NCBI GenBank assembly: GCA_963749835.1
Contig: CAVVOD010000003.1
Span: 656,721 to 720,720 of the forward strand
Direction: 5' to 3'
Length of the DNA: 64,000 nucleotides
From: an uncultured Acidobacteriota bacterium
GTDB taxonomy: Bacteria; Acidobacteriota; Vicinamibacteria; Vicinamibacterales; 2-12-FULL-66-21
A model generated the notes under the pieces. It saw nothing but the letters and a program-made list of their open reading frames with translations. It did not search any database and had not been told where the DNA came from. Positions 1 to 64,000 of this stretch are shown here, piece by piece; positions within the stretch are counted from its first letter, which is position 1; the number at the start of each line of letters is the position of its first letter. Both the position numbers and the translations under genes were made by a program.

Positions 1-240
1 CATCGGGGGAATGCCGCTGCCGTTGGCGGCGAGGTAGGACGCCTGAGCGATAGCGAGGCGGAACATCGGCCGATCCTCGGCGTCGAGCACGACCAGCACG
101 GGGTAGCGGTCGCTGCCCCGCTCGTACCCGCCGGGCGTGGCGATGGAGCAACTGCCTGGCCGAGGGCGCCGCCCCGTCGTGGTCGAAGTATCGCGATGCA
201 CCCGATACGTCGGGCGGCCATAGAGACCTGTTGGGCACCT
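1..240 (-). CDS. partial CDS, putative esterase-family alpha/beta hydrolase (C-terminal part lies beyond the left edge)
   Basis: Not in the ORF track (no stop in window). The minus-strand frame whose last codon ends at position 1 reads ...TPGGYERGSDRYPVLVVLDAEDRPMFRLAIAQASYLAANGSGIPPM. This is a PxGY...YPVLxxLD block typical of the 'putative esterase' family. The frame is open back to 351. The true start was not identified. Confidence 0.35.
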
Positions 241-534
241 TGAGCCTCCACGCGATCCGCACCCACCGATCCGGACACGATCCCCATGGCCGCTGGATCC
301 GGCCGCGAATCTCGAGAGAAGTCCAACTGAGCTCTCGCTGGTCGTTGGAAGTCACGCGCCGCTTCTGCTGGGCGTGGCGTGGCCAGAGGAGGCGTCGTCT
401 CCGCGCGGAGCGCGATCACAGGCGGGCTCTGGGGGTCCGGTCCGATGCGATGGCTGCTGGTAGACTCTGACGATTGAGCCGGCCGCGGAATCGTTCGTGG
501 GCGTCGTTCCTGCCGCCGAACACGAGTTCTGGAG

Positions 535-1584
535 ATGAGCCGCATGGTGAAACGACGAATTACGGGAGCCGTCGTCGTGACAGCGTTGACGTGGGCGGCT
601 GCATCCGGAGTGGCGCAGCCACCTGCAGGCCGTGGCGGAAGTGGTGGTCAGGGCGCTCTGCCACAGGGACCGGCGCCGACACAGGCTGACATCGAGTACG
701 CGCCGGCGGAGCCCGCCAGCAGCAGCGGGCACACGCTCGACATCTACATGCCGGCCGGCGCCACCAGGCCAGCACCGGTGGCGATCTGGACCGGCGGTTC
801 GGCGTGGCTGGCTGACACCGGCAAGAGACTCGCCGGCGGTGTGGCGGTCCAGTTGAATCCCGCCGGTTACGCCGTGGCCGGCGTCTCGATTCGATCGAGC
901 TCGCAGGTGAAGTTCCCGGGCCAGCTCCACGACATCAAGGCCGCCATCCGATTCCTGCGTGCGAACGCGGCCCGATACGGACTCGATCCGAATCACATCG
1001 CCGTCATGGGCGACAGCTCCGGCGGATGGACGAGCGCCATGGCCGCACTCACCGGCGATGCCCCCGAGATGGAAGGCGCCGTCGGCACTACTGGAGTGTC
1101 GAGCGCCGTGCAGGCGGCAGTCGCGTTCTATCCGCCGACGAACTTCCTCGAGATGGACCGCTACATGCTGCGCAAGTGTGAGGGCGCTGCGTGTCACGAC
1201 ACCGAACAATCCCCCGAGTCGCGCCTGGTGGGCTGTGCGATTCAGACGTGTCCGGAGAAGGTGCGGGCCGCGACGCCGATGACGTACATCACAGCCGCGG
1301 ATCCGCCGCTCCTGATCCTGCACGGCAACTCCGACCAGCTCGTGCCGCACAACCAGGGGGAGCAGCTCTACATGGCTCTGAACAAGGCGTGCAGGGACGC
1401 CATCTTCATCAGCGTCCCGAAGGCCCCGCACGGCAACTGGAACGGTTTCCTGACGAACGACGCGCTTCGCGAAGCCGCCACCATGCGCTCCACGTCGGCG
1501 GCGGGCTGCCAGATCGTCAATCCCACGCCGTACACACCCACCTGGCAGACCGTGACGGGCTTTCTCGACAAATACATGAAGTGA
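535..1584 (+). CDS. secreted alpha/beta hydrolase (esterase/lipase-like)
   Basis: 349-aa ORF with an N-terminal hydrophobic signal-like segment. It has the nucleophile elbow GDSSGG (GxSxG) and a later LHGNSDQLVP block typical of serine hydrolases. The 429-aa antisense ORF 352-1641 is a GC-rich shadow. Confidence 0.85.
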   Translation: MSRMVKRRITGAVVVTALTWAAASGVAQPPAGRGGSGGQGALPQGPAPTQADIEYAPAEPASSSGHTLDIYMPAGATRPAPVAIWTGGSAWLADTGKRLAGGVAVQLNPAGYAVAGVSIRSSSQVKFPGQLHDIKAAIRFLRANAARYGLDPNHIAVMGDSSGGWTSAMAALTGDAPEMEGAVGTTGVSSAVQAAVAFYPPTNFLEMDRYMLRKCEGAACHDTEQSPESRLVGCAIQTCPEKVRAATPMTYITAADPPLLILHGNSDQLVPHNQGEQLYMALNKACRDAIFISVPKAPHGNWNGFLTNDALREAATMRSTSAAGCQIVNPTPYTPTWQTVTGFLDKYMK

Positions 1585-1702
1585 CTGACCTGCTGGCCGA
1601 CGACATACCACGTCAGTCGCGGAGATGGCTTTCGAACCCAATCACGCAGCCGGTTGCCGATATGTCATCGAGAGCGGCTCACCCGATGAACAGCGGGAGA
1701 CC

Positions 1703-2122
1703 ATGATGAGCGACCTTCGAAAGACGACCTTGCGGGCCGACGCAGCGTTCTTGACGGTGGCCGGTCTGTTCGGTCTTGTCGGCGACGTTCTGTCCTACGT
1801 GTCCGGCGCCGGTCCGTTCGGCGCGACGTTTCATGGCAATCCGACAGTGATCGGCGTGGTTGAGGCACACGCGCTCGCGGTGCTGACCGCCGTCACGCTG
1901 TGGTACTTCTCGCGGAACCACGCAGGAACATTCGGCAACTGGGTTGGACTCTCCGCGCACCTGGTCCTCGGCGGGAGCAATCTGATCTGGTTCGATGTGT
2001 TCAGACGTGTGCAGGCCGAAGCGCAGGGCGTGGCCGTCACGGTCGTGCACTTCGCATTCGTCGCGCTCAACGCGTTTCTGATCATCAGAGGCGGCGGGCG
2101 CCGCATGGCCTCAGGCGGTTGA
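1703..2122 (+). CDS. hypothetical integral membrane protein
   Basis: An in-frame ATG at 1703 is preceded by GGGAG. The product (MMSDLRK...) has about 4 hydrophobic helices. No recognisable family. Confidence 0.55.
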   Translation: MMSDLRKTTLRADAAFLTVAGLFGLVGDVLSYVSGAGPFGATFHGNPTVIGVVEAHALAVLTAVTLWYFSRNHAGTFGNWVGLSAHLVLGGSNLIWFDVFRRVQAEAQGVAVTVVHFAFVALNAFLIIRGGGRRMASGG

Positions 2123-2127
2123 GCGAC

Positions 2128-2898
2128 ATGTCCGGTGGACGCGGTATCGACAGTCTCTCCCAGTGGCTGCGACTGCTTCTGGGGTTGAGTGTGATCTTTG
2201 GGCTGTTTCAATGGTCGGCCGTGGCTCTCGCCAGCAATCGCGGGGAGGCCGGCCTGATCGTGGGCCTGATCGTGGTCGGTGGGACCATTGCTGCCGAGTG
2301 CCTGCTGTTCGGACGGCCACTCGTCGCCGCGGCTCGAACGCTTGGACTCGGACCGCCTCGTCCTCGAGGGATTCTGGTCGTCGTCGGCATCGGTATCGTG
2401 CTGATCTCCGTCGTGTATATGTTCGCGCGAGCGACTGGATCATCTCTCGGTTTTTTCCCGAGTTGGGTTTCGCTCGTGCCGGGTCTGTTCGCACAAGGTG
2501 GTGTCGCTGAGGAAATCCTGTTTCGAGGTTACCTCTTTGGTCATCTGCGACGCGGACGGTCCTTTTGGCGCGCGGCCGCGCTGTCGATGCTGCCGTTCGT
2601 CGGTGTCCACCTGTTTCTGTTCTTCACGATGCCGTGGCCGATTGCGTTGGCGGCCCTGCTGCTGGCCGTGGTGCTTTCATTTCCGCTGGCTCATCTCTTC
2701 GAGATAGGCGGCGCAACGATTTGGGCGCCTGCGCTGCTCCACTTCATCATCCAGGGAACCGTCAAGGTCATCGTGGTTTCGGGCGATGATAGTTCGGCAT
2801 TCCCACTGGTGTGGATGGTGGCGAGTGCTCTCATTCCATTACTGAGCCTGCTTGTGACACGACCGCAGCCGAGGACCGAACGGGTCGATCAGAGCTGA
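2128..2898 (+). CDS. CPBP family intramembrane glutamic endopeptidase (CAAX protease-like)
   Basis: Multi-TM product with the motif EEILFRGYLFGHL and a later H-containing helix (LLHFIIQG). Start chosen at ATG 2128 (MSGGRGID...), because the upstream part of ORF 1900-2898 overlaps the previous gene. Confidence 0.85.
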   Translation: MSGGRGIDSLSQWLRLLLGLSVIFGLFQWSAVALASNRGEAGLIVGLIVVGGTIAAECLLFGRPLVAAARTLGLGPPRPRGILVVVGIGIVLISVVYMFARATGSSLGFFPSWVSLVPGLFAQGGVAEEILFRGYLFGHLRRGRSFWRAAALSMLPFVGVHLFLFFTMPWPIALAALLLAVVLSFPLAHLFEIGGATIWAPALLHFIIQGTVKVIVVSGDDSSAFPLVWMVASALIPLLSLLVTRPQPRTERVDQS

Positions 2899-5662
2899 CC
2901 AGCGTCTCCGGGCATCGTTCACTCGGTGCGCTGGCGACCGCTGGATCCCCTACGCCCCCGCAAGCGCCGAAACCGGATCGATCGCGTGTCGCCCGGCGCG
3001 CCGGAACCAGACAGGCAGCCACGGCCGCGCCAACCATCAGGACGATGGCAATCGCCAGGACCCCTGGATCCAGCGGCGAGATGGCGTGAAGCTGGCTCTC
3101 GATCGCGCGGCGCATGGCCATGATGCCGGCGATGCCGGCGAGCAGACCGAGACCGATCATCACCGCACCTTCGCGCAGCACGAGCCGGAAGATTGCCGTC
3201 CCGTCGCTGCCGAGGGCCATCCGAATCCCGATCTCGCGCGTCCGCTGCTGGACGAGTGACGCGAGCACTCCGTAGATGCCGATGACCGCGAGCAGGAGCG
3301 CGAGGAAGCCAAAGCCAAGCGTCAACACCATCGGCGTGCGGCGATCGCTCAACGACCGGCTGATCCGCTCCTCCATGGTGCGGACGTCGAAGATCGGCAG
3401 CTCGGGATCGATCTCGGCGATGGCCCGGCGAATCGGCTCGACGAGGCCGCCAGGTTCACCCGATGTCCGGATGGCAAACGCGACGTCGTCGTCCATCCTC
3501 TGCGCAAGGGGGAAATAGTACGCGCCGATTTGATCCGCGGGGTTCGCCACCCCGCGCATCTGAACGGACTCGACGATGCCGACGACATCGAAGTGCGGGG
3601 CGGCGCCCGGATCCCGGAGCGCATCCGCGGTGGGCGGTCGCCACATGCGCTGGCCGACGGCCCCCCCGTCGGGCCAGAAACGCCGCGCGAGACGCCGGTC
3701 GATCACGATGACCGGACGTCCCTCCGCGATGTCGCGGTCGTCGAAGCCTCGTCCTTCGATGATGCGGATGCCCATCGAGTCGAAGTAGCCGGGCGTGACG
3801 ACACTCTGCGAGGGGGAGACGACGGACTCGCCCGGACGCGGCACGTAGCCTTCGGGAAAGATCGCCTGGCGGCTGTAGTCACCGCCGAATGGAATGTAGT
3901 TCGTGATCCCGACGCTCTCGACACCGGGCAGGGCTCGAAGACGCGCGAGCGCCCGATCGAAGAAGCTCCGGCGCGCGGCATCGTCGTCGTAGCGGCCAGT
4001 GCCTGGCAGATCGACCCGCGCCGTGAGCACGCCGCGCGGCTCGAACCCGGGATCGATGGCGAGCAGCTCGCGAAAGCTGGCCAGCAGGAGACCCGCGCCG
4101 GCCAGCAACACGAGCGCCATCGCGATCTGCGTCACCACGAGGGCCTGACGCGCCCGGCGCACGCTTCGACTGGCCGTGCCGGATCGCCCCTCGTCGCGGA
4201 GCACGTCGGTCGGGCTCACGTGGAAGATGCGCACAGCTGGCAGTAACGCCATCAGTGCTCCCACGAGCAGGGCAACACCCATGGTGAACACCATCGCCGT
4301 GCCGTCGAGCCGGATTTCTCCGGACCGCGGCAGCGTTGCAATGCCGATGGCACCGAGTCCGCCCAGAGCAGCCGACGCGATCAGCCATCCAAGGAGGCCG
4401 CCCAACCCTGCGAGCAGCAGGCTCTCGATCGCGATCTGGCGAACGATCTGTGCGCGCGATGCGCCGAGCGCGACACATGTGGCCATCTCACGTCCGCGCG
4501 CCGTCGCACGCATCAACACGAGGTTGGCCACGTTCACCGCGCCGATGAGCAGCACGCAGGTGACACCGCCCCACAGCAGGAAGAGGATGCCGCGCATATC
4601 CCGGACCAGCTCCTCCTGAAAGACGCGGACGGGCGTGTGGAAGCCGGCGTCCAGAAGCAGTGGCTTCAGGTCGGGCGTGCGATCCAGATTGCGCTGGTTG
4701 AGCGCGTCGATGCGCGCCTGTGCATGCGCAAGCGTCACCCCTGGCTGCAGACGAGCGAGCATGGTCCATCGGTTGTTGAGGTGATATCGCTGGCGCTGTT
4801 CCGGCGTGAACGCGAGCGGCGTCCACAAACGGGGCTCCTGATTGCGGAGCGGGAACGACGCAAACTCTGTGGGCATGACGCCCACGATCGTGTAGGGCTT
4901 GCCGTCGAGACGCAGGTCACGGCCAATTGCCGTCGGGTCCCCGCCGAAGAGCTCCTGCCAGAGATTAAAACTCAACAGGACGACCTGATCCTGCCCGGGC
5001 TCCCCCTCCGCCTCGGTAAACGTCCGACCGAGCATGGCGCGCACACGAAGGAGATGAAACAGCGACGGCGTCGCCTGGACTCCCTCGATACGGCGGGCTT
5101 CTCTCGGGCCACCCACGTTGTACGCCACCTCACCGTCGTACGCCGCGACGGACTCAAAGGCATCGGTCAGTGCTCGCCGATCGAAGAAGTCCGGTGGCCC
5201 GTTTCGGCCCATGGCAGCCGTCCCGGTGGCCCGTGGATAGGCGTTCCACATCGTCACGACCCGTTCCGGCTCGTCCACGGGCAGCGGCCGAAGGATCACC
5301 GAGTGCACGACGCTGAAGATCGCGGTATTGGCGCCGATGCAGAGGGCCAGCGTCGGCACGGTCGTGAAGAGAAACGCTTTCTGTTTCGCCAGCCGGCGGC
5401 ACGCAAAGCGGAGGTCCTGAACCAGCCGTTCCCACCAGACCCACATGGAGGTTTCCCGCACGTCTTCGACGACGAGCACCGGATTTCCGAAAGCCTTCAC
5501 GGCTGCGCACCGGGCCTCGTCGGGTGACAATCCGGCGCGCATGTACTCGGCGGTCGCCTCTTCCAGGTGAAATCGAATGTCGGCATCGAGCTGCGCATCG
5601 AACGCCCGACGTGTGAGCAGCGCTCGAATGCCGGTCCGCATGACGTAGATCCAGCGCAACAT
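2831..5662 (-). CDS. ADOP-type duplicated MacB/FtsX-like permease (3'-terminal frameshift)
   Basis: 943-aa ORF with two FtsX-type 4-TM halves, each preceded by a large periplasmic domain. The N-terminus MLRWIYVMRTGIRALL...DIRFHLEE is family-typical. After ...PARRATR the frame departs from the family C-terminus. Skipping one base near 2983 gives IDPVSALAGA-stop at 2950-2952, matching the other copies (VDPMVALRWE, VDPVVALRADV). Confidence 0.9.
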   Translation of the reverse strand: MLRWIYVMRTGIRALLTRRAFDAQLDADIRFHLEEATAEYMRAGLSPDEARCAAVKAFGNPVLVVEDVRETSMWVWWERLVQDLRFACRRLAKQKAFLFTTVPTLALCIGANTAIFSVVHSVILRPLPVDEPERVVTMWNAYPRATGTAAMGRNGPPDFFDRRALTDAFESVAAYDGEVAYNVGGPREARRIEGVQATPSLFHLLRVRAMLGRTFTEAEGEPGQDQVVLLSFNLWQELFGGDPTAIGRDLRLDGKPYTIVGVMPTEFASFPLRNQEPRLWTPLAFTPEQRQRYHLNNRWTMLARLQPGVTLAHAQARIDALNQRNLDRTPDLKPLLLDAGFHTPVRVFQEELVRDMRGILFLLWGGVTCVLLIGAVNVANLVLMRATARGREMATCVALGASRAQIVRQIAIESLLLAGLGGLLGWLIASAALGGLGAIGIATLPRSGEIRLDGTAMVFTMGVALLVGALMALLPAVRIFHVSPTDVLRDEGRSGTASRSVRRARQALVVTQIAMALVLLAGAGLLLASFRELLAIDPGFEPRGVLTARVDLPGTGRYDDDAARRSFFDRALARLRALPGVESVGITNYIPFGGDYSRQAIFPEGYVPRPGESVVSPSQSVVTPGYFDSMGIRIIEGRGFDDRDIAEGRPVIVIDRRLARRFWPDGGAVGQRMWRPPTADALRDPGAAPHFDVVGIVESVQMRGVANPADQIGAYYFPLAQRMDDDVAFAIRTSGEPGGLVEPIRRAIAEIDPELPIFDVRTMEERISRSLSDRRTPMVLTLGFGFLALLLAVIGIYGVLASLVQQRTREIGIRMALGSDGTAIFRLVLREGAVMIGLGLLAGIAGIMAMRRAIESQLHAISPLDPGVLAIAIVLMVGAAVAACLVPARRATRDRSGFGACGGVGDPAVASAPSERCPETLVSSDRPVRSSAAVVSQAGSVME

Positions 5663-5682
5663 GAATCAGGCCCCGCCCGCGC

Positions 5683-6012
5683 CTACGTGGCGCGGATTGC
5701 AAGATTGATGGCTCCCGACAGTCGATCCCACGTCTCCAGTTCCTTCTTGAGGTGGGCGCGGCCCGAACGCGTGAGCGAGTAGAACTTCACGTCCCGGTTG
5801 GACTCGGTCTGCCCGACGCGCGCGGCGATCCAGCCCTGACGCTCGAGGCGATACAGCGCCGGATACAGCGAACCCTGCGGGACCTTCAACACGTCTCCGG
5901 ATACCTGTTGAATGCGCTTCGCGATGGCCCAGCCGTGCATGGGTTCGAGCGTGATCGCCTTGAGGATCAGGAAGTCGAGCGTGCCCTGGACGAGGTCGAT
6001 CGGTTTACCCAT
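5683..6012 (-). CDS. PadR family transcriptional regulator (acidobacterial ADOP-associated type)
   Basis: MGKPIDLVQGTLDFLILKAITLEPMHGWAIAKRIQQVSGDVLKVPQGSLYPALYRLERQGWIAARVG...KFYSLTRSGRAHL is a canonical PadR winged helix. It ends 20 nt upstream of the ADOP start at 5662. Confidence 0.9.
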   Translation of the reverse strand: MGKPIDLVQGTLDFLILKAITLEPMHGWAIAKRIQQVSGDVLKVPQGSLYPALYRLERQGWIAARVGQTESNRDVKFYSLTRSGRAHLKKELETWDRLSGAINLAIRAT

Positions 6013-6058
6013 CTGTCTACTCTGACAATCTACAATAAGACAGTCATTGTAGACTGTC
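6013..6058 (-). promoter_or_regulatory. AT-rich nested inverted repeats abutting the PadR start codon (candidate PadR operator)
   Basis: TCTACAAT (6029-6036) / ATTGTAGA (6046-6053) and GACAGTC (6039-6045) / GACTGTC (6052-6058) are perfect inverted repeats. CTGTCTAC (6013-6020) pairs 7/8 with 6049-6056. The region is conspicuously AT-rich in a GC-rich genome. Confidence 0.4.
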
Positions 6059-6281
6059 AAGGTATCGCTCCAGCTGAGATCGCATCGGCGGCGTACCGAG
6101 TCCTTCATCCCACTTTTCCAGGCCTGCGCCGCGCTGCCGACATGGACGTCGCGGATGCGCAGCTCGCCGGGAGATAATCTGAAATGGACATTCGCATCCC
6201 GCTCTCCAGCAGCAGGGCACCGCTCGACGCCGTCGGGCCGTCCGAGACCGCCTCGGGCCTGGCGGGCGACGCAGGAGGACC

Positions 6282-7100
6282 GTGGGCGTGATCGCTATCG
6301 CTCGGCGCATCGCGGAGAACCCGCACTTTCAGCACTTCATCCTCGGTGTCATCGTCATGGGCGCGGTCGTCATCGGCGTCGAGACGTCAGCGACGCTCAC
6401 CGCGCGGTACAGCACGGTCATCGTCGCGCTCGAGATCCTGATCCAGACGATTTTCGTCGTGGAGATCGCCATTCGGATCCTCGCGTACTGGCCGCGCCCC
6501 GTCAGGTTCTTCACGAACGGCTGGAACGTATTCGACTTCAGCGTCGTCGCCGCATCCCTGCTGCCACAGGCGGGCGCGTTTGCGATGGTCGCGCGCCTGG
6601 CGCGCCTCTTGCGGGTCACGCGGCTCGTTTCAGCGTTTCCGGAGCTGCGGCTGATCATCGGCACGATGGTCCGGTCGATCCCCTCCATGGGCCACGTGAT
6701 CGTGCTGTTGGGCCTGCTCCTGTACGTCTATGCCGTGCTCGGCTTTCATTTCTTCCGCGAGACGGACGCGGCGCACTGGGGCACGCTCGGCGCGGGGCTG
6801 CTGACGCTCTTTCAGATGCTGACGCTGGAAGGCTGGGTGGAGATCCAGGAGGCGGTGCTCGGGGCGCACCCGTGGGCGTGGATCTATTTCAGCAGCTTCG
6901 TGTTCGTGGCCGTCTTCGTGGTGGTGAACCTGTTCATTGCCGTGGTCATCAACAATCTCGAATCGGTGAAGCACGAGCAGCAGATCGAGGCCGACCACGG
7001 GAGTGCGCAGCACGAGCTCCTCGAAGCGATCGAGACCGTGCGGCAGCGGCTCGCGGCGCTGGAGGACCGGCTGCGCGCGACACCGCCTCAGCGGAGCTGA
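6282..7100 (+). CDS. voltage-gated ion channel, single-domain 6-TM (BacNav/NaChBac-like)
   Basis: S4 helix with Arg at every third position (ARLARLLRVTRLV). The pore loop is LFQMLTLEGWVEI, compared with NaChBac FQVMTLESWSM. S6 is ...VVVNLFIAVVINNLE, followed by a C-terminal coiled-coil-like tail. AGGAGG lies upstream of the GTG. Confidence 0.85.
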   Translation: MGVIAIARRIAENPHFQHFILGVIVMGAVVIGVETSATLTARYSTVIVALEILIQTIFVVEIAIRILAYWPRPVRFFTNGWNVFDFSVVAASLLPQAGAFAMVARLARLLRVTRLVSAFPELRLIIGTMVRSIPSMGHVIVLLGLLLYVYAVLGFHFFRETDAAHWGTLGAGLLTLFQMLTLEGWVEIQEAVLGAHPWAWIYFSSFVFVAVFVVVNLFIAVVINNLESVKHEQQIEADHGSAQHELLEAIETVRQRLAALEDRLRATPPQRS

Positions 7101-7204
7101 CGATGCGGAGCCGTCAGCCGCTGACCCGACTATTCTGAGTTCTTGCCTTTCCGTGCGACCCGTGATGATCTCTGGCGGCGGTGGGACCCGCGGAGGGAGG
7201 CCTG

Positions 7205-9697
7205 ATGTCGAACGAAACGTCAATGACACGAGGGTCAGCTGTCGAGCGCATCGCCGGCGTCTGGCGCGAACATGCGCTCGCGGCGCGGCGCCTGGCCAAG
7301 AACACCGGTTTTACCATCGTCGTTGCCCTGACGCTTGGACTGGCTATCGGCGGCAACGCCGCTATCTACAGCGTCGTGAGCGGCGTGCTGTTGAAGCCGC
7401 TCCCCTACCCCGACCCCGATCAGCTCGTTCGGATCTTCGCGCAGCATCCACGCTTCAACGACGTGCCGCTGACGATGTCCGACCTTCAGGCCTTTCGACA
7501 GGCACAGCACGTATTCCAGGGGATGGCCGCCTACTACCGTGAGGGCCATGAATTCAACGGCTCCGCCGGACCGGAGAATCTCGAGGGCCTCTTTGTGTCG
7601 GGAGGCTATTTCGAGCTGCTTGGCGCCCGCGCCGCGCTCGGCGGGACGTTCAGCAGCGACGACGAGCGGCCCGGCGCTGCCGATCGGGTCGTCCTGAGCG
7701 ACCGCATCTGGCGCACGCGTCTGGGCGCCGACCCGTCGATCGTCGGGCGCACGATCAACCTCTCGCGGCGACCGTTCGTGGTCGTGGGCGTGATGCCGCC
7801 GGGTGTCGAGCACGTCGGCGGGAAGCAGCGCTCGCTGCCGCACGGGGAGACGGCAGACTTCTGGATCCCGCTGACGATCAATCCGGCAAACCTGAACCGG
7901 ACCGCGCGGTTTCTGAACACGGTGGGCCGTCTGCGCAGCGGTATTTCCGTCGAACGGGCGAACGCCGAGCTGGATCGCCTCGCCAGCATTCAGGAGCAGC
8001 AGTGGCCGGAGACACACGCGTCGTGGCGGGCCACGGCGGTGCCGCTGATGAACGAGATCGTGGGACCGGCGCGTCCGGTGCTGCTGGCCATTTTCGGGGC
8101 CGTCGCGTGCGTCCTGCTGATTGCCTGCGGCAACGTCGCGTGTCTGACGCTGGCGCGATCGGTCGGACGCAGCCGCGAGCATGCGGTACGCGCAGCGCTG
8201 GGCGCGAGCCGTGGCCGGATTGCGCGCGAGATCTTCGTCGAGTCGTGGCTGCTCGCCTTGCTCGGCGCCTGTCTTGGTGTCCCGCTCGCCATCGCGGGCC
8301 TGCAGGTCTTGATCGCTCTGGCGCCGCCTCACCTGCCGCGCTTGCACGCGATCACAGTGGACGCGGGCATGCTCCTGTTCGGCGTCGCGCTGACGTTCGC
8401 GACCGGCCTGCTCTGCGGCGTGCTTCCGGCGTGGTATGGCGGCCGAACCAATCTCGAGGAGGCGCTGCGCGAAGGCGGACGCACGGGCGCGCCTGGCGGC
8501 CACAGCCTCGGCTGGCATCGTGTGCTGGTCGTCGGGCAGCTCGCCCTCTGCTTCGTGCTGTTGATCTGCGCCGGGCTGCTGGCACGGACGTTCTATCTCG
8601 TCCAGCACAATCCTGTCGGATTCCGAACGGATGGCGTACTGACCGCGACGTTCGATCTGCCTGGCGGCGTGACGCGCTACGGCCGCGACGTGGCCGAGCG
8701 CGCAGCCTTCCATCAGCGATTGCTCACGCGGCTGCGCGAGCAGCCCGGCGTCATCTCGGCGGGATCGGCTGCCCGGTTGCCCTTTGCCGCACAGCTCGAC
8801 AGCACGGACTCCCAGGGTCTTGTCCGATTCATGCTGGCAGAAAGGCCCGTCCCACCGGACGCGCGGCCGTTCGCCCGCATGGAGATCGTGTCGACCGGTT
8901 ACCTGGAGACCCTCGGCGTCCCGATTCTGGAAGGCCGGGGGTTCGACGCCCGAGAAACGCTGGGCAGTGCCCCGGTCGCGCTCGTCAATCAGGAGGTGGT
9001 CCGCCGTTACTTTCCGGGAGAGACCCTCGTCGGCAAGAGTCTCGCGGGCGGACGACGGGCGCCCACGATCGTCGGCGTGGTTGCAGACGTCAAAGCGACC
9101 GCCGTGGCGACTCGCCCGGAACCGATCGTCTACACACCAATGGAGCAGAGCCCGTTGTTCCGTACGCGGCTAGCCGTACGGACGCACGGGGATCCCCAGG
9201 CGCTGCTGCCCACGATCCAACGGCTGGTGAGCTCGATCGATCCCGATCTTCCGGTGTTCGAGGTGAAGCCTCTCGCGCAGATTGCCGCCGATGCCGTCGC
9301 GACACAGCGATTCGCGCTGTGGCTGTTCGGGCTGTTCGCCGCGCTCGCGCTCCTCCTCAGCGCGCTCGGCGTGTACGGCGTGCTGGCGTACGCGGTCGCG
9401 TACCGTTTGCCGGAGTTTGGCATACGTGCCGCCCTGGGCGCGAGCCCCGGACAACTGCTCGCGATGGTGCTCCGGCAGGGCCTTCGCCTGGGAACGATGG
9501 GCATTGCCACGGGCATCGGCATGGCGCTGCTGGTCACCCGCTGGCTTCAAGGCCTGTTGTTTGGCGTCCAACCGTTCGACGCACCGACGTTTGCCGTCGT
9601 CGCGGTCCTGTTCGGCATGATCGTTCTCGCGGCGTGTCTGCTGCCCGCCCGCCGCGCCGGGCGCGTCGATCCGATGACCACGATCCGCAATAGCTAG
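7205..9697 (+). CDS. ADOP-type duplicated MacB/FtsX-like permease
   Basis: Start at ATG 7205, which follows GGAGGGAGG. Two FtsX halves are present. The C-terminus is LPARRAGRVDPMTTIRNS. There is no adjacent PadR gene and no ATPase gene. Confidence 0.9.
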   Translation: MSNETSMTRGSAVERIAGVWREHALAARRLAKNTGFTIVVALTLGLAIGGNAAIYSVVSGVLLKPLPYPDPDQLVRIFAQHPRFNDVPLTMSDLQAFRQAQHVFQGMAAYYREGHEFNGSAGPENLEGLFVSGGYFELLGARAALGGTFSSDDERPGAADRVVLSDRIWRTRLGADPSIVGRTINLSRRPFVVVGVMPPGVEHVGGKQRSLPHGETADFWIPLTINPANLNRTARFLNTVGRLRSGISVERANAELDRLASIQEQQWPETHASWRATAVPLMNEIVGPARPVLLAIFGAVACVLLIACGNVACLTLARSVGRSREHAVRAALGASRGRIAREIFVESWLLALLGACLGVPLAIAGLQVLIALAPPHLPRLHAITVDAGMLLFGVALTFATGLLCGVLPAWYGGRTNLEEALREGGRTGAPGGHSLGWHRVLVVGQLALCFVLLICAGLLARTFYLVQHNPVGFRTDGVLTATFDLPGGVTRYGRDVAERAAFHQRLLTRLREQPGVISAGSAARLPFAAQLDSTDSQGLVRFMLAERPVPPDARPFARMEIVSTGYLETLGVPILEGRGFDARETLGSAPVALVNQEVVRRYFPGETLVGKSLAGGRRAPTIVGVVADVKATAVATRPEPIVYTPMEQSPLFRTRLAVRTHGDPQALLPTIQRLVSSIDPDLPVFEVKPLAQIAADAVATQRFALWLFGLFAALALLLSALGVYGVLAYAVAYRLPEFGIRAALGASPGQLLAMVLRQGLRLGTMGIATGIGMALLVTRWLQGLLFGVQPFDAPTFAVVAVLFGMIVLAACLLPARRAGRVDPMTTIRNS

Positions 9698-9700
9698 AGA

Positions 9701-9970
9701 ACACGGGGCAAGAGAATTCTGCGAGAGGGCACGGAGGAAATTCCAACACGGAGACACGGGGACGCGGACACGCACGGAGAGAATCTGCTGGCTTGGTCCC
9801 GATCGGCGGTGGTCGAGCCGCGCCGGACGAAGACCGGCGCCCGACCACCCTCCCACTGGATTCAGAAAACCACGCCTGAACAGTGATTTCTGAGACTGCG
9901 CCCGCCGCCATCCGGACCTCTCCGTGCGTCCCCGTGCCTCCGCTACTCCGTGGTGAATCTTTCCGTGATC
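9701..9970. repeat. CACGG/CCGTG-array element flanking a GC hairpin (REP/MITE-like intergenic element)
   Basis: Five CACGG motifs lie on the left (9702, 9730, 9747, 9755, 9773). Four CCGTG motifs, their reverse complement, lie on the right (9922, 9932, 9948, 9963). They surround the hairpin at 9808-9849, between convergent genes. Confidence 0.55.
9808..9849. terminator. strong GC stem-loop between convergent genes (possible bidirectional terminator, no U-tract)
   Basis: GGTGGTCG (9808-15) pairs with CGACCACC (9842-49). GCGCCGG (9820-26) pairs with CCGGCGC (9834-40), with loop ACGAAGA. No T-run follows on either strand, so intrinsic-terminator function is uncertain. Confidence 0.3.
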
Positions 9971-10094
9971 TCCCGCAGCGTGCCTTGTCGCGATAGACGC
10001 ACGCATCAGTGTCGATATGCGTGCCGGAGTGCTGATACCCCTCGCGAAGTTGGTGTCGCTCCGTTCACACAGGTTCTGTCCGGCCGCAAAGCCG

Positions 10095-11174
10095 CTACGG
10101 CTTGATGGCAACCTTGACGGCGCCTTCCTGCCGACGCTCGAACACGTCCAGGGCGCGAGCGAACTGCGCAAGGGGGAAGCGGTGCGTGAGGAGCGGCGTG
10201 AGGTCGACGCGACCGCTCACGAGCAGCGCGAGCGCGGCCTCGGCCGTGTTGGGGTTGGCGCGATTGCCGACGATCTCGATCTCGTCGAGCACGATGCGCT
10301 TCATCGGCAGCTGCGGGTCCTCGTGCGGGATACCAATCACCGACACGGCGCCGCCCTTCGCCGCCGAAAGGCAGCAATCGCGCAGCGCCGCCGCCGTGCC
10401 GGCGCACTCGAGCACCGAAGGCACGCCGAGCCCGTCCGTCAACTCGCGCACCTCCTCGGGGACTCGCCCGCCGCGATAGTCGATCGGAATGGCGCCGAGC
10501 TGTTGCGCGAGATCGAGCCGGGCGCCAGAGCCCACGGCAATGATGCGTCCGGCCCCGAGCGCTCTGGCCACCAGAATGGCCATCAACCCCTGCGGTCCCG
10601 TTCCCATCACCAGCAGGTCGTCGCCCGGTTGCAGGCGGCTGCGCTTCACCGTGTAGAGCGCGATGCTCAGCGGATCGACGCATGCCGCCGTCTCGAGGCT
10701 GAAGCCGTCCGGCACGCGCACGAGGCTCTTCACCGATGCCCGCACGTACTCCGCATACGCGCCCGGCGTGATGTGTCCATACTGGCGGTGACCGCGAAGC
10801 GCGTGCCCGTAGTTCAGGCACAGGTTGTAGCGCCCGCGAAGACAGTTGCGGCAGTAGCCGCAGCCGCAATGCGAGATGGCGCACACCCGATCGCCAGGCT
10901 GCCAGCCGAGGCTGCTTGCGCGGCTGCCGGCCTCGACCACCATCGCCGACCACTCGTGTCCGGGCACGAAGGGGAACGACGGCGGCCAGAAGCCGGGAAA
11001 ATCGCCATTGATGATGTGCGGATCGGTCCCGCAGATGAACGTCGTGTCCACGCGGCACAGCACCTCGTCCGGATCGAGCGGGCCGGGAACCGGCATCTCC
11101 TCGACGGCAAACTGTCGGGGCGCGCGCAGCACGAGCGCGCGCATGTTCAGCGGCGGCGATGACACGGATGGCAT
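10095..11174 (-). CDS. zinc-dependent alcohol/polyol dehydrogenase (MDR family)
   Basis: GHEWSAMVVEAGS (catalytic Zn site), a CGYCRNCLRGRYNLC structural-Zn Cys cluster, and a GTGPQG Rossmann motif. An alternative start at ATG 11144 (MRALVLR...) is possible. Confidence 0.85.
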   Translation of the reverse strand: MPSVSSPPLNMRALVLRAPRQFAVEEMPVPGPLDPDEVLCRVDTTFICGTDPHIINGDFPGFWPPSFPFVPGHEWSAMVVEAGSRASSLGWQPGDRVCAISHCGCGYCRNCLRGRYNLCLNYGHALRGHRQYGHITPGAYAEYVRASVKSLVRVPDGFSLETAACVDPLSIALYTVKRSRLQPGDDLLVMGTGPQGLMAILVARALGAGRIIAVGSGARLDLAQQLGAIPIDYRGGRVPEEVRELTDGLGVPSVLECAGTAAALRDCCLSAAKGGAVSVIGIPHEDPQLPMKRIVLDEIEIVGNRANPNTAEAALALLVSGRVDLTPLLTHRFPLAQFARALDVFERRQEGAVKVAIKP

Positions 11175-11187
11175 GGGGGTGAAGCGA

Positions 11188-11419
11188 TCAGTCCTCGGTG
11201 AGCGCCACGGCGCGAATCGGTTGTCCGCACCCGTTGCGAATCTTCAGCGGCAGCCCCACGAAGGTGTAGGCGCGGCGTGGAATGCGATCGAGGTTGCGCA
11301 GGCTCTCGAAGGAAGACGGAGCCCGGCTTGAGCGTGAGCCGTTCGGCGACCAGATTTGCGAGCATGTTCGGCAGAATGTCCCGGTCCTTCATCACCCCAA
11401 CGCTATCCGGTTCGCTCAC
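11188..11419 (-). pseudogene. short cyclase-family (kynurenine formamidase-like) C-terminal fragment, frameshifted
   Basis: The GTG at 11419 overlaps the upstream stop (GTGA). It reads VSEPDSVGVMKDRDILPNMLANLVAERLTLKPGSVF. After a 1-nt shift near 11311 (the TTCC/TTC region) it reads FESLRNLDRIPRRAYTFVGLPLKIRNGCGQPIRAVALTED-stop. This tail resembles the C-terminus of putative cyclases. At about 77 aa it is too short for a full enzyme. Confidence 0.4.
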
Positions 11420-13872
11420 CGAGACGCGGCGGGCGCGCGCTCCGGCAGCGCGAACACGACGTAGCTGCTCGGACCCCTGGGTTCACCGTCAGCCTGCGTC
11501 CACGGCCCGCCTTCGCGAGACGCCTTGCCCCACGTCAGGGCAGTCGTCGCGCTGACAACGAGGTACTGGCGCCCGTTGATCTGGTACATCGCAGGAAGGC
11601 CCTCAGATCCGCGCGGCAGTTCGCCGGCCCAGAGTACATCGCCGGTGCGGGCGTCGTAGGCGCGCACCTTGCCGTCCTTCGCAGTCGAGAACAGCAGGCC
11701 GGTGGACGTGACGATCATCCCCATGCGCTGACCGCCACGGGGCACGCCGGTGTCGGTCGCGCCGAGCCCCGCCGCCATCTGATCGACGCCGAGCGGGCGC
11801 TGCCAGGTGATCGTCCCGGTGTTGAGATCGTAGGCCGTGATCTGCGCCCAGCGGCCGTTCATGATGTAAGGAAAGCCGAGTCCGTAGCCGGTGTAGTACC
11901 GCGACTTCGGCACTTCGATGCCTTCAGGGTAGGGCGCGCCGCCGGCGCGGAACTCCGGGCCGCGGACCACCTCGAGCCCGCCTGGCGCGCCGCCAACCGC
12001 GACGACCGGTCCTTCAGGGACTGTCGGTGGACCGCTGCCGGCAGGCCAGGCGCCTGGTCCCCCGGGGCCCGCGGCTCCGCCCCCTGCGCGCGTGACGGCG
12101 GGGTCGTCGGTGATGAACCCCCACATGGCGCGCATCGCCTCATCGTCGGTCGAGGGAAACGCCGGCATGTGTCCGCGGCCGGCAAGGACGACCTGACGGA
12201 AATCCTCGAATCTCACGCGCGAGCCGAGCCCAACCAGCGTCGGAGCGGTCGGCGTGCCGGTCCGATCCGCGCCGTGACACGACTGACAGCTCTGGGAATA
12301 GAGACTGCGGCCGCGCTGCTCGGGCGGAAACGCGCGCGCCGCGGCGTTGGGCGTCAGGTTCGGTGGATTCTCCGAGAGCTTGTAGAACGACGGAAAGTCC
12401 TGGCTGACTACGTAGACGAGCCCTTTCGCCGGGTTGGCGGCGGTGTTGCCCCAGTTGGCGCCCCCGACGGCGCCGGGCAGGGCCACGGTCTCGTGCTCGG
12501 TCGAGAGGGGCGCGAACAGGCCGTGTCGTGCCTTGCGGAGACGCTCGAGCCAGGTCGTGCGCTCCTCCGGCGTGAGGAAGAGCGGTGTCAGATCGGCCTC
12601 TCTCATCGACTGGCGTGCGAACGGCGCGGGCTTCGTCGGGAAGGGCTGCGTCGGCCACGTCGCCTCTCCCGGGACATCGCTCTTCGCAATCGCGCGCTCT
12701 TCGACAGGCCAGAGCGGCCGGCCGGTCACGCGGTCGAACACGAACAGGAAGCCATGCTTGGCGGCTTGCGCCACCGCATCGATCGTCTTTCCGTCGTGAC
12801 GCACCGTGATGAGCTGCGGCGCCGCGGTGAGGTCGTAATCCCAGAGGTCGTGGTGCACGACCTGGAAGTGCCAGAGACGCTTGCCGGTGCGCGCCTCGAT
12901 CGCGATCAGGCTGTTCGCGTAGAGATTGCTGCCGACCCGATCGGCGCCGTAGTAGTCGTAGGTCGGTGAGCCTGTCGGAAAATACGCGATGCCCCGTCTG
13001 GCGTCGACCGAGATCTCCCCCCAGGTGTTCGCACCGCCGACGTAGCGCCACGCGTCCTTCGGCCACGTCTCGTAGCCGTCCTCTCCCGGGTGCGGCACGG
13101 TGTGGAACGACCACACCTCCGCGCCGGTGACGACGTCGTAGGCGCGTAGCGTGCCCGGCGCCGAAAGATATCCCTCGCCCGGCGCCGAGCCGAGCAGCAG
13201 CAGGTTCTGGTAGATGCGGCCGGGCGTGCCTGACTGCACACGGCCCACGAAGGCGGGATCACGGCCGAGCCCCTGACGCAGATCGACGAGCCCGTTCTTC
13301 CCGAAGCTCAGAATCGACTTCCCGGTGGTGGCGTCGATGGCCTGGAGGTAGTTGTTGATCTGGAAGATCAGGCGGCGATCGCGCCGATCCGGGCTCTCCC
13401 AGTAGTTGATGCCGCGACGCGCGATCCCGCGCAGGCCCGCGTGAATCCAGCGCTCCTTGCCCGTCAGCGCGTCGAGCGCCACGAGCGAGCTGTTCTTCGC
13501 CAGCACGTACATCGTGGTGTCGACCACGATGGGGTTGAACTGGTAGACGTTGTTGTCGCCGACAGGATAGGTCCACGCCGGGCGCAGCGTACCGACGTTC
13601 TCCGGCGTGATCTCTTTCATGTCGACGTACTTCGAGGAGTCAGACGTCCCCCCGTAGTCGACCCAGCCGATCGATGGTGCCGGGCCCGCCGCGGCCCGGT
13701 CGGGACGAGCCTGGCCGCTGACGACGCAGGCGACGCCCAGGCCGATCGCGGCGGTGAGCACACCCGGCGGCACCAAGTGGGAGATGCGCGACCGATGCGT
13801 GGTCACAGAGCGAGCCGTGACCGGCCCGCAGGAATCGCGTTGCGTAGTGCGCAATGATCTATGCGGGCGCAT
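11416..13872 (-). CDS. PQQ-dependent dehydrogenase (beta-propeller) with embedded c-type cytochrome motif
   Basis: Propeller repeats are visible (WTYPVGDNNVYQFNPIVVDTTMYV..., ALDALTGKERW, AIDATTGK). A CQSCHG haem-binding site sits in an internal segment, and there is an N-terminal TM/signal segment. Start set to ATG 13872. The track ORF extends to 14013. Confidence 0.8.
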   Translation of the reverse strand: MRPHRSLRTTQRDSCGPVTARSVTTHRSRISHLVPPGVLTAAIGLGVACVVSGQARPDRAAAGPAPSIGWVDYGGTSDSSKYVDMKEITPENVGTLRPAWTYPVGDNNVYQFNPIVVDTTMYVLAKNSSLVALDALTGKERWIHAGLRGIARRGINYWESPDRRDRRLIFQINNYLQAIDATTGKSILSFGKNGLVDLRQGLGRDPAFVGRVQSGTPGRIYQNLLLLGSAPGEGYLSAPGTLRAYDVVTGAEVWSFHTVPHPGEDGYETWPKDAWRYVGGANTWGEISVDARRGIAYFPTGSPTYDYYGADRVGSNLYANSLIAIEARTGKRLWHFQVVHHDLWDYDLTAAPQLITVRHDGKTIDAVAQAAKHGFLFVFDRVTGRPLWPVEERAIAKSDVPGEATWPTQPFPTKPAPFARQSMREADLTPLFLTPEERTTWLERLRKARHGLFAPLSTEHETVALPGAVGGANWGNTAANPAKGLVYVVSQDFPSFYKLSENPPNLTPNAAARAFPPEQRGRSLYSQSCQSCHGADRTGTPTAPTLVGLGSRVRFEDFRQVVLAGRGHMPAFPSTDDEAMRAMWGFITDDPAVTRAGGGAAGPGGPGAWPAGSGPPTVPEGPVVAVGGAPGGLEVVRGPEFRAGGAPYPEGIEVPKSRYYTGYGLGFPYIMNGRWAQITAYDLNTGTITWQRPLGVDQMAAGLGATDTGVPRGGQRMGMIVTSTGLLFSTAKDGKVRAYDARTGDVLWAGELPRGSEGLPAMYQINGRQYLVVSATTALTWGKASREGGPWTQADGEPRGPSSYVVFALPERAPAASR

Positions 13873-14245
13873 CCTTGTGTCCTGACCGCGTGGATCGTGG
13901 CATAAGTCCCGGAGCGCGGCGCCCGCCTGGGCCCCCAACGCGGCTGCCGCGTTGGGGAGCCCCTGGCCAGGCGCGACAACCGAGAATACTAGCCGTATTT
14001 GAGGGAGGAGCAACGCCGCCAGGCCGGGGCCCCCGCCGCGCGTGTTTTGCGCGGTGGGGTGGAGAAGGGATGCCCCGCCCGGGAATTATGTCGCGAACCA
14101 CGCGGTCAGGACACTAGCTGCGCCCGAGACGATGAGTCAAGCGAGGCGGAGCGTCCGCCGGGGTGCGCGCCCAGCGATGCGTCCGCGTCGTGTCAAGCGT
14201 GCGAGGATGAATGGAGCGAGGACGCACAGCCCGAGGAGAACGCCC

Positions 14246-15175
14246 GTGAGCCGACCCGTGATCATCACCTGCGCCGTGACCGGCGCCATTCACACCCCGA
14301 CGATGAGCCCGCATCTGCCGATCACGCCGGCGGAGATTGCGCGCGAGGCGATTGCCGCGGCGGCGGCCGGCGCCGCGATCGTGCACCTGCACGCGCGCGA
14401 TCCGATCGACGGCCGTCCCACCGGCGATCCGGCGCGGTTTCTCGAGTTCCTGCCGGCGATTGCCGCGGCCTGCGACGTGGTCATCAACGTGACGACCGGG
14501 GGCGGTCAGAACATGACGGTGCAGGACCGGCTCGCCTGCGCGGTACGGTGCCGGCCGGAGATGTGCTCGCTCAACATGGGGTCGATGAACTTCGGGCTCT
14601 ACCCCGCCATGGCGCGTTACCAGACCTTCACCCACGCGTGGGAACCTGCGTACCTCGAGGCCAGCCGCGACTTCATTTTTCGAAACACGTTCAAGGACAT
14701 CGAATACATCCTGCAGACGCTCGGCGAAGGCTGCGGCACGCGCTTCGAGCTCGAGTGCTACGACGTCGGTCACCTCTACAGCCTCGCGCACCTCGCCGAT
14801 CGCGGGCTGATCACACCGCCCCTCTTCGTCCAGGTCATCCTCGGCATCCTCGGCGGCATCGGCGCCGACGCCGACAACCTCCTGCACATGCGCACCACCG
14901 CGCACAAGTTGTTCGGCGACGATCTCGAATGGTCGGTGCTCGCGGCGGGCCGTCATCAGATGGGGCTGGCGACTATCGGCGCCGTGTGCGGATCGAACGT
15001 GCGGGTCGGTCTCGAGGACAGCGTGTACCTCGCGAAGGGGCAGCTGGCCGCCAGCAACGCGGATCAGGTGGCCAAGATTCGACGCATCCTCGAGGAGCTG
15101 TCGCTGGAGATCGCGAGCCCCGACGACGCCCGGCGCCGCCTGTCGCTCAAGGGACGAGCGAACGTGGCCTTCTGA
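14246..15175 (+). CDS. beta-keto acid cleavage enzyme family (3-keto-5-aminohexanoate cleavage enzyme-like, DUF849)
   Basis: PVIITCAVTGAIHTPTMSPHLPITPAEIAREAIAAAAAGAAIVHLHARDP is the family N-terminal signature. Start chosen at GTG 14246, which lies 7 nt after GAGGAG (14233-38). The track ORF starts at 14042. Confidence 0.85.
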   Translation: MSRPVIITCAVTGAIHTPTMSPHLPITPAEIAREAIAAAAAGAAIVHLHARDPIDGRPTGDPARFLEFLPAIAAACDVVINVTTGGGQNMTVQDRLACAVRCRPEMCSLNMGSMNFGLYPAMARYQTFTHAWEPAYLEASRDFIFRNTFKDIEYILQTLGEGCGTRFELECYDVGHLYSLAHLADRGLITPPLFVQVILGILGGIGADADNLLHMRTTAHKLFGDDLEWSVLAAGRHQMGLATIGAVCGSNVRVGLEDSVYLAKGQLAASNADQVAKIRRILEELSLEIASPDDARRRLSLKGRANVAF

Positions 15176-15435
15176 CCAACGCGCCGGAGCGCACACGAGC
15201 CGTTCCCAGGAGGCACACGTTCGCGTCGACGCGGTACGCCCTGAACTGCTCCCCTTCTGCTACGATGCCGCATCGCAGGGCGTCCCTGCGCAGCGACCCC
15301 GATCTGCTCGCGTGACAATCACTAGACCAGAAGCAGCACGTTGGTGGCGCGCGCTGCGGCTGGAAGATGATGGGCGGAAGGCTCGTCGGCCTGCTCGCGA
15401 GAATCCCATGAGCGCTCGTCTTCAGAGGTGTCCCC

Positions 15436-15660
15436 TTGAACTGGAACCATTGGATTCGGCAATTCCACCGCTGGGTATCCATCGTCTTCACGGTGGCCGT
15501 CATCGCCAACTTCGTCGCCCTGGCACAGGGGGATGGGATGCCTCCGCCCTGGGTGACCTACTCGCCGCTGCTCCCGCTCGCTTTGCTCCTGTTCAGCGGT
15601 CTCTACATGTTCGTGCTGCCATATGCCGCCAGGTGGCGCGGCGCGCGACGCACCGGTTGA
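15436..15660 (+). CDS. small two-helix membrane protein (hypothetical)
   Basis: 74-aa ORF with a TTG start, strong GC3 bias and two hydrophobic helices (WVSIVFTVAVIANFVAL; LLPLALLLFSGLYMFVL). No family recognised. Confidence 0.45.
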   Translation: MNWNHWIRQFHRWVSIVFTVAVIANFVALAQGDGMPPPWVTYSPLLPLALLLFSGLYMFVLPYAARWRGARRTG

Positions 15661-15764
15661 ACGCGCGGCCGGCCGCACGACGAAAGGCTGCGTCGCCCAC
15701 ACACTCAGGAGGAAACCGTGCTGAGACTGAAGATCATGAACCTCTGTGTGGAGGCGTCATCACT

Positions 15765-16277
15765 ATGAAGGCGCCGCGAGATCCCATGGGCATGCCAGGC
15801 AAGGCGAAGCCGACGTCCAAGAACCGCGACCAGGAAGATTGGCACGAGGAGACCCTGACGCGCATGCGGGCGCTGATCCTCGAAGCCGACCCCGAGATGA
15901 TCGAAGTGCGAAAATGGAGGAAGCCGTCGAATGCGATGGCGGGGGTCCCGGTCTGGTCGCACAACGGGATCGTCTGCACCGGGGAGTCGTACACGAAGGC
16001 CGTGAAGCTCACGTTCGCCCAGGGAGCCAGGATTCCAGACCCATCGCACCTCTTCAATTCCAGCCTGGAAGGCAACACACGAAGAGCGATCGACATCCAC
16101 GAAGGGGAGAAGATCGACGCGGGCGCGTTCAAGGCGCTCGTGAAGGCCGCGGTCTCCCAGAATGGCCCTCCGGCGGCTGGTCGAGCGGGTGCTGCCCGCA
16201 GCGTCGTACCGGCGAAGGCGAGCGCGAAAGCCAGGCCAGGTGCGAGGAAGGCCAGGCCGATCAAGCGAAAAGCGTAG
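15765..16277 (+). CDS. DUF1801 (YdhG-like) domain protein
   Basis: Start at ATG 15765 (MKAPRDP...). The block LTRMRALILEADPEMIEVRKWRKPSNAMAGVPVWSHNGIVCTGESYTKAVKLTFAQGA resembles the YdhG/DUF1801 family. The C-terminal tail is basic. Confidence 0.65.
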   Translation: MKAPRDPMGMPGKAKPTSKNRDQEDWHEETLTRMRALILEADPEMIEVRKWRKPSNAMAGVPVWSHNGIVCTGESYTKAVKLTFAQGARIPDPSHLFNSSLEGNTRRAIDIHEGEKIDAGAFKALVKAAVSQNGPPAAGRAGAARSVVPAKASAKARPGARKARPIKRKA

Positions 16278-16468
16278 GTGCGATTCGACCACGTTCGGGC
16301 AGGTGCTGGGACACCATCACCGAAGTGTGCGAGACTCATCGATGCTGGTCATGTGGGAGCGACCGTCCCTGGATCCATTGGCACTCCGATCAGGCCAGCC
16401 TTCGAAACCGGACGAGCCGCCCCGGGTCGAGACGTCCATGGGGCTCGAACCCACGAACGCATTGCTCC

Positions 16469-17341
16469 ATGCATGCCCACGGTGACCCGATCGACAGGGA
16501 GTCTGCGCCCTTCGATCAGTACAGCAGCATTCACCCGCTAGCCCAGGACCGCAGCGGCCACGCCTCGGTGGAACATGGCCGGCACCATCTCTACGTCGGG
16601 CGCGACAAGCGGACCCGGGCGGATGTGCTCATCAAAGTGACGGGCAAGCCGGGGCTCGTCTACGAGCAGAATCTCACCAACGCATTCGCCACGCTCTCGA
16701 CCATCAATCGCGAACTGCCGGACTCGCGGTTCTTTCCGGTGCTCGTGGAACAGGGCCGCCTGCGCGATGGACGGGTGTACATGACCACCTCACTGTTCGA
16801 CGAGCTTCCACTGGCGACGACCATCGGCACGGAACGGATGCCTGACATGATGGTCGGCCATCTGAGGGCGGCGATAGAAGTCGCCAGGGCATTGGCCGAG
16901 CTTCATGGCCTGGGAATCTTCCACGTCGATTTGAATCCCATGAATATCCTGTACAGGTCCGAGAAGGGCAGGCCGGTGATCAGGATTGTGGACTTTGAAT
17001 CGTCGTATGAGCTGGCACGGCATGCGACTGGTGTCTTCTACAATCCGCCGACGACCCCGGGATATTCGGCGCCAGAAGTGCCCCGTCAAGCGCCGGATGC
17101 GCGCTCGGATGTGTTCTCCCTGGGTGCGGTGCTCTACACGATGCTGGCCAGCTATCAATGGACCTGGGAAGCTGACGTCGGCACGTCAGTCGACGCAGAT
17201 ACCGAGATCGAGCCGGAGCTCAAGCGGATTCTCCGCACCGCAGTCGAGCCGATTCCGCGCAAACGGTATCGATCCATCCAGGAGTTTCACGACGCGCTCG
17301 CGGCGTATCTGGAACGCATATGGCCCGGGCGATCGTGGTAG
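16469..17341 (+). CDS. protein kinase-like domain protein (atypical Ser/Thr kinase)
   Basis: Start at ATG 16469. The catalytic loop is HVDLNPMNIL. IVDFE stands in place of DFG, and GYSAPE and SDVFSLGAVLYTML form the APE/subdomain IX region. Confidence 0.7.
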   Translation: MHAHGDPIDRESAPFDQYSSIHPLAQDRSGHASVEHGRHHLYVGRDKRTRADVLIKVTGKPGLVYEQNLTNAFATLSTINRELPDSRFFPVLVEQGRLRDGRVYMTTSLFDELPLATTIGTERMPDMMVGHLRAAIEVARALAELHGLGIFHVDLNPMNILYRSEKGRPVIRIVDFESSYELARHATGVFYNPPTTPGYSAPEVPRQAPDARSDVFSLGAVLYTMLASYQWTWEADVGTSVDADTEIEPELKRILRTAVEPIPRKRYRSIQEFHDALAAYLERIWPGRSW

Positions 17342-17428
17342 GCCCCCTGGCCATGTCTGTTGTGGGGGCGCGCGACATAAAAGCCCCGACTTCATCCAGA
17401 GGAACCATAGAATGGTGCCGCTTTACTC

Positions 17429-18079
17429 ATGGAGGTACCAGTGAACCGATTGAATTCAGCCCTGCTCGCGGCCGCGGCCTTGTGTGTCGCCCCGCCCGCA
17501 TCCGCGCAAACCCCCGGTCAAATTGCCGAAAGCGAGCGTGCCGCGCTCGTCCAGCACCTGACGACAACCCGCGATCAGGTGCTGGCGGAGAGCGCCAAGC
17601 TGACCGATGCGCAGTGGACGTTCAAAGCGGGTCCGGACCGGTGGTCTGTGGGCGAAGTCGTTCAGCACCTCGTATTGGCGGAGCCGTTCCTCTTCGAGAC
17701 GCAGCAGAAAGTGCTCAGCGCGCCGCCGGCCACCGCCGAACAAGTGGCGGCCGCCAAAGGCAAGGAAGAGATGATCCGGAAGGTGATTCCGGATCGAACG
17801 CAGAAGTTCCAGGCGCCCGAGCCGCTGCAACCGACCACGGCATCCAAGATGGGTGGGCAGGCGGAAACGGTCGCGGCTTTCAGAGATCGTCGCGCGAAGA
17901 CCATCGACTACGCGACGAAGACGAAGGACGATCTCCGCGGGCGCATCGGCGACTCGCCGCTGGGCCCGCTCGACGGCTATCAGTGGCTGGTCTTCATCGC
18001 CGCGCACACCGAGCGGCACCTCGCACAGCTCAAAGAGGTCAAGGCGGATCCAAAGTTCCCGAAAGCCGCCGCGAACTGA
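17429..18079 (+). CDS. DinB-family protein with signal peptide
   Basis: Four-helix DinB pattern: WSVGEVVQHLVLAE ... IAAHTERHLAQL (His triad). The N-terminus LLAAAALCVAPPASAQ is signal-like. A GTG at 17441, 5 nt after GGAGG, is a likely alternative start. Confidence 0.7.
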   Translation: MEVPVNRLNSALLAAAALCVAPPASAQTPGQIAESERAALVQHLTTTRDQVLAESAKLTDAQWTFKAGPDRWSVGEVVQHLVLAEPFLFETQQKVLSAPPATAEQVAAAKGKEEMIRKVIPDRTQKFQAPEPLQPTTASKMGGQAETVAAFRDRRAKTIDYATKTKDDLRGRIGDSPLGPLDGYQWLVFIAAHTERHLAQLKEVKADPKFPKAAAN

Positions 18080-18193
18080 CGCCGGACGCTCGGCGTGATG
18101 CAGGAACGCCAGGCGGGTTGCACGATCACGATTGGCCAGCAGATCGTCGGCTTCTCGCTCGGGCTGAAGAGGCGGTCAGGGAGGCGCGGAGCG

Positions 18194-21100
18194 TCACCGG
18201 CCAGGTCGTTCCAGCGGCAGCGTCATGGTGAGCGTTGTGCCCCCGCCATTCTCAGAGTCGACCACAAGGGAGCCGCCGAGCCGTGCCGCCCTCGCGCGCA
18301 TGCTGGCGAGGCCGTTCCCCTCGTGCGGCGATGGCACGCGGTGACCGTTGTCACGGACCTCCAGGATCAGCCGCTTGCGCTCGAGTCGAAGCTCAATCCC
18401 GGCCTCGGTACAGCCGGAGTGTCGGGCCGCGTTGGTGACGCTCTCTTTGAAGACGAGATACACCTCGCGCCGGACGTCCGGACCAAGCTTCGTTTGATCG
18501 GCTGCGGTCGGGACACACAGTCGGAAGTCGATGTCGCGCGAGCCGAGCATATCGCTGGCAAAGCGCCGCATACGCTGCGTCAAGTCCCCGAGCTGCTCGT
18601 AGCGTGGGTTGATGGCCCAGACGATATCGCTCATCGTCTCGACGAGCTCGCGCGACGTGGCGGCGATCCGGCCCAGCGGCTCTCGGGCGTTTCCGTTGGT
18701 GCCCGCGTCCTTGATGGCAACCTCGCTCAGAATCGCGATCTGCGAGAGTCCGGATCCGATGTCGTCGTGCAGATCGGTCGCAATCCTGCCGCGCACGCGC
18801 TCCATGTCGAGCAGCCTCCTCAGGCGAGCGCGGTGAAATGCGGCGCCGGCGGTCCCCATCGACACGACGGCGATTGAGATGAACCACCAGCGCTGCCAGA
18901 CTGGAGGAAGGATATTGAAGGAGAGACTCGCGGTGCGTTCGCTCTTCACGCCATCCGTCAGCGCAGCGACGACAAAGCGGTAGCGCCCCGGAGCGAGTCG
19001 TTCATAGTTCACCGTCCGCTGACCGGTCGGCGGGCTCCAGTCTTTGTCCGCGCCTTCGAGGCGATACTGATACCGTACGGCGTTGGCCGGGCCAAAGGCG
19101 GGTGCGAAAAATGCGACACGCAGTCGATTCTCATCTGCGCCGAGCTCGACGTGAGCGACGTCAGCCTCGCCGAAATCCGCAACACGACGCGGTCTGCCCG
19201 CAATCTGAACCCCGCTGATCGACACTGAGAGCGGACGACGCGGCTGCTCGGGCACCGGCAGCAGCGTTGCGATACCGTTGGACATTCCAAACCACAGACG
19301 GTCCGTGCGATCGCGATATGCCGCATGTACTTCGTTACCGGGAAGTCCATCAGCGGTCGTGTACGCGCGAACGTGACCAGTGTCGGGGTTGAGCCGGTTC
19401 ACCCCTTTGGCCGTGCCCAGATAGATCCGGCCCCACCGATCCTCGGTGAAGCCGCGCACTGTATTGCTCGACAGACCCTCCGACGTCGTGTACTTCTGCG
19501 CGGCAACTGTGACAGCGGTCGGACTGTCGATCCGACCGACGCCGCCCCCAATCGTTCCGATCCACAGCCGGCCGGCCCTGTCCACGTAGAGCGTCTGAAC
19601 GTCACCTTCGGGAAGTCCCTCGCGCGCCGTGATGTGTTCGAAGCGCCCGTTACGAAGCCGAGCGATTCCGCTTTCGCGGAACCCAACCCAGATCTGGCCG
19701 CTGCGATCCTCCGCCACGGCGTTTACGGTGACCGAGGCCCTCAGACCGTCGGATTCCGAGAACCCGTGAAACGTGCCGGTGAGGTGGTTCCGTCGAACGA
19801 GGGTGGTCGCCGCGCGTGTGCGCAGCCAGAGGTCCCCTCGTGAATCCTCGAACGCCCGGCGGACGTCGTGAATCGGCAGCCCGTTCACGACCGTATACCT
19901 GGCGACCGGCCGCGCCGACCCGAGCGCCTCGAGCCGGCGTGACGTGAGGAAACCGAAAGAGTCCCTCCCCGGTCGTAATCCACCACTCGCCCTGACGGTC
20001 CTGCAACGCCGTGTGCCACAGCCGCGCGGCCTCCACGGGACGTGGCACGTTCGGACGAACCGCGGTGAAGCGTGCCCCCTCGAATCGGTGCACCCGAAGA
20101 TCGTCGGTGACGACGTGCACCAGGCCGTCGACGTCTTCCAGGATGGAGCGCACCACGCCTCCGCTCAGGCCATCGCTTCGGCTGTACGCCACGAATCCCT
20201 CACGAGCGAGCTTCAGTGCGCCGCTCGCGTACGTCCCCACCCAGACATTGCCGTCGATGTCTTCTCCGAGCGCCAGGACCTTGTCGGGTGTCAACCTGTG
20301 ATTCGTGGCGTACGGACGAAACCCATCGCGATCGAAGGCATAGACGAACCCTGACGACGTGCCGACCCAGACGCGTCCGTCCGAGGCGCAGTGCAGCGCT
20401 CGAATCCAGTTGCGGTCCCCCGATCCTGGAAAGGTGTACCACCGCGCCGCGCCGCGCGCCTCCGTTGCGGCATGCGCGATTCGCAAGGCCTGTTTCCCGG
20501 GAGGATGCGTGACGGCTCGATCCGAAATCGTCTCGCGGACAAGTGCCGCCCATGGATGCGGGCCTCTCGTGTCTTCGGCCGATGGCGGGTGTAACACGAC
20601 GACGCCATCGTCGAGCCCGGCCCACACGCGGCCGGTTTCGTCGATCTCCAGGATCCAGACAGCCGCTTCGGCACGCGTGGGGTGTGCCTGGTAGTTCACG
20701 AGCCGCCCATCCGGGAATCGACGGCTCAACCCGACACTCGTGGCCATCCAGATCGTTCCCGCCTTGTCCTCGACGACGTCCCACACGTGCACGGCGTTTG
20801 CGCGTGGATCGAGCCGCAGGTCGACCCGCTCGAACGTCGATCGACGCGGGTCCCCACGCGACACGAACACGCCATCGTCCGTTGCCGCCCAGATCCGGCC
20901 GAGGCCGTCCTCGAGCAGCGCGTTCACCCGCTGGCTGCCGGGTGTATTGCCGACCGCCATCGGCGTAAATCGAGCGCCGCTTCGATTGCTTGTGTCTGGG
21001 TCGAGGTAGGCGATCCCGCCGCCGTTGCTTGCCGCCCAGTAGGTGCCGGCTCCGAGTTTCGAGAAGGTCGTTGATCAGGGCATGCGGCAGACCCGCGGTA

Positions 21101-21357
21101 CGGTCGTAGGTTTTGAATTCGTGACCGTCGAAACGGCTGAGACCCTCCGCCGTGCAGAGCCACAGAAAGCCGCGAGAATCGCGCATGAGGCAGTACACGC
21201 GATCGTGAGGGAGCCCCTCCGTAATGGCATAGCGGCTGATCGGGAGTCGCTCGGCGTGTGCAATCCCGCCGGCGAAACCGATCGTCAGGAGAATGGCTAG
21301 CCACGCTCGAGGTGGCGCTGGGGGAGGCATACGGCCAAGCCGCGCGTTGCGGTTCAA
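18194..21357 (-). pseudogene. two-component sensor histidine kinase with periplasmic beta-propeller/Y_Y_Y region, interrupted by two frameshifts
   Basis: Three overlapping ORFs (20200-21357, 19650-20960, 18194-19888) read as one protein. The order is signal/TM, propeller repeats (GLPHDRVYCLMRDSRGFLW..., RIWAATDDGVFV, GNVWVGT), a Y_Y_Y-like region, a TM segment, a HisKA_3 H-box (LHDDIGSGLSQI) and HATPase_c. Frame switches occur near 21048 and near 19940. This may be an assembly indel artefact. Confidence 0.8.
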
Positions 21358-21487
21358 GCCTTGTGCCGAATTCGAGGGTTCTACTCACTTGAGAAACGGC
21401 GATGTTGGTGGCGGCACGCATCCCGTTGGCCCAGCACCTGGAGGGTGTTTCTTACACGCTCCAGAACCGCCGGGCTGACGACTGCCT

Positions 21488-22015
21488 TCAGGCAAGCGTC
21501 ACGTCTTGCTCATGATTATCTCCACCCGCCGATTCTTCTGCCGTCCCTCCGGATCGTCCGAGCCATCCGGTTCCGTGTTCGGCGCGACCGGCTTCGTAGC
21601 GCCCTAGTCCTCGAGTGTCGAACCGGCGTGTCGCCAGGTCCGGCTGCTTGCGAAGCCAGGCCGCTACGGAATCGGCGCGCGCGCGCGAGAGTCGTTGATT
21701 GTAGGCGTCGCCGCCTTTCGAGTCGGTATGTCCTTCGATGCGGACGGTGCCCTTGCCACGTTCGCGAATGACGCCCGCGAGCTGGATCAGCGTCTGTTCG
21801 GCCTTCGGCAGGATATTGGACTTGTCGAAGTCGAAGAGCACGTCGGCGGCAAGCTCGACGCGGATCTCGGTGTCCGTCTCTTTGACTTCGAGGCTTCGGA
21901 CCGTCGTCTCCAGGTCTTTGACGGTAAAGACAAGGTCGAGGACCTTGAACTTCGGCTGGCCGACTGGCGGGTCCTGCAGCGGTGCGAAGGAGAGGAGTGC
22001 GATGAGAAGGATCAT
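21488..22015 (-). CDS. OmpA-family (OmpA_C-like) protein, 3'-terminal frameshift
   Basis: VRIEGHTDSKGGDAYNQRLSRARADSVAAWL is the OmpA C-terminal core. After ...TRGLG the called frame is non-homologous. Removing one G/C from the run at 21602-21604 restores ATKPVAPNTEPDGSDDPEGRQKNRRVEIIMSKT-stop (21499-21501), the canonical ending. Confidence 0.85.
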   Translation of the reverse strand: MILLIALLSFAPLQDPPVGQPKFKVLDLVFTVKDLETTVRSLEVKETDTEIRVELAADVLFDFDKSNILPKAEQTLIQLAGVIRERGKGTVRIEGHTDSKGGDAYNQRLSRARADSVAAWLRKQPDLATRRFDTRGLGRYEAGRAEHGTGWLGRSGGTAEESAGGDNHEQDVTLA

Positions 22016-22590
22016 CGGCTGATCGGGATCCCTTCGAGCGGCGGGAACTTTGGAATCATGACGGCAATCTTCTGCACATCCTCAGGCGGCGCGGGAAACT
22101 TCGCCCACACGTTCGCCCGCGCGTTGGCTTCAAAGTTGACGAGACCGCCGCTGCACAGGCACTTGCCCGCGGAGTCCTCGGCGACAAAGTACTTCTTTTT
22201 TCCGACTGCATCGATCAGGTTGATCTGGTCGAAGCCGCCGAAAGTGAAAATGTTCCGCCCGCTGGTGTTGATGAACGCGAGCTTGAGGGTCACGGTGCCG
22301 CCATCCGTGCGTTTGAGCTCTTGAATTTCGACGCGAACGCCCGGCTGCTCTCCGTCCGCGGACGCCAGCGAGGCCGGCGCCACAGCGGACTGCGGGGTCG
22401 TCGCGGGGGTCGGTGGCGGCTGAGCCCGCGGTGCAGTCGTCGCGGGAGGGGGCGTGGCCGATTGAGGGGGCGGGGTCGCGGCTTGTGCCGGCGGTGGCGT
22501 GCTGGCTGCCGGTGTTGATTCTCCACCACAGGCGACCGAGCACGTCAGCGACATCGCAGCCAGGACCGTTCCGACGTGCATGCGTTTCAT
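22012..22590 (-). CDS. secreted/lipoprotein-like protein with Pro/Ala-rich linker (hypothetical)
   Basis: Signal peptide MKRMHVGTVLAAMSLTCSVACGG, then an A/P/T-rich linker and a beta-rich C-terminal domain. It overlaps the OmpA-like start by 4 nt (ATGA), implying co-translation. Confidence 0.65.
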   Translation of the reverse strand: MKRMHVGTVLAAMSLTCSVACGGESTPAASTPPPAQAATPPPQSATPPPATTAPRAQPPPTPATTPQSAVAPASLASADGEQPGVRVEIQELKRTDGGTVTLKLAFINTSGRNIFTFGGFDQINLIDAVGKKKYFVAEDSAGKCLCSGGLVNFEANARANVWAKFPAPPEDVQKIAVMIPKFPPLEGIPISR

Positions 22591-22653
22591 CGTTCCAGCG
22601 TGCGTTTCCTCGGCTCTCGCGGCAATCCCTCAATCAGGTAGGTTTCTGCACGG

Positions 22654-23310
22654 TCAGCGAACGATGCGCTGGCGCAGTGCCTTGGCGACCGCCTGGGCCT
22701 TGGAGTGCACTTGCAGCTTGCGGTAGATGTTCTTCATGTGGAACGCCACCGTGTTGACCGTGCTCTTCAGCGCCGCGGCGGCGGTCTTGTAGCTGTGGCC
22801 TTCTGCGAGCAGCGTCAGCACGCGCACCTCGTGGGGCGTGAGATGGTGTTCAGCCTTCGACGGCGGACTGAACTCTCGAAACAGGGAGATGACACGGCTC
22901 GCCACCGGCGGCGACATGGGCGCGCCGCCGCTCATCACATCGTCGAGGCAATCGATCAGGCGCGCGGGCGGGGTTTTCTTGAGCAGGTATCCGGCGGCAC
23001 CGGCACACAGCGCGTCGAAAATCCGTTCGTCATCGTCGTAGATCGTGAGGACGACCAATCGAAGCTGAGGATGCCGGCGACTCAGCTCACCGATTCCGTC
23101 GACGCCCGACATACCCGGCAGTCCCAGATCGACGAGGACGACATCGGCGACGGCGGCGCTGATCGCGGGCAGCGCCTCCTCCATCGAGCCGAACACGCCT
23201 GGGCAGCAATAGTTGGGCGTATTCTCGATCAGGAATCGCAAGCCATCGCGGATCTCCCGCTGGTCCTCGACGATCATGACGCGAACGGGTTCAGGCATGG
23301 CCGTCTGCAA
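22654..23310 (-). CDS. NarL/LuxR-family response regulator (REC + LuxR HTH)
   Basis: VRVMIVEDQREIRDGL..., phospho-acceptor region DVVLVDLGLPGMSG, and a C-terminal LTPHEVRVLTLLAEGHSYKTAAAALKSTVNTVAFHMKNIYRKL. Confidence 0.92.
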   Translation of the reverse strand: MQTAMPEPVRVMIVEDQREIRDGLRFLIENTPNYCCPGVFGSMEEALPAISAAVADVVLVDLGLPGMSGVDGIGELSRRHPQLRLVVLTIYDDDERIFDALCAGAAGYLLKKTPPARLIDCLDDVMSGGAPMSPPVASRVISLFREFSPPSKAEHHLTPHEVRVLTLLAEGHSYKTAAAALKSTVNTVAFHMKNIYRKLQVHSKAQAVAKALRQRIVR

Positions 23311-23824
23311 GAGCGTCCGCCGAGTCTACCCTTGTCATGCCATGGGGTCACCTACCTGTCTATGTGGGTGCCGGGAGGACGCACTGATCGCGTTGGCGGC
23401 GAAGCACCCGAAGAGGTTGCCGATCGTGACCGTCCATCCCTACGATGGGCGAGCCGCGCTGGACGAACTGACCCCGCGTCGCAGGATCATCGGTGCGCCT
23501 CTGCCGGTACGTGTCCATTCCTCAGCAGGACTCCACAGAAAAGCTGCTTCGAGTCGGCTGAAACAGACGAGCGACGTCGTCTGGATATTGCGACACAGCA
23601 CGGACAGAGCACGTACTGAATCCATGCTGAGCGTTAGCCAATCGGGCTGGACGCGCAGCCGCGCACGTGCGCGCTTTTGGTTCACGTCCTGCCCCTTGCA
23701 TCGGTTGCACGCTTACAAGACGACGTGCATTCGAGGACCGCGCGATCAACGGTTCCGTCGGCGCACCACGAGAGATCGAGCAGTCGCACGATGCCCGTTC
23801 GTCCGGCGCACAAACGGAGGTGCC

Positions 23825-24412
23825 ATGAGTATCGGTCGTAGGATGTTGACATGCATGGTCGCCGGGCTGATGAGCCTGGTGGCAGTTGAAGTCGCTCGGG
23901 CCCAACAGACCGCAGGTGTGAGCGAGCACCAGCAGACCGCAGGTGTAAGTGAGCAGGTTGAGAGCGTGGATGGACCATTGGCGCGGGCGGTGCGCCAGTC
24001 GACGGAACCATTCCAGGATACCCAGGCGGCCATCGCGGCCGGGTATGCCCTTGCTGGTGGCTGCGTCAGCGGGCCGGAAGAGGGAGCGATGGGGGTACAT
24101 TACGTGAACGCCTCGCTGGTCGGCGATGGTCTGCTGGACGCAGCCCGGCCAGAAGCGCTCGTCTACGAGCCACGGAATGGACGACTCCAGCTGGTTGCCG
24201 TGGAGTACATCGTGCTGGCGGAGCAGTGGAACGCGGCCAACGACCATCCTCCTGTCCTGCAGGGCCAGCATTTTCACCTCGTGGGAGCCCCCAACCGGGC
24301 CGGCCTCCCCGCCTACTACGAACTGCACGTCTGGGCGTTGAAGCGAAACCCTCATGGGACATTCGCGGACTGGAACCCCAAGGTGAACTGCGACGCGTAC
24401 AACCCACGTTAG
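23825..24412 (+). CDS. secreted hypothetical protein
   Basis: ATG 23825 lies 4 nt after GGAGG. The signal peptide is ...LVAVEVARA/QQ. The mature part (GMGVHYVN...YELHVWALKRNPHGTFADWNP) has no family I recognise. The track ORF 23213-24412 includes a non-coding-looking leader. Confidence 0.6.
   Translation: MSIGRRMLTCMVAGLMSLVAVEVARAQQTAGVSEHQQTAGVSEQVESVDGPLARAVRQSTEPFQDTQAAIAAGYALAGGCVSGPEEGAMGVHYVNASLVGDGLLDAARPEALVYEPRNGRLQLVAVEYIVLAEQWNAANDHPPVLQGQHFHLVGAPNRAGLPAYYELHVWALKRNPHGTFADWNPKVNCDAYNPR
23903..23956 (+). repeat. in-frame 27-bp tandem duplication (2 units)
   Basis: CAACAGACCGCAGGTGTGAGCGAGCAC / CAGCAGACCGCAGGTGTAAGTGAGCAG encodes QQTAGVSEH-QQTAGVSEQ directly after the predicted signal cleavage site. 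Confidence 0.8.
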
Positions 24413-24528
24413 CGGATGACCACGGACGATAGGGGCGGGGCGCAGGACTATTCTGCGTCCCCGCTCTCATCCTCCCACCACGGCTCTCGCCTTTTCGGGC
24501 GTGCCACGGTACGCTGGGCAGCCTGCGC

Positions 24529-26187
24529 GTGAGGATCGGTGCGCGAAGCCCATCGCGCAGTGAGCCCTTGACCTTGAGGCACACAGGCAACTACGACGGC
24601 ATCATCGTTGGCGCCGGCCACAACGCGCTCATCCTGGCGACCTATCTCGGCAAGGCCGGGTTGCGGATACTGGCCGTCGATCGCGCAGCGGTCGCGGGCG
24701 GCGGGCTCGCCACGCTCGAGTACCCGCGACAGTCCGGCTTCCTGCACAACACGCACGCCTTCTTCCAGCGGGCAATCACCGCCATGCCCTGGTACGCGGA
24801 TCTCGATCTCGAACGCCATGGAGCACGCTATATCGAGCCGGAGCTCAATGTGGTGCTGCTCACGCGCGACGGTCGCGCGCTCGAATGGTGGACGGACATC
24901 GAACGCACGATCGGTTCGGTCGCGCAATTCAGCCAGCGGGATGCCGACGGGCTGCGCCGCTGGCACGACGAGTTTGTCCCCATCGTGGAAGGCATTCTCG
25001 GCCCTGAGAATCGCTCGCCACCGTTGCCGCCGGCCGAACGCCGGGAGTTGCTCGAACGAACAGCGGCAGGCCGCCGCCTCCTCGAAGTGAGCGCCCTCTC
25101 GCCGCTCGAGTTCGTTCAACGGGAGTTCGAGGACCCGACGGTGATGGCCGGCCTGCTGTTCTTCAATGGCTTGCGCGAGGTGGACCTGCGCGTGCGCGGC
25201 TTCGGCCACCATATCGCCGCGCTCATCGCGAGCCCGGCGAAGGCGCAGATGTCGCGCGGCGGCAGCGCGGCTGTCGCCCGCGCGCTGGAGGCTGCCATGC
25301 GCGCCAGCGGCGGCGACATCCGGCTGATGATCGAACCGGCGCGGATTGTGGTGGAGAGCGGCCGTGCGATCGGCGTCGAGACCCGTGAAGGAGAGATGAT
25401 TCTGGCGCGGCACCTGGTGGCCTCCTCGCTCAACCCACAGCAGACGTTCCTCGAACTGCTGGCGCCGTCAGTGGCGCCAGCAGAGATTCGCGAGCAGGCC
25501 GAGCGCTTTCAGTACAACCTGCTCGCGCCGCTGTTCGCCCTCAACCTCAATCTTCATGAGCCGCCGCGCTACGCCGCCGCCGCCAATCATCCTGAGCTGG
25601 CGCACGCTTTCATGACAATCGTCGGTCTCGATCACGTAGACCAGTTCTTTGACATCATTCGTCATCACGAGGCCGGTACGATCCCTCCGACCGTGATGTG
25701 GGGCGCGTGTCCGACATTGTTCGATGCCAGTCAGGCCCCCGAGGGGAAGCACACCGCGTTCATGTGGGAGAAGCTTCCCTATCGACTTCGGGGGAATGCG
25801 ACGAACTGGGATGGGGCCGGCGACGAGCACGGCCGCGTCATGCTGGATCTCTGGCAGCAATACGCGCCGAACGTGCGGGACGCGGTGATCGATACCTTCG
25901 TCCGCACGCCCCTCGACATCGAGCGGAGTCTGCCCAACATGCGCGGCGGCGACCTCCTCGTCGGCGCCTTCAGCCGGGATCAGATTGGCTACCACCGGCC
26001 TTTCCCCGGCGCCGGCGCGTACCGTACGCATATCCAGAACCTTTATTTGTGCGGGTCGAGCAGCCATCCGGGGGGCAACGTCACGGGCCTTCCGGGGTAC
26101 AACGCCGCCCAGGTGATTCTTGGCGACCTCGGCATCAGGGCCGATTGGATACCGCCTCCGATTGCGGCCCGCCTTGCCGCAATTTGA
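24529..26187 (+). CDS. FAD-dependent oxidoreductase, phytoene desaturase (CrtI)-like family
   Basis: The N-terminal dinucleotide fold is YDGIIVGAGHNALILATYLGKAGLRILAVDR...GG. Length and the C-terminal LYLCGSSSHPGGNVTG are typical of the CrtI/amine-oxidase-like family. Confidence 0.8.
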   Translation: MRIGARSPSRSEPLTLRHTGNYDGIIVGAGHNALILATYLGKAGLRILAVDRAAVAGGGLATLEYPRQSGFLHNTHAFFQRAITAMPWYADLDLERHGARYIEPELNVVLLTRDGRALEWWTDIERTIGSVAQFSQRDADGLRRWHDEFVPIVEGILGPENRSPPLPPAERRELLERTAAGRRLLEVSALSPLEFVQREFEDPTVMAGLLFFNGLREVDLRVRGFGHHIAALIASPAKAQMSRGGSAAVARALEAAMRASGGDIRLMIEPARIVVESGRAIGVETREGEMILARHLVASSLNPQQTFLELLAPSVAPAEIREQAERFQYNLLAPLFALNLNLHEPPRYAAAANHPELAHAFMTIVGLDHVDQFFDIIRHHEAGTIPPTVMWGACPTLFDASQAPEGKHTAFMWEKLPYRLRGNATNWDGAGDEHGRVMLDLWQQYAPNVRDAVIDTFVRTPLDIERSLPNMRGGDLLVGAFSRDQIGYHRPFPGAGAYRTHIQNLYLCGSSSHPGGNVTGLPGYNAAQVILGDLGIRADWIPPPIAARLAAI

Positions 26188-26213
26188 GATGTGTCGAGTG
26201 GGGGCTGCCGGGT

Positions 26214-27079
26214 CTACAGCAAGGTTCGAACCCCGGTGAGATGAGCGCGCGTCCAGAGACCTGCACGCGCGTCAGGCCTTTCCCCCCCGCACTTCACGGT
26301 CGCGAATGCGATCGCTATTCCTGCAAGCAGTGTGGCGATCGGATCGATTCGAGATGCACGAACGGCGGGGACTGCGGCGGCGAGGATGCCGACAACGAGC
26401 AGCACCGAGATCGTTGGCAGGAAGACCATCGGATCGCTGGCGGTGACTTTGGCGACGAAGGTCGCGCGCATCGCGAACGCCATCGGCACAGCCAGGGCCA
26501 GCCCGCACGCCATGCCCGCCGGCACGAGCGTCATTGCCTAACGGATCACCAGAGTGACGATACGAGAGGGCGGAGCGCCGATCGCCAGGCGCACGCCGAT
26601 CTCGCGCCGACGGAGCGCGACGATGTAGGACAGCACGGCATAGAGTCCCGTCGCGGACGGGACCAGGGCCACGGTGCCGGCCGCGCCGGCGACATAGACC
26701 GCGCCGGCCATCTCCCGCGCCTCTTCCTGGAATTCCATGTCACCCCGGCGGATCGATGTCCAGGTGATCCGCGGATCGATCCGGTTGACGAGCGTCAAAA
26801 GATCGGCGCGCAACGCCTCGGGATCGGCGGCGCGCACGCGAACGGTGAACTCGGTGCTCAGCGCCTTCGAGAGGGGCGCGACGCAGAGCGGTCGGTGGTC
26901 TGCGGCGCGCCGGGCAAGCCGAATCGCACGCCGTCGTCGGTCGAGAGCGAAACGTGAGTCACACGTCCGTCCGCGGCCGCGCCCGTCACGACGGTGTCCG
27001 CGAACCGGCGCGCCTCGAGCGGCGGCCATATGTCGAGGAATGCGCCCGGGATGCTCGATAATGGGTGAGTGTCCGTCAT
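26214..27079 (-). pseudogene. truncated ADOP/FtsX permease remnant (second half only) with frameshifts and an in-frame TAG
   Basis: MTDTHPLSSIPGAFLD... reads through a frame switch near 26900 into ...LYAVLSYIVALRRREIGVRLAIGAPPSRIVTLVIR-TAG(26538-40)-AMTLVPAGMACGLALAV...AVPAVRASRIDPIATL. The canonical ending is reachable only by another 1-nt shift (stop 26325-27). The N-terminal ~550 aa of a full ADOP are missing. Confidence 0.55.
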
Positions 27080-27920
27080 GTCCCATTCGATGATTGCGCG
27101 GGCCGTACGGCGGCCGACGCGCATCGGAGGCCGCCGCGCGCGCCGTTCGGCCTCGCGCCTGGGACGACGCGCGCTGCTGGCCATGCGGGTCGCCCCGTTG
27201 GCCGTCCAGATAATCGTCGGGACGGTCCTGCTGGTGATCGTCTGGGTGGCCGTGAACGGGATCGTGCAGGTCGTCCGCAAGCCCACCGAAGTGTTCGTCG
27301 GGGTCGGCGGCTCGCTTGCCAAGGTGCCGGCGCAGACCTGGCGGCAATACGGCCCGCTCTTCGACGAGCACTCCACGGCGGTCATCACACCGGAATTGCT
27401 GGCCGCTCTGGCCCAGGTGGAGAGCAGCGGCAACCCGGTGGCACGGGCCTACTGGCGGTGGCGGTTCAGCTGGAATCCGTTCGAGCTATACGGACCGGCC
27501 TCGAGCGCGGTCGGGATGTTTCAGATCACCGATGGAACGTTCGCAGCGGCCCGGCGCACTTGCATCCACGATCACGTCGTCGTCGAGGACGGGCCCTGGC
27601 ACGACCCGCAGTCGTGCTGGTTCAACGCGCTCTACACACGAGTGGTGCCCGCTCATGCCGTGGAGATGACCGCCGCGCTGCTGGATCGCACAGTCGCGCG
27701 TATCCTCGCCCGGAACCGCATCACCTCCGCCTCGCTGCCGCAGCGGCAAAACCTCGCGGCGATCATCCACCTGTGCGGCGACGGCGCCGGTGACGGATAC
27801 GCGCGCCGGGGCTTCCGATTCAAAGGCGGCCAGCGATGCGGCGACCACGACCCCCGCCGCTACCTTGCGCAGGTCAACGACCTGAAGCGTCAATTCGCCC
27901 GGCTGGCTGCGGCCGACTGA
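27069..27920 (+). CDS. lytic transglycosylase (SLT domain) with N-terminal membrane anchor
   Basis: LAALAQVESSGNP (catalytic Glu-Ser motif) followed by AVGMFQITDGTF. There is an N-terminal TM helix (VAPLAVQIIVGTVLLVIVWVAV). The exact start is uncertain. Confidence 0.8.
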   Translation: MSVMSHSMIARAVRRPTRIGGRRARRSASRLGRRALLAMRVAPLAVQIIVGTVLLVIVWVAVNGIVQVVRKPTEVFVGVGGSLAKVPAQTWRQYGPLFDEHSTAVITPELLAALAQVESSGNPVARAYWRWRFSWNPFELYGPASSAVGMFQITDGTFAAARRTCIHDHVVVEDGPWHDPQSCWFNALYTRVVPAHAVEMTAALLDRTVARILARNRITSASLPQRQNLAAIIHLCGDGAGDGYARRGFRFKGGQRCGDHDPRRYLAQVNDLKRQFARLAAAD

Positions 27921-27936
27921 CCAGGAAGCTGCGATC

Positions 27937-28899
27937 ATGGAGCGTAGGAAGGCGTCCGACTATCCGCGGGGATTGATCGATCTCTTTCGCGAATATCAGC
28001 ACGGGCACATCGACCGGCGATCGTTCCTCGACGGCGCGGGCAGGTTTGCCGTGGGTGGGCTGACAGTCGGCGCCTTCTCCGAGATGATGCGGCCCAACCA
28101 TGTCTGGGCCCAGGAGGTGTCGAAGCCGACCCACCCGGCCTCCGCTCGCGTGCTCGATCGACTCAGAACCCGCTTCACGTTCCAAATTTCGGTTGACGTG
28201 GCCACCCTGGAACAGGGTCTCGGGGTTGCGGGTGCGGCGCTGGCGGGCGGGGTCAGTATCGTCGAAATGGGGACGCCGCTGCTCAAGAACGCGGGCGTCT
28301 CGAACGTCGTACCAGCCTTCCGTCGGAAATTTCCCGAGGCGCTCCTGCTGGCCGACATGAAGACAATGGACGGCGGTGCCTTCGAGGCGCGCGCCGTCTT
28401 TGCGGGCGGCGCCAACGTCATCGATTTCCTCGCGCTCGCCGGTGTGGATACGGCGAAGGCGATCTGCGCCGTGCGGGACGAGTTCAGACGGGCCGACCCT
28501 GAACTGCCGCGGCTCGCCTTTGCCGACATCCTCGTGCCGCATCAGGGCCCGGCCGCCCAGGCCGTTGAGGTCGCGCTTCGCATGCTCGAGGCCGGCGTGG
28601 ACGGGGTCGGCGTTCATCTGCAGGCCGACGCGCGGCGCGCCGACCCGAAACTGATCGAGAGCCACTATCTTGGTGAGGTGGCCCGCGCCATCTTCGAGCG
28701 GGTCGGCGCCGCCGCCCCGGTGCAGGTGGTCGGCGGGCTCAGCGTCGCGCAGGCGAAAAGCCTTGCCCAGGCGGGGCTGCGCGCCTTCGTCATCAGCGGC
28801 AATCTTGGCCAGCCGGACACCCGCGCGCGCTACGACCTGCCACCGTACCAGATCGAGCGCTACGTCGCCGCTTTCATCGCCGCGGTCTCGAAGGCCTGA
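27937..28899 (+). CDS. OMP decarboxylase/HUMPS-superfamily protein (3-hexulose-6-phosphate synthase-like) with Tat-like N-terminal extension
   Basis: The core VSIVEMGTPLLKNAGVSNVVPAFRRKFPEALLLADMKTMDGGAFEARAVFAGGAN matches the HPS/KGPDC pattern (EvGTPL...aDlKtmD). The N-terminus has DRRSFLDGAGRFAVGGLTVGAFS, a twin-arginine-like motif. Confidence 0.6.
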   Translation: MERRKASDYPRGLIDLFREYQHGHIDRRSFLDGAGRFAVGGLTVGAFSEMMRPNHVWAQEVSKPTHPASARVLDRLRTRFTFQISVDVATLEQGLGVAGAALAGGVSIVEMGTPLLKNAGVSNVVPAFRRKFPEALLLADMKTMDGGAFEARAVFAGGANVIDFLALAGVDTAKAICAVRDEFRRADPELPRLAFADILVPHQGPAAQAVEVALRMLEAGVDGVGVHLQADARRADPKLIESHYLGEVARAIFERVGAAAPVQVVGGLSVAQAKSLAQAGLRAFVISGNLGQPDTRARYDLPPYQIERYVAAFIAAVSKA

Positions 28900-28924
28900 G
28901 TACCGTCGCTAACACATCGAGCCT

Positions 28925-29299
28925 CTATTTGGACCGTTGCAGGACTAGCCGCGGTAGCTTTCCGCCGCTGGTGCCGACGCTGCGGACGAAGGTCAACTTC
29001 TTGTTCTGGGCTTCTCCTTCCCACAAGACTGATACCTCCTTGCCGTTCAGCATCGTCGTGGTCTTGAACGTCAGGCGATTGCCGTCTGCTTTCCCGTCAC
29101 CGATTGCCTGCGCGGGACTCTCGCCAATTGTGACGGCACCGGTCACGTCGGAGCCTTTGACGCTGAACTGCAGGACGACAACGGTGTCGCCCTGCGACTG
29201 GTCCTCACTGGTCCACTTTCCAGCAATGTCGGATTGTGCAGAAAGACCTGCCGATATCAGCCAGACGGCCGCGACCATGCCGAGACTCCTTGTTGTCAT
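28925..29299 (-). CDS. small secreted hypothetical protein
   Basis: ATG 29299 is preceded by GGAGGG. The signal peptide is MTTRSLGMVAAVWLISAGLSAQS and the mature part is beta-rich. G+C is lower than the window average. Confidence 0.55.
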   Translation of the reverse strand: MTTRSLGMVAAVWLISAGLSAQSDIAGKWTSEDQSQGDTVVVLQFSVKGSDVTGAVTIGESPAQAIGDGKADGNRLTFKTTTMLNGKEVSVLWEGEAQNKKLTFVRSVGTSGGKLPRLVLQRSK

Positions 29300-29385
29300 G
29301 ATGATTCCCTCCACGAAACCGATTCTTCCACTCGCACGTGCACCCACGAAGTGCACAACCGGCACGCACTCGAGTCGGCCAGTGC

Positions 29386-32058
29386 CTATGAGCCGCGGAG
29401 GACCACCACTGGATCAACCCTCGCCACTCTCGCGGCCGCGCACCAGGATGTAAGCAGGGACGTCAACGCGAGCGAGCCACCTGCCGCAGCGAACGTTGCC
29501 AGATCCCGCGGTGGCACGTCGTACAACATGACGGTCATCACAGGGGCCAGCACGAACATTCCCAGAACACCAAGTGCAATGCCAACCATCGCGACAGCGA
29601 TGTCGTGCCGCACTACCTGACGGACCACATCTGTCGGCCTCGCTCCCAGCGCAAGCCTTATCCCAATCTCACGTGTTCGTTGCGCGACGGAGTGAGCGAC
29701 GACTCCATACGCACCTGTCAGCGCCAGGAACAACGCCACAGCGGCGAAAAGGCACAGCAGGCTCAGACTGAAGTTGCGGTTCGCGATCGAAGCGCCAAGC
29801 ACCTCGTCCAGCGTCGCAAACTCCGCAATGGCCTGTGTATGATCGAGCCGGGCAATCGTCTCGCGGACCGACGGAGCGACGTTCATCGGGTCTCCGTGGG
29901 TTCGAACAACGACCCGCACGGACCTCAAAACCATGGAGCGCTTGAAAGGCGCATACACCTGCGGCAACGGTTCCGCGTCCAATTGCCAGTCTTTGAAATC
30001 GACAACGACGCCCGCAATCGTGCCGCTGACATAGGGTCCTGTCACGTGTCGTCCGATCGGCTCCTGCCCACGCAACACGGTTTCGACAAATCGCTGGTTC
30101 ACGAGGAGCGCGTCGGTCGACTCAACCGCGTCACTCGAGAGCGCGCTGTCGCTGGGCCATCGTCCTCGGATCAGGGGCACGCCGATTGCGCGCAGATACC
30201 CCAGAGACACGGGTTTGAATGTCGCGAACGTCTGGCTGCCCGGAACCGACTCGGACGTTTCCGGGGCAACGCCATCCACTTTGACCGGGGAGTTGAAGGA
30301 TCCTGCATCGATGCCAACGGCCGAGACTCCGGGCACGCCCTCCAGGCGTTGCAACAACTCCTGGACATACTGTTCCTGCGGAACTCGGCTCGCGTAACGC
30401 GGTCCTGATAACGACACTCTCGTGACTAGAATCTGTTCAGGATCGAACCCTGGAGGACCGGAGCTCATGAGCCAGAAGCTCTTGAACATCAACCCTGCGG
30501 CGATGAGCAGCGCCGTGGCGAACGTCAGTTCAAGGGTCACGAACAAGCTCCGAATGCGACGCACTCCAGGCGGGGGCGACGTCATTTTGTCTTCGCGTTT
30601 GAGCGCTGAGGTAAGGTCGGTTCTCGAGAGCGCGGCCGCAGGAGCGATTCCAAACAACACGGTGCTCACGAGAGCCGCGACGACTGCGAAGACCAGGACC
30701 TGGGCGTTGATAACGGCTCCTTCCAGGCGGGGAACGGCATGTGGCCACAACCGAACGATGGCCTGGAGTGCCCACTGCGCCAGCGTGAGGCCCGCTCCGC
30801 AACCAACGAGCGCCAACAGCAGACTCTCTGAAAACAGCTGGCGGACAATGCGGGTTCGTCCGGCCCCGAGCGAGGCGCGAATCGCGATTTCCGCCTGCCG
30901 TGACAACGATCGGGCCAACAAGACGTGCGCGATGTTCGTGGTGGCAATCATCAGAATCAACGCGACCGCGATGAGCAGGATCTTCAGGGGTGTCTCAACC
31001 GGGCTGACAACCTTGTCCAGCAACGGCACGACGCGGAGGGTCCTCCCTTCACGCAGCGGGGTTGGGAAGTCGCGGGCAATCTGGTCGAAGATGCCCTGAA
31101 GCTCGGTTCGCCCTTGTTCGAAGGCAGCGTCCGGTCGCAACTTGCCTACAACCCGGACCCATCCCGACACGGGACGCCCGCCAGGGATGCTCCTGTCCGG
31201 GGCCCCTGGCTGGCCTGGCGCGGTGGACAGCGCGATGTAGGCGGCTGGATCCATCAGGTCGTTACCCAACGCGTCAGGAAATGCGACGCGGTAATCACGG
31301 GCGAGCACCCCGACGATCGTCACGGGGTACCCGCTCAGCGTCACAGTCCTCCCGAGCACACTTCCGTCGGCCTTGAATTTTTGTTCGAACAGCCGGTGGG
31401 AGAGGACAACCGCGTTCTGTTCATCCGGCGCGAACAACCGGCCGAGCTCCGCCTTTGCCCCTGTCATGGCCCAGAAGTCTTCCGATACCAGCGTGACCTG
31501 CTCGTCGTTCGCTTGACCGGATGCGAGAAGGGCGACGTCGGCCTGGCCGTATGCGGCCATTCGCTCGAACGACTTCGCACGGTCGCGCCAGATGGTGAAA
31601 TCCGGCCGCGACACCATGGTGTCGATGTTGAAACGATAGGCGTGGGGCGTGATCCAAACCAGTCGTTCAGGATCTGGGTGCGGAAGCGGACGGAGCAGCA
31701 CGGCGTGAAAGACGCCGAATATCGCGGCATTCATGCCGATAGCGGTCGCCATCGTCAGAACGACGACGACGGATACGCCGGGACTCCGGCGGATCATTCG
31801 AAGGCCGTAGCGCATATCCTGCAACCACGAATCCCAGGATCCCAGCCAGGCCTCGCGCGCCTCCTCCCTCGCCAGCATGACGTTGCCGATGGCTCGTCGG
31901 CTCGCATCCTGTGCCGCAGACGCCGGTAGACCTTGCCGCTCCAGGTGCATCTGTCGCAACGAGCGGTGCGCCTCGATCTCCTCGCGAAGCTCCGCGTCGA
32001 GGCGAGATTGTCGGAGGAGGTAAATAAACTTGCGAAGCCATCTACGCATCTGCGACAC
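29386..32058 (-). CDS. ADOP-type duplicated MacB/FtsX-like permease (lower-GC copy)
   Basis: 890 aa. N-terminus RRWLRKFIYLLRQSRLDAELREEIEAH, two FtsX halves, C-terminus AARVARVDPVVVLRGS. A hand-counted line (30421-30480) gives about 55% G+C. No intact PadR lies upstream. Confidence 0.9.
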   Translation of the reverse strand: MSQMRRWLRKFIYLLRQSRLDAELREEIEAHRSLRQMHLERQGLPASAAQDASRRAIGNVMLAREEAREAWLGSWDSWLQDMRYGLRMIRRSPGVSVVVVLTMATAIGMNAAIFGVFHAVLLRPLPHPDPERLVWITPHAYRFNIDTMVSRPDFTIWRDRAKSFERMAAYGQADVALLASGQANDEQVTLVSEDFWAMTGAKAELGRLFAPDEQNAVVLSHRLFEQKFKADGSVLGRTVTLSGYPVTIVGVLARDYRVAFPDALGNDLMDPAAYIALSTAPGQPGAPDRSIPGGRPVSGWVRVVGKLRPDAAFEQGRTELQGIFDQIARDFPTPLREGRTLRVVPLLDKVVSPVETPLKILLIAVALILMIATTNIAHVLLARSLSRQAEIAIRASLGAGRTRIVRQLFSESLLLALVGCGAGLTLAQWALQAIVRLWPHAVPRLEGAVINAQVLVFAVVAALVSTVLFGIAPAAALSRTDLTSALKREDKMTSPPPGVRRIRSLFVTLELTFATALLIAAGLMFKSFWLMSSGPPGFDPEQILVTRVSLSGPRYASRVPQEQYVQELLQRLEGVPGVSAVGIDAGSFNSPVKVDGVAPETSESVPGSQTFATFKPVSLGYLRAIGVPLIRGRWPSDSALSSDAVESTDALLVNQRFVETVLRGQEPIGRHVTGPYVSGTIAGVVVDFKDWQLDAEPLPQVYAPFKRSMVLRSVRVVVRTHGDPMNVAPSVRETIARLDHTQAIAEFATLDEVLGASIANRNFSLSLLCLFAAVALFLALTGAYGVVAHSVAQRTREIGIRLALGARPTDVVRQVVRHDIAVAMVGIALGVLGMFVLAPVMTVMLYDVPPRDLATFAAAGGSLALTSLLTSWCAAARVARVDPVVVLRGS

Positions 32059-32363
32059 CCCCAGCTACGCCGCTTCCAGCACGGGGCTGGATTCGATCGA
32101 ACCATGCGTTCGAACTCCGCTCGTTCCGCGTTCGTTTGTCCCATCACCAGTTGATGGGGAAGCTACATGGTTACGCGGAGAAATGCAAACTGATGGATTA
32201 GGATGGCGGAGAAGATGGAACTCGTGGTCGCTCACACGAATACTGCACGCGCAGCGAGTGTACCTGTTCCGGGCTACACTGTCCTCGAACTCGCGCCGCC
32301 GACCCCATAAGCGTTCATGCCCCGAGCGTCCGAAACTTCCTCCGTCATTCCGACGAACGCGCG

Positions 32364-33995
32364 ATGCGACTGCTCACTCCGATGCTCCAGATTCAGCGGG
32401 GACCACACATGACTCGAACGAACGCCGTCGTTGGCGGTGTGACATTGGTGATCGGGCTGGTGGCAATCGCCATCGCGTTGCCACGCGCCCAGGCGGGCGC
32501 TCCCGCGAAGCCGGCAGCAGGAGCGCGTCAGGGCGGTGCGCCGGACCAGGGCGGCCGCGGTGGTCCCGACGCCAATCCGACGGCTGCGCTCTTCACGGCG
32601 CAATGTTCAGGCTGTCACGGCACGGACCTGGCCGGAGGCCGGGCGCCCAGCCTGTTCGATGAGCGGTGGCTCGCATCGACGACGGACGAGCGAATTGCGA
32701 ACGCGATTCGCAATGGTGTTCCGAATACCGCCATGGTGCCGTTCAAGAACTTGGGTGACGAACAGATCTGGCAACTCACGCAGTACGTGCGAACGCAGAG
32801 CGGCGTCCTGAAAGCGCGTCCCGCGTTCGTCGTCGCCGCCCTGGACGGCGCGGTGGTGAAAAGCGAGAAGCAGACGGTGCGTATGGAAGTCGTGGCCAAG
32901 GATTTGGACACGCCATGGGGCATCGCGTTTCTGCCCGACGGCCGCATGCTCGTCACCGAGCGGACTGTCGGCGGCGGTCAGCTTCGGGTCGTGGAGAAGG
33001 GCGTCCTGCTGCCGGCCGTGAAGGGCACGCCACGTGTCCACGTCCAACAGGATGCCGGGATGTTCGATGTGCAGGTGCACCCGCGGTACGCCGACAACGG
33101 CTGGATCTATCTGTCCTACGCGGAGCTCCTTCCCGGCTACACGCCGCCGGCCGCGCCGGCCGCCGGCACGGGTCGCGGCGGAGCGACGGCGCCGTCGATG
33201 ACCGCGATCGTCCGCGGACGACTGAGAAACAACGAGTGGGTCGATCAGCAGTTCATCTATCACGCGCCGCCGGCGCTCTACACGGCAGACGGTTCGCACT
33301 TCGGGTCGCGATTCCTCTTCGGACGTGATGGGCATCTCTTCTACTCGATTGGCGATCGCGGCGTGATGCGGAACGCGCAGGATCTGTCGAGCCCGCTCGG
33401 CAAGATTCATCGGGTGAATGACGATGGGACGATTCCGGGCGACAACCCGTTCGTGAATACGCCGAACGCGGTAGCGTCAATCTGGAGCTACGGCCATCGC
33501 AACCCGCAAGGCCTCGCGTGGGATCCCGTCTCCGGCCGGCTCTGGGAAACGGAGCACGGGCCCACGGCTGGCGACGAGGTCAACATCATCGAGCGCGGAC
33601 ACAACTACGGATGGGGAATCGCGACGAAGGGCACCGAACCCGGCATCACCAAGAGCTCGGAGCCGGGGATGGACGAGCCGATCGTGTACTACATCCCGAC
33701 GTACGCACCGGCGGGCATCTCGTTTTCGACAAGCGATCGCTATCCCGCCTGGAAGAATACGAGCCTGTTTGTCGGCGGTCTCGCCGGGCAGGCACTTCGC
33801 CGTCTCGAAATCTCCGGCAGTCGGGTGACGCGACAGGAAGTGATCTTCAATCAGTACGGCCGCGTGCGCGACGTGGTCGAAGGACCGGACGGCTACCTGT
33901 ACCTCGCCATCAACCACGCCACCGGTGCAGGAACGAACTACGGTCTCATCGCGCCGGTCCCTGGCTGGGTCGTCCGGCTCATGCCAGTGCAGTAA
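32364..33995 (+). CDS. PQQ-dependent sugar dehydrogenase (soluble glucose/sorbosone dehydrogenase family) with N-terminal cytochrome c domain
   Basis: A CSGCHG haem motif with a downstream Met region (NTAMVPF). The SGDH propeller follows (PWGIAFLPDGRMLVTER, HFGSRFLFGRDGHLFYSIGDRG, WSYGHRNPQGLAWD, GHNYGWG). An alternative start at ATG 32409 (MTRTNAVVGG..., TM/signal) is likely. Confidence 0.85.
   Translation: MRLLTPMLQIQRGPHMTRTNAVVGGVTLVIGLVAIAIALPRAQAGAPAKPAAGARQGGAPDQGGRGGPDANPTAALFTAQCSGCHGTDLAGGRAPSLFDERWLASTTDERIANAIRNGVPNTAMVPFKNLGDEQIWQLTQYVRTQSGVLKARPAFVVAALDGAVVKSEKQTVRMEVVAKDLDTPWGIAFLPDGRMLVTERTVGGGQLRVVEKGVLLPAVKGTPRVHVQQDAGMFDVQVHPRYADNGWIYLSYAELLPGYTPPAAPAAGTGRGGATAPSMTAIVRGRLRNNEWVDQQFIYHAPPALYTADGSHFGSRFLFGRDGHLFYSIGDRGVMRNAQDLSSPLGKIHRVNDDGTIPGDNPFVNTPNAVASIWSYGHRNPQGLAWDPVSGRLWETEHGPTAGDEVNIIERGHNYGWGIATKGTEPGITKSSEPGMDEPIVYYIPTYAPAGISFSTSDRYPAWKNTSLFVGGLAGQALRRLEISGSRVTRQEVIFNQYGRVRDVVEGPDGYLYLAINHATGAGTNYGLIAPVPGWVVRLMPVQ
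33932..33993 (+). repeat. left copy of imperfect 62-bp direct repeat (last 20 codons of the sugar dehydrogenase gene)
   Basis: Aligns base by base with 40482-40542. By hand count, 53 of 62 positions are identical, including one 1-nt gap. Confidence 0.8.
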
Positions 33996-34039
33996 CGGCT
34001 CGATTCGATCCGGCCCAGGAGAATCCCGCGAACGAGTGA

Positions 34040-35500
34040 TCACTCGAGCATGTCCGAGAGTTCTCTCCGGCCGAGCTCCTCTTCGAGGGTGGACGGCTCG
34101 ATCATCCGATGGAGGTCTGGAATGACGTGCAGCAGCGCGCGCATGTGGTGCTCGATGCGTTCGCGGACGAACTTGCGGAACTCTTCGTTCCTCAGGCTGA
34201 CGAGATCCCTCAGTTCCTCGGGCATCGCGGGCGGGACGTCGTCGAGCGGCGCCAGCGCCGCATCGAAGCTCTCGCGGAATGCCTGCAGGCGATCGAGATG
34301 CTCCATCAGCTTCCGGTCGCCGTCGCGCCCCGTGATCGCTTCGAGCTGCTTCTCGAACAGGTGCCGTTCCGCCAGCGTCTCTATCGTCTCGTTGCTGAGG
34401 GGTGAGACGAACACGCCGACGAACTCCTCACGGAACTTCTTATCCAGCTCTTCTGTCACTTTCCAGTTCTCATCCAGCTCCCGCACAATCTCGTTCTGGA
34501 ATGCTGTCCCGTCGTCGCGCTGACGGCCGGTCGCAAGGTCGGAGATCCAGTCGGGAAACTCGCGGCGCGCTTCCTGGATCCACTCGTGCGCCACCGTGAC
34601 ATTGTTCTCCTTCATGTACCGGTCGACATCACCGCGGGTCTTGTTGAACATCGTGAGGACGCCGCCGCGCTCTGTGCTCACGAGCGTGCGGTAGGTCTGC
34701 ACGAGCTCCCGGTGCAGGCGCGCGCGGTCGACGAGCGCGGCCGCCGCGAGCTCGAGCTGCTGCTGCGCGGAACGGAGCTGGGTCTCCATGTCGCCCGGCA
34801 TGCCGTCGGGCTTGATCTGCTCGAGCACCCATTGCTTCAGGAACTCGACCGCTGTCTTGAGCCACTCCCCTGCCGGCCCCAGCTGCGCCTTTGCCTTGGC
34901 CTTGAGCTCCTCAACCTTGCGCTTTGCGGCCTCGGCCGCCTTCGCCGCATTGTCCACGAGCTCTTTGTGCCACTGGTCCAGGTCCTCGACGATCTCCTTC
35001 ACCATCTCGTCGATCCTGCGCACTGCCTGCAGCTGGTCGGTCTCGAGCGCGGTATCGGCGCTCAGGACGAACTTCCAGCCGTCCTGCAACTCCGCAATGA
35101 GCTTCGATAGTCCGTCCTGGTGTTTGAGGATGTCGTCGAGGAACCGCGGCGCCTCCATGGCCATCATCGGCTCGAAGAACGACTCCTCTGCCTGCAGCGC
35201 CGTGGCCCAGAACAGCTGCAGCGGCGGGGGCAGCATCAAATCCTTCACAGCGTCGCCGAACAGCCGGTTGTACTCGGCGCGGAACGCGGTCACGCGCGCG
35301 TCCCAGCGTGCTTCGGTTCCCAGGTTCCCGGCGCTGGCCTTGGTGATGATGTCGACGAGCTCGTCGAGCGCCCGCTGCCGCAGATCCACGTAGCGGTCGA
35401 TGCACTGCGTCAGTGCCGTGCGCACACGCTCGTCCGCGCCGACAGCGGCCTGCGTCAGTTGCTCGCGAAGCTCTCCGGGGCGAGCGCCATAGGCCGCCAT
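34040..35500 (-). CDS. hypothetical all-helical protein (486 aa), unknown function
   Basis: Long ORF with high GC3 and an E/K/R/L/D-rich helical composition. There are coiled-coil-like stretches (AAKAAEAAKRKVEELKAKAKAQ). No TM segment, no signal peptide and no catalytic motif I recognise. It starts 24 nt after the stop of the upstream PDZ gene. Confidence 0.6.
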   Translation of the reverse strand: MAAYGARPGELREQLTQAAVGADERVRTALTQCIDRYVDLRQRALDELVDIITKASAGNLGTEARWDARVTAFRAEYNRLFGDAVKDLMLPPPLQLFWATALQAEESFFEPMMAMEAPRFLDDILKHQDGLSKLIAELQDGWKFVLSADTALETDQLQAVRRIDEMVKEIVEDLDQWHKELVDNAAKAAEAAKRKVEELKAKAKAQLGPAGEWLKTAVEFLKQWVLEQIKPDGMPGDMETQLRSAQQQLELAAAALVDRARLHRELVQTYRTLVSTERGGVLTMFNKTRGDVDRYMKENNVTVAHEWIQEARREFPDWISDLATGRQRDDGTAFQNEIVRELDENWKVTEELDKKFREEFVGVFVSPLSNETIETLAERHLFEKQLEAITGRDGDRKLMEHLDRLQAFRESFDAALAPLDDVPPAMPEELRDLVSLRNEEFRKFVRERIEHHMRALLHVIPDLHRMIEPSTLEEELGRRELSDMLE

Positions 35501-35524
35501 CGTCTGCCTCTTCTCTCAACGCCG

Positions 35525-37178
35525 TCAGATCGACTGGCGGGTCGCAATCCGCCACGGACCGCCGCCGCGGCGCTGCAGCGTCCACTGCCGGTTCACCTCG
35601 GAACTGTTGAACGCGTGAAACTTGCCGTCGAATTCCCCGATGTGTTCGAGCTCCGCGCCAACCTGCTCGATCCGAGGTGCGCCGGGATACTCGTCTCCGT
35701 TCTGCAGCATCCGCGGCTCGTCGACCCAGACGACGCGGACGTCACAGACCGTCTCGAGCATGCGGCGCTGGGAACGAACCCAGTCCTCGTCCCGGGTGCC
35801 TGGCGCATACGGATCGAATGGATAGTAGATGGGACGCTGCTCGTCCGGGAGGAAGCGCCAGACGGCGAAGAGCTGATTCCAGACACCTTGATCGCCCGCT
35901 TTGAGCGCCGCAACCATCGCCTCGAGGACCTCGCGCGGACTGGCTTCATCGGGCGGCACGGTCGCACGCGGGCGCCTGATGTCGTCCTCGCCGGCAAACG
36001 GCGATTCGTCTTCGCGCACGACCGAGAGGTCGACGAACATGGCATCGTCTGCGAGCACGGCGATCGGCTGGACCTCGAATCCGGCCACGCCACGGCCGCC
36101 CATGACGACCATTCGCGGGTCCTGAAGGACACGGCCGACGAGGGCATAGGTATCGCGGATGCGGGGCGTCACGAGCCGCTTGTAGCGCTGCTGAGCCAGA
36201 AACGCCCTCCGCATGTCCGGCGCATCGGCCGGCACGAAGAACCAGGTCCGATTCTGCTCGGACCAGAGAAAGCTGCGATCGACGCTGACGACCCATTGCG
36301 ACGGCGGAATGGCCGGCAGCGCCACGAGCTTCCCGGTCACCGCCGCACGATCGCCGCGCAGTGGATCGACGGAGGGGATCTCGTGCAGCAGCTCGCCGTC
36401 GTGTGCGCCGAGGTATGCCTTCCACCCCTCGGCGGCGCGTCGTGCCACAGCAGCCGTGCGCTCCTCTTCGACCTCGCGAAAATCGAGAGCGTCCGGCGTC
36501 AGCGTGTAGAGCGTCCCCTCGAGACTGCTTCGGACCGCATCCCAGTCGGCCTTGACGGCATCCGCAAACGGTCCCGGATAGGTGCGGCTCAGGAAGTCGA
36601 CGCGCGCGCCTTCCTCCAGATGGTCCGCAAGGGTGCGGCGCGTATTCAGTCGTGCCTCCCAGCCGCCGTCGAGCACGCGCTCCCAGTCGAAGACGCGCTT
36701 TTCGTACCAGCCGGACCACGGGCCGTCGAAACCGTCGGTGATGAGCGACTCGGGGCCGGTCGGGCCCATGCCACGACGCCCGTTCTCGCCGCTATAGGCG
36801 CGCTCGGCCCGCACCTGGCCGGTCACTTCGATGATCTCCCACCCCTCGCCCGGATACCTGCGCCGCCGGACGCTCAGGCGCAGCGGACTGCCGTCGACCA
36901 GCCCGCGCCCCTTGAAGGTGTCACTCTCGTTGAGGCCACCCGGCAACTCGCGAATCGCGCGCTGCATCGCGGGCGTGTCGGCCGGCCGGACGAGCGCTAT
37001 CCCGTCGATGGCGACAATCTGATCGCCAGCGCGCAGTCCGCTGTCGCGGAAACCGCTGTTCCACGCGATCCACGACACGCGGAGCGCCGGCGTACAGGCT
37101 CTCGAGCAGGCTGCGCGTGCTCAACCCGCTCCGCAGCGTGTCAAAGACGATCTCGCGCCAGTCAACGCCTTCAGTCAT
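35525..37178 (-). CDS. hypothetical PDZ-domain protein (about 550 aa), apparent 5'-proximal frameshift
   Basis: The 517-aa ORF begins in a PDZ-like segment (GLRAGDQIVAIDGIAL). The upstream ORF from ATG 37178 (MTEGVDWREIVFDTLRSGLSTRSLLESLYAGAPR, 30/37 GC3) joins it by a 1-nt shift near 37075. The remainder has no recognisable family. The C-terminal ~120 aa may be NTF2/SnoaL-like (a guess). Confidence 0.55.
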
Positions 37179-37375
37179 GGTCCATCAGCGGGTGAAGATT
37201 GCCGCAACTGGCACAAGCGAGCAAGGGAAATGGAGCGGGGATTCTCGTTCAGGCCAGGTGTGCCGCGCCAGTCGAGCACTCGTCCGCGCGTCCTGACACC
37301 GGCCGAAGGTCGTGCCAGGTGCAAGGGCTCGTTTTAAACCTTTTGGCCGGTGTATATATCTAAAGAGACAAACGT

Positions 37376-37726
37376 ATGACCGGACACCGACATCCGGAGC
37401 CGCCGGCCCTCGAACCGCACTGGTTCCAGATGCTGCTGGCGCTCGCGGACCAGGATCTGCACGGGCTCGGCATCATGAACGAAGTCCTGGAGCGAACCGG
37501 CGGCCGGATGCGGCTGTGGCCGGCGATGCTGTACCGGAACCTCGCACGGCTGGCGGACCTCGGGCTGGTTGCCGAAGTGGCCCAGCCGCCCGGCGCACGC
37601 GCCGGGGGAGGACGGCCGCGTTTCTATCACATCACGCCGGCGGGCCGCCGCGCCTGTGCGGCAGAGGCGGAGCGCCTCGCCGGATTCGTGGAGGCCGCCC
37701 GCCGCAAGCGGCTGCTGAAAGCGTGA
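37376..37726 (+). CDS. PadR family transcriptional regulator
   Basis: FQMLLALADQDLHGLGIMNEVLERTGGRMRLWPAMLYRNLARLADLGLV...RFYHITPAGRRA. Its stop overlaps a GTG of the downstream ADOP reading frame (GTGA at 37723-26). Confidence 0.9.
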   Translation: MTGHRHPEPPALEPHWFQMLLALADQDLHGLGIMNEVLERTGGRMRLWPAMLYRNLARLADLGLVAEVAQPPGARAGGGRPRFYHITPAGRRACAAEAERLAGFVEAARRKRLLKA

Positions 37727-37731
37727 ACCGG

Positions 37732-40461
37732 ATGCGCCGCCTCCTTCTCCTGCTGCTCCCGCGTGATGCTGGCGTTCACCAGCACGAGCTCGACCAGCAA
37801 TTCGAGTACTGCGTGCGGCGCGAGCGCGCGCGCCTCGGACGGCTGGGCGTTCCCTACGCGTGGGCGAGGCTCGTCCTCGACGTCGTGATGACGTCGCTGC
37901 TCCTCCGCCGCGACGCCTGGCACCGGCGGCGCATCAACCGCCTCGGCGCTCAGGTGACTTCTGGAGATTCGATCATGATCAGACTGCGCGAAGATATCCG
38001 CTACTCGGTCCGTGTTCTTCTTCGAAGCCCCGGTTTCTCGGCGGCAGTCGTCATCGCGCTGGGGCTGGCGATCGGCGCCACGACGAGCGTGTTCACCGTG
38101 GTGAATGCGGTGCTCCTGAAGTCGCTGCCGTTCAGGGACGCATCGCGGCTGGTCATGGTCTTTGAGGAAATTCCTGGGACGAACTCGGGTCCGATCTCGT
38201 TTTCCGCGCCGGATTTCAGAGCGTTCCAGGAACGCGCACGGAGCTTCGACGGCCTCGCGGCCTACGCCACGAAGACCTACGAGCTGTCGGGCATCGATCA
38301 ACCCGAGCGCGTGGCCGCGCTTCGCGCCTCGGCGGCGCTGTTCGACGTCCTCGGTGCCGCACCCGTCCTGGGGCGCGCATTCACGCGGGAGGAGGACGAG
38401 GGGCGGATCCCGGTGGCCGTGCTGAGCGACGGATTGTGGCGGCGATCGTTCGGCGCCGATCCGTCGGTGATCGGCCGCGCGGTGATGATCGATCGCCGTG
38501 CGCATACCGTCGTCGGCGTGATGCCCCGGACGTTCGTGTTCCCCAGCAAAGGTCCGCTTCACAACAACGAGCCGGCCGACCTCTTCGTGCCCGTCAGCTT
38601 CACGAGCGCGGAGCTGAACGGCTTCGCCAGCATGTACAACAACAGCGTCATCGGGCGCCTGAAGCCGGACGTCACGCTGCAACAGGCGGATGCAGACACG
38701 CGCGCCGTCGTCGCCCGGCTCGTGAGCGAGGTCTATCCCGCTCCGATGGGGGACGGCGGGTTCAGGCTCTCCGGATCGGTGAGCCCGCTGCGGACCGAAA
38801 CCGTCGGCCGGGTGGAACGCCTGCTCGAGATCCTGTTCGTCGCCGTGATGATTGTGCTGCTGATCGCCTGCGCCGACGTCGCCAGCCTGATGCTGACGCG
38901 CGCCGTTGCGCGAAGCCGCGAAGTCGCCGTGCGGTCGGCACTCGGCGCCAGCCGCGCGCAGCTGGCGCGGCAGGTGCTCACCGAAGCCGCGCTGCTGTCG
39001 CTCGGGGGCAGCGTGCTTGGCGTGCTCATCGCCTATGCGTCCACGGAAACGATCGCGCGGGTGGCGCCCCCGACCATCCCCAGGCTCAACGAACTCGCGC
39101 TGGACTGGCGCGTGATGACGTTCGCGATCGTCAGCTCGATGCTCACGGCGCTCGCCTGCGGCTGCCTGCCGGCCCTCGAGCTCTCGCGCCGGCCGTCCGC
39201 GGACGCGCTGAAGGACGGCGGACGGAGCGGAACGGCCGGCAGGCGTCAGAAACGGCTGTTCGGAGCGCTCGTCACGGCGCAGTTCGCCCTGGCCGTCGTA
39301 CTCCTCGTTGCCGGTGGCCTGCTGATTCGCAGCTTCAACCGGCTGATGGCGGTCGACCCCGGCTTTCGATCCGAGCGCGTGATCACGCTCGCGACGAGCC
39401 TGCCGGCGCTCGCGTATCCCGACGCGCAGTCAATCCGGGCGTTCTATCAACGGCTGCTCGAGCAGGTCGAGGCGCTGCCGGGCGTCAAGGCATCTGCGGC
39501 ATCGACCGACCTGCCGCTGTCGATTCGCGAGCGCCGAGCGTTCACGATCGAGAATCCGCCGCCGCTGCCCGAGTCCGTCCCGAAAGTGATCGCACAGGAT
39601 TGGGTCGTCGGGCAGTACTTCGAGGCGCTGGGGATCACGCTCCGACGTGGACGCTTCCTCTCCAGCCAGGACACGGGACGATCCGAGCCTGTCGTGGTCG
39701 TCAATGAAGCGTTGGCGAAGGCCTTTTGGGCGAATCTGGACCCGGTGGGACAGCGAATCGCATTCGGCGGCGCACGCGATCACGGTCCATGGATGCGCAT
39801 CGTCGGGATCGTGGCTGACGTCAAGCAGGGACCGCTGGGAACGCCGGTCGTTCCGCAGACCTATACGCCCTGGCTGCAGACCTCCAACGGAATGGTGGCG
39901 GACAACGTGGTCGGAGCCCTGCGCGCGTTGAAGGTCATTGTTCGCACCGACAGCGATCCGCTGGCGGTTGCCGGCGCCATCCAGGCCCAGGTGCGGGCCA
40001 TCGACGGCTCGCTGCCGATCTCGCGCCCCCGCACGATGGAAGAAGTCGTTCACGGATCGCTCGAGCCGCAGCGCTTCAACACGGTGCTGCTCGCGGCATT
40101 CGCGGCCGTTGCCGTCACACTGGCCGGCGTCGGGATCGCGGGCGTGCTTGCAACCGCGGTGTCACGGCGCACGCAGGAGATCGGCGTGCGCATGGCGCTC
40201 GGCGCCGAGCGGCCGCACGTGCTCAGGATGATCATCCGTCAAGGCATGGCGCTGGTGCTCGCGGGCGTGGCGGTCGGCGTCCCCGCCGCGTTCCTCGCGG
40301 CGAGGTTCATGTCGAGCCTGCTGTTCGGCGTTGGCCCGCGCGACGCAATCTCTTTTGTCGGGGCAACAACCCTGCTGCTGGCGGTGGCGCTCGTCGCCTG
40401 CTATCTGCCCGCGCGACGCGCGACCCGGGTCGATCCGATGGTCGCGCTCAGATGGGAGTAG
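37732..40461 (+). CDS. ADOP-type duplicated MacB/FtsX-like permease with N-terminal prefix domain
   Basis: Start at ATG 37732, or at the GTG 37723 coupled to the PadR stop. The track ORF (from 37312) runs over the PadR gene in another frame. Two FtsX halves are present. The C-terminus is LPARRATRVDPMVALRWE. Confidence 0.9.
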   Translation: MRRLLLLLLPRDAGVHQHELDQQFEYCVRRERARLGRLGVPYAWARLVLDVVMTSLLLRRDAWHRRRINRLGAQVTSGDSIMIRLREDIRYSVRVLLRSPGFSAAVVIALGLAIGATTSVFTVVNAVLLKSLPFRDASRLVMVFEEIPGTNSGPISFSAPDFRAFQERARSFDGLAAYATKTYELSGIDQPERVAALRASAALFDVLGAAPVLGRAFTREEDEGRIPVAVLSDGLWRRSFGADPSVIGRAVMIDRRAHTVVGVMPRTFVFPSKGPLHNNEPADLFVPVSFTSAELNGFASMYNNSVIGRLKPDVTLQQADADTRAVVARLVSEVYPAPMGDGGFRLSGSVSPLRTETVGRVERLLEILFVAVMIVLLIACADVASLMLTRAVARSREVAVRSALGASRAQLARQVLTEAALLSLGGSVLGVLIAYASTETIARVAPPTIPRLNELALDWRVMTFAIVSSMLTALACGCLPALELSRRPSADALKDGGRSGTAGRRQKRLFGALVTAQFALAVVLLVAGGLLIRSFNRLMAVDPGFRSERVITLATSLPALAYPDAQSIRAFYQRLLEQVEALPGVKASAASTDLPLSIRERRAFTIENPPPLPESVPKVIAQDWVVGQYFEALGITLRRGRFLSSQDTGRSEPVVVVNEALAKAFWANLDPVGQRIAFGGARDHGPWMRIVGIVADVKQGPLGTPVVPQTYTPWLQTSNGMVADNVVGALRALKVIVRTDSDPLAVAGAIQAQVRAIDGSLPISRPRTMEEVVHGSLEPQRFNTVLLAAFAAVAVTLAGVGIAGVLATAVSRRTQEIGVRMALGAERPHVLRMIIRQGMALVLAGVAVGVPAAFLAARFMSSLLFGVGPRDAISFVGATTLLLAVALVACYLPARRATRVDPMVALRWE

Positions 40462-40481
40462 GTGATTCGACGCGTCGCTTC

Positions 40482-40542
40482 AACGGCTTACGGTCTCATC
40501 GCGCCGGTACCTGGCCTGGTCGTACGGCTCGTGCCAGGCAGT
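40482..40542 (+). repeat. right copy of imperfect direct repeat: orphan 3'-end fragment of a sugar-dehydrogenase paralog
   Basis: Encodes AYGLIAPVPGLVVRLVPGS, compared with NYGLIAPVPGWVVRLMPVQ-stop at 33932-33995. It begins 20 nt after the ADOP stop. No upstream dehydrogenase body is present. Confidence 0.8.
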
Positions 40543-40707
40543 CGCCTTGACGGCGCGGGCGAAATTCCGGTGATCCAGTCTCACCGACCTCGGCCGTGGG
40601 ACAATGTGGGTTCCGGGCGAATTCTGACGCTCGCGTACCTAATACTGCTGCGGATGTCGATCCGCGCGTGCCTCCGCGTCAACATGGCAGACAAGGAGGA
40701 AAGAGCC

Positions 40708-41058
40708 GTGAAATACATTCTGCTGATCTACGGGGACGAGCGCGAGTGGACGTCGATGTCGAAGGAGGATATGGCCAAAGTCTACGAGGAGCACGGCGCC
40801 TACTCAGACGCGATGGTCAAGGCCGGTGTGATGCGGGGCGGTTACGAGTTGCAGCCCGTTGCGACGGCAACCAGCCTGCGCTTCACCAACGGCAAGGCGA
40901 AGACGTTCGACGGTCCATTCGCCGAGACGAAGGAGCAGCTCGGCGGTTATTACATCATTGAAGTGGACACGCTCGACCAGGCAATCGAGTGGGCTGAGAA
41001 GATGCCGGCGATGGCTTCGGGCACGGTTGAGATCCGTCCGCTCGGCATGGGCTCGTGA
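40708..41058 (+). CDS. YCII-related (DGPF) domain protein
   Basis: VKYILLIYGDEREWTSMSKEDMAKVYEEHGAYSDAM...FDGPFAETKEQLGGYYIIEVDTLDQAIEWAEKMP. The GTG at 40708 lies 8 nt after AGGAGG (40694-99). ATG 40684 is an alternative start. Confidence 0.85.
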   Translation: MKYILLIYGDEREWTSMSKEDMAKVYEEHGAYSDAMVKAGVMRGGYELQPVATATSLRFTNGKAKTFDGPFAETKEQLGGYYIIEVDTLDQAIEWAEKMPAMASGTVEIRPLGMGS

Positions 41059-41076
41059 CGCCCCCGGCCTCTCCGC

Positions 41077-42381
41077 ATGCTGCTCACCCGCATCGTCGAT
41101 AAGGTCGCCCGAACGGACGGTCCGCGCGTGCTCGCCGGGCTGATCCGCCTGACCGGAGGCGACTTCGAGGCGGCTGAGGACGCGCTCCAGGAGGCCTACG
41201 CGCGCGCGCTGGTCGTATGGCGCCGGGATGGGCTCCCGGCGCAGCCCGGCGCGTGGATAAACACCGTGTCGCGTCGCGTGCTCCTCGATGCGCTTCGACG
41301 CGGGGCCACGCGCCGCAAACGGTGTGCGTCGCTCGACGATGAAGTCGCGGACACCACCTGGATCGAGATGCCCGCCGCTGATGCTGACGGTCCTGCGCCC
41401 GTCGACCCTTCAGGCATCGACGACGACCGGCTTCGGCTGCTCTTCGTGTGCTGCCATCCTGCGCTCTCGCCAGAGGCGCAGAAGACGCTCGCGCTGCGAA
41501 CCCTCGGCGGCCTGACGACACGACAGATCGCGCGCGCGTTCGTGGAGCCTGAACCGACGACCGCGCAACGTCTGGTCCGGGCCAAGCGGAAGATTCGCGA
41601 TACGCGGATCTCGTACGAGGTGCCGCCGCGGGCAAGGCTCCCTGAGCGCATCGATGTCGTCCTGTCGGTGCTCTACCTGATTTTCAATGAGGGGTACGCG
41701 TCCACGGACGCGCCCTCGCTCGTCCGTCCGGATCTGATGACGGAAGCGATCCGTCTCGCCCGCCTTGCGGTGGAGCTGCTGCCGGACTCGGCCGAAGCTC
41801 GTGGCCTGCTTGCGCTGACGCTCCTCACTGACGCCCGTCGTCCTGGCCGCCTCACCGAGCACGGGGAGTTCGTGCCGCTCGAGGAACAGGACCGTAGTCT
41901 CTGGAATCACGGGCAGATCGACGAAGGCGTGAAGCTTCTGGACGAGGCCCTCGCACACGGCGCGCCAGGGCCCTATCAGATTCAGGCGGCAATTGCGGCG
42001 CTCCACTCGCGCGCCCACACCGCCGCCGCGACGGACTGGCCACAGATCGCCGCGCTCTACCGCGCCCTGCTGCAGCAGCTGCCGACCCCAGTCGTCGAAC
42101 TGAACGCCGCCGTTGCGCTGGGTCTTGCGACCGACGTCGATCGCGCGCTGAATTGGATCGCGCGGCTGGAACAGCACCCGGACCTCGCGGGCTACCACCT
42201 CCTGCCCGCGTCGCAGGCGGATCTGCTGAGGCGTCAGGGACGATTCGAAGCCGCGTCCCGCGCCTATCGCCGCGCGCTGACGCTCGTCACGAATCCGGCG
42301 GAACGGCGGTATCTGGACCGGCGCCTCGCGGAGACCCTGCGGGGCGAAGACAAAGCGACTTGCACCCATGTCGCCAGATAA
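41077..42381 (+). CDS. ECF sigma factor with long C-terminal TPR-like extension (ECF42-like)
   Basis: Sigma-2 region (FEAAEDALQEAYARALVVW...PGAWINTVSRRVLLDALRR) and sigma-4 region (LRTLGGLTTRQIARAFVEPEPTTAQRLVRAKRKI), plus a ~230-aa helical extension. It lies immediately downstream of a DGPF gene. Confidence 0.85.
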   Translation: MLLTRIVDKVARTDGPRVLAGLIRLTGGDFEAAEDALQEAYARALVVWRRDGLPAQPGAWINTVSRRVLLDALRRGATRRKRCASLDDEVADTTWIEMPAADADGPAPVDPSGIDDDRLRLLFVCCHPALSPEAQKTLALRTLGGLTTRQIARAFVEPEPTTAQRLVRAKRKIRDTRISYEVPPRARLPERIDVVLSVLYLIFNEGYASTDAPSLVRPDLMTEAIRLARLAVELLPDSAEARGLLALTLLTDARRPGRLTEHGEFVPLEEQDRSLWNHGQIDEGVKLLDEALAHGAPGPYQIQAAIAALHSRAHTAAATDWPQIAALYRALLQQLPTPVVELNAAVALGLATDVDRALNWIARLEQHPDLAGYHLLPASQADLLRRQGRFEAASRAYRRALTLVTNPAERRYLDRRLAETLRGEDKATCTHVAR

Positions 42382-42570
42382 ATTGTTTGACGTTATTGAA
42401 ACCCAGGATGACGGAGGAGTACCAGTGCCGTCGAGGTGATCGAGAAGACCGATCGAGACGGCATACCGATCCGACCATGGGCCCCATGCCCAGCCGCTCG
42501 CAGACGAGACCGATCTGCGTCGGCAGAGCGCGATGGCATTGCTGAAACCAAATAGCCGGTGCCCGATCGA

Positions 42571-45027
<2,457 letters not shown>

Positions 45028-45147
45028 TCCTCCCTGACGTGAACTACGACACGGGACCCCAATCGTTCCACAAGACAGTGCGCAGCGACACCGCGGTTCA
45101 GAAAGGCTAAGCTGTCCCTCGCAGTCGACAACACGGAGAGGTGAACG

Positions 45148-46059
45148 ATGAGCCCGCGTCTCGCCGGGACGGCTGTTGTACTGTGGCTGTCGATTGCGGC
45201 CGCGTCAGGCCAGGAGACTGACACGGTTCGCACGGCTGGTTCCGACATCAGGATCCTACCGATCGCACACGGGACGCTTGGCATCGTCCAGGGCGAGAAC
45301 GTCATCTTGATCGACCCCGCTCGATTTGTCCCTGCGCAGCCGGAAGTGCCTCGCGCAGACCTTCAGGAACTGGCTAAAGCTTACTTGACGAAGTTTGGCG
45401 CGCCACCCCCGCCAACTCCTCCAGATGGCGAACCCGTACCTGAATTGCTCGTTTCTGCGGTCTCAGTGCGATCTGAGCAGATGGCCAGGCTTCTTGGCCT
45501 GAAGCCGCCCACCCTGATACTGATCACACACGCCCACACGGACCATCTCGATCCACGAGCAATTGCCGCCCTCCGAACACCAACTACACAGCTCATCGTG
45601 CCGACGTTCGCTCGGGGCATGTTGCTCGACGTTCAAGGCGCTCTGACGATGGCGAACGGCGAACGCCGCGGCCTGGGCGACGTGGTCGTCGAAGCCGTGC
45701 CCATGTACAACATGGACCCGGATCCCAAGCTCGGATTCATCTTCCACCCCAAAGGACGTGGGAATGGGTACATCATCACCGTTGCCGGCACACGACTGTC
45801 TGTCGCCGGCGACACCGGCTGCACGCCAGAGATGATGGGGATGAGGAACATCGATGTGGCGTTTGTGCCCATGAACCTTCCATACACGATGTCGCCCGCT
45901 CAGGCTGCAGAGTGCGTTCGAACGATGAATCCCAGGATTGTGTATCCCTACCACTACTTTGGGTCGGACCTTGCGGTCTTTCAGTCAGCGCTGAAAGGGA
46001 CGGGAATAGAGGTGCGCATCCGGGACTGGTACACAGGCGCGAAGGAAAGCTCAAGGTAA
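45148..46059 (+). CDS. MBL-fold metallo-hydrolase with signal peptide
   Basis: LILITHAHTDHLD (HxHxDH motif), with later GDTG and H residues. The signal peptide is AVVLWLSIAAASGQ. GGAGAGG lies upstream of the ATG. Confidence 0.85.
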   Translation: MSPRLAGTAVVLWLSIAAASGQETDTVRTAGSDIRILPIAHGTLGIVQGENVILIDPARFVPAQPEVPRADLQELAKAYLTKFGAPPPPTPPDGEPVPELLVSAVSVRSEQMARLLGLKPPTLILITHAHTDHLDPRAIAALRTPTTQLIVPTFARGMLLDVQGALTMANGERRGLGDVVVEAVPMYNMDPDPKLGFIFHPKGRGNGYIITVAGTRLSVAGDTGCTPEMMGMRNIDVAFVPMNLPYTMSPAQAAECVRTMNPRIVYPYHYFGSDLAVFQSALKGTGIEVRIRDWYTGAKESSR

Positions 46060-46239
46060 GTCGTCGACAGAACCAGCGATTCTCGCTGCGCTCTTCGCAC
46101 GCCGCACAACCACGTGTGGACGGTGCGGGACGTTCACCATACGCGCCATCTCGAGGTTGGTTCGCGGCAATGGTCTCCTGCGTTGCTGTACGGCGATCAC
46201 ACAGGACAGCGGCCGCTGCGAGCAAGGCCGAGGGCGGAG

Positions 46240-48999
46240 CTACACATCCGCTCGCAAGGCGACAACGGGATCGACGCGCGCGGCGCGGCGCGCTGGAAGA
46301 TATATCGCCAGCAGCATCACGGCTGCCAGCGCTCCTGACACGGCCGCATACGTCATGGGATCCGTCGGGCTCACGCCGAACAGCAGCGCGCGCATCACCC
46401 GGCTGAGCGCGAGCGCCGCACCGACGCCGAGCGCGATGCCGATGGTCGTCAGCCAGAGGCCGTGCCGCAGAAACATCCTGCGAACATCCCCAATCTGCGC
46501 GCCGAGCGCCATGCGGATGCCGATCTCTCGCGTGCGCTGTGCGGCGATATAGGCGATGACGCCATAGAGCCCGACGATGCCGAGCAGCAGCGCCATGAGC
46601 GCGCCGATGACGAGCATCGTGAGCGTGAAGGACGTCTGGGCCATCGAGTCCGCCCGTATCTCGTCGAGAGTCTGTACGTTCGCCAGCGGGAGACTGGGAT
46701 TCACGGACCAGACCGCCTGCTCGAGCTCGTGCAGGAAGCCCGGCGAATGGATCCGGTCCGATCGGACGGCGTACGACATCGTGCGGGAAACGAACGGCCC
46801 GTCCACCAGCCGCTTCGTGGCCATCGGCCAGTACGCGATCGCGGGTGCGGGCTGATTCAGCCCATCATCGCGCTCGTCCCCGACGATCCCGATGATCTCC
46901 CGCCAGGGCTGCCTGGGGCTGACGCGCATGCGCTTGCCGAGGGCGTCCGCCGGATTCGCCCAGTACGCGCGGGCGAGCGACTCGGACACGACCACAACGA
47001 GGGCGTCCTGGTAAATGTCCGTCCAGGTGACGCTGCGTCCAACGAGCACCCGGTTGCCCATCGCCTGGAAGTATCCAGGTGCGATGAATTTGTGGCGACG
47101 AAACTGGCGAGCCCGGGCGCCAGTCTCAGGGAATGCTTCGACCAGGATCGAGCCGTTGAAGTAGATCCCATCCATCGTCATCGACGAGGCCAGTCCGACC
47201 GACTGCACGCCGGGGAGCTGTCGCAGGCGTTCGGCAATCTGCTCGTGCGTTCGTGCGGTCTGCTGCGCATCGCTGACGAGCGTCTGGGGGATCGCCACGC
47301 GGAACGTCTGCAGCTGTTCGGGACGCGTGAAGCCGGGATCGACCCGACGCAACGCGAGGAACGTGCGGATCATCAGGCCCGACACGACCAGGAGCACGAG
47401 GGCCAGCGCGACCTGCGCCACGACGAGCGTGTTGCGCGTGCGGTGCCGTTCCGGACCCCCGCTCCCCGCCCGGCCGCTTTCCTGAAGCGCTGTCAGACTC
47501 GGCGCCCCGAACTTGAGCACGCCGACCAGACCGAAGAAGAATCCCGCGACGAGCGCGGTCCCGAGCGTGAACAGCAAGACGACCGGGTGAAATCCGATCT
47601 CGTCGACGCGCGGTAGTCCGGACGGCGCCAACCAGACCAGCAGGCCAATGCCCGCACGGGCGAGCGCCAGGCCCAGCAGGCCGCCGGCGAGCCCGAGCGT
47701 CACGCATTCGGTGAGCAGCCCGCGGGCCACCCGGCCTCGGCTCGCACCCAGCGCCGATCGGACGGCGAGCTCGCGCCGGCGACCCTCGGCCCGCACGAGG
47801 AAGAGGTTCGCCACGTTGGCGCAGGCCATCAACAGGACGATCCCGACCGTGCCGAACAGGATCCACAGCACGCGTCCGACATCGCCAATCACGTCGTCCG
47901 ACAGCGGATGGACATGGGGCTTCAACCGTATCGGCTGCTCGCCCGCCTGCGGTGGGAACCGCTCGAACACGCGCGGAATCAGGCGTGCCACATCGTCGTT
48001 CGCCTGCGCGATCGTGACGCCAGCCTTGAGCCGAGCAATACCGAAATAACTGAAGTTGCCCAGCGCGGGGTCGGCGCGATTGAATCGGAATGGCAGCACC
48101 ACCGAGGGATCCGTGTCGAGGAACCTGAACGACGCGGGCAGGACACCGATCACTTCGTGCGGCTTGCCGTCGATGGTCACCATCTGCCCGACAATGTCCC
48201 GGTCGCCGCCGAACCGTCGCTGCCAATAGCCGTAGGTCAACACCGTCCGATCCGGACTGCCAGGCGCGTCGTCTGCCTCGGTGAACAGCCGGCCGAGCAG
48301 CGGCGTCACTTTCAGAATCGGCAGCGTGCCGTCGGTGACGTACAGCGTTTTAACGCGTTCGGGCTCGCCCCGACCCGTGATCGAGACATCGGGAAACGGG
48401 ACCCACAAGCCGACGTCCTCGAACACACGGCCATCGTCACGATAGGTGAAGTAGGTCGAGGGGCTTTGCTGGAACTTGTCGAAGCCCAACTCGTGGGCCG
48501 TGTGCCACATGCCGACCAGGCGGTCCGGCTCGGTGAATGGGAGTGGCTTCAACAGCACGCCGTAGATCACGCTGAAGATCGCGGTCGTGGCGCCGATTCC
48601 GAGCGCCAGCGTCAGCACGGCCATCGCCGCGAACCCCGGCTGCTTCAAGGACATCCGCATCGTGTAGCGCAGGTCCTGCCAGAGATCGGTCAGCACGTGT
48701 CCGGTCCGGACTCCCGGCGTGATTGATGGCGGGACGTGCGCTTGCCGCAGCGGCGCCATCAGCTGCGCGAGGACGTTCCCACTGGTGAACTCGGCGAGCG
48801 CCAGGCGCGTCGCCGCCTCCGGTGACGCCCCTCCTGCGATCAACTCCCGATAGCGGTCGGCCAGATGCTGCGTGAGTTCGTCGACGATCTCCGCCTCACG
48901 GGCGGGCGAGAGATGCAACGAGGCCAGCCGTGTGCGTACCTCGCGCGCCCATTGCGCCGTGAGCGCCCCGTCGTTTGTCGGAGTCGAGGGATCAGGCAT
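46240..48999 (-). CDS. ADOP-type duplicated MacB/FtsX-like permease (intact)
   Basis: 919 aa with an N-terminal prefix domain (…SPAREAEIVDELTQHLADRYREL…) and two FtsX halves. The C-terminus is LPARRAARVDPVVALRADV. Its ATG overlaps the end of the degraded PadR frame (ATGCCTGA). Confidence 0.9.
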   Translation of the reverse strand: MPDPSTPTNDGALTAQWAREVRTRLASLHLSPAREAEIVDELTQHLADRYRELIAGGASPEAATRLALAEFTSGNVLAQLMAPLRQAHVPPSITPGVRTGHVLTDLWQDLRYTMRMSLKQPGFAAMAVLTLALGIGATTAIFSVIYGVLLKPLPFTEPDRLVGMWHTAHELGFDKFQQSPSTYFTYRDDGRVFEDVGLWVPFPDVSITGRGEPERVKTLYVTDGTLPILKVTPLLGRLFTEADDAPGSPDRTVLTYGYWQRRFGGDRDIVGQMVTIDGKPHEVIGVLPASFRFLDTDPSVVLPFRFNRADPALGNFSYFGIARLKAGVTIAQANDDVARLIPRVFERFPPQAGEQPIRLKPHVHPLSDDVIGDVGRVLWILFGTVGIVLLMACANVANLFLVRAEGRRRELAVRSALGASRGRVARGLLTECVTLGLAGGLLGLALARAGIGLLVWLAPSGLPRVDEIGFHPVVLLFTLGTALVAGFFFGLVGVLKFGAPSLTALQESGRAGSGGPERHRTRNTLVVAQVALALVLLVVSGLMIRTFLALRRVDPGFTRPEQLQTFRVAIPQTLVSDAQQTARTHEQIAERLRQLPGVQSVGLASSMTMDGIYFNGSILVEAFPETGARARQFRRHKFIAPGYFQAMGNRVLVGRSVTWTDIYQDALVVVVSESLARAYWANPADALGKRMRVSPRQPWREIIGIVGDERDDGLNQPAPAIAYWPMATKRLVDGPFVSRTMSYAVRSDRIHSPGFLHELEQAVWSVNPSLPLANVQTLDEIRADSMAQTSFTLTMLVIGALMALLLGIVGLYGVIAYIAAQRTREIGIRMALGAQIGDVRRMFLRHGLWLTTIGIALGVGAALALSRVMRALLFGVSPTDPMTYAAVSGALAAVMLLAIYLPARRAARVDPVVALRADV

Positions 49000-49215
49000 G
49001 TTCGCCTCCCGTCACCCGCCGCACCGCCTCGACGAGTGCGGCCCATGTCTTGCGTTACTGAGCGAGCACGCGTCGCCCTTCAGCCGTCACCTTGTAGAAC
49101 CGGCGGCGCCGCTCGTCGGGCTTCTCGACCCACGTGCCCCGAATCCACCCGCGTTCCTCGAGGCGGAGCCCTTCTTCAGCTCGCGGTCGAGCGCGCGCGT
49201 GTCGATACCTGTCAT
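48992..49215 (-). pseudogene. degraded PadR-family regulator (internal deletion/frameshift plus in-frame TAA)
   Basis: From ATG 49215 the sequence reads MTGIDTRALDRELKKG. It then jumps, with a frame change near 49165-49172, to LRLEERGWIRGTWVEKPDERRRRFYKVTAEGRRVLAQ-TAA(49055-57)-RKTWAALVEAVRRVTGGEHA-stop. Relative to the two intact PadR genes, the ~45 aa carrying the recognition helix are absent. Confidence 0.7.
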
Positions 49216-49664
49216 AAACAGATACTATAGAGACAGGTGTCACGAGTCAATTCGTGCTTCCAGCTCATGTCGCTCATGCAGATCCTGGGGATCACGAACG
49301 CTGCAGGCGACTGGCGCTTCCTCGGATTCGGCGCGCTGTTCACGATGATCGTGACCGCTTCTCGGTTGAAAACTGCGGCACGCTCCCGTCGTGATCGGCT
49401 GCGGCAGCTTCGTCGTCCTGTTCGTGATCGACCGTCGCAACGCGACCGTCACCGCGCCATCATCGCGAGCAAGCTCGATCTGACCGGTGCGCACGCCCTG
49501 CTGCAATTCGCCACGGAGCACAAGGCCGAGCTCTGAGGGCCGTCCGGACTCCGCACGTCGGGCTACGTAGTCCTACCCATTGGAATAGGTAGCACCTGCC
49601 AGCGCAAATGCGTACTTGCACCGAAGCGGCATCCGCCCGCGTCGGCGCAGGCTGTCCTGAACGC

Positions 49665-50051
49665 ATGGATGCCACACCCGAGCCGGAAGTCGTGACCCTG
49701 CTCATCGTCGAAGAGACGGCGGCGATGTGTCGCCTCATTCGCGCGCTGATCGACGGCCTGCCGGTGTCCGTCACCGAGTGTCGTGATGGACGGGACACGA
49801 TGGCGCTCTGTCGGGCGCTTCGGCCCGACTGGGTGCTGCTCGACCTCGATCTGGCCGGGACCGAGGCGCTCGCCACGGCCCGGGAGATTCGGCTGGCGCA
49901 CCCGGGCATCCGGATCGTCGCCCTCGGTGAGGACAGTCCGAGATTGCAGGAGGCGTCGCGGCGAGCAGGCGTGAGCGCCTATCTCGCGAAAGAGCGGCTC
50001 GTCTCGCTGCCGGAGCTGTTGCGCGGCGACCCCGGCGTGACCGCTACATAG
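49665..50051 (+). CDS. single-domain response regulator (REC only)
   Basis: VTLLIVEETAAMCRLIRALI..., phospho-acceptor region DWVLLDLDLAGTEAL, and a conserved Lys in AYLAKE. There is no output domain. Start set to ATG 49665. Confidence 0.7.
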   Translation: MDATPEPEVVTLLIVEETAAMCRLIRALIDGLPVSVTECRDGRDTMALCRALRPDWVLLDLDLAGTEALATAREIRLAHPGIRIVALGEDSPRLQEASRRAGVSAYLAKERLVSLPELLRGDPGVTAT

Positions 50052-50265
50052 TTCTACCCACTGACGGGCGGCAACTACCCACATGAATTGGGCAGGGTCC
50101 GCCACGCGAAATACGCAGTCCCACCGAAGCGCACCACCGTGCCCGAGCCGCAGACTCTCGACATCGGACGCCACGACAGGCTCGCGGCGACCATGACCAG
50201 CGACGTAAACCAGAGATGTCGCGCTGACGAATGCGTCAGCGGCAATTCAGAGGAGAAAACGAAAA

Positions 50266-51718
50266 ATGCACACGCACATGCGCGCTCGAATGTTGTCCAT
50301 GTTCGCCGGGCTGCTGGTCGGAGCAGTCAGCCTCGGATTGGCTCCCGCCGCCTATGCGGCCGGCATTCCCGTCAACACACTCGCTGACAGATGGGTGGGC
50401 GGGCGCCTGTACGCTGCGCGACGCGATCGCCGCCGCCAACACCGACAGCGCCGTGAGTGGTTGCCCGGCCGGGTCGGGAGCCGACACGATCACGTTCAGC
50501 GTCAGCGGCACCATCGGCCTGGGCAACGTGCTGATCATTCCAGCGGGTTCCAGCGTTATCGTGGACGGCAGCGGGCAGACTATTGCGATCAGCGGCCAGC
50601 GTGCCATGCAGGTCCTGGACGTTCGCGGAACACTCGACCTTCGGCGCGTGACGATCGCCGACGGCTCGGCGAGCTTCGAGGGCGGCGGCATCGTCAATAG
50701 CGGGACCCTGACCGTCAAGGACTGTACCTTCTCGGGCAACCAGAGCATCGTAGTCGGTGGGGCGATCTCCAACTTGGGCGTTCTCACCGTCAGCAACACA
50801 ACGTTCAGGGGAAATATTGCAGCTTTTGGTGGCGCGATCCAAAACTTTTTCACCGCCACTGTCGGCAACAGCACCTTCTCCGGTAACACGGCCACAGCAA
50901 CTGGCAGCGGTGTCAACAATGACGGTACGATCACGGTTCTCGACAGCACTTTCTTCGGCAACTCCGGAGTCGGCCTGAGGAATGCCCCAAGCCCCGATCT
51001 AACCACCGTGTTGAATCTTGGGAACACCATTCTGGCGAATAACGTCGGAGGGGACTGCCGGAACGAGGGCGATACTCTCAACGTGACGGGGCCCAACCTG
51101 ATCGCAGACGACGACCACACCATCCGCTCGTGCTCCATTGCGGCCACGATGACCGGCGATCCGACTCTCGGCCCCCTGGCCGACAACGGCGGGCCGACCC
51201 TGACGCATGCCCTGCTGCCCGGCAGTCCGGCCATCGATGCGGCCAACGACACCCTGTGTGCGGCATCCCCGGTCAATAATCTCGATCAACGCGGTCAGCC
51301 CCGTCCCGCCGATGGGGATGGCGACGGCGCGGCGGCCTGCGACCTCGGCGCGTTCGAGCATTCCGTGGTGTTCTCGTTCACCGGCTTCTTCGCGCCGCTG
51401 GACAACCCGCCGGTGCTCAACGTAGCCAATGCCGGCCGGGCGATCCCGGTCAAGTTCAGTCTCGGCGGCTATCAAGGGATGAACATTCTGGCGGCCAACT
51501 CGCCAGGCTCGACCGCCACGGCCTGCGACGGCAGCGGCGGCGCCAGCGTGGTCGAGGAAACGGCCGCGGCTGGCGGCAGCAGCCTGACCTACGACGCAGC
51601 CACGGACCAATACACTTACGTGTGGAAGACGCAGAAGAGCTGGGCACGCACCTGCCGCCAGTTGATCCTCACGCTGACGGACGGAACCGTTCACACGGCG
51701 AACCTGCAGTTCAAGTGA
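50266..51718 (+). CDS. secreted right-handed beta-helix repeat protein with C-terminal PxKF-like domain; 5'-proximal frameshift
   Basis: ATG 50266 follows AGGAG and gives the signal peptide [42 protein letters not shown] 1-nt shift near 50389 joins it to [36 protein letters not shown], a choice-of-anchor-Q-like start. G/N/T-rich beta-helix repeats follow. The C-terminus contains [12 protein letters not shown]. Confidence 0.7.
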
Positions 51719-51889
51719 CCGCATGGCGGGGACGGTGTGAAGCCGTCGGCGGAGCGCCAACCTTCCGCCGCGGCCGAACACCGGAGCCCGCCGCACACGC
51801 GGTTCTCAATGGAAGTCGTTGGCGGAGACGGTGGGGTTCACACCCTCTCCGCCACGAACCGACGCGGGGCTGGGAGCCCCGCGATGTGT

Positions 51890-51982
51890 GCTCCCGGCTG
51901 AAGCCGGAAGCTACGAATGGGGCCGGACGACTACGACCGGGTAGGAATCCGGGGCCCGACTCCCGAGCCCCGAATCCCGATC
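51890..51982. repeat. hairpin + degenerate heptamer-array element (copy 1), abutting the nrdJ stop codon
   Basis: GCTCCCGGC-TGAA-GCCGGAAGC hairpin (51890-51911) followed by ...CCCGACTCCCGAGCCCCGAATCCCGATC. The reverse complement CGTAGCTTCCGGCTTCAGCCGGGAG matches CGTAGCTTCCGCCTTCAGGCGGAAG at 63370-63393. A separate 9-bp-stem hairpin lies at 51863-51883. Confidence 0.6.
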
Positions 51983-51984
51983 TG

Positions 51985-54775
51985 TTACGCGCAGCCGCTG
52001 GTCGTTCCGCAGTTCGCGCACTTGTAGCACGAACCCGAGCGCACCATGATCGACCCGCACGTCGAGCACGGCGGGGCATCTTCCTGGTTCTGAATCGCCG
52101 CGAACGACGAGGTCGCGCGCGACGTGATGGCGCCGGTAGCCGAGGCGCCTGCAGCAGCCGCGACGTCGAGCGGCAGCTGCTCCGGCGTGGTGAGGGTCTC
52201 CTCGCGGTTGTTGACCCCCGCGCGGAACTGCGCCTCCGGCGACAGGAACTTCGCCGCCATCCACCGGAAGATGTAGTCGACGATCGACTTCGCGAAGCGG
52301 ACGTCGGGGTTCTTCGTCATCCCCGACGGCTCGAAGCGCACGTGGCTGAACTTGTCGACCAGATCCTGCAGCGGCACGCCGTACTGGAGCGCGTAGCTGA
52401 TCGCCTGGGCGAAGGCATCGGCAAACCCCGAGATGGTCGACCCTTCCTTCGCCATGACGAGGAAGATTTCGCCGGGCGTCCCGTCCTCGAAGAGCCCGAC
52501 GGTGATGTAGCCCTCGTGGCCGGCGATGTCGAACTTGTGCGTGAAGGCATGCCGCTCGTCCGGCAGCTTCCGGCGGCGCGGGCCGGGATCGACGGTCACG
52601 GCGGCCGCCTTTTCCTTGTCGCGCGCCGTGTTCAGCGGCTGCGTGCGCTTGCTGCCGTCACGATAGATGGAGACGGCCTTCGCGCCGATCCGCCACGAGT
52701 CGATGTACGCCTGCTGGATCTCGTCAACGGTCGCTTCCTTCGGCACGTTGACGGTCTTCGAAATCGCGCCCGAGAGGAACGGCTGCACGGCCCCCATCAT
52801 CCGCACGTGGCCCATGTAGTGAATCGAGCGCACGCCGCGCGACGGCTTGAACGCGCAGTCGAACACCGCCAGGTGATGATCCTTGATGTGCGGCGCCCCT
52901 TCGATCGTCTCGTGCTCGTCGATGTACTCGATGATCTCCTTGATCTGCGTGGCGCCGTAGCCCAGCTTCGTCAGCGCCATCGGCACGGTCTGGTTGACGA
53001 TCTTCATCAACCCGCCGCCGACCAGCTTCTTGTACTTCACCAGCGCGATGTCCGGCTCGACACCCGTCGTGTCGCAGTCCATCATGAAGCCGATCGTCCC
53101 GGTCGGCGCCAGCACGGTCGCCTGCGCATTGCGGAACCCGTACTGCTCGCCGAGCTCGATGACCTCGTCCCACACCGCCTTCGCCGCCTGGAAGAGGTCC
53201 GACGGCAGGTGCGTGCGATCGATGTCCTTGAGCGCCGCGCGATGCTTCCGCATCACCCGGATGAAGGGCTCCTTGTTCTTCTCGTATCCGGCGAACGGAC
53301 CGCCGTGATCGCGCGCGATCTTCGCCGACTGCGCGAACGCCGCCCCGTGCATCAGCGCGGTGATCGCCGCCGCATAGTCGCGACCCGAGTCGCCGTCGTA
53401 GGGAGCCCGCGCGACATGAGCAGCGCGCCCAGGTTCGCGAAGCCGAGGCCGAGGGGACGGATACTCGTGGCTGTTCTTCGCAATCGCCGGCGTCGGATAG
53501 CTCGAGTTGTCGACCAGGATCTCCTGCGCCGTGATCATCGTCCGGCACGCGGCTTCGAACGACACCGAGTCGATCTCGCCGTCGTCCCTCAGAAACTTCA
53601 TCAGGTTGATCGACGACAGGTTGCACGCCGTGTCATCGAGGAACATGTACTCGGAGCACGGGTTGCTCGCGTTGATCCGCGCCGTGTTCGGGCACGTGTG
53701 CCAGTCGTTGACCGTCGTGTCGAACTGCATGCCCGGATCGCCGCAGATGTGCGTCGCTTCCGCGATCTGGTGCATCAGGTCGCGCGCCTTGTAGGTCTGC
53801 ATCGGTGCGCCGTCGCGCACCGCCTTCGTCGTCCACTCCCCGTCGTCCATCACCGCGCGCATGAACTCGTCGGTCACGCGCACGCTGTTGTTCGAGTTCT
53901 GGAAGAAGACGGATGAATACGCCGGACCGGTGAACGAGCCGTCGTACCCGGCGTCGATGAGCGCCCAGGCCTTCTTCTCTTCCTCGACCTTGCAGTTGAT
54001 GAACTCTTCGATGTCCGGATGATCCGAGTTGAGGATGACCATCTTCGCGGCGCGGCGCGTCTTGCCGCCCGACTTGATGACGCCGGCGAACGCGTCGAAA
54101 CCCTTCATGAACGAGACCGGTCCCGAGGCGGTGCCGCCCCCCGCCAGCAGCTCGTGAGACGAACGGATCGCCGACAGGTTCGAACCGGTGCCCGATCCGA
54201 ACTTGAAGAGCATCCCCTCGGTCTTCGCCAGGCCGAGAATCGACTCCATCGTGTCCTGCACGGAGTTGATGAAGCAGGCCGAGCACTGCGGCGCCTTCTC
54301 GAAGCCGACGTTGAACCAGACAGGACTGTTGAACGCCGCCTTCTGGTACACGAGCAGATGCTTGAGGTCGTCGCTGAACGCCTGCAGATCGTCCTCGCTC
54401 GCGAAGTACCTTCTGCTTCACCGCCCAGCCCGTAATCGTGTCGACCACGCGTCCGATGAGCTGCTTCACGCTCCGCTCACGCTCCGGTGTGCCGATGGTG
54501 CCGCGGAAGTACTTGGAGACGACGATGTTGGTGGCCTGCTGGGACCAGAAGCGGGGGATTTCGACGTCGCGCTGCTCGAAAACTACGTTCCCCTTCTCGT
54601 TGCCTATCACGGCCGAGCGGACGTCCCATTCGACCTCGTCGAATGGATCGAGCCCCTCACGTGTGAAGAACCGTTCGTATTCGAGTCCAGGCACGCTCGC
54701 CGGCCCGGATGCCGGTGTGCGGGCCAGAATCTCCGTGCTGGTGGATTCCACCTGCGGAGCTGCGCCTCTCTGCAT
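51985..54775 (-). CDS. nrdJ: class II (adenosylcobalamin-dependent) ribonucleotide reductase, one internal frameshift
   Basis: N-terminal ORF (from ATG 54775, RBS GGAGGGG) reads ...VVSKYFRGTIGTPERERSVKQLIGRVVDTITGWAVKQK. After a shift near 54408-54412 it continues YFASEDDLQAFSDDLKHLLVYQKAAFNSPVWFNVGF...SNPCSEYMFLDDTACNLSSINL.... The tail is Cys-rich (CSTCGSIMVRSGSCYKCANCG). Confidence 0.9.
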
Positions 54776-54975
54776 CTTCCCCTCCGAAACGCGAGTCCAG
54801 ACCAGACCCCTAGGTCAGGACCCCGAAACTACAAATATTGGATGGCGGCCATTAGACGTCGCAGGAGATCGGCGACGCAGGTAATGCCCTGCGCAATAAC
54901 ATGTTGTCGCTGATCCGCGCTGCCGGTCGCGAGGGCTGGGAAGTCCTCGTTCTGGTCTCAGGTCGCTGGCAGACG

Positions 54976-55004
54976 AATATGGACCCTGTTTACGTGGTTG
55001 TCAA
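54976..55004 (-). promoter_or_regulatory. candidate sigma70-type promoter for nrdJ
   Basis: On the minus strand: TTGACA (55004-54999), a 17-nt spacer, then CATATT (54981-54976). This implies a leader of about 195 nt before ATG 54775. Confidence 0.4.
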
Positions 55005-55012
55005 GCGTGGAT

Positions 55013-55060
55013 CTACCAGATATTGTGCCCTCAATTTAGGGCAGGCGCAAGATATTGACA
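55013..55060. promoter_or_regulatory. two tandem NrdR-box-like palindromes upstream of nrdJ
   Basis: On the minus strand, GCACAATATCTGGTAG (55028-55013) matches the published NrdR box consensus acaCwAtATaTwGtgt at 11/16. TGTCAATATCTTGCGC (55060-55045) matches at 10/16. Centres are 32 bp apart, the spacing reported for tandem NrdR boxes, just upstream of the -35. Confidence 0.45.
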
Positions 55061-55155
55061 AATTGCCCGGAATGGCGCCCGTTCTTCTGACTGACCTATT
55101 TTTTTTGCGTTCGCCGATTATCTCGCCTCGCGGTCAGCTCGTCAGCCGCTCCCGC

Positions 55156-55728
55156 TCAACGACTTTGAAGCTCTTTGGCCAGTCGGTCCGCCTTCTCCGC
55201 CAGATTCCTCGCAAATTCGAAATTGGCCGCCTTCAAGGCGTCCTCGGACTGCGTCACCATGAGCCTGGCCTGCTCGAACTGCTGCCGGCGCTCCGTCGAC
55301 AGGCGGTTGGGATCGATCGACCCGAGCCCTTTCTTTGCGCGCTCGATCACATCGTGGATCTGGCGGGTGGCTTCGGCGCCGTCCGCAGTCCCGGGGGTCC
55401 TGAGCTGGGGAACGGGCGGAGCCACGGGCGTGGACGCGGCGGGCTGCTCCGTCGCAAGGGCCGGCTCCGCAGGCTTGGGCTCCACCTTTGCCGTGTCACG
55501 TGGCGGCGGGGTCGCCCGCTTCAGCGGCGGCATCTGCGCGACGGGAGGAAGCTCCTCCACGGGCTGTTCCGGCGGCGGTGGCTCCACGACCCTCGCCTCG
55601 ATCACGCGCGGGGGCACTTGGGGGACCTCGAGGTTCGGACGATCCGCGGGCGACTTCGCCTGTGCAGATGCGCACGCGGCGCTGCCTGCCAGGCACCCGA
55701 TCGCGATCAGCAAGAGAAGCTTCCTCAT
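55156..55728 (-). CDS. lipoprotein, Pro-rich linker + helical C-terminal domain (hypothetical)
   Basis: MRKLLLLIAIGC lipobox, then a P/E/A-rich segment and a helical C-terminus (RQQFEQARLMVTQSEDALKAANFEFARNLAEKADRLAKEL). It is the last gene of the NtrC/NtrB-like operon. Confidence 0.65.
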   Translation of the reverse strand: MRKLLLLIAIGCLAGSAACASAQAKSPADRPNLEVPQVPPRVIEARVVEPPPPEQPVEELPPVAQMPPLKRATPPPRDTAKVEPKPAEPALATEQPAASTPVAPPVPQLRTPGTADGAEATRQIHDVIERAKKGLGSIDPNRLSTERRQQFEQARLMVTQSEDALKAANFEFARNLAEKADRLAKELQSR

Positions 55729-55829
55729 CTCAACCCCGCATCAACCTGCAAAACTTCCAAAATCATCGGCGGCCTGCCGAGCTGATCATCGCACCCGCGC
55801 AAGGCCATGTGCCGGTTGTCACAAACAAA

Positions 55830-57703
55830 TCACGCCTGTGGAAAAATCAACCTGAACCTGGTGCCGCGACCCGGGGTCGATTGCACCTCCACTTCTCCAC
55901 CGTGGAGCTGGACGATACGATAAACCATGGAGAGCCCGATGCCGCTCCCTTTCTCCTTCGTGGTGAAGTAGAGGTCGAAGATCCGGCCGAGATGCTCGGG
56001 AGGAATCCCCACGCCCGTGTCTTCGACGTTGATCTCCACCCGCCGCCGCGAGAGCGCGCGACAGCTGATCTTGAGCGTCCCGCCGTCCGGCATCGCCTGA
56101 CACGCGTTCAGCGCGAGATTCAGCAGCGCCTGTCCCATCATCCCCGGATCGGCATTGATGGCCGGCAGGTTCTCTGCGCAGTCCACGGTCATCGTGATCC
56201 GGTTCCGTTCCGCTTCGGCTGCTGCCGTCGTCGCCACATCGGAAACGAGCGCGGTAAGCCGGATCGGCTGCAACTTGAGCTCATCGGGCCTGGCGAACTT
56301 CAGAAATCCGTTGACCACTTCGTCCAGCCGCTTGATTTCCTTGCTGATGACATCCACGTGCTTGGCGACGTCGACGCCAGGGCCTGAGGGTTTAGACGTC
56401 TCAGGCAGCATCGGGACGTCCCCGGCGGCCACGAGCTGGCGCGAAAGCTTCTGCTTAAGCAGCTCGAGATGAATGGTCATCGCGTTCAGCGGGTTCTTGA
56501 CCTCGTGCGCAACACCCGCCATCAACCGGCCGAGAGCGGCGAGCTTACGCGAATAGTTGAGCGTCGAGTGCACCTGGCTCAAGTACGCGAGATTGCGGGC
56601 CACGAGCATCGCGCCGATAAACCGCCCGCTCGCGTCCGTGATCGCGTGGCTGATGACCAGCCGGTCCGCTCCTTCGAGCGCATCGGACTCCGTGATGCGG
56701 ACCGTGGCGTCTCTCGACGGCAACGCCATCGAGACGGGGCCCTGTGACTTGCGCCCGGCCAGCGTGCGTTCCACGATCTGACGCACGGGATGGCTGGCGG
56801 GCAGCCCCCCGATCGGGCCGGTGTGCAGCGCATTCATCGCGGCGTTACTGAAAATGACGTCTCCGCGGGGGAAAACAGCGCGACCGCGTCCTCGAGATTG
56901 TTCATCACGGACTCGAGATCCGTGGACGGCTGGCGCACGATGGCCGACCCGGGATCCGCACTGCGGCCCATGGCGGACAGTTGCTGGCTGACGGCGTCGA
57001 ACGAGCTCCCAAGATCGCGAAACTCCTGCTCCGGCAGGTCGAGGCGCACGTCGAGCTCACCGCGTCCGAGACGCACCAGCCCGCTCTGGATCACGTGAAT
57101 CGGCCGGAGCATCCACTGCGACAGCAGCATGGCGACGAGCGACGACACGGCGAGCGCACCCAGCACGGTGCCGGCCGCGCCCCAGAGGGCATGCCGCAGC
57201 TCGCTGCGCACGAGGAGCGTCGAGACGCCTATCCGGATGGACCCGAACTGGCGATCCCCCGCGAGGATCGGCTGCCGGATCTCGAAGGTGCGGTCGGAAT
57301 AGACCCCGCGCAGCTGCGCCATCGTCCCGGCCCTGACGAGCGGCGCCAGCTCCTCCTGTTCCGTCATGGGCTGTCCCTCGAGCGGCGTCAAGAGATGAGC
57401 GACGGCGATCCCGTCCTTGTCGACAATCGCCGCGTAGGTCAGGTTCTCCGAGTAGTTGACGCTCGACTCGAGGATCGATCGCAACACGCCGTCGGCCCGC
57501 AGCGCGCCGTAGGGATCCGCGCCCCCCTCGGCGACGACCTGCCTCGCGCGCTGGAAGATGGCCTGCGCGAGGATCTCGCAACGAGCGGCCGTCTCCTGCA
57601 GGCTCAATCGAGCGAGCGTCGCCAGGTGGTACGCGCTGAGGACCAGCACGACGACGACCACCAGCGTGGTGACCCCGGCGACCTGTTTGGTTTTGATGGA
57701 CAT
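55830..57703 (-). CDS. sensor histidine kinase (TM-HAMP-PAS-HisKA-HATPase, NtrB/AtoS-like), one frameshift in a homopolymer
   Basis: ORF 56834-57703 covers the TM helices and HAMP (LRPIHVIQSGLVRLGRGELDVRLD). ORF 55830-56837 covers PAS, the H-box GVAHEVKNPLNAM and the HATPase (GSGIGLSMVYRIVQLHGG). They join if the G5 run at 56867-56871 is G6, giving ...DAVALFSPRGDVIFSNAAMNALH. Confidence 0.88.
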
Positions 57704-57766
57704 CGAGTGTCAGCTACTGACGGCCATCCGAGCTTCTGACCACACGGGTCGCGAGACGACAGGACA

Positions 57767-59164
<1,398 letters not shown>

Positions 59165-59334
59165 CTATTCTCTATGTTCCCCGTTTGGTGTTTTTCGTGT
59201 GTTTCTTACACTTCAAGCCTAACACCCGGAGTAACCGTTACACACCCCTTACTTGGCCCCCGCAGGATTGTCGCTGGCAACCGCCAATTCCTATCACAAA
59301 CGCATCCACAGGTCATTCGCGGCTCGACGGTCCC

Positions 59335-59350
59335 GGGCACACCCATTGCA
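59335..59350 (+). promoter_or_regulatory. sigma54 (-24/-12) promoter
   Basis: GGGCACACCCATTGCA compared with consensus TGGCACG-N4-TTGCW. GG (59336-37) and GC (59348-49) are at exact consensus spacing. It lies in the divergent intergenic region next to the sigma54 activator gene. Palindromes GTAACCGTTAC (59231-41) and GTGT-N7-ACAC (59197-59211) upstream are possible activator sites. Confidence 0.7.
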
Positions 59351-59361
59351 GAGCTTTGGAC

Positions 59362-60303
59362 ATGAGAAATTTCCTGATGGTGGTGAGTCTGACCGCTGCA
59401 CTCGGCGCCTGCTCAAGCAAGAACACGCTCGACATCCCGACCGGTACCGAGGTGACGGTTGAAAAAACCGACGGCGTGACGGTAGCCGGGCGTCTGGTCG
59501 ACGTCCAGGCGGACAAGGTCATCGTCGAGAGCCGCGACGGCGTGAAGACGAGCGTCCCCCGCACCCTGATTGCCTCGATCCACCCGACGCCTGCCGCGAC
59601 TCCGGCGACGGCGGTGGACAAGAGCGCGAAGCCGTCACCGGCCGCTGCCGAGGCGCTGGCGCCGGCCTCGGCTCTCGTCCCAGACGACAAGCCGGCGACC
59701 CCTGGACCCGATGCGAAGCCAGCCACAGACGACCGGCCGACAGCGACGGCTGGCACGACGGACCGCAAGCCGGAGTACCGGGAAGTGACGCTGCCGGCTG
59801 GGACGACGCTGACCGTGGCGCTGAACTCGATCGTGGGATCCGACACGAGCCGCGTCGAGGATCCCGTGCACGGCACCCTTCGCCACGCCGTGCGCATCAA
59901 CGGCCTGCAGGCGCTGCCGATCGGAACGGCTGTGTCCGGACACGTGACCAGCGCGCAGCCGGCGGGCAAGGTGAAGGGGCGGGCATCGATCGGGTTCCGC
60001 TTCAACACCATCGAGCTTCCGGGCAAGTCTCGCGAGCCGATCAGTACGGCGACGTACTCGCGCACGTCCCGCGCGACGAAACAGAAGGACGCCACCAAGA
60101 TTGGCGTGGGCGCAGGGGCCGGGGCCGTCATCGGTGGGATCCTCGGCGGCGGCAGCGGCGCCGCCAAGGGTGCGGCCATCGGCGGCGGCGCGGGCACGGC
60201 TGTGGTGCTCTCCACCAAGGGGGATGAAGTGCGGATCCCGGCAGGTACGCCCGTCACCATCAAGTTGACCGCGCCGCTCACGGTTCAGGTGCCCCTGAAA
60301 TAG
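59362..60303 (+). CDS. lipoprotein with C-terminal glycine-zipper domain (hypothetical)
   Basis: The lipobox is MRNFLMVVSLTAALGAC. An A/P/T/K-rich linker follows. The C-terminus is GVGAGAGAVIGGILGGGSGAAKGAAIGGGAGTAVVL, a Gly-zipper. The track ORF starts upstream at 59185, but that stretch overlaps the promoter region. Confidence 0.7.
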   Translation: MRNFLMVVSLTAALGACSSKNTLDIPTGTEVTVEKTDGVTVAGRLVDVQADKVIVESRDGVKTSVPRTLIASIHPTPAATPATAVDKSAKPSPAAAEALAPASALVPDDKPATPGPDAKPATDDRPTATAGTTDRKPEYREVTLPAGTTLTVALNSIVGSDTSRVEDPVHGTLRHAVRINGLQALPIGTAVSGHVTSAQPAGKVKGRASIGFRFNTIELPGKSREPISTATYSRTSRATKQKDATKIGVGAGAGAVIGGILGGGSGAAKGAAIGGGAGTAVVLSTKGDEVRIPAGTPVTIKLTAPLTVQVPLK

Positions 60304-60304
60304 A

Positions 60305-60450
60305 TCGGGATTCGGGACTCGGGATTCGGGATTCGTTCTTCCGCCTGAAGGCGGAAGCCACGAGCCCGGATCCCCAATCGCGACTCTCCAGTCCAATCCC
60401 TGATCCCGAGTCCCGACGCGAGCCCCGAATCCCGAAGCCCGAATCCCGGG
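60305..60450. repeat. heptamer-array/hairpin element (copy 2, most regular)
   Basis: Left arm is 4 tandem GGGAYTC units (60307-60334). The central hairpin is CTTCCGCC-TGAA-GGCGGAAG (60338-60357). The right arm carries the complementary units (GATCCC, GAGTCCC, GAATCCC, GAAGCCC, GAATCCC; 60393-60447). It fills the gap between a stop codon (60301-03) and the next ORF (60455). Confidence 0.75.
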
Positions 60451-60454
60451 CCGT

Positions 60455-61225
60455 GTGGTACAGTTCTCCCCTGTGTACGAGCCCGTTCCGGAGCTCCCGT
60501 ATCTCCCCGTCCGGCGACCGGTGCTTGCGATCGAGCGGCTCGGCGCACTGGTGGAAGTCATCATCTGCTCAGGTTTCCCTTCACAGATCCTGCTGATCCT
60601 CGTGCTGCGCGGCTTCGGCATGCACATGATGACGGCCGATGGGCGGTTGTCCCCTCCGTTCGTCTTCACGCTGTCGCTCATCGACGCGGCACTGGTCGTC
60701 GGTCTCGTCGTGTTCTTCCTGCGGGCGCACCATGAGTCGGCGCGGGAGGTCCTCGTCGGTGGCAGGCCGGTCCTTCGCGAAGCGGTGGTCGGGCTCGCGC
60801 TGCTCCCCGCGATTTTCATGTTTGCGGTGCTGGTGCTCGTGGTCGTGTTGAGATTCGCTCCGCAGCTGCACAACGTGACGCAGAACCCGCTCGAAGACAT
60901 GCTCCGCACGCGCGACGATGCATTGATTTTTGCCGGGGTCGTCATGCTCGCCGGCGGCGTCCGTGAGGAAGTCCAGCGCGGCTTCATCGTCCATCGCTTC
61001 GGCCAGTACCTCGGCGGCGCCGGGTGGGGCGTGGTCATCTACAGCGTCATTTTCGGTCTCGGCCACGTGGAGCAGGGGATCGACGCGATGATCGTCACCG
61101 GGCTGCTCGGGGCCGCATGGGGGCTGCTCTACATCGCCCGCCGGAGCATCGTCGCGTCCATCGTCAGCCACGCGGGCTTCAACCTCGCGCAGCTCCTGAA
61201 GTACCTCGCGTTCGCCGTGAGGTAG
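60455..61225 (+). CDS. CPBP family intramembrane glutamic endopeptidase
   Basis: Multi-TM product with REEVQRGFIVHRF (EExxxR motif), FGLGH and SHAGFN motifs. The start is uncertain (GTG 60455 abuts the repeat element). Confidence 0.8.
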   Translation: MVQFSPVYEPVPELPYLPVRRPVLAIERLGALVEVIICSGFPSQILLILVLRGFGMHMMTADGRLSPPFVFTLSLIDAALVVGLVVFFLRAHHESAREVLVGGRPVLREAVVGLALLPAIFMFAVLVLVVVLRFAPQLHNVTQNPLEDMLRTRDDALIFAGVVMLAGGVREEVQRGFIVHRFGQYLGGAGWGVVIYSVIFGLGHVEQGIDAMIVTGLLGAAWGLLYIARRSIVASIVSHAGFNLAQLLKYLAFAVR

Positions 61226-61260
61226 CCAGCCGCTTGACCCGCCGATTCACCGGCTTCCTG

Positions 61261-62664
61261 ATGCTGTCGTCGCGCGAGCTGACGCTGCTCGCGCTCCTGT
61301 TCCTGTGCTCGCTGCCCGCGGTGACGGCGCGGCTGTACTCGTCCGACGAAGTGCAGTACTTCTCGTATCTCCGATCGCTGTGGTTCGATCACGACGTGTC
61401 GTTCGAAAACGAGTACCGGTATTTCTACGATCACGGGATCGCGCAGTCCGCCGGTTTCCACTACACGTTCCTCGAGCTGCAGACGCCGGCGGGGCGACGG
61501 ATCAACTACGGCACGATCGGGTGCGCGGTCCTCTGGAGTCCGTTCTACGCCGCGGCCGACGTCGTCGCGCGGGGCGCGCGGGCGGCCGGGTATGACGTTG
61601 CGGTGGACGGCTATTCCCGCCCGTACGTCATGGCCGTCGCTTACGGATCCACCTTTTACGGATTCGCCACTATCGTGCTTGGAATCGCGGCCGCCCGGCG
61701 CATCCTGGGTGCGAGCGCGCTGACGTCGGGATTCGCGGTGTGGGCCGGCACACCGATTCTCTTCTACATGTACATTGCGCCGCCGTTCTCACATGCGTGC
61801 TCGGCGTTTGCGGTTGCTCTCTTCGTCACGGTCTGGCTGCACGTGAGACGGACGTGGACTGTCCGCGGAGTCGTCGCGCTCGGGCTGTCGGGGGCGCTCG
61901 TGGCGATGGTGAGAGAGCAGGATCTGCTGTTCACTGTCGCGCCGGCGATCGATTACGCCCTGACGCAGTGGGCCCGGGCACGGAGCCGGGGCCCGGAGGG
62001 CAGGCCCGGCACGTCCATCGCACCGGCCGTGGCGGGATGCGTCGCGTTTGCGATCGGGTATCTGCCGCAGCTCCTCGCGTATGAGGCCCTGAACGGCGGA
62101 CCACGGCCGTCCGAGCTCGTCACGCGCAAGATGAACTGGATCTCGCCGCATGCGCTCCAGGTGCTCGCGTCACCTGAACACGGATTGTTTTTCTGGACAC
62201 CCCTTGCCGTCCTGTCCCTCGCGGGGCTCGTCGTCCTCTCAACGCGTGGCGATGCGGCCCGTCGCCGCGTGGGCGCGTGCCTGCTGCTGATGGTGGCGCT
62301 CCAGGTTTATGTGAGCGGCGCGGTCGAGTCGTGGACCGTGGCTGGAGCGTTCGGGCAGCGCCGCTTCGTCTCGATCACGATGCTCCTCGTGGTGGGGCTC
62401 GCGGCACTGCGCGAGGCCGTGCCGGCGCGAACGTCCCGCACGCTGCTGAACATCACGATAGCTTTCTGTGTCTGGTGGAACGTCGCGCTGATGGCGGAGT
62501 TCGGCACCGGGTTGATGGATCGTCAGCGCCTGGAGCCGGGGCGGAACGCATACGATGCCTTCGTCACGCTGCCGCGAATGGCACCGCATCTCATCTACCG
62601 CTACCTGGTGCATCGATCGTCGTTCTACAAACCACCAGCGGCCCCCCGGCAGGAACAGCGTTGA
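61261..62664 (+). CDS. polytopic membrane protein, putative GT-C-type (ArnT/PMT-like) glycosyltransferase
   Basis: Start at ATG 61261 (MLSSRELTLLALLFLC...). More than 10 predicted TM helices. An acidic first-loop motif (YSSDEVQYFSYLRSLWFDHD) recalls GT-C enzymes. It lies next to a GT4 gene. The assignment is tentative. Confidence 0.5.
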   Translation: MLSSRELTLLALLFLCSLPAVTARLYSSDEVQYFSYLRSLWFDHDVSFENEYRYFYDHGIAQSAGFHYTFLELQTPAGRRINYGTIGCAVLWSPFYAAADVVARGARAAGYDVAVDGYSRPYVMAVAYGSTFYGFATIVLGIAAARRILGASALTSGFAVWAGTPILFYMYIAPPFSHACSAFAVALFVTVWLHVRRTWTVRGVVALGLSGALVAMVREQDLLFTVAPAIDYALTQWARARSRGPEGRPGTSIAPAVAGCVAFAIGYLPQLLAYEALNGGPRPSELVTRKMNWISPHALQVLASPEHGLFFWTPLAVLSLAGLVVLSTRGDAARRRVGACLLLMVALQVYVSGAVESWTVAGAFGQRRFVSITMLLVVGLAALREAVPARTSRTLLNITIAFCVWWNVALMAEFGTGLMDRQRLEPGRNAYDAFVTLPRMAPHLIYRYLVHRSSFYKPPAAPRQEQR

Positions 62665-62672
62665 CGCCTCGC

Positions 62673-64000
62673 ATGCTCCGCATCCTCTACTTCGCGGACA
62701 TCCGTTTTCCCCTCGAACGCGCAAACGGAATCCAGACGATGGAGACGTGTTTCGCGCTGGCCGAGCGAGGGCACGACGTGGAGCTGATCGTGCGGCCGGA
62801 CACCGATAAGCTGGCGAGAGACCCATTCGAGTACTACGGGCTGCCGCCGTTGAAGCGCCTCTGGATTGAACGCGCGCCGACCAGTGGCCCCGTCGCCGCC
62901 CGGCGGCTCGGCTATCTTGCCTTCGCAGTCGGGCGTGCTGGCGGGAGCAAGCGTGCCGACGTCGTGTTCACCCGGGACCTCGGTGTGGCATCGTTGCTGC
63001 TGCGGATGCCACGGGGACTGCGTCCGCCTCTCGTCTACGAGTCGCACGGGTATGCGCCTGACGTGGCGGCCGCGCTGCCCGAGCTGATTGCCACCGCCGC
63101 GGTGCCTCCGCTAGGCAAGCTGCGCCGCCTCGAGCGTCGAGAGGCGCACGTCTGGCAGCGCGCCGAGGGATATGTCACGATCACGGCAGCCCTTGCGGCA
63201 GATCTCGTTGGCCGGTACGGCGAACGCCAGCGAGTCGCGGTGGTACCGGATGGCGTCAGACTCGGGGCTCGGGACTTGGGATTCGGGACTCGGGATTCTG
63301 GACTCGGGGACTCGGGACTCGGGGCTCGGGATTCGGGACTCGGGGAAACGGGACGCGGGATTCGGGACCGTAGCTTCCGCCTTCAGGCGGAAGACTCGGG
63401 AATGGCGACTCGGGACTCGGGATTCGGGGAAGCAGGAAGCGGGAAGCAGGAAGCAGGGAGCGGCATTCCAATCGTCGCCTACGCGGGCCATCTGTATGCC
63501 TGGAAGGGTGTCGACGTCCTGCTCGAAGCGCTTGCGCTCGTGCCGGCTGTTCGCGGATTGATTGTCGGCGGGCACGAGGCCGAACCGGATCTTGGCCGGC
63601 TGAGGACGCTGGCGGAGCGGCTCGGGATCGCTGCGCGGGTGACGTTCACCGGCCTCGTCGCACCTGCCAGGGTCGCGGATCTCCTTCGCAGCGCCACGAT
63701 CCTTGCGCTGCCGAATCCGGCCTCCGCCATCTCGAACCGCTTCACGTCGCCGTTGAAGCTGTTCGAGTACATGGCGGCCGGGCGGGCGATCGTCGCGTCA
63801 GATCTGCCGTCGGTCCGCGAGGTCCTGCACGACGACGTGGATGCGCTGCTGGTGGCGCCGGGAGATGCCGCTGCGCTCGCAGACGCCATCCGCCGCCTCG
63901 TCGCGGAGCCCGCGCTCGTCGAGCGGCTGGGGCGCCGGGCGGCCGAGGCGGCACCCGATTATTCCTGGGCCCGCCGCGCGGAGCGGCTCGAGGCGTTGTT
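62673..64000 (+). CDS. GT4-family glycosyltransferase, partial (runs off the right edge), with repeat-derived insertion in the inter-domain linker
   Basis: Absent from the ORF track because no stop occurs in the window. Hand translation from ATG 62673 is open to 64000. It reads MLRILYFADIRFPLERANGIQTMETCFALAERGHDVELIV...VVPDGVRLG-[repeat-encoded ~70 aa]-IPIVAYAGHLYAWKGVDVLLEAL...SPLKLFEYMAAGRAIVASDLPSVREVL. Confidence 0.85.
   Translation, partial: MLRILYFADIRFPLERANGIQTMETCFALAERGHDVELIVRPDTDKLARDPFEYYGLPPLKRLWIERAPTSGPVAARRLGYLAFAVGRAGGSKRADVVFTRDLGVASLLLRMPRGLRPPLVYESHGYAPDVAAALPELIATAAVPPLGKLRRLERREAHVWQRAEGYVTITAALAADLVGRYGERQRVAVVPDGVRLGARDLGFGTRDSGLGDSGLGARDSGLGETGRGIRDRSFRLQAEDSGMATRDSGFGEAGSGKQEAGSGIPIVAYAGHLYAWKGVDVLLEALALVPAVRGLIVGGHEAEPDLGRLRTLAERLGIAARVTFTGLVAPARVADLLRSATILALPNPASAISNRFTSPLKLFEYMAAGRAIVASDLPSVREVLHDDVDALLVAPGDAAALADAIRRLVAEPALVERLGRRAAEAAPDYSWARRAERLEAL
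63259..63468 (+). repeat. heptamer-array/hairpin element (copy 3) embedded in-frame in the GT4 coding sequence
   Basis: More than 14 GGGAYTC-like units surround CGTAGCTTCCGCC-TTCA-GGCGGAAG (hairpin 63374-63393). In the gene frame it translates as ARDLGFGTRDSGLGDSGLGARDSGLGETGRGIRDRSFRLQAEDSGMATRDSGFGEAGSGKQEAGSG, with no stop. Confidence 0.8.

Follow-up and report, generated by a model that had tools for sequence, protein, structure and literature searches.

The DNA analyzed here, a window of 64,000 nucleotides from a soil acidobacterial genome, carries what we read as an ordinary cluster of acidobacterial duplicated orphan permeases (ADOP, TIGR03434), in which six copies appear to be working and a seventh is a genuine C-terminal fragment. 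These MacB-like permeases would be driven by ATPases encoded elsewhere, and the copies with an N-terminal prefix would be wired to a PadR repressor encoded just upstream. Taken as a whole, from the copy number to the ATPase in trans and the PadR wiring, this explanation is moderately probable. The cluster is of an already-known kind, because a 42-kb cluster of ten ADOP paralogs has been published for Psychroflexus torquis (PMC3914696), and it is a further instance in a Vicinamibacterales-like genome.

The ADOP copies of the window

A search of all six frames with the ADOP profile found exactly seven ADOP-homologous regions, the same seven that a preliminary description of this DNA had placed on it, and no further homology in the 64-kb window. 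These regions and the features that accompany them are as follows, with positions counted from the first nucleotide of the window.

2831-5662, minus strand: ADOP copy A1, 943 aa (TIGR03434 827.5 bits)
5683-6012, minus strand: intact PadR-family regulator, 20 bp upstream of A1 (TIGR03433 padR_acidobact 137.6 bits, cut-off 101.8; Pfam PadR 71.6)
6018-6064, no strand: inverted repeat of 19 nt immediately before the padR start (arms 6018-6036 and 6046-6064, 84% complementary)
7205-9697, plus strand: ADOP copy A2, 830 aa as called in the public record (852.7 bits)
26325-26852, minus strand: ADOP C-terminal fragment (profile positions 728-902 of 905; 94.7 bits with the stop read through)
29386-32058, minus strand: ADOP copy A3, 890 aa, prefix weak, PadR absent (729.8 bits)
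37376-37726, plus strand: intact, divergent PadR-family regulator (Pfam PadR 48.1 bits, gathering score 27; TIGR03433 38 bits, below the cut-off)
37732-40461, plus strand: ADOP copy A4, 909 aa (896.3 bits)
40477-40536, plus strand: stump of a GSDH-like gene comprising the final 20 codons, 16 bp past the A4 stop
42571-45027, minus strand: sixth ADOP copy, prefix-less, of an 812-aa orthogroup, broken in pieces across three frames
46240-48999, minus strand: ADOP copy A5, 919 aa (879.2 bits)
48992-49215, minus strand: PadR pseudogene upstream of A5, aligned with the intact PadR genes of A5 orthologs in comparison loci L082 and L002

Five open reading frames, A1 to A5, score about 730-896 bits against TIGR03434, above its curated cut-off of 622.3 bits, which bears out both the earlier count of five near-full-length copies and their assignment to the described family. 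The A2 score was taken on a longer reading frame, 7181-9697, in which the model begins at residue 28; its match begins at profile position 76, and A2 has neither prefix nor PadR. The full-length match holds for A1-A5 and, once corrected, for the sixth copy. The internal duplication is present as well, with two FtsX and two MacB-type periplasmic domains on one polypeptide, and Pfam finds two MacB_PCD (PF12704) and two FtsX (PF02687) domains in each of the five intact copies. The "orphan" part of the definition also applies in the window, where an ABC ATP-binding protein is neither fused nor adjacent, and the seven homologous regions agree with the large paralogous families known from Acidobacteriota and relatives. 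The gene calls of the public record coincide with the coordinates of the preliminary description for A1, A2, A4, and A5. Exact protein products are on that record for A1, A2 (830 aa), and A4, the last belonging to a 27-member cluster at 90% identity. The window belongs to a public contig of 1.56 Mb, which has Vicinamibacterales as its nearest named relatives.

The AlphaFold2 model of A5 (pLDDT 80.5) contains a three-helix prefix, eight transmembrane (TM) helices arranged as 4+4, two periplasmic domains, and two coupling helices, short segments at residues 408-416 (between TM2 and TM3) and 823-831 (between TM6 and TM7). Its best structural matches are E. coli YbbP (9GE6/9GE7, 900 aligned columns), followed by MacB, LolCDE, and BceB. 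Each ADOP is one polypeptide fusing two MacB-type modules (TM1, periplasmic domain, TM2-4), a predicted eight-helix pseudo-dimer of the type VII ABC transporter membrane domain.

Pairwise identity among the five intact copies is 29-37%, which excludes the assembly duplication that had been considered earlier, and orthologs at ≥80% identity occur in other metagenomes for A1, A4, A5, and the sixth copy. Judged by these identities, the copies are evidently old paralogs and not recent births. For comparison, a sample of 111 full-length ADOPs in 82 other loci was used, whose flanks carry about 23 extra ADOPs per Mb; this density predicts 1.4 extra copies in the window against the 5 seen (P about 0.015). 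Other loci reach five intact copies and one split copy, or six copies, within about 22 kb.

Lesions of the sixth copy and genuine decay

Alignment with intact orthologs (loci L084 and L085) resolves the lesions of the sixth copy into 12 single-base insertions, at 44954, 44931, 44860, 44616, 44594, 44002, 43986, 43919, 43888, 43035, 42778, and 42749, with no deletions and no stop codons; all 12 lie outside homopolymer runs. Removal of the inserted bases yields an 814-aa reading frame that scores 847.6 bits. The "graded decay" of the preliminary description leaned on this copy and is not supported by it. The substitutions still show purifying selection: the lineage-specific changes are 36 synonymous against 16 non-synonymous, the same ratio as in a working ortholog, where neutrality would give ~74% non-synonymous (p=9e-11), and third codon positions hold 154 of the 228 differences. 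Two further long-contig assemblies, with accessions in one ENA range with this one, show the gene with 9 and 13 lesions, again insertions only but differently placed, and intact orthologs of exactly 2439 nt are found on a JGI contig and in another ENA assembly, which together point to assembly error and not to decay. A sensor kinase gene at 18194-21357 is likewise broken, by two +1 events, so that all 14 frameshift events of the window run in one direction. Based on these sequence comparisons, the sixth copy is most likely an assembly artifact of a gene that is probably intact in the organism, and the count of six working copies follows from this.

The alternative is that 42571-45027 is a true, heavily decayed pseudogene and that the cluster undergoes rapid birth-and-death turnover, as had been proposed. 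The frameshifts are present in the public record itself (P0411), and 12 of the 14 fall within this one gene (P about 1e-15 under uniform error), with the five paralogs and most neighbors intact. Such clustering is also expected of a real pseudogene and counts against an artifact, which would need a local cause, e.g., mixed reads from closely related populations. The gene neighborhoods of the orthologs are not conserved, and genuine decay lies nearby, in the C-terminal fragment with its stop, the PadR gene with its deletion and nonsense codon, and the GSDH stump. Nevertheless, we consider this alternative quite improbable in view of the composition of the lesions, the ratio of substitutions, the uniform direction of the frameshifts, and the differently placed insertions beside intact orthologs elsewhere; the 29-37% identity of the intact copies likewise gives no evidence of recent birth.

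Among the ADOP and PadR genes, real decay affects only a single C-terminal fragment and a single PadR gene. The fragment, previously taken for a half-length remnant at 26214-27079, amounts to about one fifth of an ADOP gene. What remains is the terminal part of the second periplasmic domain together with the final three TM helices and the second coupling helix. A stop codon at 26535-26537 interrupts the frame, and the normal stop is gone; the pieces score 76 and 40 bits with TIGR03434 and are not of member length. In the PadR pseudogene upstream of A5, a 130-bp internal deletion has taken out the helix-turn-helix (HTH) region and a CAA codon has become the nonsense codon TAA (49055-49057), leaving only profile positions 52-86 of 102; the pseudogene retains its start codon and still has its stop/start overlap with A5. 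The rearrangement stump reported downstream of A4 was found again as the GSDH-like codons listed above. GSDH is a sugar-dehydrogenase gene, and the one to which the stump corresponds lies at 32364-33995, in divergent orientation to A3; the stump is 89% identical in nucleotides to 33939-33993 (40489-40542, over 55 bp) and matches GSDH residues 522-541 at 80% identity (tblastn).

PadR coupling and energization

PadR coupling varies among the copies, as the preliminary description had noted, with two intact genes, one broken gene, and none at the other copies; profile searches found no PadR homology elsewhere in the window, including upstream of A3. The regulator at 37376-37726 ends 6 nt ahead of the A4 ATG and falls within a 16-member cluster at 90% identity, and the inverted repeat at 6018-6064 is a candidate operator. 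The N-terminal prefix was scored with the perm_prefix_1 model (NF038403, cut-off 30 bits). A1 (62-67 bits) and A5 (39-43 bits) exceed the cut-off, and the weak prefix of A3 (22-27 bits) stays below it. Pfam HAAS, with which we tentatively equate perm_prefix_1, reaches 21.9 bits on A5, under its gathering score of 27. The N-terminal extension of A4 (~85 aa) has no recognized domain, and its first 100 residues have no family match. Across the 111 ADOPs of the 82 loci, prefix and upstream PadR co-occur (29/14/8/60, odds ratio 15.5, p=1.6e-9). The variation in PadR largely tracks protein architecture, in that prefix copies have or had a PadR gene, except A3, and prefix-less copies are without one. 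A4 has a PadR gene directly upstream yet no recognizable prefix, and A3 a weak prefix yet no PadR. In the proposed mechanism, the copies with the three-helix prefix (A1, A5, and weakly A3) would be wired to a PadR repressor encoded just upstream, and the prefix would capture PadR or let it go depending on which state the permease is in, allowing the operon to tune its own expression. The loss of PadR upstream of A5 would then leave A5 expression unrepressed.

The earlier statement that no ATPase partner exists in the window stands. The ATPase domain of E. coli MacB gave no tblastn match below E=1, a strict Walker A motif is absent from every frame, and an ATPase profile with filters off scored just 7.9 bits at best; tblastn and profile searches also found no MacA/HlyD (membrane-fusion) or TolC relatives in the window. 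Energization, which had been left as an open question, is not fully open, as ADOPs of relatives occur in operons with MacB-type ATPases. In loci L044 and L071, ADOPs scoring 824-1004 bits (TIGR03434) adjoin MacB/LolD/DarD-type ATPase genes. In L054, the operon order is HlyD-type adaptor, ATPase, five intact ADOPs and one split, ATPase, TolC-like protein; therefore, two ATPase genes serve six permeases there. The published 42-kb cluster has ATP-binding transporter genes nearby and is itself highly translated (PMC3914696). An ATPase gene is adjacent to an ADOP in only 3 of the 82 loci, and in 71 of 80 scanned loci none lies within about 10 kb. All ATPase-linked ADOPs are without prefix and PadR. 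Across 116 ADOPs, variability is lowest in the two coupling-helix segments (entropy 1.27 and 1.11 bits versus 2.33 in the periplasmic domains), and their consensus is identical in ATPase-linked and remaining ADOPs.

Our best reading, with the partner inferred from relatives, is that these MacB-like permeases draw on ATPases whose genes lie elsewhere in the genome. A MacB/LolD-type ATPase common to many ADOPs would dock, in two copies, on the two conserved coupling helices; ATP binding would zip the helices together and squeeze the periplasmic domains (mechanotransmission), expelling or extracting compounds from the periplasm or outer leaflet, probably via an adaptor and a TolC-like duct used in common. 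Substrate range may differ from paralog to paralog through the highly variable periplasmic domains. Copies that bear the prefix could function otherwise than the ATPase-linked ones, and the conservation of the coupling helices could stem from folding constraints instead of ATPase docking.

Two other explanations dispense with an ATPase. ADOPs, at least the prefix-bearing ones, might be transmembrane sensors rather than transporters and need none: MacB-type periplasmic domains would detect a ligand or envelope damage, the helical stalk would relay the signal inward, and the HAAS-like prefix would release or capture PadR, a one-protein alternative to a two-component system. HAAS-PadR has been proposed as such a signaling system, with FtsX/MacB-PCD fusions listed among its forms (PMC11237479), and the strong association of prefix and PadR, the lack of both in every ATPase-linked ADOP, and the absence of ATPase genes from the window and from the surroundings of the ADOP in most other loci all agree with it. 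However, apart from the permease itself the padR-ADOP pairs offer no obvious output gene and look self-contained; the prefix-less A2 and sixth copy have no regulator yet are equally conserved; and conservation peaks in the coupling helices, known as docking sites for ATPases, in prefix-bearing and prefix-less copies alike. Signaling and transport are moreover compatible, as in BceAB-type systems. We find the sensor proposal doubtful, and its sharper form, in which A1, A5, and perhaps A3 are ATPase-free signaling devices with mechanotransmission reversed, running from the periplasm inward and controlling PadR via the HAAS-like prefix, seems to us decidedly unlikely. If it were true, the paralog swarm would be a repertoire of extracytoplasmic sensors and not of pumps. 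It is very improbable that ADOPs are energized otherwise (e.g., by proton-motive force) or serve as passive periplasmic scaffolds or activators, like FtsEX for EnvC and YbbP for TesA. Most loci are without a linked ATPase, and type VII relatives do act as platforms for periplasmic partners (PMC12646458), but no conserved periplasmic partner gene stands beside the copies here or in the compared loci, the type VII members described in PMC5985334 and PMC12646458 are all ATP-energized, and the coupling helices are conserved.

Comparison with known systems

The closest structural counterpart, E. coli YbbP of the YbbAP-TesA system, is a single-chain duplicated type VII permease with two MacB-like periplasmic domains, which binds two YbbA ATPases via its two coupling helices, one subunit on each, at positions as in ADOP (PMC12646458). 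YbbP has 10 TM helices, with a linking pair (TM5-6), whereas ADOP is predicted to have 8, and ybbP is adjoined by ybbA (ATPase) and tesA, whereas the ADOPs here have no ATPase or hydrolase partner. Membership in the YbbP family (NF041854) was rejected, given 17 bits against a cut-off of 999, the 8 TM helices, and the lack of an ATPase in the window. The resemblance in fold is real, judging from the A5 model, and ADOP may work like YbbP without being a member of its family.

MacB shares with ADOP the 4-TM module with a Porter/Sabre periplasmic domain and a coupling helix, and MacB structures (5LIL, 5NIK, 5GKO) are the nearest solved structures by sequence. MacB is a homodimer of half-transporters with an N-terminal ATPase fused, whereas ADOP is a fused pseudo-dimer without ATPase. 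Membership in MacB (NF007826) was rejected at 76-125 bits against 966, with only the permease part matched (model positions about 370-648) and no ATPase domain. Some ADOP relatives share operons with an HlyD-type adaptor, MacB-type ATPases, and a TolC-like protein, as in MacAB-TolC; such an operon partnership was rejected here, where no MacA, HlyD, or TolC relative is in the window. The BceAB permease is likewise a duplicated FtsX-type protein in one chain; it acts on a compound outside the cytoplasm while also signaling to a regulator, and its structures 8S5G and 7TCG are among the matches of the A5 model. In contrast to ADOP, BceB spans the membrane with 10 TM helices, bears a single large extracellular domain, has its ATPase BceA adjacent, and signals through a histidine kinase and not PadR.

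The HAAS-PadR pair has been described with fusions to FtsX/MacB-PCD proteins, including an example from Acidobacterium capsulatum, and its signaling role is a published prediction, not an experimental result (PMC11237479). The window shares with it an N-terminal prefix of three helices, borne by A1 and A5 and in weaker form by A3. It also shares a standalone PadR gene that immediately precedes the permease gene on its strand, near or overlapping it; this PadR gene is intact at A1 and A4, broken at A5, and absent at A3. It differs in that Pfam HAAS stays below threshold, PadR accompanies A4 although no prefix is recognizable there, and the weak prefix of A3 is not accompanied by PadR.

The "orphan" state is usual but not universal in the ADOP family, given the adjacent ATPases in L044, L071, and L054. 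ADOPs also number 28-33 copies per genome in Dyadobacter (PMC11573002). With the TIGR03434 family the cluster shares full-length matches above the cut-off for six copies, the paired MacB_PCD and paired FtsX domains, the multiplicity of paralogs within a genome, no ATPase gene alongside, and an acidobacterial-type PadR (TIGR03433) beside some copies, and it differs from the family in nothing essential.

The ADOP cluster and its neighbours

Acidobacterial duplicated orphan permeases (ADOPs, TIGR03434) are represented in the window by seven homologous regions, comprising five intact genes, a broken copy, and a fragment. The six frames of the window were searched, one stop-to-stop piece at a time, with an ADOP profile made for this work, and no further ADOP remnants were found beyond these seven. 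They are listed below with the stump that follows A4; for each permease, the N-terminal prefix (perm_prefix_1, NF038403, HAAS-like) and the PadR regulator gene upstream are given.

2831-5662(-), A1, intact ADOP; perm_prefix_1 above cut-off; intact PadR gene upstream
7205-9697(+), A2, intact ADOP; no prefix; no PadR gene
26325-26852, ADOP C-terminal fragment; last 175 residues including the second coupling helix; one in-frame stop, terminator lost
29386-32058(-), A3, intact ADOP; weak prefix, below cut-off; no PadR gene
37732-40461(+), A4, intact ADOP; extension of ~85 residues with no recognised domain; intact, divergent PadR gene upstream
16 bases after the A4 stop, stump of a sugar-dehydrogenase (GSDH)-like gene; last 20 codons, 80% identical to the end of 32364-33995
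42571-45027(-), sixth copy, frameshifted ADOP; no prefix; no PadR gene
46240-48999(-), A5, intact ADOP; perm_prefix_1 above cut-off; broken PadR gene upstream

The five intact ORFs match TIGR03434 full-length with 730-896 bits (cut-off 622.3), which bears out the family assignment of the preliminary description, and each contains two MacB periplasmic core domains and two FtsX domains. The coordinates reported there are accurate, those of A1, A2, A4, and A5 agreeing with the gene calls of the public record, and several proteins of the window are identical, residue for residue, to proteins in the public record of a single contig of 1,560,064 bp. The G+C content of the window is 65%, and its permeases have their best named relatives in the Vicinamibacterales (Acidobacteriota). 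Assembly duplication, which had been named as a possible origin of the copies, is ruled out since the proteins are 29-37% identical pairwise; at the DNA level, the sixth copy and A5 form the best self-match of the window, with 64-71% identity.

The cluster is real, ordinary, and already known, and it fits the published description of the family, which already includes multiplicity, a lack of linked ATPase genes, and adjacent PadR genes. In Psychroflexus torquis, a 42-kb stretch carries ten ADOP paralogs, close to pseudogenes and ATP-binding transporters (PMC3914696), and Dyadobacter carries 28-33 ADOP copies per genome (PMC11573002). Stretches of ~22 kb in other Acidobacteriota contain either five intact ADOPs and a split one or a total of six. 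The ADOP density of the window is in the upper tail (P ~0.015), though not exceptional. The window itself is of little significance, being one more example of a described family, and in the cluster only the decaying copy catches the eye, a feature that is most likely artefactual.

The remaining genes in the window, among which no recurring permease partner was seen, include dehydrogenases, two-component systems, a YCII and ECF-sigma pair, a ribonucleotide reductase, and a metallo-beta-lactamase-fold protein. The genes at 11416-14013(-) and 32364-33995(+) encode periplasmic sugar/alcohol dehydrogenases with fused cytochrome c domains, of the PQQ beta-propeller and GSDH types; the GSDH gene (32364-33995) is divergent from A3, and its type is the source family of the stump after A4. 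At 40654-42381(+), between A4 and the sixth copy, a YCII-domain gene lies 18 bp ahead of the gene for an ECF-type sigma factor that contains DUF6596 and TPR repeats and belongs to a 33-member 90%-identity cluster. A HAMP ORF (56834-57703(-)) and a HisKA+HATPase_c ORF (55830-56837(-)) share a 4-bp overlap, lie in different frames, and adjoin a sigma-54 response regulator (57767-59164); they are either a sensor kinase split by an opposite-sign frameshift or two real genes. An inverted pair of 117 bp, 78% identical, occurs at 60337-60447 and 63278-63394, one arm being intergenic and the other within a glycosyltransferase gene at the window end.

Lesions of the sixth copy

Frameshifted genes were analysed with a purpose-written, frameshift-aware protein-to-DNA alignment in place of tblastx. 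In this alignment, the sixth copy differs from an intact homolog by ~12 frame changes, all in one direction, with zero stop codons. A database search with its stitched translation places it in a very uniform orthogroup of 812-residue proteins, with identity up to 84%. When it is aligned as DNA to intact orthologs in two loci fetched from other genomes, L084 (90.7% identical) and L085, its length differs by 12 single-base insertions only, with no deletions and no longer indels. Removal of the twelve bases yields an ORF of 814 residues; its TIGR03434 score is 847.6 bits, and it shares 91% identity with the protein of L084. Homopolymer slippage is ruled out as the source, since the inserted base is unlike both neighbouring bases in 11 of the 12 insertions. 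With only three orthologs compared, the inserted base equals the alternative allele of the adjacent column in 6/12, a match that points suggestively, not conclusively, to a mixed-population consensus.

What the preliminary description took for a heavily frameshifted, decaying copy is a gene with only these insertions, no stops, and an intact signature of purifying selection. Its lineage-unique codon changes are 36 synonymous and 16 non-synonymous, a ratio no different from that of a working ortholog (67:32) and far off the neutral expectation of ~74% non-synonymous (p=9e-11). Third codon positions account for 154 of the 228 differences from L084. Drift long enough for 12 indels should leave dozens of unconstrained substitutions, and the sixth copy shows none.

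The decisive comparison came through a 441-residue ORF, whose 90%-identity cluster includes short fragments from two other very long contigs (nearby ENA accessions). In these, the orthologs of the sixth copy at L086 (2871-5318) and L087 (2458-4909) carry 9 and 13 single-base insertions, respectively, without deletions and with zero positional overlap with the twelve in the window; a split aminopeptidase is also found in L087 (1187-2016). These lesions suggest a systematic insertion artefact of that assembly pipeline. Within the window, a sensor kinase of ~970 residues with Reg_prop, Y_Y_Y, HisKA_3, and HATPase_c domains (18194-21357(-)) lies in three frames without stops, with two +1 events near 21050 and 19937 that are of the same lesion type as in the sixth copy. 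A 564-aa piece of this kinase is a called protein in the public record. When the kinase region was compared with the fetched loci by tblastx, only high-GC noise came out. Frameshift events in the window run in one direction in 14/14 cases (p=6e-5).

Because insertion-only lesions occur at unshared positions in three assemblies and the gene is intact elsewhere, a consensus artefact of the assemblies is the best explanation; on these alignments we hold it to be very likely, and the gene has probably not decayed. A plausible cause would be the stacking of reads from closely related populations on a well-conserved gene. The main argument for true decay, and the main one against an artefact, is that the lesions cluster strongly in a single gene. 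True decay would, however, need three independent insertion-only and selection-free decays in three assemblies, and the gene is unbroken, with a length of exactly 2439 nt, in both a JGI contig and another ENA assembly. In metagenome assemblies with long contigs, frameshifts that are all insertions can look like pseudogene decay, and the signs of such an artefact that can be read without the reads themselves are one-directional indels, intact purifying selection, and lesion positions unshared between sister assemblies.

Within the species-representative genomes, the sixth copy has its closest relative in a Bryobacteraceae MAG (L009, 10001-12436; 67-72% identity). Identity to representative Vicinamibacterales is ~44% at most, versus up to 84% for unbinned soil contigs. 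The closeness to Bryobacteraceae could stem from transfer between orders, or from binning or sampling gaps.

Genuine decay, rearrangement, and PadR coupling

Genuine decay exists in the window and is modest. The remnant at 26325-26852 is indeed a piece of an ADOP but, at about one fifth of the gene, is not half-length as had been described, and the stump noted at 40482 was recovered as the end of a GSDH-like gene. The PadR remnant upstream of A5 was aligned to the intact PadR genes of the A5 orthologs in L082 (83%) and L002 (80%). This pseudogene retains its start codon, the ATGCCTGA stop/start overlap, a TTGACT/TATAGT promoter-like pair, and a palindrome over the start; its DNA-binding helices are gone through a 130-bp deletion, and one CAA codon is now TAA. 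A profile search in all six frames of the window found no further PadR remnants.

Rapid birth-and-death evolution had been proposed for the cluster. No sign of recent birth was seen in the identities of the copies or in their metagenomic orthologs: the closest pair is the sixth copy and A5, other metagenomes contain 80-97% identical orthologs of A1, A4, A5, and the sixth copy, with A4 and A5 belonging to 90%-identity clusters of 27 members each. The stump and the fragment show that rearrangement does occur. The gene neighbourhoods of A5 and sixth-copy orthologs are not conserved between genomes, so that decay was judged by gene-level comparison only, not by synteny. Taken together, these comparisons depict old paralog lineages that have been conserved, with shuffling and occasional loss. 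No transposase, Rfam family, or tRNA that could drive rearrangement was found in the window. In L082, IS21-like transposition genes (Mu-transposase C-terminal domain, IstB; 18340-20137) lie 6 kb from the A5 ortholog.

PadR coupling varies, as had been noted, being intact at A1 and A4, broken at A5, and absent elsewhere, and it largely tracks the prefix domain. The two co-occur among 111 full-length ADOPs of 82 loci (29/14/8/60; odds ratio 15.5, p=1.6e-9), a link that accounts for most of the variation. In a Pfam scan of the N-terminal 100 residues, the sole match was a sub-threshold HAAS in A5. The association agrees with the HAAS-PadR pair, whose forms include FtsX/MacB-PCD fusions of Acidobacterium capsulatum (PMC11237479). 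Inverted repeats at 49204-49241 (upstream of A5) and 6018-6064 lie over or just upstream of padR start codons and are candidate PadR operators; the former is conserved, with the TTGACT/TATAGT pair, in L082 and L002.

Powering of the orphan permeases

The reported lack of an ABC ATPase in the window was borne out by frame-independent searches, which also rule out an ATPase hidden by frameshifts that would appear once sequence errors are corrected. The ATPase domain of E. coli MacB gave nothing better than E=1 in tblastn, a strict Walker A motif is absent from every frame, and a profile of nine MacB/LolD-type domains, run with filters off, reached 7.9 bits at most. MacA, an HlyD-type adaptor, and a TolC-like protein used as queries found no relative in the window.

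ADOPs are not always orphans, since a MacB/LolD/DarD-type ATPase gene directly adjoins an ADOP in three of 80 loci from species-representative genomes. The ATPase-adjacent ADOPs all score 824-1004 bits on TIGR03434. L044 and L071 each contain one ADOP with such an ATPase within 30 bp downstream, and L054 holds an operon with six permeases and two ATPase genes:

DATJSG010000030.1 (Terriglobales MAG), 54-21576, HlyD-type adaptor, MacB/DarD-type ATPase, five intact ADOPs and one split ADOP, second ATPase, TolC-like protein, sigma-54 response regulator

Across 116 ADOPs, the coupling helices, the ATPase-docking segments between TM2/3 and TM6/7, are the least variable parts (entropy 1.27 and 1.11 bits) and the periplasmic domains the most variable (2.33 bits); the coupling-helix consensus of the ATPase-linked ADOPs equals that of the other 109. 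The ATPase-adjacent operons and the conserved coupling helices favour ATPases supplied in trans and shared by several ADOPs. MacB-like mechanotransmission would then drive the permeases, with the periplasmic domains as the putative paralog-specific part. None of the ATPase-linked ADOPs has the prefix, so a signalling role independent of an ATPase is conceivable for the copies that bear it. The existence of adaptor-ATPase-ADOPs-ATPase-TolC operons, together with docking helices that are the best-conserved part of the family, provides a lead, and the powering of ADOPs is now directly testable via shared, unlinked MacB/LolD-type ATPases.

The AlphaFold2 model of A5 (mean pLDDT 80.5) begins with a three-helix prefix and a disordered linker, followed by four TM helices, of which the first leads into a periplasmic domain, and then four further TM helices and a second periplasmic domain; short cytoplasmic helices link TM2 to TM3 and TM6 to TM7. 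In structural comparison, the model matches E. coli YbbP best; MacB, a pneumococcal homolog, LolCDE, and BceB come next. YbbP, a duplicated type VII permease in a single chain, binds two YbbA ATPases through its coupling helices (PMC12646458), and these helices lie at exactly the positions of the short cytoplasmic helices of A5.

Follow-up and report, generated by a model that had tools for sequence, protein, structure and literature searches.

A duplicated dehydrogenase gene tail marks a rearrangement junction beside a PadR-ADOP module in an uncultured Acidobacteriota bacterium

Gene content of the locus

Within the 64-kb stretch of DNA that was analysed (the window), an intact gene encoding a cytochrome c and PQQ glucose/sorbosone dehydrogenase (GSDH; 32409..33995, plus strand) lies beside ADOPa, a permease gene on the minus strand (29386..32058; TIGR03434, 730 bits). 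The GSDH protein of 528 amino acids matches PF13442 and has a full-length PF07995 beta-propeller domain (E=4e-110); its start is likely at 32409, which gives the same length as that of the gene in L098, the closest relative found (93-97% nucleotide identity to the window). The gene is followed by the 3' flank that is usual in this GSDH clade, CGGCTCGATTCGATCCGGCCCAGGAGAA (33996..34022, plus strand; 24/26 identical to L001/L002/L006). This flank is common to most clade alleles. The GSDH gene itself is found in many genomic contexts.

Four genes fill the block downstream of this flank, and they are those of the original prediction: a pair on the minus strand and a PadR-ADOP cassette on the plus strand. 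The pair, module D (34023..37208; 96.9% identical to L098rc 8499-11684), consists of a gene for a helical protein of 486 amino acids (34040-35500) and a PDZ-like gene (35525-37178) whose PDZ match is weak and which has a 1-nt indel near 37096. Module N (37330..40461; PF03551, TIGR03434) comprises a conserved upstream region, a PadR gene (37376-37726; PF03551, with a match to TIGR03433 below the cutoff only) and the permease gene ADOPc (37732-40461; TIGR03434, 897 bits versus a cutoff of 622). ADOPc has the architecture of the ADOP family, i.e. two MacB_PCD and two FtsX stretches, with PadR immediately upstream. The block is a composite of these two modules, which are found separately elsewhere. 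Module D is placed after ECF42 and orf474 in L098, and has 84% identity to its counterparts in L099-L101, where the context is different. Module N is present in L102 (92.7% identity), L103 (84.9%) and L104 (94.1%) with unrelated neighbours in each; counting the window, the PadR-ADOP module occurs in four different contexts, with a left edge that is constant within 3 nt.

The spacer between the modules (37209..37329) opens with ~28 nt of the native sequence upstream of the PDZ-like gene, which is shared with L099 (15/17 identical in register, a value reached by 0/2000 shuffles); the rest of this spacer gave no matches. The flanks of module D reach further in the window than in L098 and match those of the outgroup L099, which implies that the placement of D in the window is not the derived one.

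ADOPc is followed by the first nucleotides of a HAD-like gene (40462..40481, plus strand; GTG ATT CGA CGC GTC GC..), the same gene start that normally follows ADOPc, and then by the remnant of a GSDH tail (40482..40542, plus strand). The adjoining spacer (40543..40707, plus strand) corresponds by orthology to the intergenic region between GSDH and YCII in L098; the final ~60 nt, conserved in L080-L082 too, probably hold the promoter and ribosome-binding site (RBS) of YCII. Module B (40708..42381, plus strand; 93.3% identical to L098) carries YCII (40708-41058; PF03795, GTG start) and an ECF42-type sigma factor gene (41077-42381; PF20239, sigma-70 r2/r4), a pair which in L080-L082 is located upstream of an SLT gene. 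A 62-nt spacer with a hairpin (42411..42472; fold z-score -1.8) separates ECF42 from the convergent module E (42473..45091, minus strand; 94.9% identical to L098), an ADOPb pseudogene in three ORF pieces with about 14 indels. The L098 counterpart of ADOPb is intact (812 aa), and the position of the 62-nt spacer is occupied there by orf474 and module D.

Two copies of the dehydrogenase gene tail

Pairwise alignment of the last 62 nt of the functional GSDH gene (copy 1, 33932-33993, plus strand) with the sequence at 40482-40542 (copy 2), 6.5 kb downstream, gave 53/62 identical positions, one 1-nt gap and an exact core of 20 nt, which agrees in coordinates and numbers with the duplication originally described. 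The 20-mer, TACGGTCTCATCGCGCCGGT, occurs at 33939 and 40489 only in a window scan that tolerated 3 mismatches, the chance expectation being 0.01. The similarity of the copies stops precisely at the stop codon, where GCAGT is followed by AA in copy 1 and by CG in copy 2. Copy 2 starts 20 nt past the ADOPc stop codon (40459-40461), with no dehydrogenase body upstream, both as predicted; the 20 nt, given at first as a distance, are now recognized as the start of the truncated HAD-like gene. Copy 2 translates as STAYGLIAPVPGLVVRLVPGS and covers only residues beyond the PF07995 domain. The peptides encoded by the two tails are essentially alike, and the downstream copy is decaying: a TGG to CTG change removed a conserved Trp, a 1-nt deletion shifted the reading frame, and the stop codon is lost.

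A degenerate 26-mer scan of metagenome contigs yielded 14 loci, and 14/14 proved to be 3' ends of full-length GSDH genes (89-93% identical to that of the window); among 79 genome loci the tail sequence likewise matched at GSDH ends only. In public data the tail is thus restricted to the 3' ends of one GSDH clade, and it is no generic repeat; occurrence at many unrelated loci would have undone the original prediction. Chance resemblance, a generic repeat, a function as RNA or regulatory element, and mis-assembly are all very improbable explanations of the similarity. A role for the stump might be suspected from its placement in the 5' region of the YCII-ECF42 operon, in frame with YCII inside a 198-codon ORF (40462-41058). 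The repeat has, however, no Rfam match and nothing unusual in its folding (z-scores -0.4 and -0.1), and the stump has kept neither the conserved Trp nor its reading frame and stop codon. L098 also speaks against such a role, since an in-frame TAG is found there upstream of the YCII GTG start and YCII has its own RBS. YCII begins at 40708, and the 198-codon ORF, which runs from the HAD-like start through the GSDH stump into the YCII leader, is a chimera that is not to be called as a gene. Copies only 85% alike would not be mis-joined by an assembler.

The empty site and the right junction

In L098 the genes ADOPa (minus), GSDH (plus), YCII and ECF42 are contiguous and the tail is present once; the dehydrogenase is directly followed by the YCII/ECF42 pair, the arrangement whose presence in relatives had been proposed as a check. 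ADOPa and GSDH (segment A) are collinear in the two sequences (window 29391-33994 to L098rc 172-4776, 95.5% identity over 4.6 kb). The single L098 tail aligns to window 33932-33994 and also to 40483-40545. The stump and the next 165 nt are orthologous to the end of the L098 gene and its GSDH-YCII intergenic spacer, diverging by 12.7% in the stump and by 26.7% in the adjoining unconstrained spacer, with 2.6-5.7% for coding genes. The usual clade flank CGGCTCGATTCGATCCGGCCCAGGAGAA is missing both after the L098 gene and after the stump. Since the stump has the flank of the L098 gene, and ADOPa lies upstream of GSDH in both sequences, the stump belongs to the GSDH/YCII junction of this very locus and an unrelated second gene is not required. 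The GSDH/YCII junction in L098 lies exactly at the stop codon of the intact gene, as expected if it was formed on a gene under selection.

The right junction of the block (40481/40482) is a fusion of two truncated genes, HAD(+20) and GSDH(-62), with 0-1 nt overlap. In L103 and L104, where 55 to at least 165 nt of the HAD-like start are retained after ADOPc, the gene continues as VIRLVAFDLDGTLVDS; by context, the truncation of this gene falls at about 0, 20, 55 and at least 165 nt. The view that the stump marks a rearrangement junction is borne out. None of 19 related GSDH loci has the 6.5-kb block, a further stump or an occupied site.

The two tail copies are distinguished by the states GCT/GTA versus AAC/GTC, and among 20 alleles GCT and GTA are common to the stump and L098 only. 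Conversely, ATG at 33981 is common to copy 1 and L098 only, the stump carrying the clade-wide GTG. Sites shared with L098 only are spread evenly along GSDH, one of them within the last 62 nt, and no clear switch of allele type is visible inside the gene. Every module is about equally far from L098 (3-6%), which gives no signal of a distant donor for the block. L098 has derived changes of its own, i.e. orf474 and module D between ECF42 and ADOPb and a shortened upstream region of D, and the polarity of events rests on this one close relative.

Features of mobile elements

One of the two explanations offered originally was an old insertion into the 3' end of the gene that duplicated its target in the manner of an island. 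The notion of an insertion-type event is favoured by the orthology of the stump flank with the L098 flank; the island itself finds no support. Recombinase-driven integration into the GSDH 3' end, with a 62-nt attachment site duplicated, would fit an insert bracketed by direct repeats and an empty site with one copy, as seen in L098, and known elements do enter the 3' ends of genes and supply a new tail. In such an integration, element DNA is expected inside the left repeat, yet the native clade flank is found there (24/26 identical to L001/2/6), and it is then the right copy that carries the flank of one derived arrangement only, that of L098. Nor does the insert recur as one piece with constant ends: D (in L098 and L099-L101) and N (in L102-L104) are found apart from each other, and on its right side the insert stops in a truncated HAD-like gene. 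The absence of other stumps and occupied sites among the related GSDH loci also speaks against an island.

Searches of the ORFs of the scanned region with Pfam, NCBIfam and PADLOC revealed no integrase or transposase domains; in the block they gave only PadR, ADOP and a weak PDZ match. A fold search with the AF2 model of the PDZ-like protein (pLDDT 93.5) returned PDZ and NTF2-like folds only and no recombinase fold; the helical protein, for which sequence searches only were made, had no informative match. No tRNA was found in the region, terminal inverted repeats are missing at 34023 and 40481, the block has no compositional break, and the module borders showed no hairpins of the attC type. 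A site-specific island is accordingly hardly credible. A transposon target-site duplication was also considered and rejected, 62 nt being far above the usual length, with neither terminal inverted repeats nor a transposase.

Origin of the duplicated tail

We propose, with a probability of roughly 0.5, that the window arose by recombination between two alternative gene orders that follow one ADOPa-GSDH pair and that an illegitimate join has united. The combination of the ancestral clade flank after copy 1 with the derived GSDH/YCII junction after copy 2 is what points to two orders. The first (S1) would consist of GSDH, its usual 3' flank, the helical/PDZ pair, PadR-ADOPc and the HAD-like gene; in the second (S2), GSDH would be joined at its stop codon to the upstream region of YCII-ECF42, followed by ADOPb. 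A single non-homologous, non-site-specific junction would have united them, with S1 broken after the first 20 nt of the HAD-like gene and S2 broken 62 nt before the GSDH stop. The tail would now be present twice because both orders carry it. The upstream copy, under selection, would keep the gene intact, and the downstream copy, freed to decay, is at the same odds best explained as a non-functional scar.

The most likely route would be that S1-type DNA was taken up or exchanged from a sister haplotype, anchored by homologous recombination in the shared ADOPa-GSDH segment and closed at the other end by an illegitimate join, through homology-facilitated illegitimate recombination (HFIR) or an equivalent single crossover of a circularised fragment. 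Two features of HFIR are present in the window: the upstream anchor is collinear (29391-33994, 95.5% to L098), and the far junction is illegitimate (0-1 nt overlap). The S1 haplotype, the direction of the event and the pathway are inferred, and a purely intragenomic route fits as well. Among the retrieved genome and metagenome loci there was neither an S1-type haplotype with an intact HAD-like gene nor a donor. The ATG at 33981 does not fit a simple scheme in which copy 1 derives from S1 and copy 2 from S2, and needs a back-mutation in the stump or gene conversion.

The explanation preferred originally was that the stump is what remains of a second dehydrogenase paralog, with the conservation of its amino acids as the argument. 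That argument is not discriminating, since such conservation is to be expected of every recent tail copy, and the idea is less favoured than an insertion-type event; in a modified form it stays as a doubtful yet serious candidate. The ancestor would have carried GSDH1, the usual flank, D, N and the HAD-like gene and, further on the same chromosome, GSDH2 joined to YCII-ECF42. As parts of this one tentative scenario, a deletion from HAD+20 to GSDH2-62 would have removed the second body in the window lineage, and homologous recombination between the copies would have left L098 with one GSDH joined to YCII. A single deletion accounts for the truncated-gene fusion at 40481/40482, the clade-specific states in both tails fit recent paralogs, the modules are equally diverged from L098, and the many contexts of GSDH make extra copies plausible. 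On the other hand, a second GSDH body or its remnant is absent from the 64-kb window, and a single L098 gene has both the upstream neighbour of the window gene and the downstream neighbour of the stump. L098 must also lose module D and then regain it 1.9 kb downstream, and an extra duplication is required to make GSDH2.

Tandem duplications are the commonest spontaneous rearrangement, and one spanning GSDH-62 to HAD+20 would yield exactly one downstream-to-upstream junction, such as 40481/40482, with HAD+20/GSDH-62 as the only new joint. The tails would be identical at birth, no donor would be necessary, and later divergence could account for the differences between the copies. The second copy would then have been mostly deleted up to the YCII upstream region, so that the GSDH/YCII junction would arise on a dead stump, and yet it lies exactly at the stop codon. 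To have this junction on its intact gene, L098 needs recombination within 62 nt and a re-acquired module D. YCII-ECF42 must, moreover, have been downstream originally, while in L080-L082 the pair is upstream of the SLT gene. We regard this course of events as unlikely.

GSDH, PadR-ADOP, YCII-ECF42 and the helical/PDZ pair each have 85-97% DNA identity between genomes, with unrelated neighbourhoods in nearly every sampled genome. The constant left edge of PadR-ADOP, within 3 nt in four contexts, could point to a module-moving mechanism beyond illegitimate recombination filtered by selection. Unusually fast shuffling of operon-sized modules in this Acidobacteriota group by an unrecognised promoter-to-terminator mover, recombinase-independent or trans-acting, of which the stump would be one visible footprint, is an idea to which we give only slight credence.

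Taken alone, the stump has small significance: it is a piece of pseudogene by which one rearrangement can be placed and dated. It suggests that gene order around ADOP cassettes in these soil Acidobacteriota may change by illegitimate joins through dispensable genes, without the machinery of mobile elements. The tie to ADOP cassette turnover that the original prediction drew is a fair one, given the four contexts of PadR-ADOP among relatives and the neighbouring ADOPb pseudogene. The wider pattern, in which genes and operons are near-identical between genomes and their neighbourhoods reshuffled, is worth a genome-wide study.

Comparison with known systems

Phage 21 and e14 integrate into the 3' end of icd and supply a substitute tail. 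As in such prophages and islands, a second version of the tail before the insert keeps the gene of the window intact, a diverged, displaced tail is found at the far end, and a relative has the empty site. Unlike these elements, the locus has no integrase domain in its scanned ORFs, no conserved att core beyond the homology of the gene and no ends specific to an element. After the left copy comes the native 3' flank, and the insert itself is pieced together from chromosomal modules. The single-operon modules in varied neighbourhoods (GSDH, PadR-ADOP, YCII-ECF42, helical/PDZ) are reminiscent of integron cassettes, from which they differ by the lack of attC-like hairpins at the borders and of a recombinase domain in the scanned ORFs, by borders that vary between genomes and by mixed orientations.

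HFIR and the single-crossover integration of circularised fragments have reportedly been described before (de Vries & Wackernagel 2002; Prudhomme et al. 2002; Meier & Wackernagel 2003). Like the products of HFIR, the window combines an end within homologous sequence with an illegitimate join, almost or wholly free of microhomology, at the opposite end, and a partial duplication of the homologous locus can remain in such cases. Such events in E. coli conjugation give duplications of 109-950 bp of the homologous locus (PMC3240628); the 62-nt duplication of the window is shorter than these, and HFIR is here deduced from sequence comparison only.

The Rhs, CDI and T6SS effector loci differ from the window in their biology: the window gene is a housekeeping-type periplasmic dehydrogenase and no polymorphic toxin, the displaced piece measures just 62 nt, and an array of orphans lying one after another is missing. 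Both tails encode essentially one peptide, so that no functional diversification has taken place, unlike in those loci. C-terminal displacement with orphaned 3' ends reportedly occurs in all three (Jackson et al. 2009). The course of events would be alike, with incoming DNA that shares the conserved 5' part of the resident gene and brings a 3' end of its own and downstream genes, the resident 3' end being pushed downstream as an orphan fragment. Displaced orphan 3' ends have been documented in T6SS and Rhs loci, and homology-facilitated illegitimate recombination was proposed there as the mechanism of C-terminal displacement (Kirchberger et al. 2017, PMC5361080).

A duplicated 3' end of the GSDH gene

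The cytochrome c plus PQQ glucose/sorbosone dehydrogenase gene (GSDH, 32409-33995), the product of which carries a cytochrome c domain and PF07995 (E=4e-110), has its last 62 nt repeated at 40482-40542, with 53 of 62 positions identical and one 1-nt gap in the alignment. The similarity of the gene's own tail (copy 1) and the repeat (copy 2, the stump) ends precisely at the stop codon. The stump begins 20 nt past the stop codon of ADOPc, an ADOP permease gene, and has no dehydrogenase body ahead of it; the bracketed block is 6.55 kb long. The original prediction had described this duplication, with a minus-strand PDZ/helical gene pair and a plus-strand PadR-ADOP cassette in the block, and both duplication and gene content are borne out. 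A 20-nt exact core of the tail occurs at two sites only in the window, even with three mismatches allowed (chance expectation 0.01). Every locus recovered by scanning one genome per species with the GSDH protein (79 loci) or metagenome contigs with a degenerate 26-mer (14 loci) has the tail sequence as the 3' terminus of a full-length GSDH gene, and no further stumps were seen among them. A generic repeat, the alternative envisaged earlier, or a chance match is ruled out by this expectation and by the confinement of the tail to GSDH 3' ends in the public loci scanned. An origin from a distant paralog is likewise ruled out, since the best matches of the stump are tails of the window's own 89-97% identity clade (e.g. 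45/49 to the clade contig L002).

A 14-nt direct repeat, CCGGTGCAGGAACG (33922-33935) and CCAGTGCAGTAACG (33984-33997), is identical at 12 of 14 positions and has a spacing of 62 nt, precisely as long as the duplicated tail. The match may be due to chance or may be a microhomology that took part in the event.

An empty site in a related contig

L098, a 15.5-kb metagenome contig (ENA ERZ27310924), was found with the block's PDZ-like protein as query (97% identical) and compared in the orientation of the window (L098rc). Segment A, the minus-strand ADOPa gene with GSDH, spans L098rc 172-4776 and window 29391-33994 (95.5% identity); segment B, the GSDH tail with YCII and ECF42, L098rc 4715-6651 and window 40483-42410 (93.3%); segment C, orf474, L098rc 6651-8499, is absent from the window; segment D, the helical and PDZ genes, spans L098rc 8499-11684 and window 34023-37208 (96.9%); and segment E, the minus-strand ADOPb gene, L098rc 11689-14297 and window 42473-45091 (94.9%). 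PadR-ADOPc (window 37209-40482) is missing in L098. The order in L098 is A-B-C-D-E; in the window it is A, a 28-nt flank, D, a spacer, PadR-ADOPc, a 20-nt start of a HAD-like gene, the stump, B, a 62-nt spacer and E. Divergence from L098 is equal across all modules (3-6%). The 474-aa orf474 (L098 7120-8544), located between ECF42 and the helical/PDZ pair, has no family match and no counterpart within the 64-kb window.

An intact GSDH leads directly into YCII-ECF42 in L098, and the 165 nt 3' of the stump are orthologous to the L098 GSDH-YCII spacer. The question whether the dehydrogenase is directly followed by YCII/ECF42 in a relative is thus answered positively, L098 being the empty site. The single 62-nt GSDH tail of L098 aligns to both window copies; a second dehydrogenase paralog, of which the stump would be the remnant in one version of the original prediction, is not required. 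The prediction stands in part: the rearrangement junction common to both its versions and the insertion-type relation to the L098 empty site hold, the island-type target duplication of its other version does not. Despite the existing empty site, a site-specific island is unsupported, because the ORFs scanned in and next to the block contain no domain of an integrase, a transposase or any other recombinase, no tRNA, Rfam family or unusual fold of the repeat was found, and neither inverted repeats at the block ends nor a compositional break is present. The lack of such a break also disposes of a compositional island, and the search for an RNA element or terminator found nothing.

The junctions and the PadR-ADOPc module

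The right junction was resolved through relatives of the ADOPc protein. PadR-ADOPc occurs in three further contigs (L102, L103 and L104) at 85-94% nt identity among unrelated neighbours, and in L103 and L104 a HAD-like gene with a GTG start (VIRLVAFDLDGTLVDS...), of which the remainder would bear the motif FDLDGTLVDS..., lies immediately 3' of the ADOPc stop. This gene is cut at nested, different points in each context, about 0 nt being kept in L102, 20 nt in the window, about 55 nt in L104 and at least 165 nt in L103. HAD(+20)/GSDH(-62) is thus the junction in the window: two truncated genes joined with an overlap of 0-1 nt, the signature of illegitimate recombination. At the left junction, the canonical GSDH flank adjoins module D (the helical/PDZ pair) at 34022/34023.

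The PadR-ADOPc module extends over window 37330-40481, L102 9598-12728, L103 9602-12747 and L104 1500-4643. Its left edge lies some 45 nt ahead of the start of PadR, is the same within 3 nt across these four unrelated contexts and bears a conserved TTCAAACCTTTTGGCC...TATATATCTAAAGAGA. Two patterns gave no support for a shared operator motif of the module elsewhere in the window; one of them, mis-designed, missed its own source site.

A 198-codon ORF (40462-41058, plus strand) reads through the HAD-like start, the stump, the YCII leader and YCII. This ORF is accidental, produced by the junction, and could misdirect gene callers. Against a stump-YCII fusion protein, which was rejected, stand an in-frame TAG in L098 and the RBS (AAGGAGG box) and GTG start (window 40708) that belong to YCII itself.

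Assignment of the two tails

Among 20 alleles, codons GCT and GTA are common only to the stump and L098. The stump has lost a conserved Trp (TGG to CTG), one base, resulting in a frameshift, and the stop codon. It differs from the L098 tail by 12.7%, compared with 26.7% for the adjacent unconstrained spacer and 2.6-5.7% for YCII and ECF42, values that fit neutral decay over much of the time since the window and L098 split. The 26-28 nt after copy 1 match the post-stop flank of most clade alleles (24/26 identical); this flank is missing in L098 and after the stump, where sequence from upstream of YCII joins GSDH exactly at the stop. Both the ancestral gene-flank arrangement and the derived GSDH/YCII junction are present in the window, which therefore combines DNA of two arrangements, S1 (GSDH, usual flank, module D, PadR-ADOPc, HAD-like gene) and S2 (GSDH fused to YCII-ECF42, then the spacer and ADOPb). 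An ATG at 33981, common only to copy 1 and L098, conflicts with a clean assignment of the tails; gene conversion, or a back-mutation in the stump, would be required to explain it. Inside GSDH, neither the density of mismatches nor the allele-specific sites show a clear breakpoint or an allele switch that would mark a recombinant tract.

That recombination of the two tails in a window-like ancestor gave rise to L098 was rejected, as GCT lies only 4 nt into the repeat in L098 and module D is kept there. An extended match between the canonical flank and the helical gene, by which L001, L002 and L006 would carry a helical-gene stump, was dismissed as not significant.

Module D and the surroundings of ADOPb

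L099-L101, in which module D has 84% identity and a different context, served as outgroup. Compared to these, the flanks of D reach further in the window than in L098 at both ends, the right flank being identical at 15/17 positions in register (reached by 0/2000 shuffles) and the left at 13/15 (26/2000 shuffles), so the position that D occupies in L098, between orf474 and ADOPb, is a derived one. In the window, the 62-nt hairpin spacer between the convergent ECF42 and ADOPb genes looks like a native intergenic region, and orf474 with D was probably inserted at this spacer in L098.

ADOPb (42571-45027, minus strand) is broken into three ORFs, carries about 14 indels when compared with the intact L098 ortholog (812 aa) and is probably a pseudogene in the window. 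Sequencing error is unlikely for these indels, because segments A and D are nearly free of coding indels. The pseudogene state fits the turnover of ADOP cassettes.

The helical 486-aa and PDZ-like 550-aa genes (34040-37178, minus strand) are paired in the Acidobacteriota contigs examined (L098-L101), and homologs of the PDZ-like protein are found in Myxococcus, Planctomycetes and Burkholderiales (proteins P0121-P0186 for the gene pair). The confident AF2 model of the PDZ-like protein (pLDDT 93.5) predicts an N-terminal PDZ and a C-terminal NTF2-like domain, with nothing else matched in the PDB. Sequence searches gave no informative match for the helical protein, and no match in families, PDB or defence systems explains the function of the PDZ-like protein; annotation of the pair as a defence system was rejected, as only a weak ZorA-like match (E=0.005) was obtained and PDB sequence searches were empty. 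Compared with L098 and the family consensus, the PDZ-like gene (35525-37178, minus strand) has a 1-nt indel near 37096, some 27 codons in, and is either disrupted or restarts at GTG 37078.

Gene order in the clade

The clade shows a very fluid gene order. A set of 19 other contigs (L001, L002, L006, L007 and L084-L098) carries GSDH at 89-97% DNA identity, and the conserved unit (window 32243-34023) comprises the gene, about 25-165 nt ahead of it and 0-80 nt behind it. Past the stop, at least nine different downstream contexts begin after 0-80 nt; in almost every contig the adjacent genes are unrelated, which suggests single-gene transfer or extreme local reshuffling. PadR-ADOPc is found in four contexts and module D in three. 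In L080-L082 (84-88% identity) a minus-strand amidohydrolase gene, YCII, ECF42 and an SLT-domain gene follow each other. In the window the SLT-domain gene (27069-27920) has a pyrF-like gene after it and is found 12.7 kb upstream of YCII (YCII-ECF42 region 40647-42333); the order is therefore permuted. Remnants of the YCII-ECF42 neighbours known from L080-L082 (amidohydrolase, DoxX, luciferase-like, HEAT) were not found in the window. Systematic shuffling of modules by an unrecognised mechanism, at which only the fixed left edge of PadR-ADOPc hints, is improbable.

Arrays of a 7-nt unit, GGGAYTC, lie at 60307-60360 and 63257-63458 beside short hairpin-like GGCGGAAG/CTTCCGCC motifs, and bear no relation to the tail duplication.

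A proposed route to the window arrangement

In the minimal scheme for all junctions, S1 up to HAD+20 would have been joined to S2 from GSDH-62 onward. We propose, with a probability of about 0.5, an exchange between sister haplotypes, in which homologous recombination in the shared ADOPa-GSDH region would accompany an illegitimate join, by homology-facilitated illegitimate recombination or by single-crossover integration of a circularised fragment. This exchange is favoured because the GSDH/YCII junction sits exactly at the stop codon, and so formed on a selected gene, and because L098 requires fewer additional steps. Equal module divergence from L098, the lack of an allele switch inside GSDH and the ATG at 33981 do not discriminate between this and the following two routes. 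The presence of two GSDH copies in one genome followed by a deletion, a variant of the paralog explanation, costs L098 more extra steps and is a tentative second choice. A tandem duplication of the interval from GSDH-62 to HAD+20, then a deletion, is unlikely, the position of the GSDH/YCII junction pointing to formation on a selected gene. Tandem duplication of the YCII to GSDH interval was rejected as the source of that junction, since it places the flank-bearing and YCII-bearing copies in the wrong order.

Partial duplications of homologous loci are a known outcome of both processes proposed for the haplotype exchange (PMC3240628). The stump is an ordinary scar of illegitimate recombination, of a kind already known, and the C-terminal displacement seen in T6SS and Rhs loci (PMC5361080) is an evolutionary pattern parallel to the displaced GSDH tail of the window.

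Follow-up and report, generated by a model that had tools for sequence, protein, structure and literature searches.

The window, a stretch of 64,000 nucleotides of DNA from an uncultured Acidobacteriota bacterium, carries on its minus strand two adjacent genes, here called A and B. A preliminary description, made from the letters alone, took them for an uncharacterised two-gene operon. The locus raises two questions: whether A and B belong together as a unit, and what their products could do.

A and B are passed on and moved together

The two genes lie close together in the same orientation and make up a discrete cassette that is passed on and moved as one piece. An HMM search placed B immediately downstream of A in 37 of the 39 A-bearing loci, and these loci span at least six phyla (Proteobacteria, Myxococcota, Planctomycetota, Verrucomicrobiota, Nitrospirota and Acidobacteriota). 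The loci of the Myxococcus proteins P0026 and P0031 were supplied by a genome scan. One A homologue is annotated as archaeal. In loci with called genes the A-B spacer is 1-25 nt long, with a sole exception of 62 nt in L040. Similarity to the closest relative, the 97%-identical locus L039, begins about 35 nt upstream of the A ATG and stops about 18 nt past the B stop codon, and the location of the cassette differs between L039 and the window (Table 1). Across 22 diverse neighbourhoods, every gene family other than A and B was limited to at most 2, and zero copies of the pair were detected among 72,556 plasmids and 50,697 phage records. No Rfam match, promoter-like site or meaningful terminator was found at the pair. 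In L001 the cassette directly follows SIR2_2, nSTAND1 and TPR genes; a transposase and RepA are encoded near the cassette of L038, and a RAYT gene plus a RES/Xre pair is inserted into that of L030.

The preliminary description had reported two long ORFs with strong GC3 bias, lying 24 nt apart, and this agrees with our data (GC3 0.82 in A and 0.86 in B). It had also asked whether the pair is conserved in other genomes and whether homologues exist; both proteins have many, and their adjacency is strongly conserved across phyla. The reported position of the pair within a repeat-bracketed block was confirmed as well: 56-nt direct repeats of 86% identity flank a 6.55-kb block holding both genes. 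Copy 2 of the repeat is followed by an intergenic region and a YCII gene, which in L039 directly follow the GSDH gene.

The divergent intergenic region that A shares with the PadR gene, given earlier as about 200 bp, measures 197 nt (37179-37375). At least four ADOP-type permease genes are found within 20 kb of the pair in the window. Near the pair, ADOP-type genes occur only in Acidobacteria-type loci (the window, L002, L030 and L039), and their arrangements differ. To the earlier question of whether the pair always stands beside PadR/ADOP the answer is no; only A and B recur. Because no neighbour beyond A and B is conserved, the PadR/ADOP adjacency is considered incidental.

Table 1. Positions of the cassette, its genes and domains, and the flanking repeats within the window.
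Feature	Position	Strand	Basis or remark
Direct-repeat copy 1, 3' end of cytochrome-c/GSDH gene (32364-33995)	33932..33987	+	
Cassette shared with closest relative L039, approximate limits	34022..37213	-	Similarity extent
Gene B, 486-aa all-helical protein	34040..35500	-	ORF, AF2, homologues
Most conserved core of B, residues 264-382	34355..34711	-	Alignments A2 and A6
Long-hairpin tip of B, residues 207-235, GPAGEWLKTAVEFLKQWVLEQIKPDG	34796..34882	-	Low pLDDT; amphipathic here
A-B spacer, 24 nt, RBS-like purine-rich GAGAAGAGG ahead of B ATG	35501..35524	-	
Gene A, 550-aa PDZ / helical / beta-alpha / NTF2-like protein, interrupted at 37096	35525..37178	-	ORF list, homologues, DNA alignment
NTF2-like (SnoaL-like) cone of A, residues ~414-550	35528..35938	-	AF2 topology, Foldseek
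Beta/alpha domain of A, residues ~284-383	36029..36328	-	AF2, conservation
Five-helix domain of A, residues ~154-258	36404..36718	-	AF2 secondary structure, conservation
PDZ domain of A, residues ~1-130	36788..37178	-	AF2, Foldseek, PDZ_6, PDB profile matches
Extra T in gene A	37096..37096	-	DNA alignment with 97%-identical relative L039
Direct-repeat copy 2, 86% identical, duplicated GSDH 3' end	40482..40537	+	

One claim of the preliminary description, that the first ORF runs unbroken to 37178, did not hold. The uninterrupted ORF of gene A covers 35525-37078 (517 aa from a GTG), and the ATG at 37178 is in a different frame. Homologues of A are about 550 aa long and start with MTEGVDWREIVFDTLRSGL, which is the frame of 37178; the N-terminal 33 residues are kept in 66 of 66 homologue clusters. 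In the DNA alignment the window reads GAGCCTGTACG where L039 reads GGGCC-GTACG. Because of this 1-nt insertion the first ~27-33 codons of gene A, counted from the ATG at 37178, are out of frame, so the gene is either truly frameshifted here or affected by an assembly indel error. A real frameshift would delete the first PDZ strands. It is possible, though we lean away from it, that the cassette is decaying in the window and that A is truncated or inactive there. The 1-nt insertion relative to L039, the retention of the N-terminus in every homologue cluster and the state of the adjacent ADOP paralogue (~42574-45030), likewise broken across three frames, point to decay; however, assembly indel errors would equally yield three frame breaks inside 8 kb, the remainder of the window A is 97% identical to the homologue P0001 with zero stop codons, and gene B is intact. 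The frameshift had been missed by the preliminary description, whose other observations (the ORFs, the spacer, the PDZ segment, the helical B and the repeats) stood.

Predicted structure and conservation of the two proteins

The AF2 model of A (pLDDT 93.8) consists of an HtrA/CtpA-type PDZ domain, a five-helix domain, a beta/alpha domain and an NTF2-like cone. For the PDZ domain, pLDDT exceeds 90 across residues 1-130, and the motifs LRSGLxT and WIAWDSGFRxSGLxxGD are conserved in the family. Foldseek matched it to the PDZ domains of HtrA, DegS, DegP, CtpA and HtrA3 with probability 1.0 (E 1e-3 to 1e-2), in alignments that span the PDZ alone (about 115 columns, range 111-149), and PDZ domains, among them those of Scribble and RseP, were all that the A profile (A1) retrieved from the PDB. 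In Pfam, PDZ_6 scored 19.8-21.4 bits on the window A and P0001 (cutoff 27, E 7e-4 to 2e-4) and was sub-threshold or weak in 52 of 57 A homologues (best E 5.5e-7); neither PDZ_6 nor PDZ_2 reached its gathering score. The earlier mention of a PDZ-like segment in A is well supported by the family-wide PDZ_6 matches and by the structural matches.

Conserved GPxGP...DGFDxxWSxWYEK and YPGPFA motifs are located upstream of the five-helix domain. The beta/alpha domain has a long beta-hairpin and is followed by a conserved SPFAGE motif. Neither domain found a PDB match with Foldseek. In the C-terminal 137 residues, which share the cone topology of the NTF2-like superfamily, the order of secondary structure over residues 414-537 fits an alpha+beta cone, and Foldseek returned 3bb9 with probability 0.98 and 3f7x with 0.77. 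Conserved residues of the cone are K426, W433, W440, W466, R481, E509, H512, R530, R536, W542 and R543. Unlike in the established NTF2-like families (SnoaL, ketosteroid-isomerase-like, DUF4440), the sequence matches are weak and limited to few members (SnoaL_4 in 5 of 57; occasional SnoaL_4/DUF4440), and the cone is fused behind a PDZ and two unmatched domains. This architecture was returned by no library searched, and no domain fusions were found among further A homologues. No invariant Ser, Cys, His or Lys is present among the alignment columns of the A homologues, and a trypsin-like or S41 protease domain is absent from A by Foldseek, Pfam and NCBIfam; A has no other known catalytic domain either.

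B is, as described earlier, an all-helical protein of 486 aa. Its AF2 model (pLDDT 75.6) shows an N-terminal four-helix bundle (residues 1-115) followed by a long hairpin of a 90-residue and a 63-residue helix. The protein has a mass of 56 kDa and is conserved on a par with A; the specific polar core that it conserves includes Y270, GGVLTMFNKTR, W318, D330, T349, F356, G362 and SPLSNETIE. The hairpin tip is not hydrophobic in the window B (H19 0.17), and its hydrophobic moment of 0.47 is unremarkable within B. A Gly/Ala/Val/Ile-rich 19-mer occupies the tip in some relatives, with a Kyte-Doolittle value of at least 1.6 in 6 of 109 B members and at least 1.2 in 26 of 109. The B family comprises 312 clusters at 50% identity; nearly all members are stand-alone proteins of 420-550 aa, and no domain fusions were seen among 150 representatives.

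Nothing matching B was found in Pfam, NCBIfam, PADLOC, the PDB or BFVD, and for both proteins and all alignment members the Pfam, NCBIfam and PADLOC scans yielded nothing beyond noise from PDZ, SnoaL and coiled-coil models below threshold. The B profiles (A2 and the broader A6) retrieved designed or viral coiled coils from the PDB and no pore-former. In the structure search the top Foldseek match was the F-BAR domain of srGAP2 (E 0.016). AhlB, XaxB and ClyA were also listed, at probabilities of 0.12-0.25 and a TM of ~0.17, values that generic coiled coils equal; a ClyA-type bundle match combined with a hydrophobic head or beta-tongue was not found. Most B members have weak Apolipoprotein, YtxH or ApoLp-III amphipathic-helix matches, far below thresholds. 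Assignment of B to Apolipoprotein A1/A4/E was rejected (PF01442, 23 bits against a cutoff of 90; amphipathic-helix composition). The name GrpE, given to some B homologues by JGI, was rejected too: matches are weak and occur in 13 of 40 members (best E 8.5e-5), and the profile match to GrpE 3a6m in the PDB covers the long N-terminal helix only (residues 19-98, E 0.018). Neither protein matches a characterised family beyond the PDZ and NTF2-like folds, which is in line with the earlier reading of an uncharacterised operon.

Predicted compartment and alternative partners

The window pair was said to have no signal peptides, and indeed no N-terminal hydrophobic segment is present in P0001, nor was one flagged in those listed B relatives that are closest to the window B. 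Elsewhere in the B family, about 28 of 146 representatives have a predicted signal peptide ending just ahead of the conserved GYDAR..EL N-terminus; these predictions come from a heuristic based on hydrophobicity, and only a few evolutionary events may underlie the main signal-peptide clade. Both A and B have a predicted Sec or lipoprotein signal peptide in L018, L019, L027, L041 and L042. Zero loci have a signal-peptide B with an A that has none; the exception to joint export is L040, where the N-terminus of A is signal-peptide-like and B has no such segment. Since most exported pairs have signal peptides on both proteins, A and B are predicted to share a compartment. Most pairs, including that of the window, are predicted to be cytoplasmic. 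Of bacterial PDZ proteins, ~89% are exported or membrane-bound (PMC6411480).

Because one clade has signal peptides on both proteins, the pair would work jointly in cytoplasm or periplasm, which argues against an ATP requirement or a nucleic-acid target. That both genes gain or lose signal peptides in step amounts to a natural experiment, which implies a shared compartment and compartment-independent chemistry and therefore narrows the range of possible functions.

B is a wider family that is also found without A, an occurrence missed by the preliminary description. In Acidobacteriaceae-type loci B follows a 1090-aa double beta-helix protein in place of A, and this alternative operon was seen in 17 loci. 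The upstream proteins of A-less loci were ruled out as divergent forms of A by hhalign. Next to the beta-helix gene lies a gene for a second B-like protein, 386 aa long (hhalign probability 89.6%, E 1.9e-6), and L051 has tandem B-B genes. An extra downstream gene in L042 and a downstream ORF in L026 were also compared with B, and the comparison came out against a B-like identity. Binding of the B C-terminus by the PDZ domain of A was considered and set aside: B proteins without A conserve the C-terminal FDRxxLxxxL(R) tail just as well, and the idea therefore gains no support.

Possible functions of the pair

We tentatively propose that the pair is an ATP-independent protein-binding or scaffolding complex of the holdase or adaptor type. 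A and B would form a putative heteromeric complex that depends on no cofactor confined to the cytoplasm (ATP, NAD(P)H) and has no nucleic-acid target. A would be the recognition subunit, its HtrA/CtpA-type PDZ binding a peptide or C-terminus and its Trp/Arg-lined NTF2-like cone serving as a possible ligand pocket. B, with its elongated helical hairpin and the conserved globular patch of residues 264-382, would be the invariant core of the wider family, and could pair with the double beta-helix protein in place of A. The clients of the complex would be polypeptides or envelope components, in the cytoplasm for the window pair and in the periplasm for the signal-peptide clade.

PDZ proteins with helical partners in envelope quality control provide a loose analogy. 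HtrA/DegP/DegS, CtpA-LbcA and Prc-NlpI share the PDZ fold of A and, like the A/B pair, join a PDZ protein to a partner that is entirely helical; some versions of the pair are also predicted to be periplasmic or lipoproteins. In contrast to these systems, A lacks a protease domain, B does not belong to the TPR proteins and most A/B pairs are predicted to be cytoplasmic. The coiled-coil 'tentacle' holdases Skp and prefoldin, and amphipathic-helix proteins such as apolipoproteins and PspA/Vipp1, are ATP-independent, have long helical hairpins and include periplasmic examples. Their likeness to B is one of analogy only, the sub-threshold Apolipoprotein, YtxH and GrpE-helix matches reflecting a similar composition, and B differs from them in its own set of conserved motifs and in being two to three times as large. 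Several points speak against a holdase or adaptor: the PDZ fold is the sole tie of the pair to stress or quality control, the beta-helix partner is no obvious fit, and B might use its conserved polar core for catalysis or to bind a ligand.

Other readings start from one of the two proteins. It is rather unlikely that B is dedicated, as a private chaperone, to assembling or stabilising the large beta-rich product of the gene upstream (A or the beta-helix protein), with that product holding the real function. B is always downstream after a short spacer that could allow translational coupling, it accompanies two unrelated beta-rich partners, its predicted export tracks that of the partner into the periplasm, and a B-like protein lies beside the beta-helix gene. 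For such a role, however, a 56-kDa protein conserved like A and with a specific polar core would be unusual, the tandem B genes of L051 do not fit, and the A monomer folds at very high AF2 confidence. That A is an enzyme, with an active site in the cone, a small-molecule or lipid substrate, and the PDZ and B in regulatory or localising roles, also appears improbable. SnoaL-type cyclases, isomerases, dehydratases and epoxide hydrolases would be the models. NTF2-fold enzymes are not known to need a cofactor, and this would fit periplasmic versions of A; the fold itself and the conservation of E509, H512, R530, R536, R543, K426 and several Trp in the cone are consistent with an enzyme. Against it, SnoaL_4 is weak and confined to few members, no conserved biosynthetic or catabolic genes are nearby, and most NTF2-like domains are non-catalytic binders. 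The superfamily has catalytic and non-catalytic members (PMC3924330).

B could instead be membrane-active, either pore-forming or remodelling, with the hairpin tip inserting into or binding the membrane and A or the beta-helix protein as its partner for binding or activation; we regard this as quite unlikely. ClyA/XaxAB-type alpha-helical toxins and BAR/PspA-like proteins are the models, and a binary toxin or a membrane-repair module would be the outcome. The long hairpin with its low-confidence tip, the hydrophobic tips of some relatives, the weak apolipoprotein-type matches in most members, the srGAP2 and ClyA-family entries among the Foldseek matches and the predatory Myxococcota among the hosts are compatible with it, as is the existence of B forms with and without signal peptides. 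ClyA-family toxins are likewise known with and without signal peptides, and XaxAB, YaxAB and AhlBC are encoded in two-gene operons too. However, B has no significant match to the ClyA family, where generic coiled coils score equally; its partner A is not helical; the window tip is neither hydrophobic nor unusual in moment; the PDB profile matches include no pore-former; and conserved secretion or lysis genes are absent nearby. An anti-phage defence or abortive-infection module is very unlikely. The patchy cross-phylum distribution fits horizontal transfer, the cassette occupies different sites in near-identical genomes, and the neighbours noted above in L001, L038 and L030 are compatible with defence, yet A has no match in PADLOC-DB 2.0 and B gave only ZorA coiled-coil noise (E 0.005). 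Among 120 neighbours at 22 loci, the repeated PADLOC families (two neighbours each) look generic and show no enrichment, and the DpdF matches coincide with two RecQ-type helicases in Pfam. An NTPase, nuclease or other effector domain is absent, as is the pair from the plasmid and phage records, and the versions with predicted export of both proteins are hard to square with intracellular infection sensing.

A broader idea, which we consider improbable at present, is that the B family is a new class of elongated helical hairpin that acts at the membrane or envelope surface, on either side of the cytoplasmic membrane, with interchangeable recognition partners such as A or the double beta-helix protein. 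If true, it would be a new modular system that remodels membranes, forms pores or maintains the envelope, and horizontal transfer would have carried it over at least six bacterial phyla. The pair is new in the sense that it fits into no known family or system; its mechanism is a proposal. If the pair is a functional complex, it would comprise two new families, a four-domain PDZ architecture and a 56-kDa helical protein that lacks detectable relatives, in a portable module common to soil and water bacteria of distant phyla. Culturable hosts of the pair are found among Corallococcus and Myxococcus species.

Distribution and neighbourhood of the A-B pair

Gene A, which encodes a PDZ/helical/beta-alpha/NTF2-like protein, and gene B, which encodes the downstream all-helical protein, form a discrete, conserved, co-localised two-gene module. 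HMM searches against all ORFs of the fetched loci placed a co-oriented B gene directly 3' of A in 37 of the 39 A-bearing loci. The two exceptions are L026, where a non-B ORF lies 3' of A, and L034, where A is fragmentary. Spacers are 1-25 nt in loci with called genes; L040 alone has 62 nt. The search with A yielded 66 clusters, all named "hypothetical" or "PDZ domain-containing," and a pattern-based scan, with each GTDB species represented by one genome, recovered 32 A loci. The hosts include Betaproteobacteria, Gammaproteobacteria, Planctomycetota, Myxococcota (Myxococcus, Corallococcus, Kofleriaceae, Nannocystaceae), Opitutus, Nitrospira, Nitrosospira, and Acidobacteriota. One A homologue (P0256; 543 aa, 34% identity) is attributed by its annotation to the archaeon Candidatus Nitrososphaera evergladensis, which suggests transfer across domains. 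In an Acidobacteriota MAG (L030, 11611-13690), motifs indicate a RAYT (REP-associated/IS200-like Y1 transposase) and a RES-toxin/Xre-antitoxin-like pair inserted between A and B; B is kept.

The preliminary description had asked whether the pair always stands beside PadR/ADOP genes. It does not: when flanking ORFs of 22 diverse loci were clustered, no family was shared by more than two of them. That the window pair adjoins PadR/ADOP genes is incidental, and in the closest relative (L039, 97% identical) these genes are arranged differently. Pfam and PADLOC scans of 120 directly neighbouring genes showed no enrichment of defence genes, and no A-B copies were found in plasmid and phage collections. 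In a betaproteobacterial MAG (L001, 6495-9979) the pair directly follows SIR2_2, nSTAND1, and TPR genes in a defence-system-like setting, an association seen in no other locus. In L042 a third gene (7193-8566) begins with an ATG 2 nt after the B stop; its 457-aa product is rich in Ala, Leu, and Arg and has no Pfam match, and a B-like identity was rejected by hhalign.

Signal peptides, called with hydrophobicity heuristics, vary together in the two proteins. Seven A clusters carry Sec or lipoprotein signal peptides; most of these A proteins belong to one clade, and two are outliers. Signal peptides are present on both A and B in L018, L019, L027, L041, and L042, and in no locus is an A without a signal peptide paired with a B that has one. 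In about 28 of the 146 listed B representatives the signal peptide ends directly before the conserved GYDAR..EL N-terminus. L040 is an exception, with a signal-peptide-like, RR-containing N-terminus on A and none on B. The simplest reading is that A and B must share a compartment and can function in cytoplasm or periplasm, which argues against ATP or NAD(P)H dependence and against nucleic-acid targets.

Gene A and the surrounding block in the window

Of the preliminary description, the two long ORFs (Table), their third-position GC bias (0.82 in A, 0.86 in B), and the 24-nt gap stand. The spacer includes a purine-rich GAGAAGAGG immediately 5' of the gene B ATG. Gene A is not continuous up to 37178, the ATG to which the preliminary description extended it; that ATG lies in another frame. 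Homologues of A are about 550 aa long, and their N-terminus corresponds to the peptide read from that ATG, MTEGVDWREIVFDTLRSGL... DNA alignment with L039 revealed one extra T at 37096 (minus strand), which cuts off the first 27 codons from the 517-aa ORF. Thus either gene A is frameshifted here or the assembly contains an indel error. A neighbouring ADOP-type permease paralogue (~42574-45030, minus) is split across three frames (-1, -3, -1), so that two more frame breaks lie no further than 8 kb from the pair; they point to gene decay in this region or to indel errors in the assembly. We consider it doubtful that the frameshift is real and the window copy of A truncated.

Coordinates of features in the window, parts of protein A, and loci of the beta-helix type
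Feature	Position	Strand	Remarks
Gene A, uninterrupted ORF	35525-37078	minus	517 aa from GTG (ORF list)
Gene B, ORF	34040-35500	minus	486 aa from ATG (ORF list)
ADOP-type (duplicated MacB_PCD-FtsX) permease genes (n = 4)	29386-32058; ~37999-40461; 42574-44572; 46240-48999		at least four within 20 kb
56-nt direct repeat, 86% identical, duplicated GSDH 3' end	33932-33987; 40482-40537		flanks 6.55-kb block
A, PDZ domain	residues ~1-130		predicted model
A, five-helix domain	residues 154-258		predicted model
A, beta/alpha domain with long hairpin	residues 284-383		predicted model
A, alpha+beta cone	residues 414-550		predicted model
Beta-helix-B loci	L002/L003/L004, L045-L066, L071		Terracidiphilus-type Acidobacteria

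In the window, the cytochrome-c/GSDH gene and YCII are separated by a 6.55-kb block comprising B, A, PadR, and ADOP. In L039, GSDH directly precedes YCII and an ECF-type sigma gene, with A-B about 3 kb off, so the block is a local insertion or rearrangement. Around the pair, nucleotide similarity with L039 runs only from about 35 nt 5' of the A ATG through about 18 nt past the B stop; these limits define A+B (about 34022-37213) as the shared unit. A PadR gene lies immediately 5' of at least one ADOP gene (~37999-40461). The multiplicity of ADOP genes is the Acidobacteria-typical expansion that the preliminary label ADOP meant.

Predicted structures and the B family

A was modelled from P0001, a full-length homologue 97% identical to the window protein, with a 57-sequence alignment (pLDDT 93.8), and comprises four parts (Table). 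In Foldseek searches against the PDB, its PDZ domain matched HtrA, DegS, DegP, and CtpA (probability 1.0, ~115 columns), and NTF2-like proteins 3bb9 and 3f7x were also matched; the model outside these parts had no PDB match. Pfam gave sub-threshold PDZ matches in 52 of 57 members and few SnoaL_4/DUF4440 matches. A has no protease domain, and its alignment of 57 sequences contains no invariant Ser, Cys, or His column. Conserved Trp is unusually abundant (19 of 550 residues).

The B model is all-helical (pLDDT 75.6): a four-helix bundle forms the N-terminus, and there is a hairpin of 90+63 residues. B is more than a coiled coil: GGVLTMFNKTR, W318, D330, T349, and SPLSNETIE are strongly conserved, and D330, F356, E105, W142, R7, and E10 are conserved superfamily-wide. 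Searches of Pfam, NCBIfam, PADLOC, PDB (sequence profile and Foldseek), and BFVD returned generic amphipathic/coiled-coil similarity only, and the JGI names "GrpE" and "YqgV" for some members are unsupported. The initial B search gave 39 clusters; of the 312 clusters (50% identity) that an exhaustive profile search returned at E<=1e-3, 214 also pass E<=1e-10. B is a broader family than A, and nearly all members stand alone, at 420-550 aa and with no fused domain. One soil metagenome contig (L051, 3-2780) carries two B-family genes in tandem, 3 nt apart.

A metagenome search from the B side recovered a branch of 36-45% identity, from Terracidiphilus-like soil Acidobacteria, in loci without A. 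In 17 loci B lies 3' of a gene whose ~1090-aa product contains two right-handed beta-helix modules (DUF1565/Beta_helix), has no signal peptide, and is predicted to be cytoplasmic. In 9 of those 17, a gene for a 386-aa helical protein lies 5' of the beta-helix gene, and hhalign shows a resemblance between the N-terminal part of this protein and the N-terminal domain of B (probability 89.6%, E 1.9e-6). Both the beta-helix and the 386-aa protein were considered as relatives of A and are unrelated to it. This arrangement is a second conserved operon built around B. The conserved C-terminal tail FDRxxLxxxL(R) is alike in A-linked and A-less B proteins, and the idea of the tail as a PDZ ligand therefore gains no support.

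Proposed role of the pair

Among known systems, the pair comes closest to PDZ proteases that have helical partners (DegP/DegS, CtpA-LbcA, Prc-NlpI) and to the NTF2-like superfamily. A differs from DegP/DegS, CtpA, and Prc in having no defining protease domain, and B falls outside every described family. Neither the A architecture nor the A-B pairing was in any library searched. The preliminary view of an uncharacterised two-gene system is borne out by the conserved pairing and by the lack of family matches for B and for A beyond its PDZ/NTF2-like folds. We rate the finding as outside known kinds; this rests on the absence of library matches and does not demonstrate a new mechanism. Conserved hypothetical gene pairs are common. 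The A-B pair is an unusually clean case: it spans phyla and behaves as a cassette, its signal peptides co-vary, there is an alternative partner, and Myxococcota make it tractable by experiment.

We tentatively propose that the pair serves in protein binding or scaffolding, independently of ATP, in the manner of a holdase or adaptor. A and B would form a heteromeric, cofactor-independent complex in which A may supply recognition, through the PDZ peptide groove and a Trp/Arg-lined NTF2-like pocket, and B the invariant elongated core. The complex would bind polypeptide or envelope clients without ATP.

It is unlikely that B is instead a private assembly partner of whichever beta-rich protein is encoded upstream. 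We give little credence to A being an NTF2-fold enzyme. A membrane-active hairpin protein is quite an improbable identity for B: a minority of relatives have a hydrophobic, Gly/Ala-rich segment at the tip of the hairpin, but the tip is not hydrophobic in the window B, and structural matches to ClyA/BAR are at noise level. Anti-phage defence is very improbable: the PADLOC results, the gene neighbourhoods, and the existence of periplasmic versions of the pair speak against it.

Follow-up and report, generated by a model that had tools for sequence, protein, structure and literature searches.

Nested GTAG-tagged REPs and inverted heptamer arrays in Vicinamibacterales DNA: two known classes of bacterial repeat, probably brought together by chance

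The 146 bp flagged in a preliminary description of this DNA as an undescribed-looking repeat family are two known kinds of bacterial repeat lying together, and no new composite element. Their arrangement probably reflects a nesting, permitted by chance, of two independent classes, GTAG-tagged REPs and heptameric SSRs, both of which are plentiful in what little non-coding DNA the Vicinamibacterales have. The term 'undescribed-looking' was too strong, each component being a member of a class known from other phyla (PMC3733652, PMC4692102). The GC hairpin, judged from its sequence, is a REP of the GTAG-tagged superfamily, whose defining features it displays. Its conserved unit spans 24 nt, GT(G/A)G-CTTCCGSC-TTCA-GSCGGAAG, and consists of an unpaired GTRG tag, a perfect 8-bp stem and a 4-nt loop; the stem occurs as two covarying subtypes, C-type CTTCCGCC and G-type CTTCCGGC. 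That the motif corresponds to no named family was borne out: Rfam gave no match to the window at gathering score, an E-value-mode search with the element returned miRNA noise far below that score, and neither the exact motif nor any Vicinamibacterales REP is reported in the literature searched.

The window, by which we mean the whole 64,000-nucleotide stretch analysed, holds three copies of the repeat. The flagged element, copy 2, occupies the whole of the spacer separating two co-oriented genes, and its parts and neighbours are as follows.

60305–60450, no strand assigned: copy 2 composite, a hairpin of heptamer arrays bearing a REP at the apex (sequence and fold).
60307–60334, plus strand: left arm, GGGATTC GGGACTC GGGATTC GGGATTC, equivalent to four G3 tracts (sequence).
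60338–60357, as read on the plus strand: hairpin CTTCCGCC-TGAA-GGCGGAAG, then CCAC (sequence).
60338–60361, minus strand: C-type REP unit, GTGG-CTTCCGCC-TTCA-GGCGGAAG, comprising tag, 8-bp stem and 4-nt loop (exact core match).
60362–60448, plus strand: right arm, about 12 degenerate GARYCCC units, the complement of the left arm (TRF and MFE pairing).
59185–60303, plus strand: upstream gene, putative lipoprotein with a weak match to Gly-zipper PF13441 (ORF list, Pfam).
60455–61225, plus strand: downstream gene, CPBP/Rce1-like intramembrane protease, first codon GTG at 60455 (Pfam PF02517, E = 3e-16).

The upstream gene has its likely start at 59362 and ends with a TAG stop codon at 60301–60303, 3 nt 5′ of the first heptamer. 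TRF delineates the left arm as 60305–60335 (period 7, 4.4 copies, 91% matches) and the right arm as 60395–60448 (period 7, 8 copies, 67% matches); units in the latter include GAGTCCC, GAGCCCC, GAATCCC, GAAGCCC and GAATCCC, the last of which ends at 60448. The boundaries of the REP unit were set by the logo of 229 copies among the matches listed. The two arms pair together in the MFE structure, and the region 60300–60455 folds as a single long imperfect hairpin with an energy of −84.4 kcal/mol on the plus strand (z = −6.6) and −92.0 kcal/mol on the minus strand (z = −5.8), a stability matched by 0 of 200 shuffles. In these respects the preliminary description was accurate: the four GGGAYTC heptamers, the hairpin, the complementary array and the spacing from stop codon and next ORF are all present, and the 146 bp fold as one structure.

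The window has three instances of the core GCTTCCGSCTTCAGSCGGRAG, at 51891–51911 (minus strand), 60338–60358 (minus) and 63373–63393 (plus), confirming that it is shared by three copies in both orientations; it was found 0 times in 100 shuffles of the window, and 0 occurrences are expected by chance. All 18 window matches to GGGAYTCGGGAYTC with at most one mismatch, where 0.22 would be expected, adjoin the three cores, and so do all the period-7 arrays with over 3.5 copies that TRF finds in the window, each being next to a core. The features of copies 1 and 3 are these.

51891–51914, minus strand: copy 1 REP unit of the G-type, stem with a single mismatch, GTAG-CTTCCGGC-TTCA-GCCGGGAG (core match).
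51944–51978, minus strand: copy 1 heptamers, GGGATTC GGGGCTC GGGAGTC GGGCCCC GGATTCC (TRF 51955–51980).
63259–63368, plus strand: copy 3 array 5′ of the REP, ~15 GGGAYTC heptamers within the GT4 reading frame (TRF period 7, 15.4 copies; frame open).
63370–63393, plus strand: copy 3 REP unit, C-type, GTAG-CTTCCGCC-TTCA-GGCGGAAG, encoding ..SFRLQAE.. (sequence, open frame).
63394–63461, plus strand: copy 3 3′ arrays, GGGAYTC units oriented as in the 5′ array, followed by five GGAAGCA (TRF 63393–63428 and 63428–63461).
62667–64000, plus strand: GT4-family glycosyltransferase ORF, continuing past the window end (open frame, Pfam).

Copy 1 is flanked by convergent genes at 50231–51718 (plus strand) and 51985–54351 (minus strand), the latter encoding a class II RNR according to Pfam. 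Its heptamers, which are self-folding, begin about 6 nt past the RNR stop codon, and two further hairpins lie at 51823–51881; the minus strand of 51815–51986 folds into four hairpins in succession (−104 kcal/mol, z = −6.9). The fold of copy 3 is no better than that of shuffled sequence (z = −0.7). Excision of 27 nt (63369–63395) from copy 3 restores one split GGGACTC unit, as can be read directly from the sequence. The arrays are aptly called inverted in copy 2 and, on a small scale, in copy 1, but not in copy 3, whose GGGAYTC units point the same way on either side of the hairpin. The GT4 protein has Pfam domains Glyco_transf_4 (residues 24–198) and Glycos_transf_1 (residues 266–426), and the repeat module at 63259–63461 codes for residues ~198–265, exactly the linker between them. 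The window also encodes an NtrC protein.

The repeat is widespread, as a pattern scan of genomes gave at least 117 loci. About 117 loci among the matches listed, which together amount to about 0.87 Mb from about 40 genomes, form the sample for the counts given here; at least 229 copies of the 24-nt unit, grouped into 143 clusters, are present in these 871 kb, and a search of a reversed-sequence control with the unit found no match. The window has 3 copies in its 64 kb; roughly 100–300 copies per genome is an extrapolated figure. Across the 229 copies among the matches listed, the logo shows that conservation ends sharply at the 24-nt borders, with random flanks, and that the tag, positions −3 to 0, reads G (99%), T (94%), G or A (75% and 20%) and G (99%). 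The 3′ flank carries a weak ATC that is not complementary to the tag; as the complement of the tag is missing there, the tag is unpaired. Of 158 exact copies among the matches listed, all but one (157) have complementary bases at the S..S positions of the stem. Sister families at the same loci share the GTAG tag and a loop of sequence TT(C/T)A and differ in their stems. An assembly artefact was rejected, the repeat being found in more than 30 MAGs from many studies, including on multi-megabase contigs of up to 2.7 Mb. Assemblies with the repeat include CAWAQA01, CAVOHG01, CAWIWL01, CAWDJL01 and DATDHP01.

REP units frequently lie close together. Among the matches listed, 153 of the 229 cores lie no more than 300 bp from another core, and such neighbour pairs are inverted in 60 cases and direct in 26. 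Inverted doublets are common in this set and mostly heterotypic: 41 of 59 inverted pairs among the matches listed combine a C-type with a G-type unit, against an expected 46%, so that two mismatches would arise if the arms paired with each other into one long hairpin, as in a REPIN. Conversely, all 21 direct pairs among the matches listed in which both cores are canonical are homotypic, and at locus L051 a 45-nt unit of REP plus spacer is present in three tandem copies. In BIMEs, for which binding of IHF, DNA gyrase or Pol I is characteristic, Y and Z REP subtypes alternate, and the repeats described here resemble them in alternating orientation and in having two alternating subtypes. The orientation of the REP relative to transcription is weakly biased (45 same, 31 opposite; crude gene calls, among the matches listed).

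Among the matches listed, 114 of the 117 loci are in Acidobacteriota/Vicinamibacterales MAGs. The untagged outlier loci behave as chance matches, and a scan of viral contigs gave 2 matches, both untagged and attributable to chance. Being practically lineage-specific, the 24-mer could be used as a marker in binning or taxonomy, and also as bait to find the cognate transposase. The core is identical across genomes whose orthologous genes share 67–82% nucleotide identity. One 8-kb syntenic block contains five insertion sites, each of them filled in a single genome. The orthologous spacers of loci L025, L113 and L051 are without the copy 2 composite, and the GT4 orthologues in the same three loci are shorter by ~150 nt at the site of the copy 3 module. 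The REP has been gained and lost between related genomes; comparison of filled with empty sites revealed no target-site duplication.

About 10% of REP copies among the matches listed, window copy 3 included, are in frame within genes, and a strict in-ORF test was passed by 12 of the 143 clusters among the matches listed. The peptides encoded by in-frame copies are LPPEGGSH at L025, VASGFSRK three times at L051, FRLKAEAT at L114 and SFRLQAE in the window GT4 protein. The REP thus tolerates in-frame residence in protein loops and linkers. The GC3-based gene caller that was used covers 70–77% of the sequence, misses the CPBP gene and places some false ORFs across repeats, one of them across copy 3; because it is crude, the context counts are rough only, and the intragenic claims rest on orthologue alignments and the strict flank test.

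The heptamer arrays form a class of their own. Of 363 tandem repeats found by TRF in the loci among the matches listed, 65 are period-7 and 43 period-14 arrays (108 in all). The repeated unit is specific to the locus (GGGATTC, AGCTATC, CACGAAT and others). An inverted partner array accompanies 40 of the 65 period-7 arrays among the matches listed (62%), compared with 0 of 65 in the null, and the resulting hairpins mostly have no core inside. Just 14 of the 65 arrays among the matches listed are found 200 bp or less from a core; REPs are missing from the vicinity of 79% of period-7 arrays, and arrays from ~90% of REP clusters. The arrays are depleted in divergent spacers (3 divergent and 16 convergent, against a background of 89 and 85; crude gene calls, among the matches listed). 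A REP sits at the apex of a heptamer hairpin in about six cases among the matches listed, namely window copy 2, L009, L114, L067, L046 and L117, which may be somewhat above random placement, and the two classes may therefore not be fully independent. A CRISPR-like array was rejected, the period being 7 and spacers being absent.

Under chance-permitted nesting, the REP would most likely spread as ssDNA hairpins through a RAYT-type HUH/Y1 (PF01797) transposase that recognises the tag and stem-loop, to judge from the features of the family. Its two subtypes either pair in opposite orientation, in BIME-like fashion, or amplify in tandem. The GGGAYTC arrays are heptameric SSRs, which replication slippage probably lengthened on either arm of an older hairpin. 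The REP lies at the apex of that hairpin in copy 2 and splits one heptamer unit in copy 3.

A search of the 7,917 ORFs of the window and 117 loci for a RAYT/Y1 protein, using an HUH...Y..NP regular expression and phmmer with an approximate E. coli RayT sequence serving only as a probe, gave no significant match, and an HMM of 61 genuine Y1 transposases found nothing in the same DNA (best E = 2.8). ORFs located between REP pairs 0.6–1.3 kb apart are ordinary genes encoding RidA-like, sugar-binding, Mo-oxidoreductase and TIM-barrel isomerase proteins, and 0 of 80 genuine metagenomic Y1-transposase loci, which were retrieved with a four-seed alignment and supplied the 61 proteins of the HMM, carry the core. 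These tests are weak, because the ~0.87 Mb from ~40 genomes represents a small fraction of each genome, and the transposition step is therefore one that we infer. The CGTC REP superfamily has no dedicated transposase (Di Nocera et al. 2013, PMC3733652), so that a RAYT is not guaranteed here either.

The hairpins might instead be functional RNA signals, that is terminators, attenuators or stabilisers of mRNA 3′ ends, selected locus by locus, and not mobile DNA. Copies 1 and 2 do begin 3–6 nt past stop codons and fold very stably, heptamer arrays avoid divergent, promoter-containing spacers, and comparable positional biases are reported for REPs and Xanthomonas heptamers. An intrinsic terminator was nevertheless rejected, since no T-run or U-tract lies 3′ of the GC-rich stems: terminator-like matches in 51600–64000 number 7 against 6.3 expected, which is no excess over shuffles, and just one of them falls inside a repeat element, where it consists of a weak 5-bp stem within the copy 2 left arm (60318–60330). 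Moreover, the ~10% of copies in frame in ORFs among the matches listed would, as terminators, be lethal to the gene, copies are seen in either orientation with respect to transcription, and each insertion in a syntenic block is private to one genome. The identity of the 24-mer where genes are only 67–82% identical suggests either that a trans-acting recogniser is shared or that copying is ongoing. We therefore regard selection as RNA signals as an unlikely origin of the hairpins, although such a role is compatible with the nesting of two repeat classes as a secondary, exapted one. Were copy 2 cotranscribed with the upstream gene, it would form a very stable 3′ stem-loop without a U-tract; by analogy with enterobacterial REPs, the most plausible effect would be to block 3′ exonucleases or to lessen read-through into the CPBP gene, and the effect may equally be negligible.

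It is also conceivable, but improbable, that a mechanism devoted to the processing of hairpins, perhaps the same enzyme that acts on the REPs, makes and maintains the 7-mer arrays, which would then not be products of passive slippage. Such a mechanism would explain the strict 7-nt period across unrelated units, the symmetry of the arms and the REPs at the apex. In-gene arrays, such as that in GT4 (63259–63461), could then switch an enzyme; gain or loss of one 7-nt unit would toggle it, making this a contingency locus in a soil acidobacterium.

The preliminary description had taken arrays and hairpin for one family, a view that finds no support. The whole arrays–hairpin–arrays module of ~150 bp could be a single mobile unit, a MITE or a REPIN-like composite, that moves as a block. 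Copy 2, L009, L114, L046 and L067 all have the REP at the apex between an array and its complement, and orthologous sites are empty. However, nothing is conserved beyond the 24-nt unit, the array units vary by locus, and most arrays and REP clusters among the matches listed occur without each other. Copy 3 has its arrays in direct orientation, with the REP interrupting a single unit, and at L042 the variant patterns differ between the two arms, each of which therefore evolves separately. Movement as a block thus has very little probability. Of the likenesses originally suggested, that to REP/BIME elements stands for the hairpin, whereas the MITE reading fails: like MITEs, the repeats are small, non-coding, hairpin-forming and dispersed, but the conserved part is only 24 nt, and there is no conserved body of 50–500 bp, no IS-matching terminal inverted repeat and no target-site duplication.

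Least probable of all is that the arrays act through G-quadruplexes or as arrays of protein-binding sites, the hairpin being incidental. In its favour, the copy 2 left arm has exactly the four G3 tracts that are the G4 minimum, and G4 formation in vitro is known for the near-identical repeats GGGAATC and GGGGAYT (PMC4692102). Against it, G-tracts are missing from many arrays of these genomes (AGCTATC, CAATGCT, ATTGCTG, CGGTCTA), 62% of arrays among the matches listed have a complementary partner offering a competing duplex or hairpin, and no candidate binding protein was identified.

GTAG REPs were defined, with GTRG and GTGG variants, stems of 6–9 bp, dimers and intragenic copies, by Di Nocera et al. 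(2013, PMC3733652), who reported them from Proteobacteria, Cyanobacteria, Chloroflexi and the PVC group; the Acidobacteria appear there solely with Y1 transposases flanked by TIRs. The present repeats share with GTAG REPs and BIMEs a palindrome of 20–40 bp with an unpaired GTAG-type tag at one end and a stem in the 6–9 bp range, a high copy number, and dispersed yet closely spaced units in opposite orientation. As with GTAG REPs, most copies are intergenic, some lie in frame in ORFs, and several stem families coexist in a genome. Unlike those reported, they come from Acidobacteriota, have a new stem sequence and carry a TTCA loop conserved across sister families; unlike REPIN–RAYT systems, they have yielded no cognate RAYT so far in the ~0.87 Mb covered. 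As short palindromic repeats in frame in conserved genes, they also resemble the Rickettsia palindromic elements (RPE) and the intragenic REPs of Opitutus terrae: 8–50 residues are added in loops or linkers, the ORF stays intact, and one gene is struck at different sites in different genomes. Unlike RPE, of which RPE-4 and RPE-6 are tagged CGTC and RPE-1 is longer, they carry a GTRG tag and are mostly intergenic.

Heptameric SSRs are known as convergent inverted pairs just 3′ of ORFs (Rehm et al. 2015, PMC4692102). The GGGAYTC unit is nearly the same as those of Xanthomonas (GGGAATC) and Nostoc (GGGGAYT, also GGGGATT; PMC4692102; cyanobacterial STRR heptamers), and the arrays are likewise intergenic, close 3′ of an ORF, rare between divergent genes, commonly of about four units and often in two convergent arrays able to form a stem-loop. 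In contrast to Xanthomonas and Nostoc, a single Vicinamibacterales lineage has many unrelated, locus-specific units, the inverted-pair form predominates (62% among the matches listed), one array here lies in a coding linker, and REPs are sometimes nested in the arrays.

These observations extend GTAG-type REPs, BIME-like two-subtype pairing and the in-frame decoration of conserved proteins to the Vicinamibacterales, abundant and almost uncultured soil Acidobacteriota; no such repeats are reported for the phylum in the literature searched. Inverted heptamer arrays with diverse units provide a second, independent system, after Xanthomonas and Nostoc, bearing on why bacteria favour 7-nt repeats. 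The current understanding of how such repeats work is left unchanged. Because they have few or no stop codons in most frames, REPs and heptamer arrays confuse gene callers, giving rise to spurious ORFs and fusing real ones.

Copy 2 of the repeat is located in the 151-nt spacer that separates a putative lipoprotein gene from a CPBP protease gene, and inspection of the sequence located every feature attributed to it in the preliminary description.

Features of copy 2, as read from the sequence
60301-60303, stop codon TAG of the gene 5' of copy 2
60307-60334, four GGGAYTC heptamers
60338-60357, hairpin CTTCCGCC-TGAA-GGCGGAAG
ending at 60448, degenerate array of complementary units
60455, GTG start of the next ORF

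The suggestion that this stretch can fold into one long imperfect hairpin is borne out by a free energy of -84.4 kcal/mol (z=-6.6) for the + strand of a 156-nt region; the minus strand of the same region gives -92.0 kcal/mol (z=-5.8). There is no U-tract at the copy 2 hairpin, and terminator-like matches occur at chance frequency. The spacers orthologous to that of copy 2 lack the repeat in all three of the other genomes compared (loci L025, L113 and L051). We conclude that copy 2 is a heptamer-array hairpin carrying a single REP, of the C-type defined below, at its apex, and that the Vicinamibacterales element is a GTAG-type REP family together with heptameric simple-sequence-repeat hairpins, both of which are known kinds of repeat.

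The window contains three copies of the 21-nt core GCTTCCGSCTTCAGSCGGRAG, at 51891 (-), 60338 (-) and 63373 (+); 100 shuffles yielded none. Double heptamers number 18 against 0.22 expected, and all of them adjoin the three cores; the period-7 arrays of at least three copies that TRF finds in the 64 kb likewise lie beside cores, barring a weak GCCGCCG row (33143, 3.3 copies). The last 12.5 kb of the window contain its three REPs and all of its strong heptamer arrays, and the first 51 kb contain neither. The inverted-array layout ascribed to the repeats stands for copy 2 and fails for copy 3, in which the arrays are in direct orientation and the predicted fold is no better than that of shuffled sequences (z=-0.7). 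Copy 1 is predicted to form four hairpins in succession (-104 kcal/mol, z=-6.9). Besides the copy 1 REP, two GC-rich hairpins, CGCGGGGCT-CCC-AGCCCCGCG and GGCGGAGA...TCTCCGCC, are present at 51823-51881, between that REP and the convergent upstream gene.

Further copies of the core do exist: scanning 185,579 species-representative genomes gave at least 117 matching loci, and 114 of the 117 among the matches listed come from Acidobacteriota/Vicinamibacterales MAGs. Searching the window and these 117 loci (871 kb) with up to three mismatches recovered 229 cores, compared with none in the reversed sequence used as a control. Counted position by position, conservation above 94% spans exactly 24 nt, GT(G 75% / A 20%)G-CTTCCG(S)C-TTCA-G(S)CGGAAG; outward from positions -5 and +24 the flanks are essentially random, with a weak Y at -4 and a weak ATC on the 3' side. 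The unit thus consists of a GTRG tag that stays unpaired and an 8-bp stem closed by a loop of 4 nt. In 157 of 158 exact copies the bases at the two S positions are each other's complement, giving two subtypes, C-type (CTTCCGCC) and G-type (CTTCCGGC). Sister REP families in the same loci (L028, L036, L040 and others) share the tag and a TT(C/T)A loop and differ in their stems, as in GTAG-GGGCCGGC-TTCA-GCCGGCCC and GTAG-GCCGGGTC-TTTA-GACCCGGC; the conservation of the loop across these families suggests that it may itself be a recognised feature.

Of the 229 cores, 153 (two thirds) lie no more than 300 bp from another, the neighbour pairs being inverted in 60 cases and direct in 26. C-type and G-type are combined in 41 of 59 inverted pairs, where 46% would be expected, and each of the 21 direct pairs composed of two canonical cores is of a single subtype. 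The origin of direct runs is shown by locus L051, where a 45-nt unit of REP plus spacer is present in three tandem copies. The inverted alternation of the two subtypes parallels the organisation of BIMEs from Y and Z REPs. Relative to transcription, REPs show a weak orientation bias (45 same, 31 opposite), which fits a DNA-level parasite with incidental effects on RNA.

The GTAG superfamily described by Di Nocera et al. comprises palindromes of 20-40 bp with an unpaired GTAG at one end and stems of 6-9 bp; the tag is degenerate, with GTRG seen in certain families and GTGG predominating in Opitutus terrae, and the units, chiefly intergenic with some inside ORFs, are frequently near one another in opposite orientation (PMC3733652). 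The 24-nt unit has every structural feature of the superfamily that could be tested, and the proposed likeness to REP/BIME elements is upheld for the hairpin. The host is different: GTAG REPs were surveyed in Proteobacteria, Cyanobacteria, Chloroflexi and the PVC group, and Acidobacteria figured in that survey only for TIR-flanked Y1 transposases (PMC3733652). Rfam gave no match to the element, and the literature searched held no paper with the motif and none connecting Vicinamibacter to REP or RAYT.

The arrays and the hairpin had been presented as one architecture; they are instead juxtaposed members of two known classes. TRF reports 363 tandem repeats in the 871 kb, 65 with period 7 and 43 with period 14, and a core is found within 200 bp of just 14 of the 65 period-7 arrays. 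Their units are locus-specific (GGGATTC, AGCTATC, CACGAAT, CTGATCC, AATGCTG, ACTCCCA, GGTCCAC and others), and in 40 of the 65 at least two complementary units occur no more than 220 nt away, where a reversed-unit null gives 0 of 65. Typically, inverted arrays form a hairpin that has an unconserved 10-120 nt loop and lacks a REP, as 22 examples illustrate. Variant patterns differ between the arms of one array pair, for example in L042, which points to independent slippage of each arm. Judged from crude gene calls, few arrays lie between divergent genes (3, versus 16 between convergent genes; background 89 versus 85). In these respects they match the heptameric repeats of Rehm et al., which include GGGAATC in Xanthomonas and GGGGAYT in Nostoc, form 70 convergent inverted pairs in one genome, lie on average 28 nt behind the upstream ORF, are depleted between divergent ORFs, and form G4 structures in vitro, with function unknown (PMC4692102). 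Unlike that class, many different units are found here inside one lineage.

Loci L025, L113 and L051 are syntenic with the window at 55.8-64 kb (67-82% nucleotide identity), and each of five repeat-bearing sites in this 8-kb block is filled in one genome only. The 24-mer is identical across genomes that show 20-30% divergence between their orthologous genes, which argues for continued copying or a conserved recognising protein. Copy 3 sits within the open reading frame of the glycosyltransferase (GT4) gene at 62667-64000, as a module of about 200 nt (63259-63461) in which one REP accompanies heptamer arrays. The Pfam domain Glyco_transf_4 spans residues 24-198 and Glycos_transf_1 residues 266-426, so that the module encodes exactly the whole linker (about residues 198-265) joining the two Rossmann-like domains. 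The three orthologues lack about 150 nt at this site. Removal of 27 nt at 63369-63395 (C-GTAG-stem-loop-stem-AC, nine codons) restores a split GGGACTC unit, and the REP thus looks to have entered an array that already existed. Adding or removing a single 7-nt unit would change the reading frame, the classic layout of a phase-variable glycosyltransferase. That this array is a phase switch, or that the strict 7-nt period across unrelated units stems from a dedicated mechanism, is a residual possibility.

A conserved membrane protein, encoded at 61261-62664 in the window and without a Pfam match, is decorated in its orthologues. In L025 a unique 38-residue insert (6034-6183) in one loop includes LPPEGGSH, a REP read on the reverse strand; in L051 a unique 50-residue insert (3790-3964) in a different loop combines an inverted C-type REP with three G-type REPs in tandem, the latter giving VASGFSRK three times. 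An insert of about 40 residues that is unique to the L113 orthologue (about 1300-1450; alignment columns 310-362) contains no REP core. L113 also carries a REP dimer between its NtrC and sensor-kinase genes. In the window (55830-57703, -) the sensor histidine kinase encoded downstream of NtrC is divided between two ORFs that overlap by 4 nt; L113 encodes it in one ORF of 623 aa (5080-6951). A further coding copy, in a molybdopterin oxidoreductase of L114, yields FRLKAEAT. By a strict test (open frame of at least 80 codons, GC3 >0.78 on both sides), 12 of 143 clusters lie within ORFs. The element is of modest interest for its new phylum, its clean BIME-like subtype alternation and its frequent in-frame decoration of conserved proteins.

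The REP of copy 2 most likely arrived through single-stranded DNA by the HUH/Y1 (RAYT) route accepted for GTAG REPs, and its heptamer arrays probably grew through slippage along the arms of a hairpin that predated them. Folded at the 3' end of the upstream mRNA, copy 2 might protect the message or attenuate read-through, by analogy with enterobacterial REPs. Within the window and the 117 listed loci, a small slice of each of about 40 genomes, no PF01797-type protein was found by motif regex, by phmmer or on inspection of REP-bracketed ORFs, and an HMM built from 61 real Y1 transposases reached a best E of 2.8. RAYTs are typically single-copy, and with so small a slice of each genome this search is uninformative rather than negative. 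The core was absent from all 80 metagenomic Y1-transposase loci.

Two genome matches, L081 and L083, lack the tag, about the number estimated from chance alone, as do both matches found in 2.9 million viral contigs. L078 (CAWKDP010000012.1, 1483-1547), from a MAG labelled 'uncultured Actinomycetes', carries a bona fide inverted dimer of GTG-tagged REPs that are of the Vicinamibacterales type; the contig could be mis-binned or mislabelled, or a second lineage could truly be a host.

Most reading frames of REPs and heptamer arrays contain few stop codons or none, and long spurious ORFs therefore arise and neighbouring genes can be fused, a trap for automatic annotation of Vicinamibacterales genomes. 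Spurious ORFs cover the copy 3 repeats at 63111-63575 (-) and 63172-63561 (+) of the window, and a 744-aa ORF in L025 (4857-7091) exemplifies fusion.
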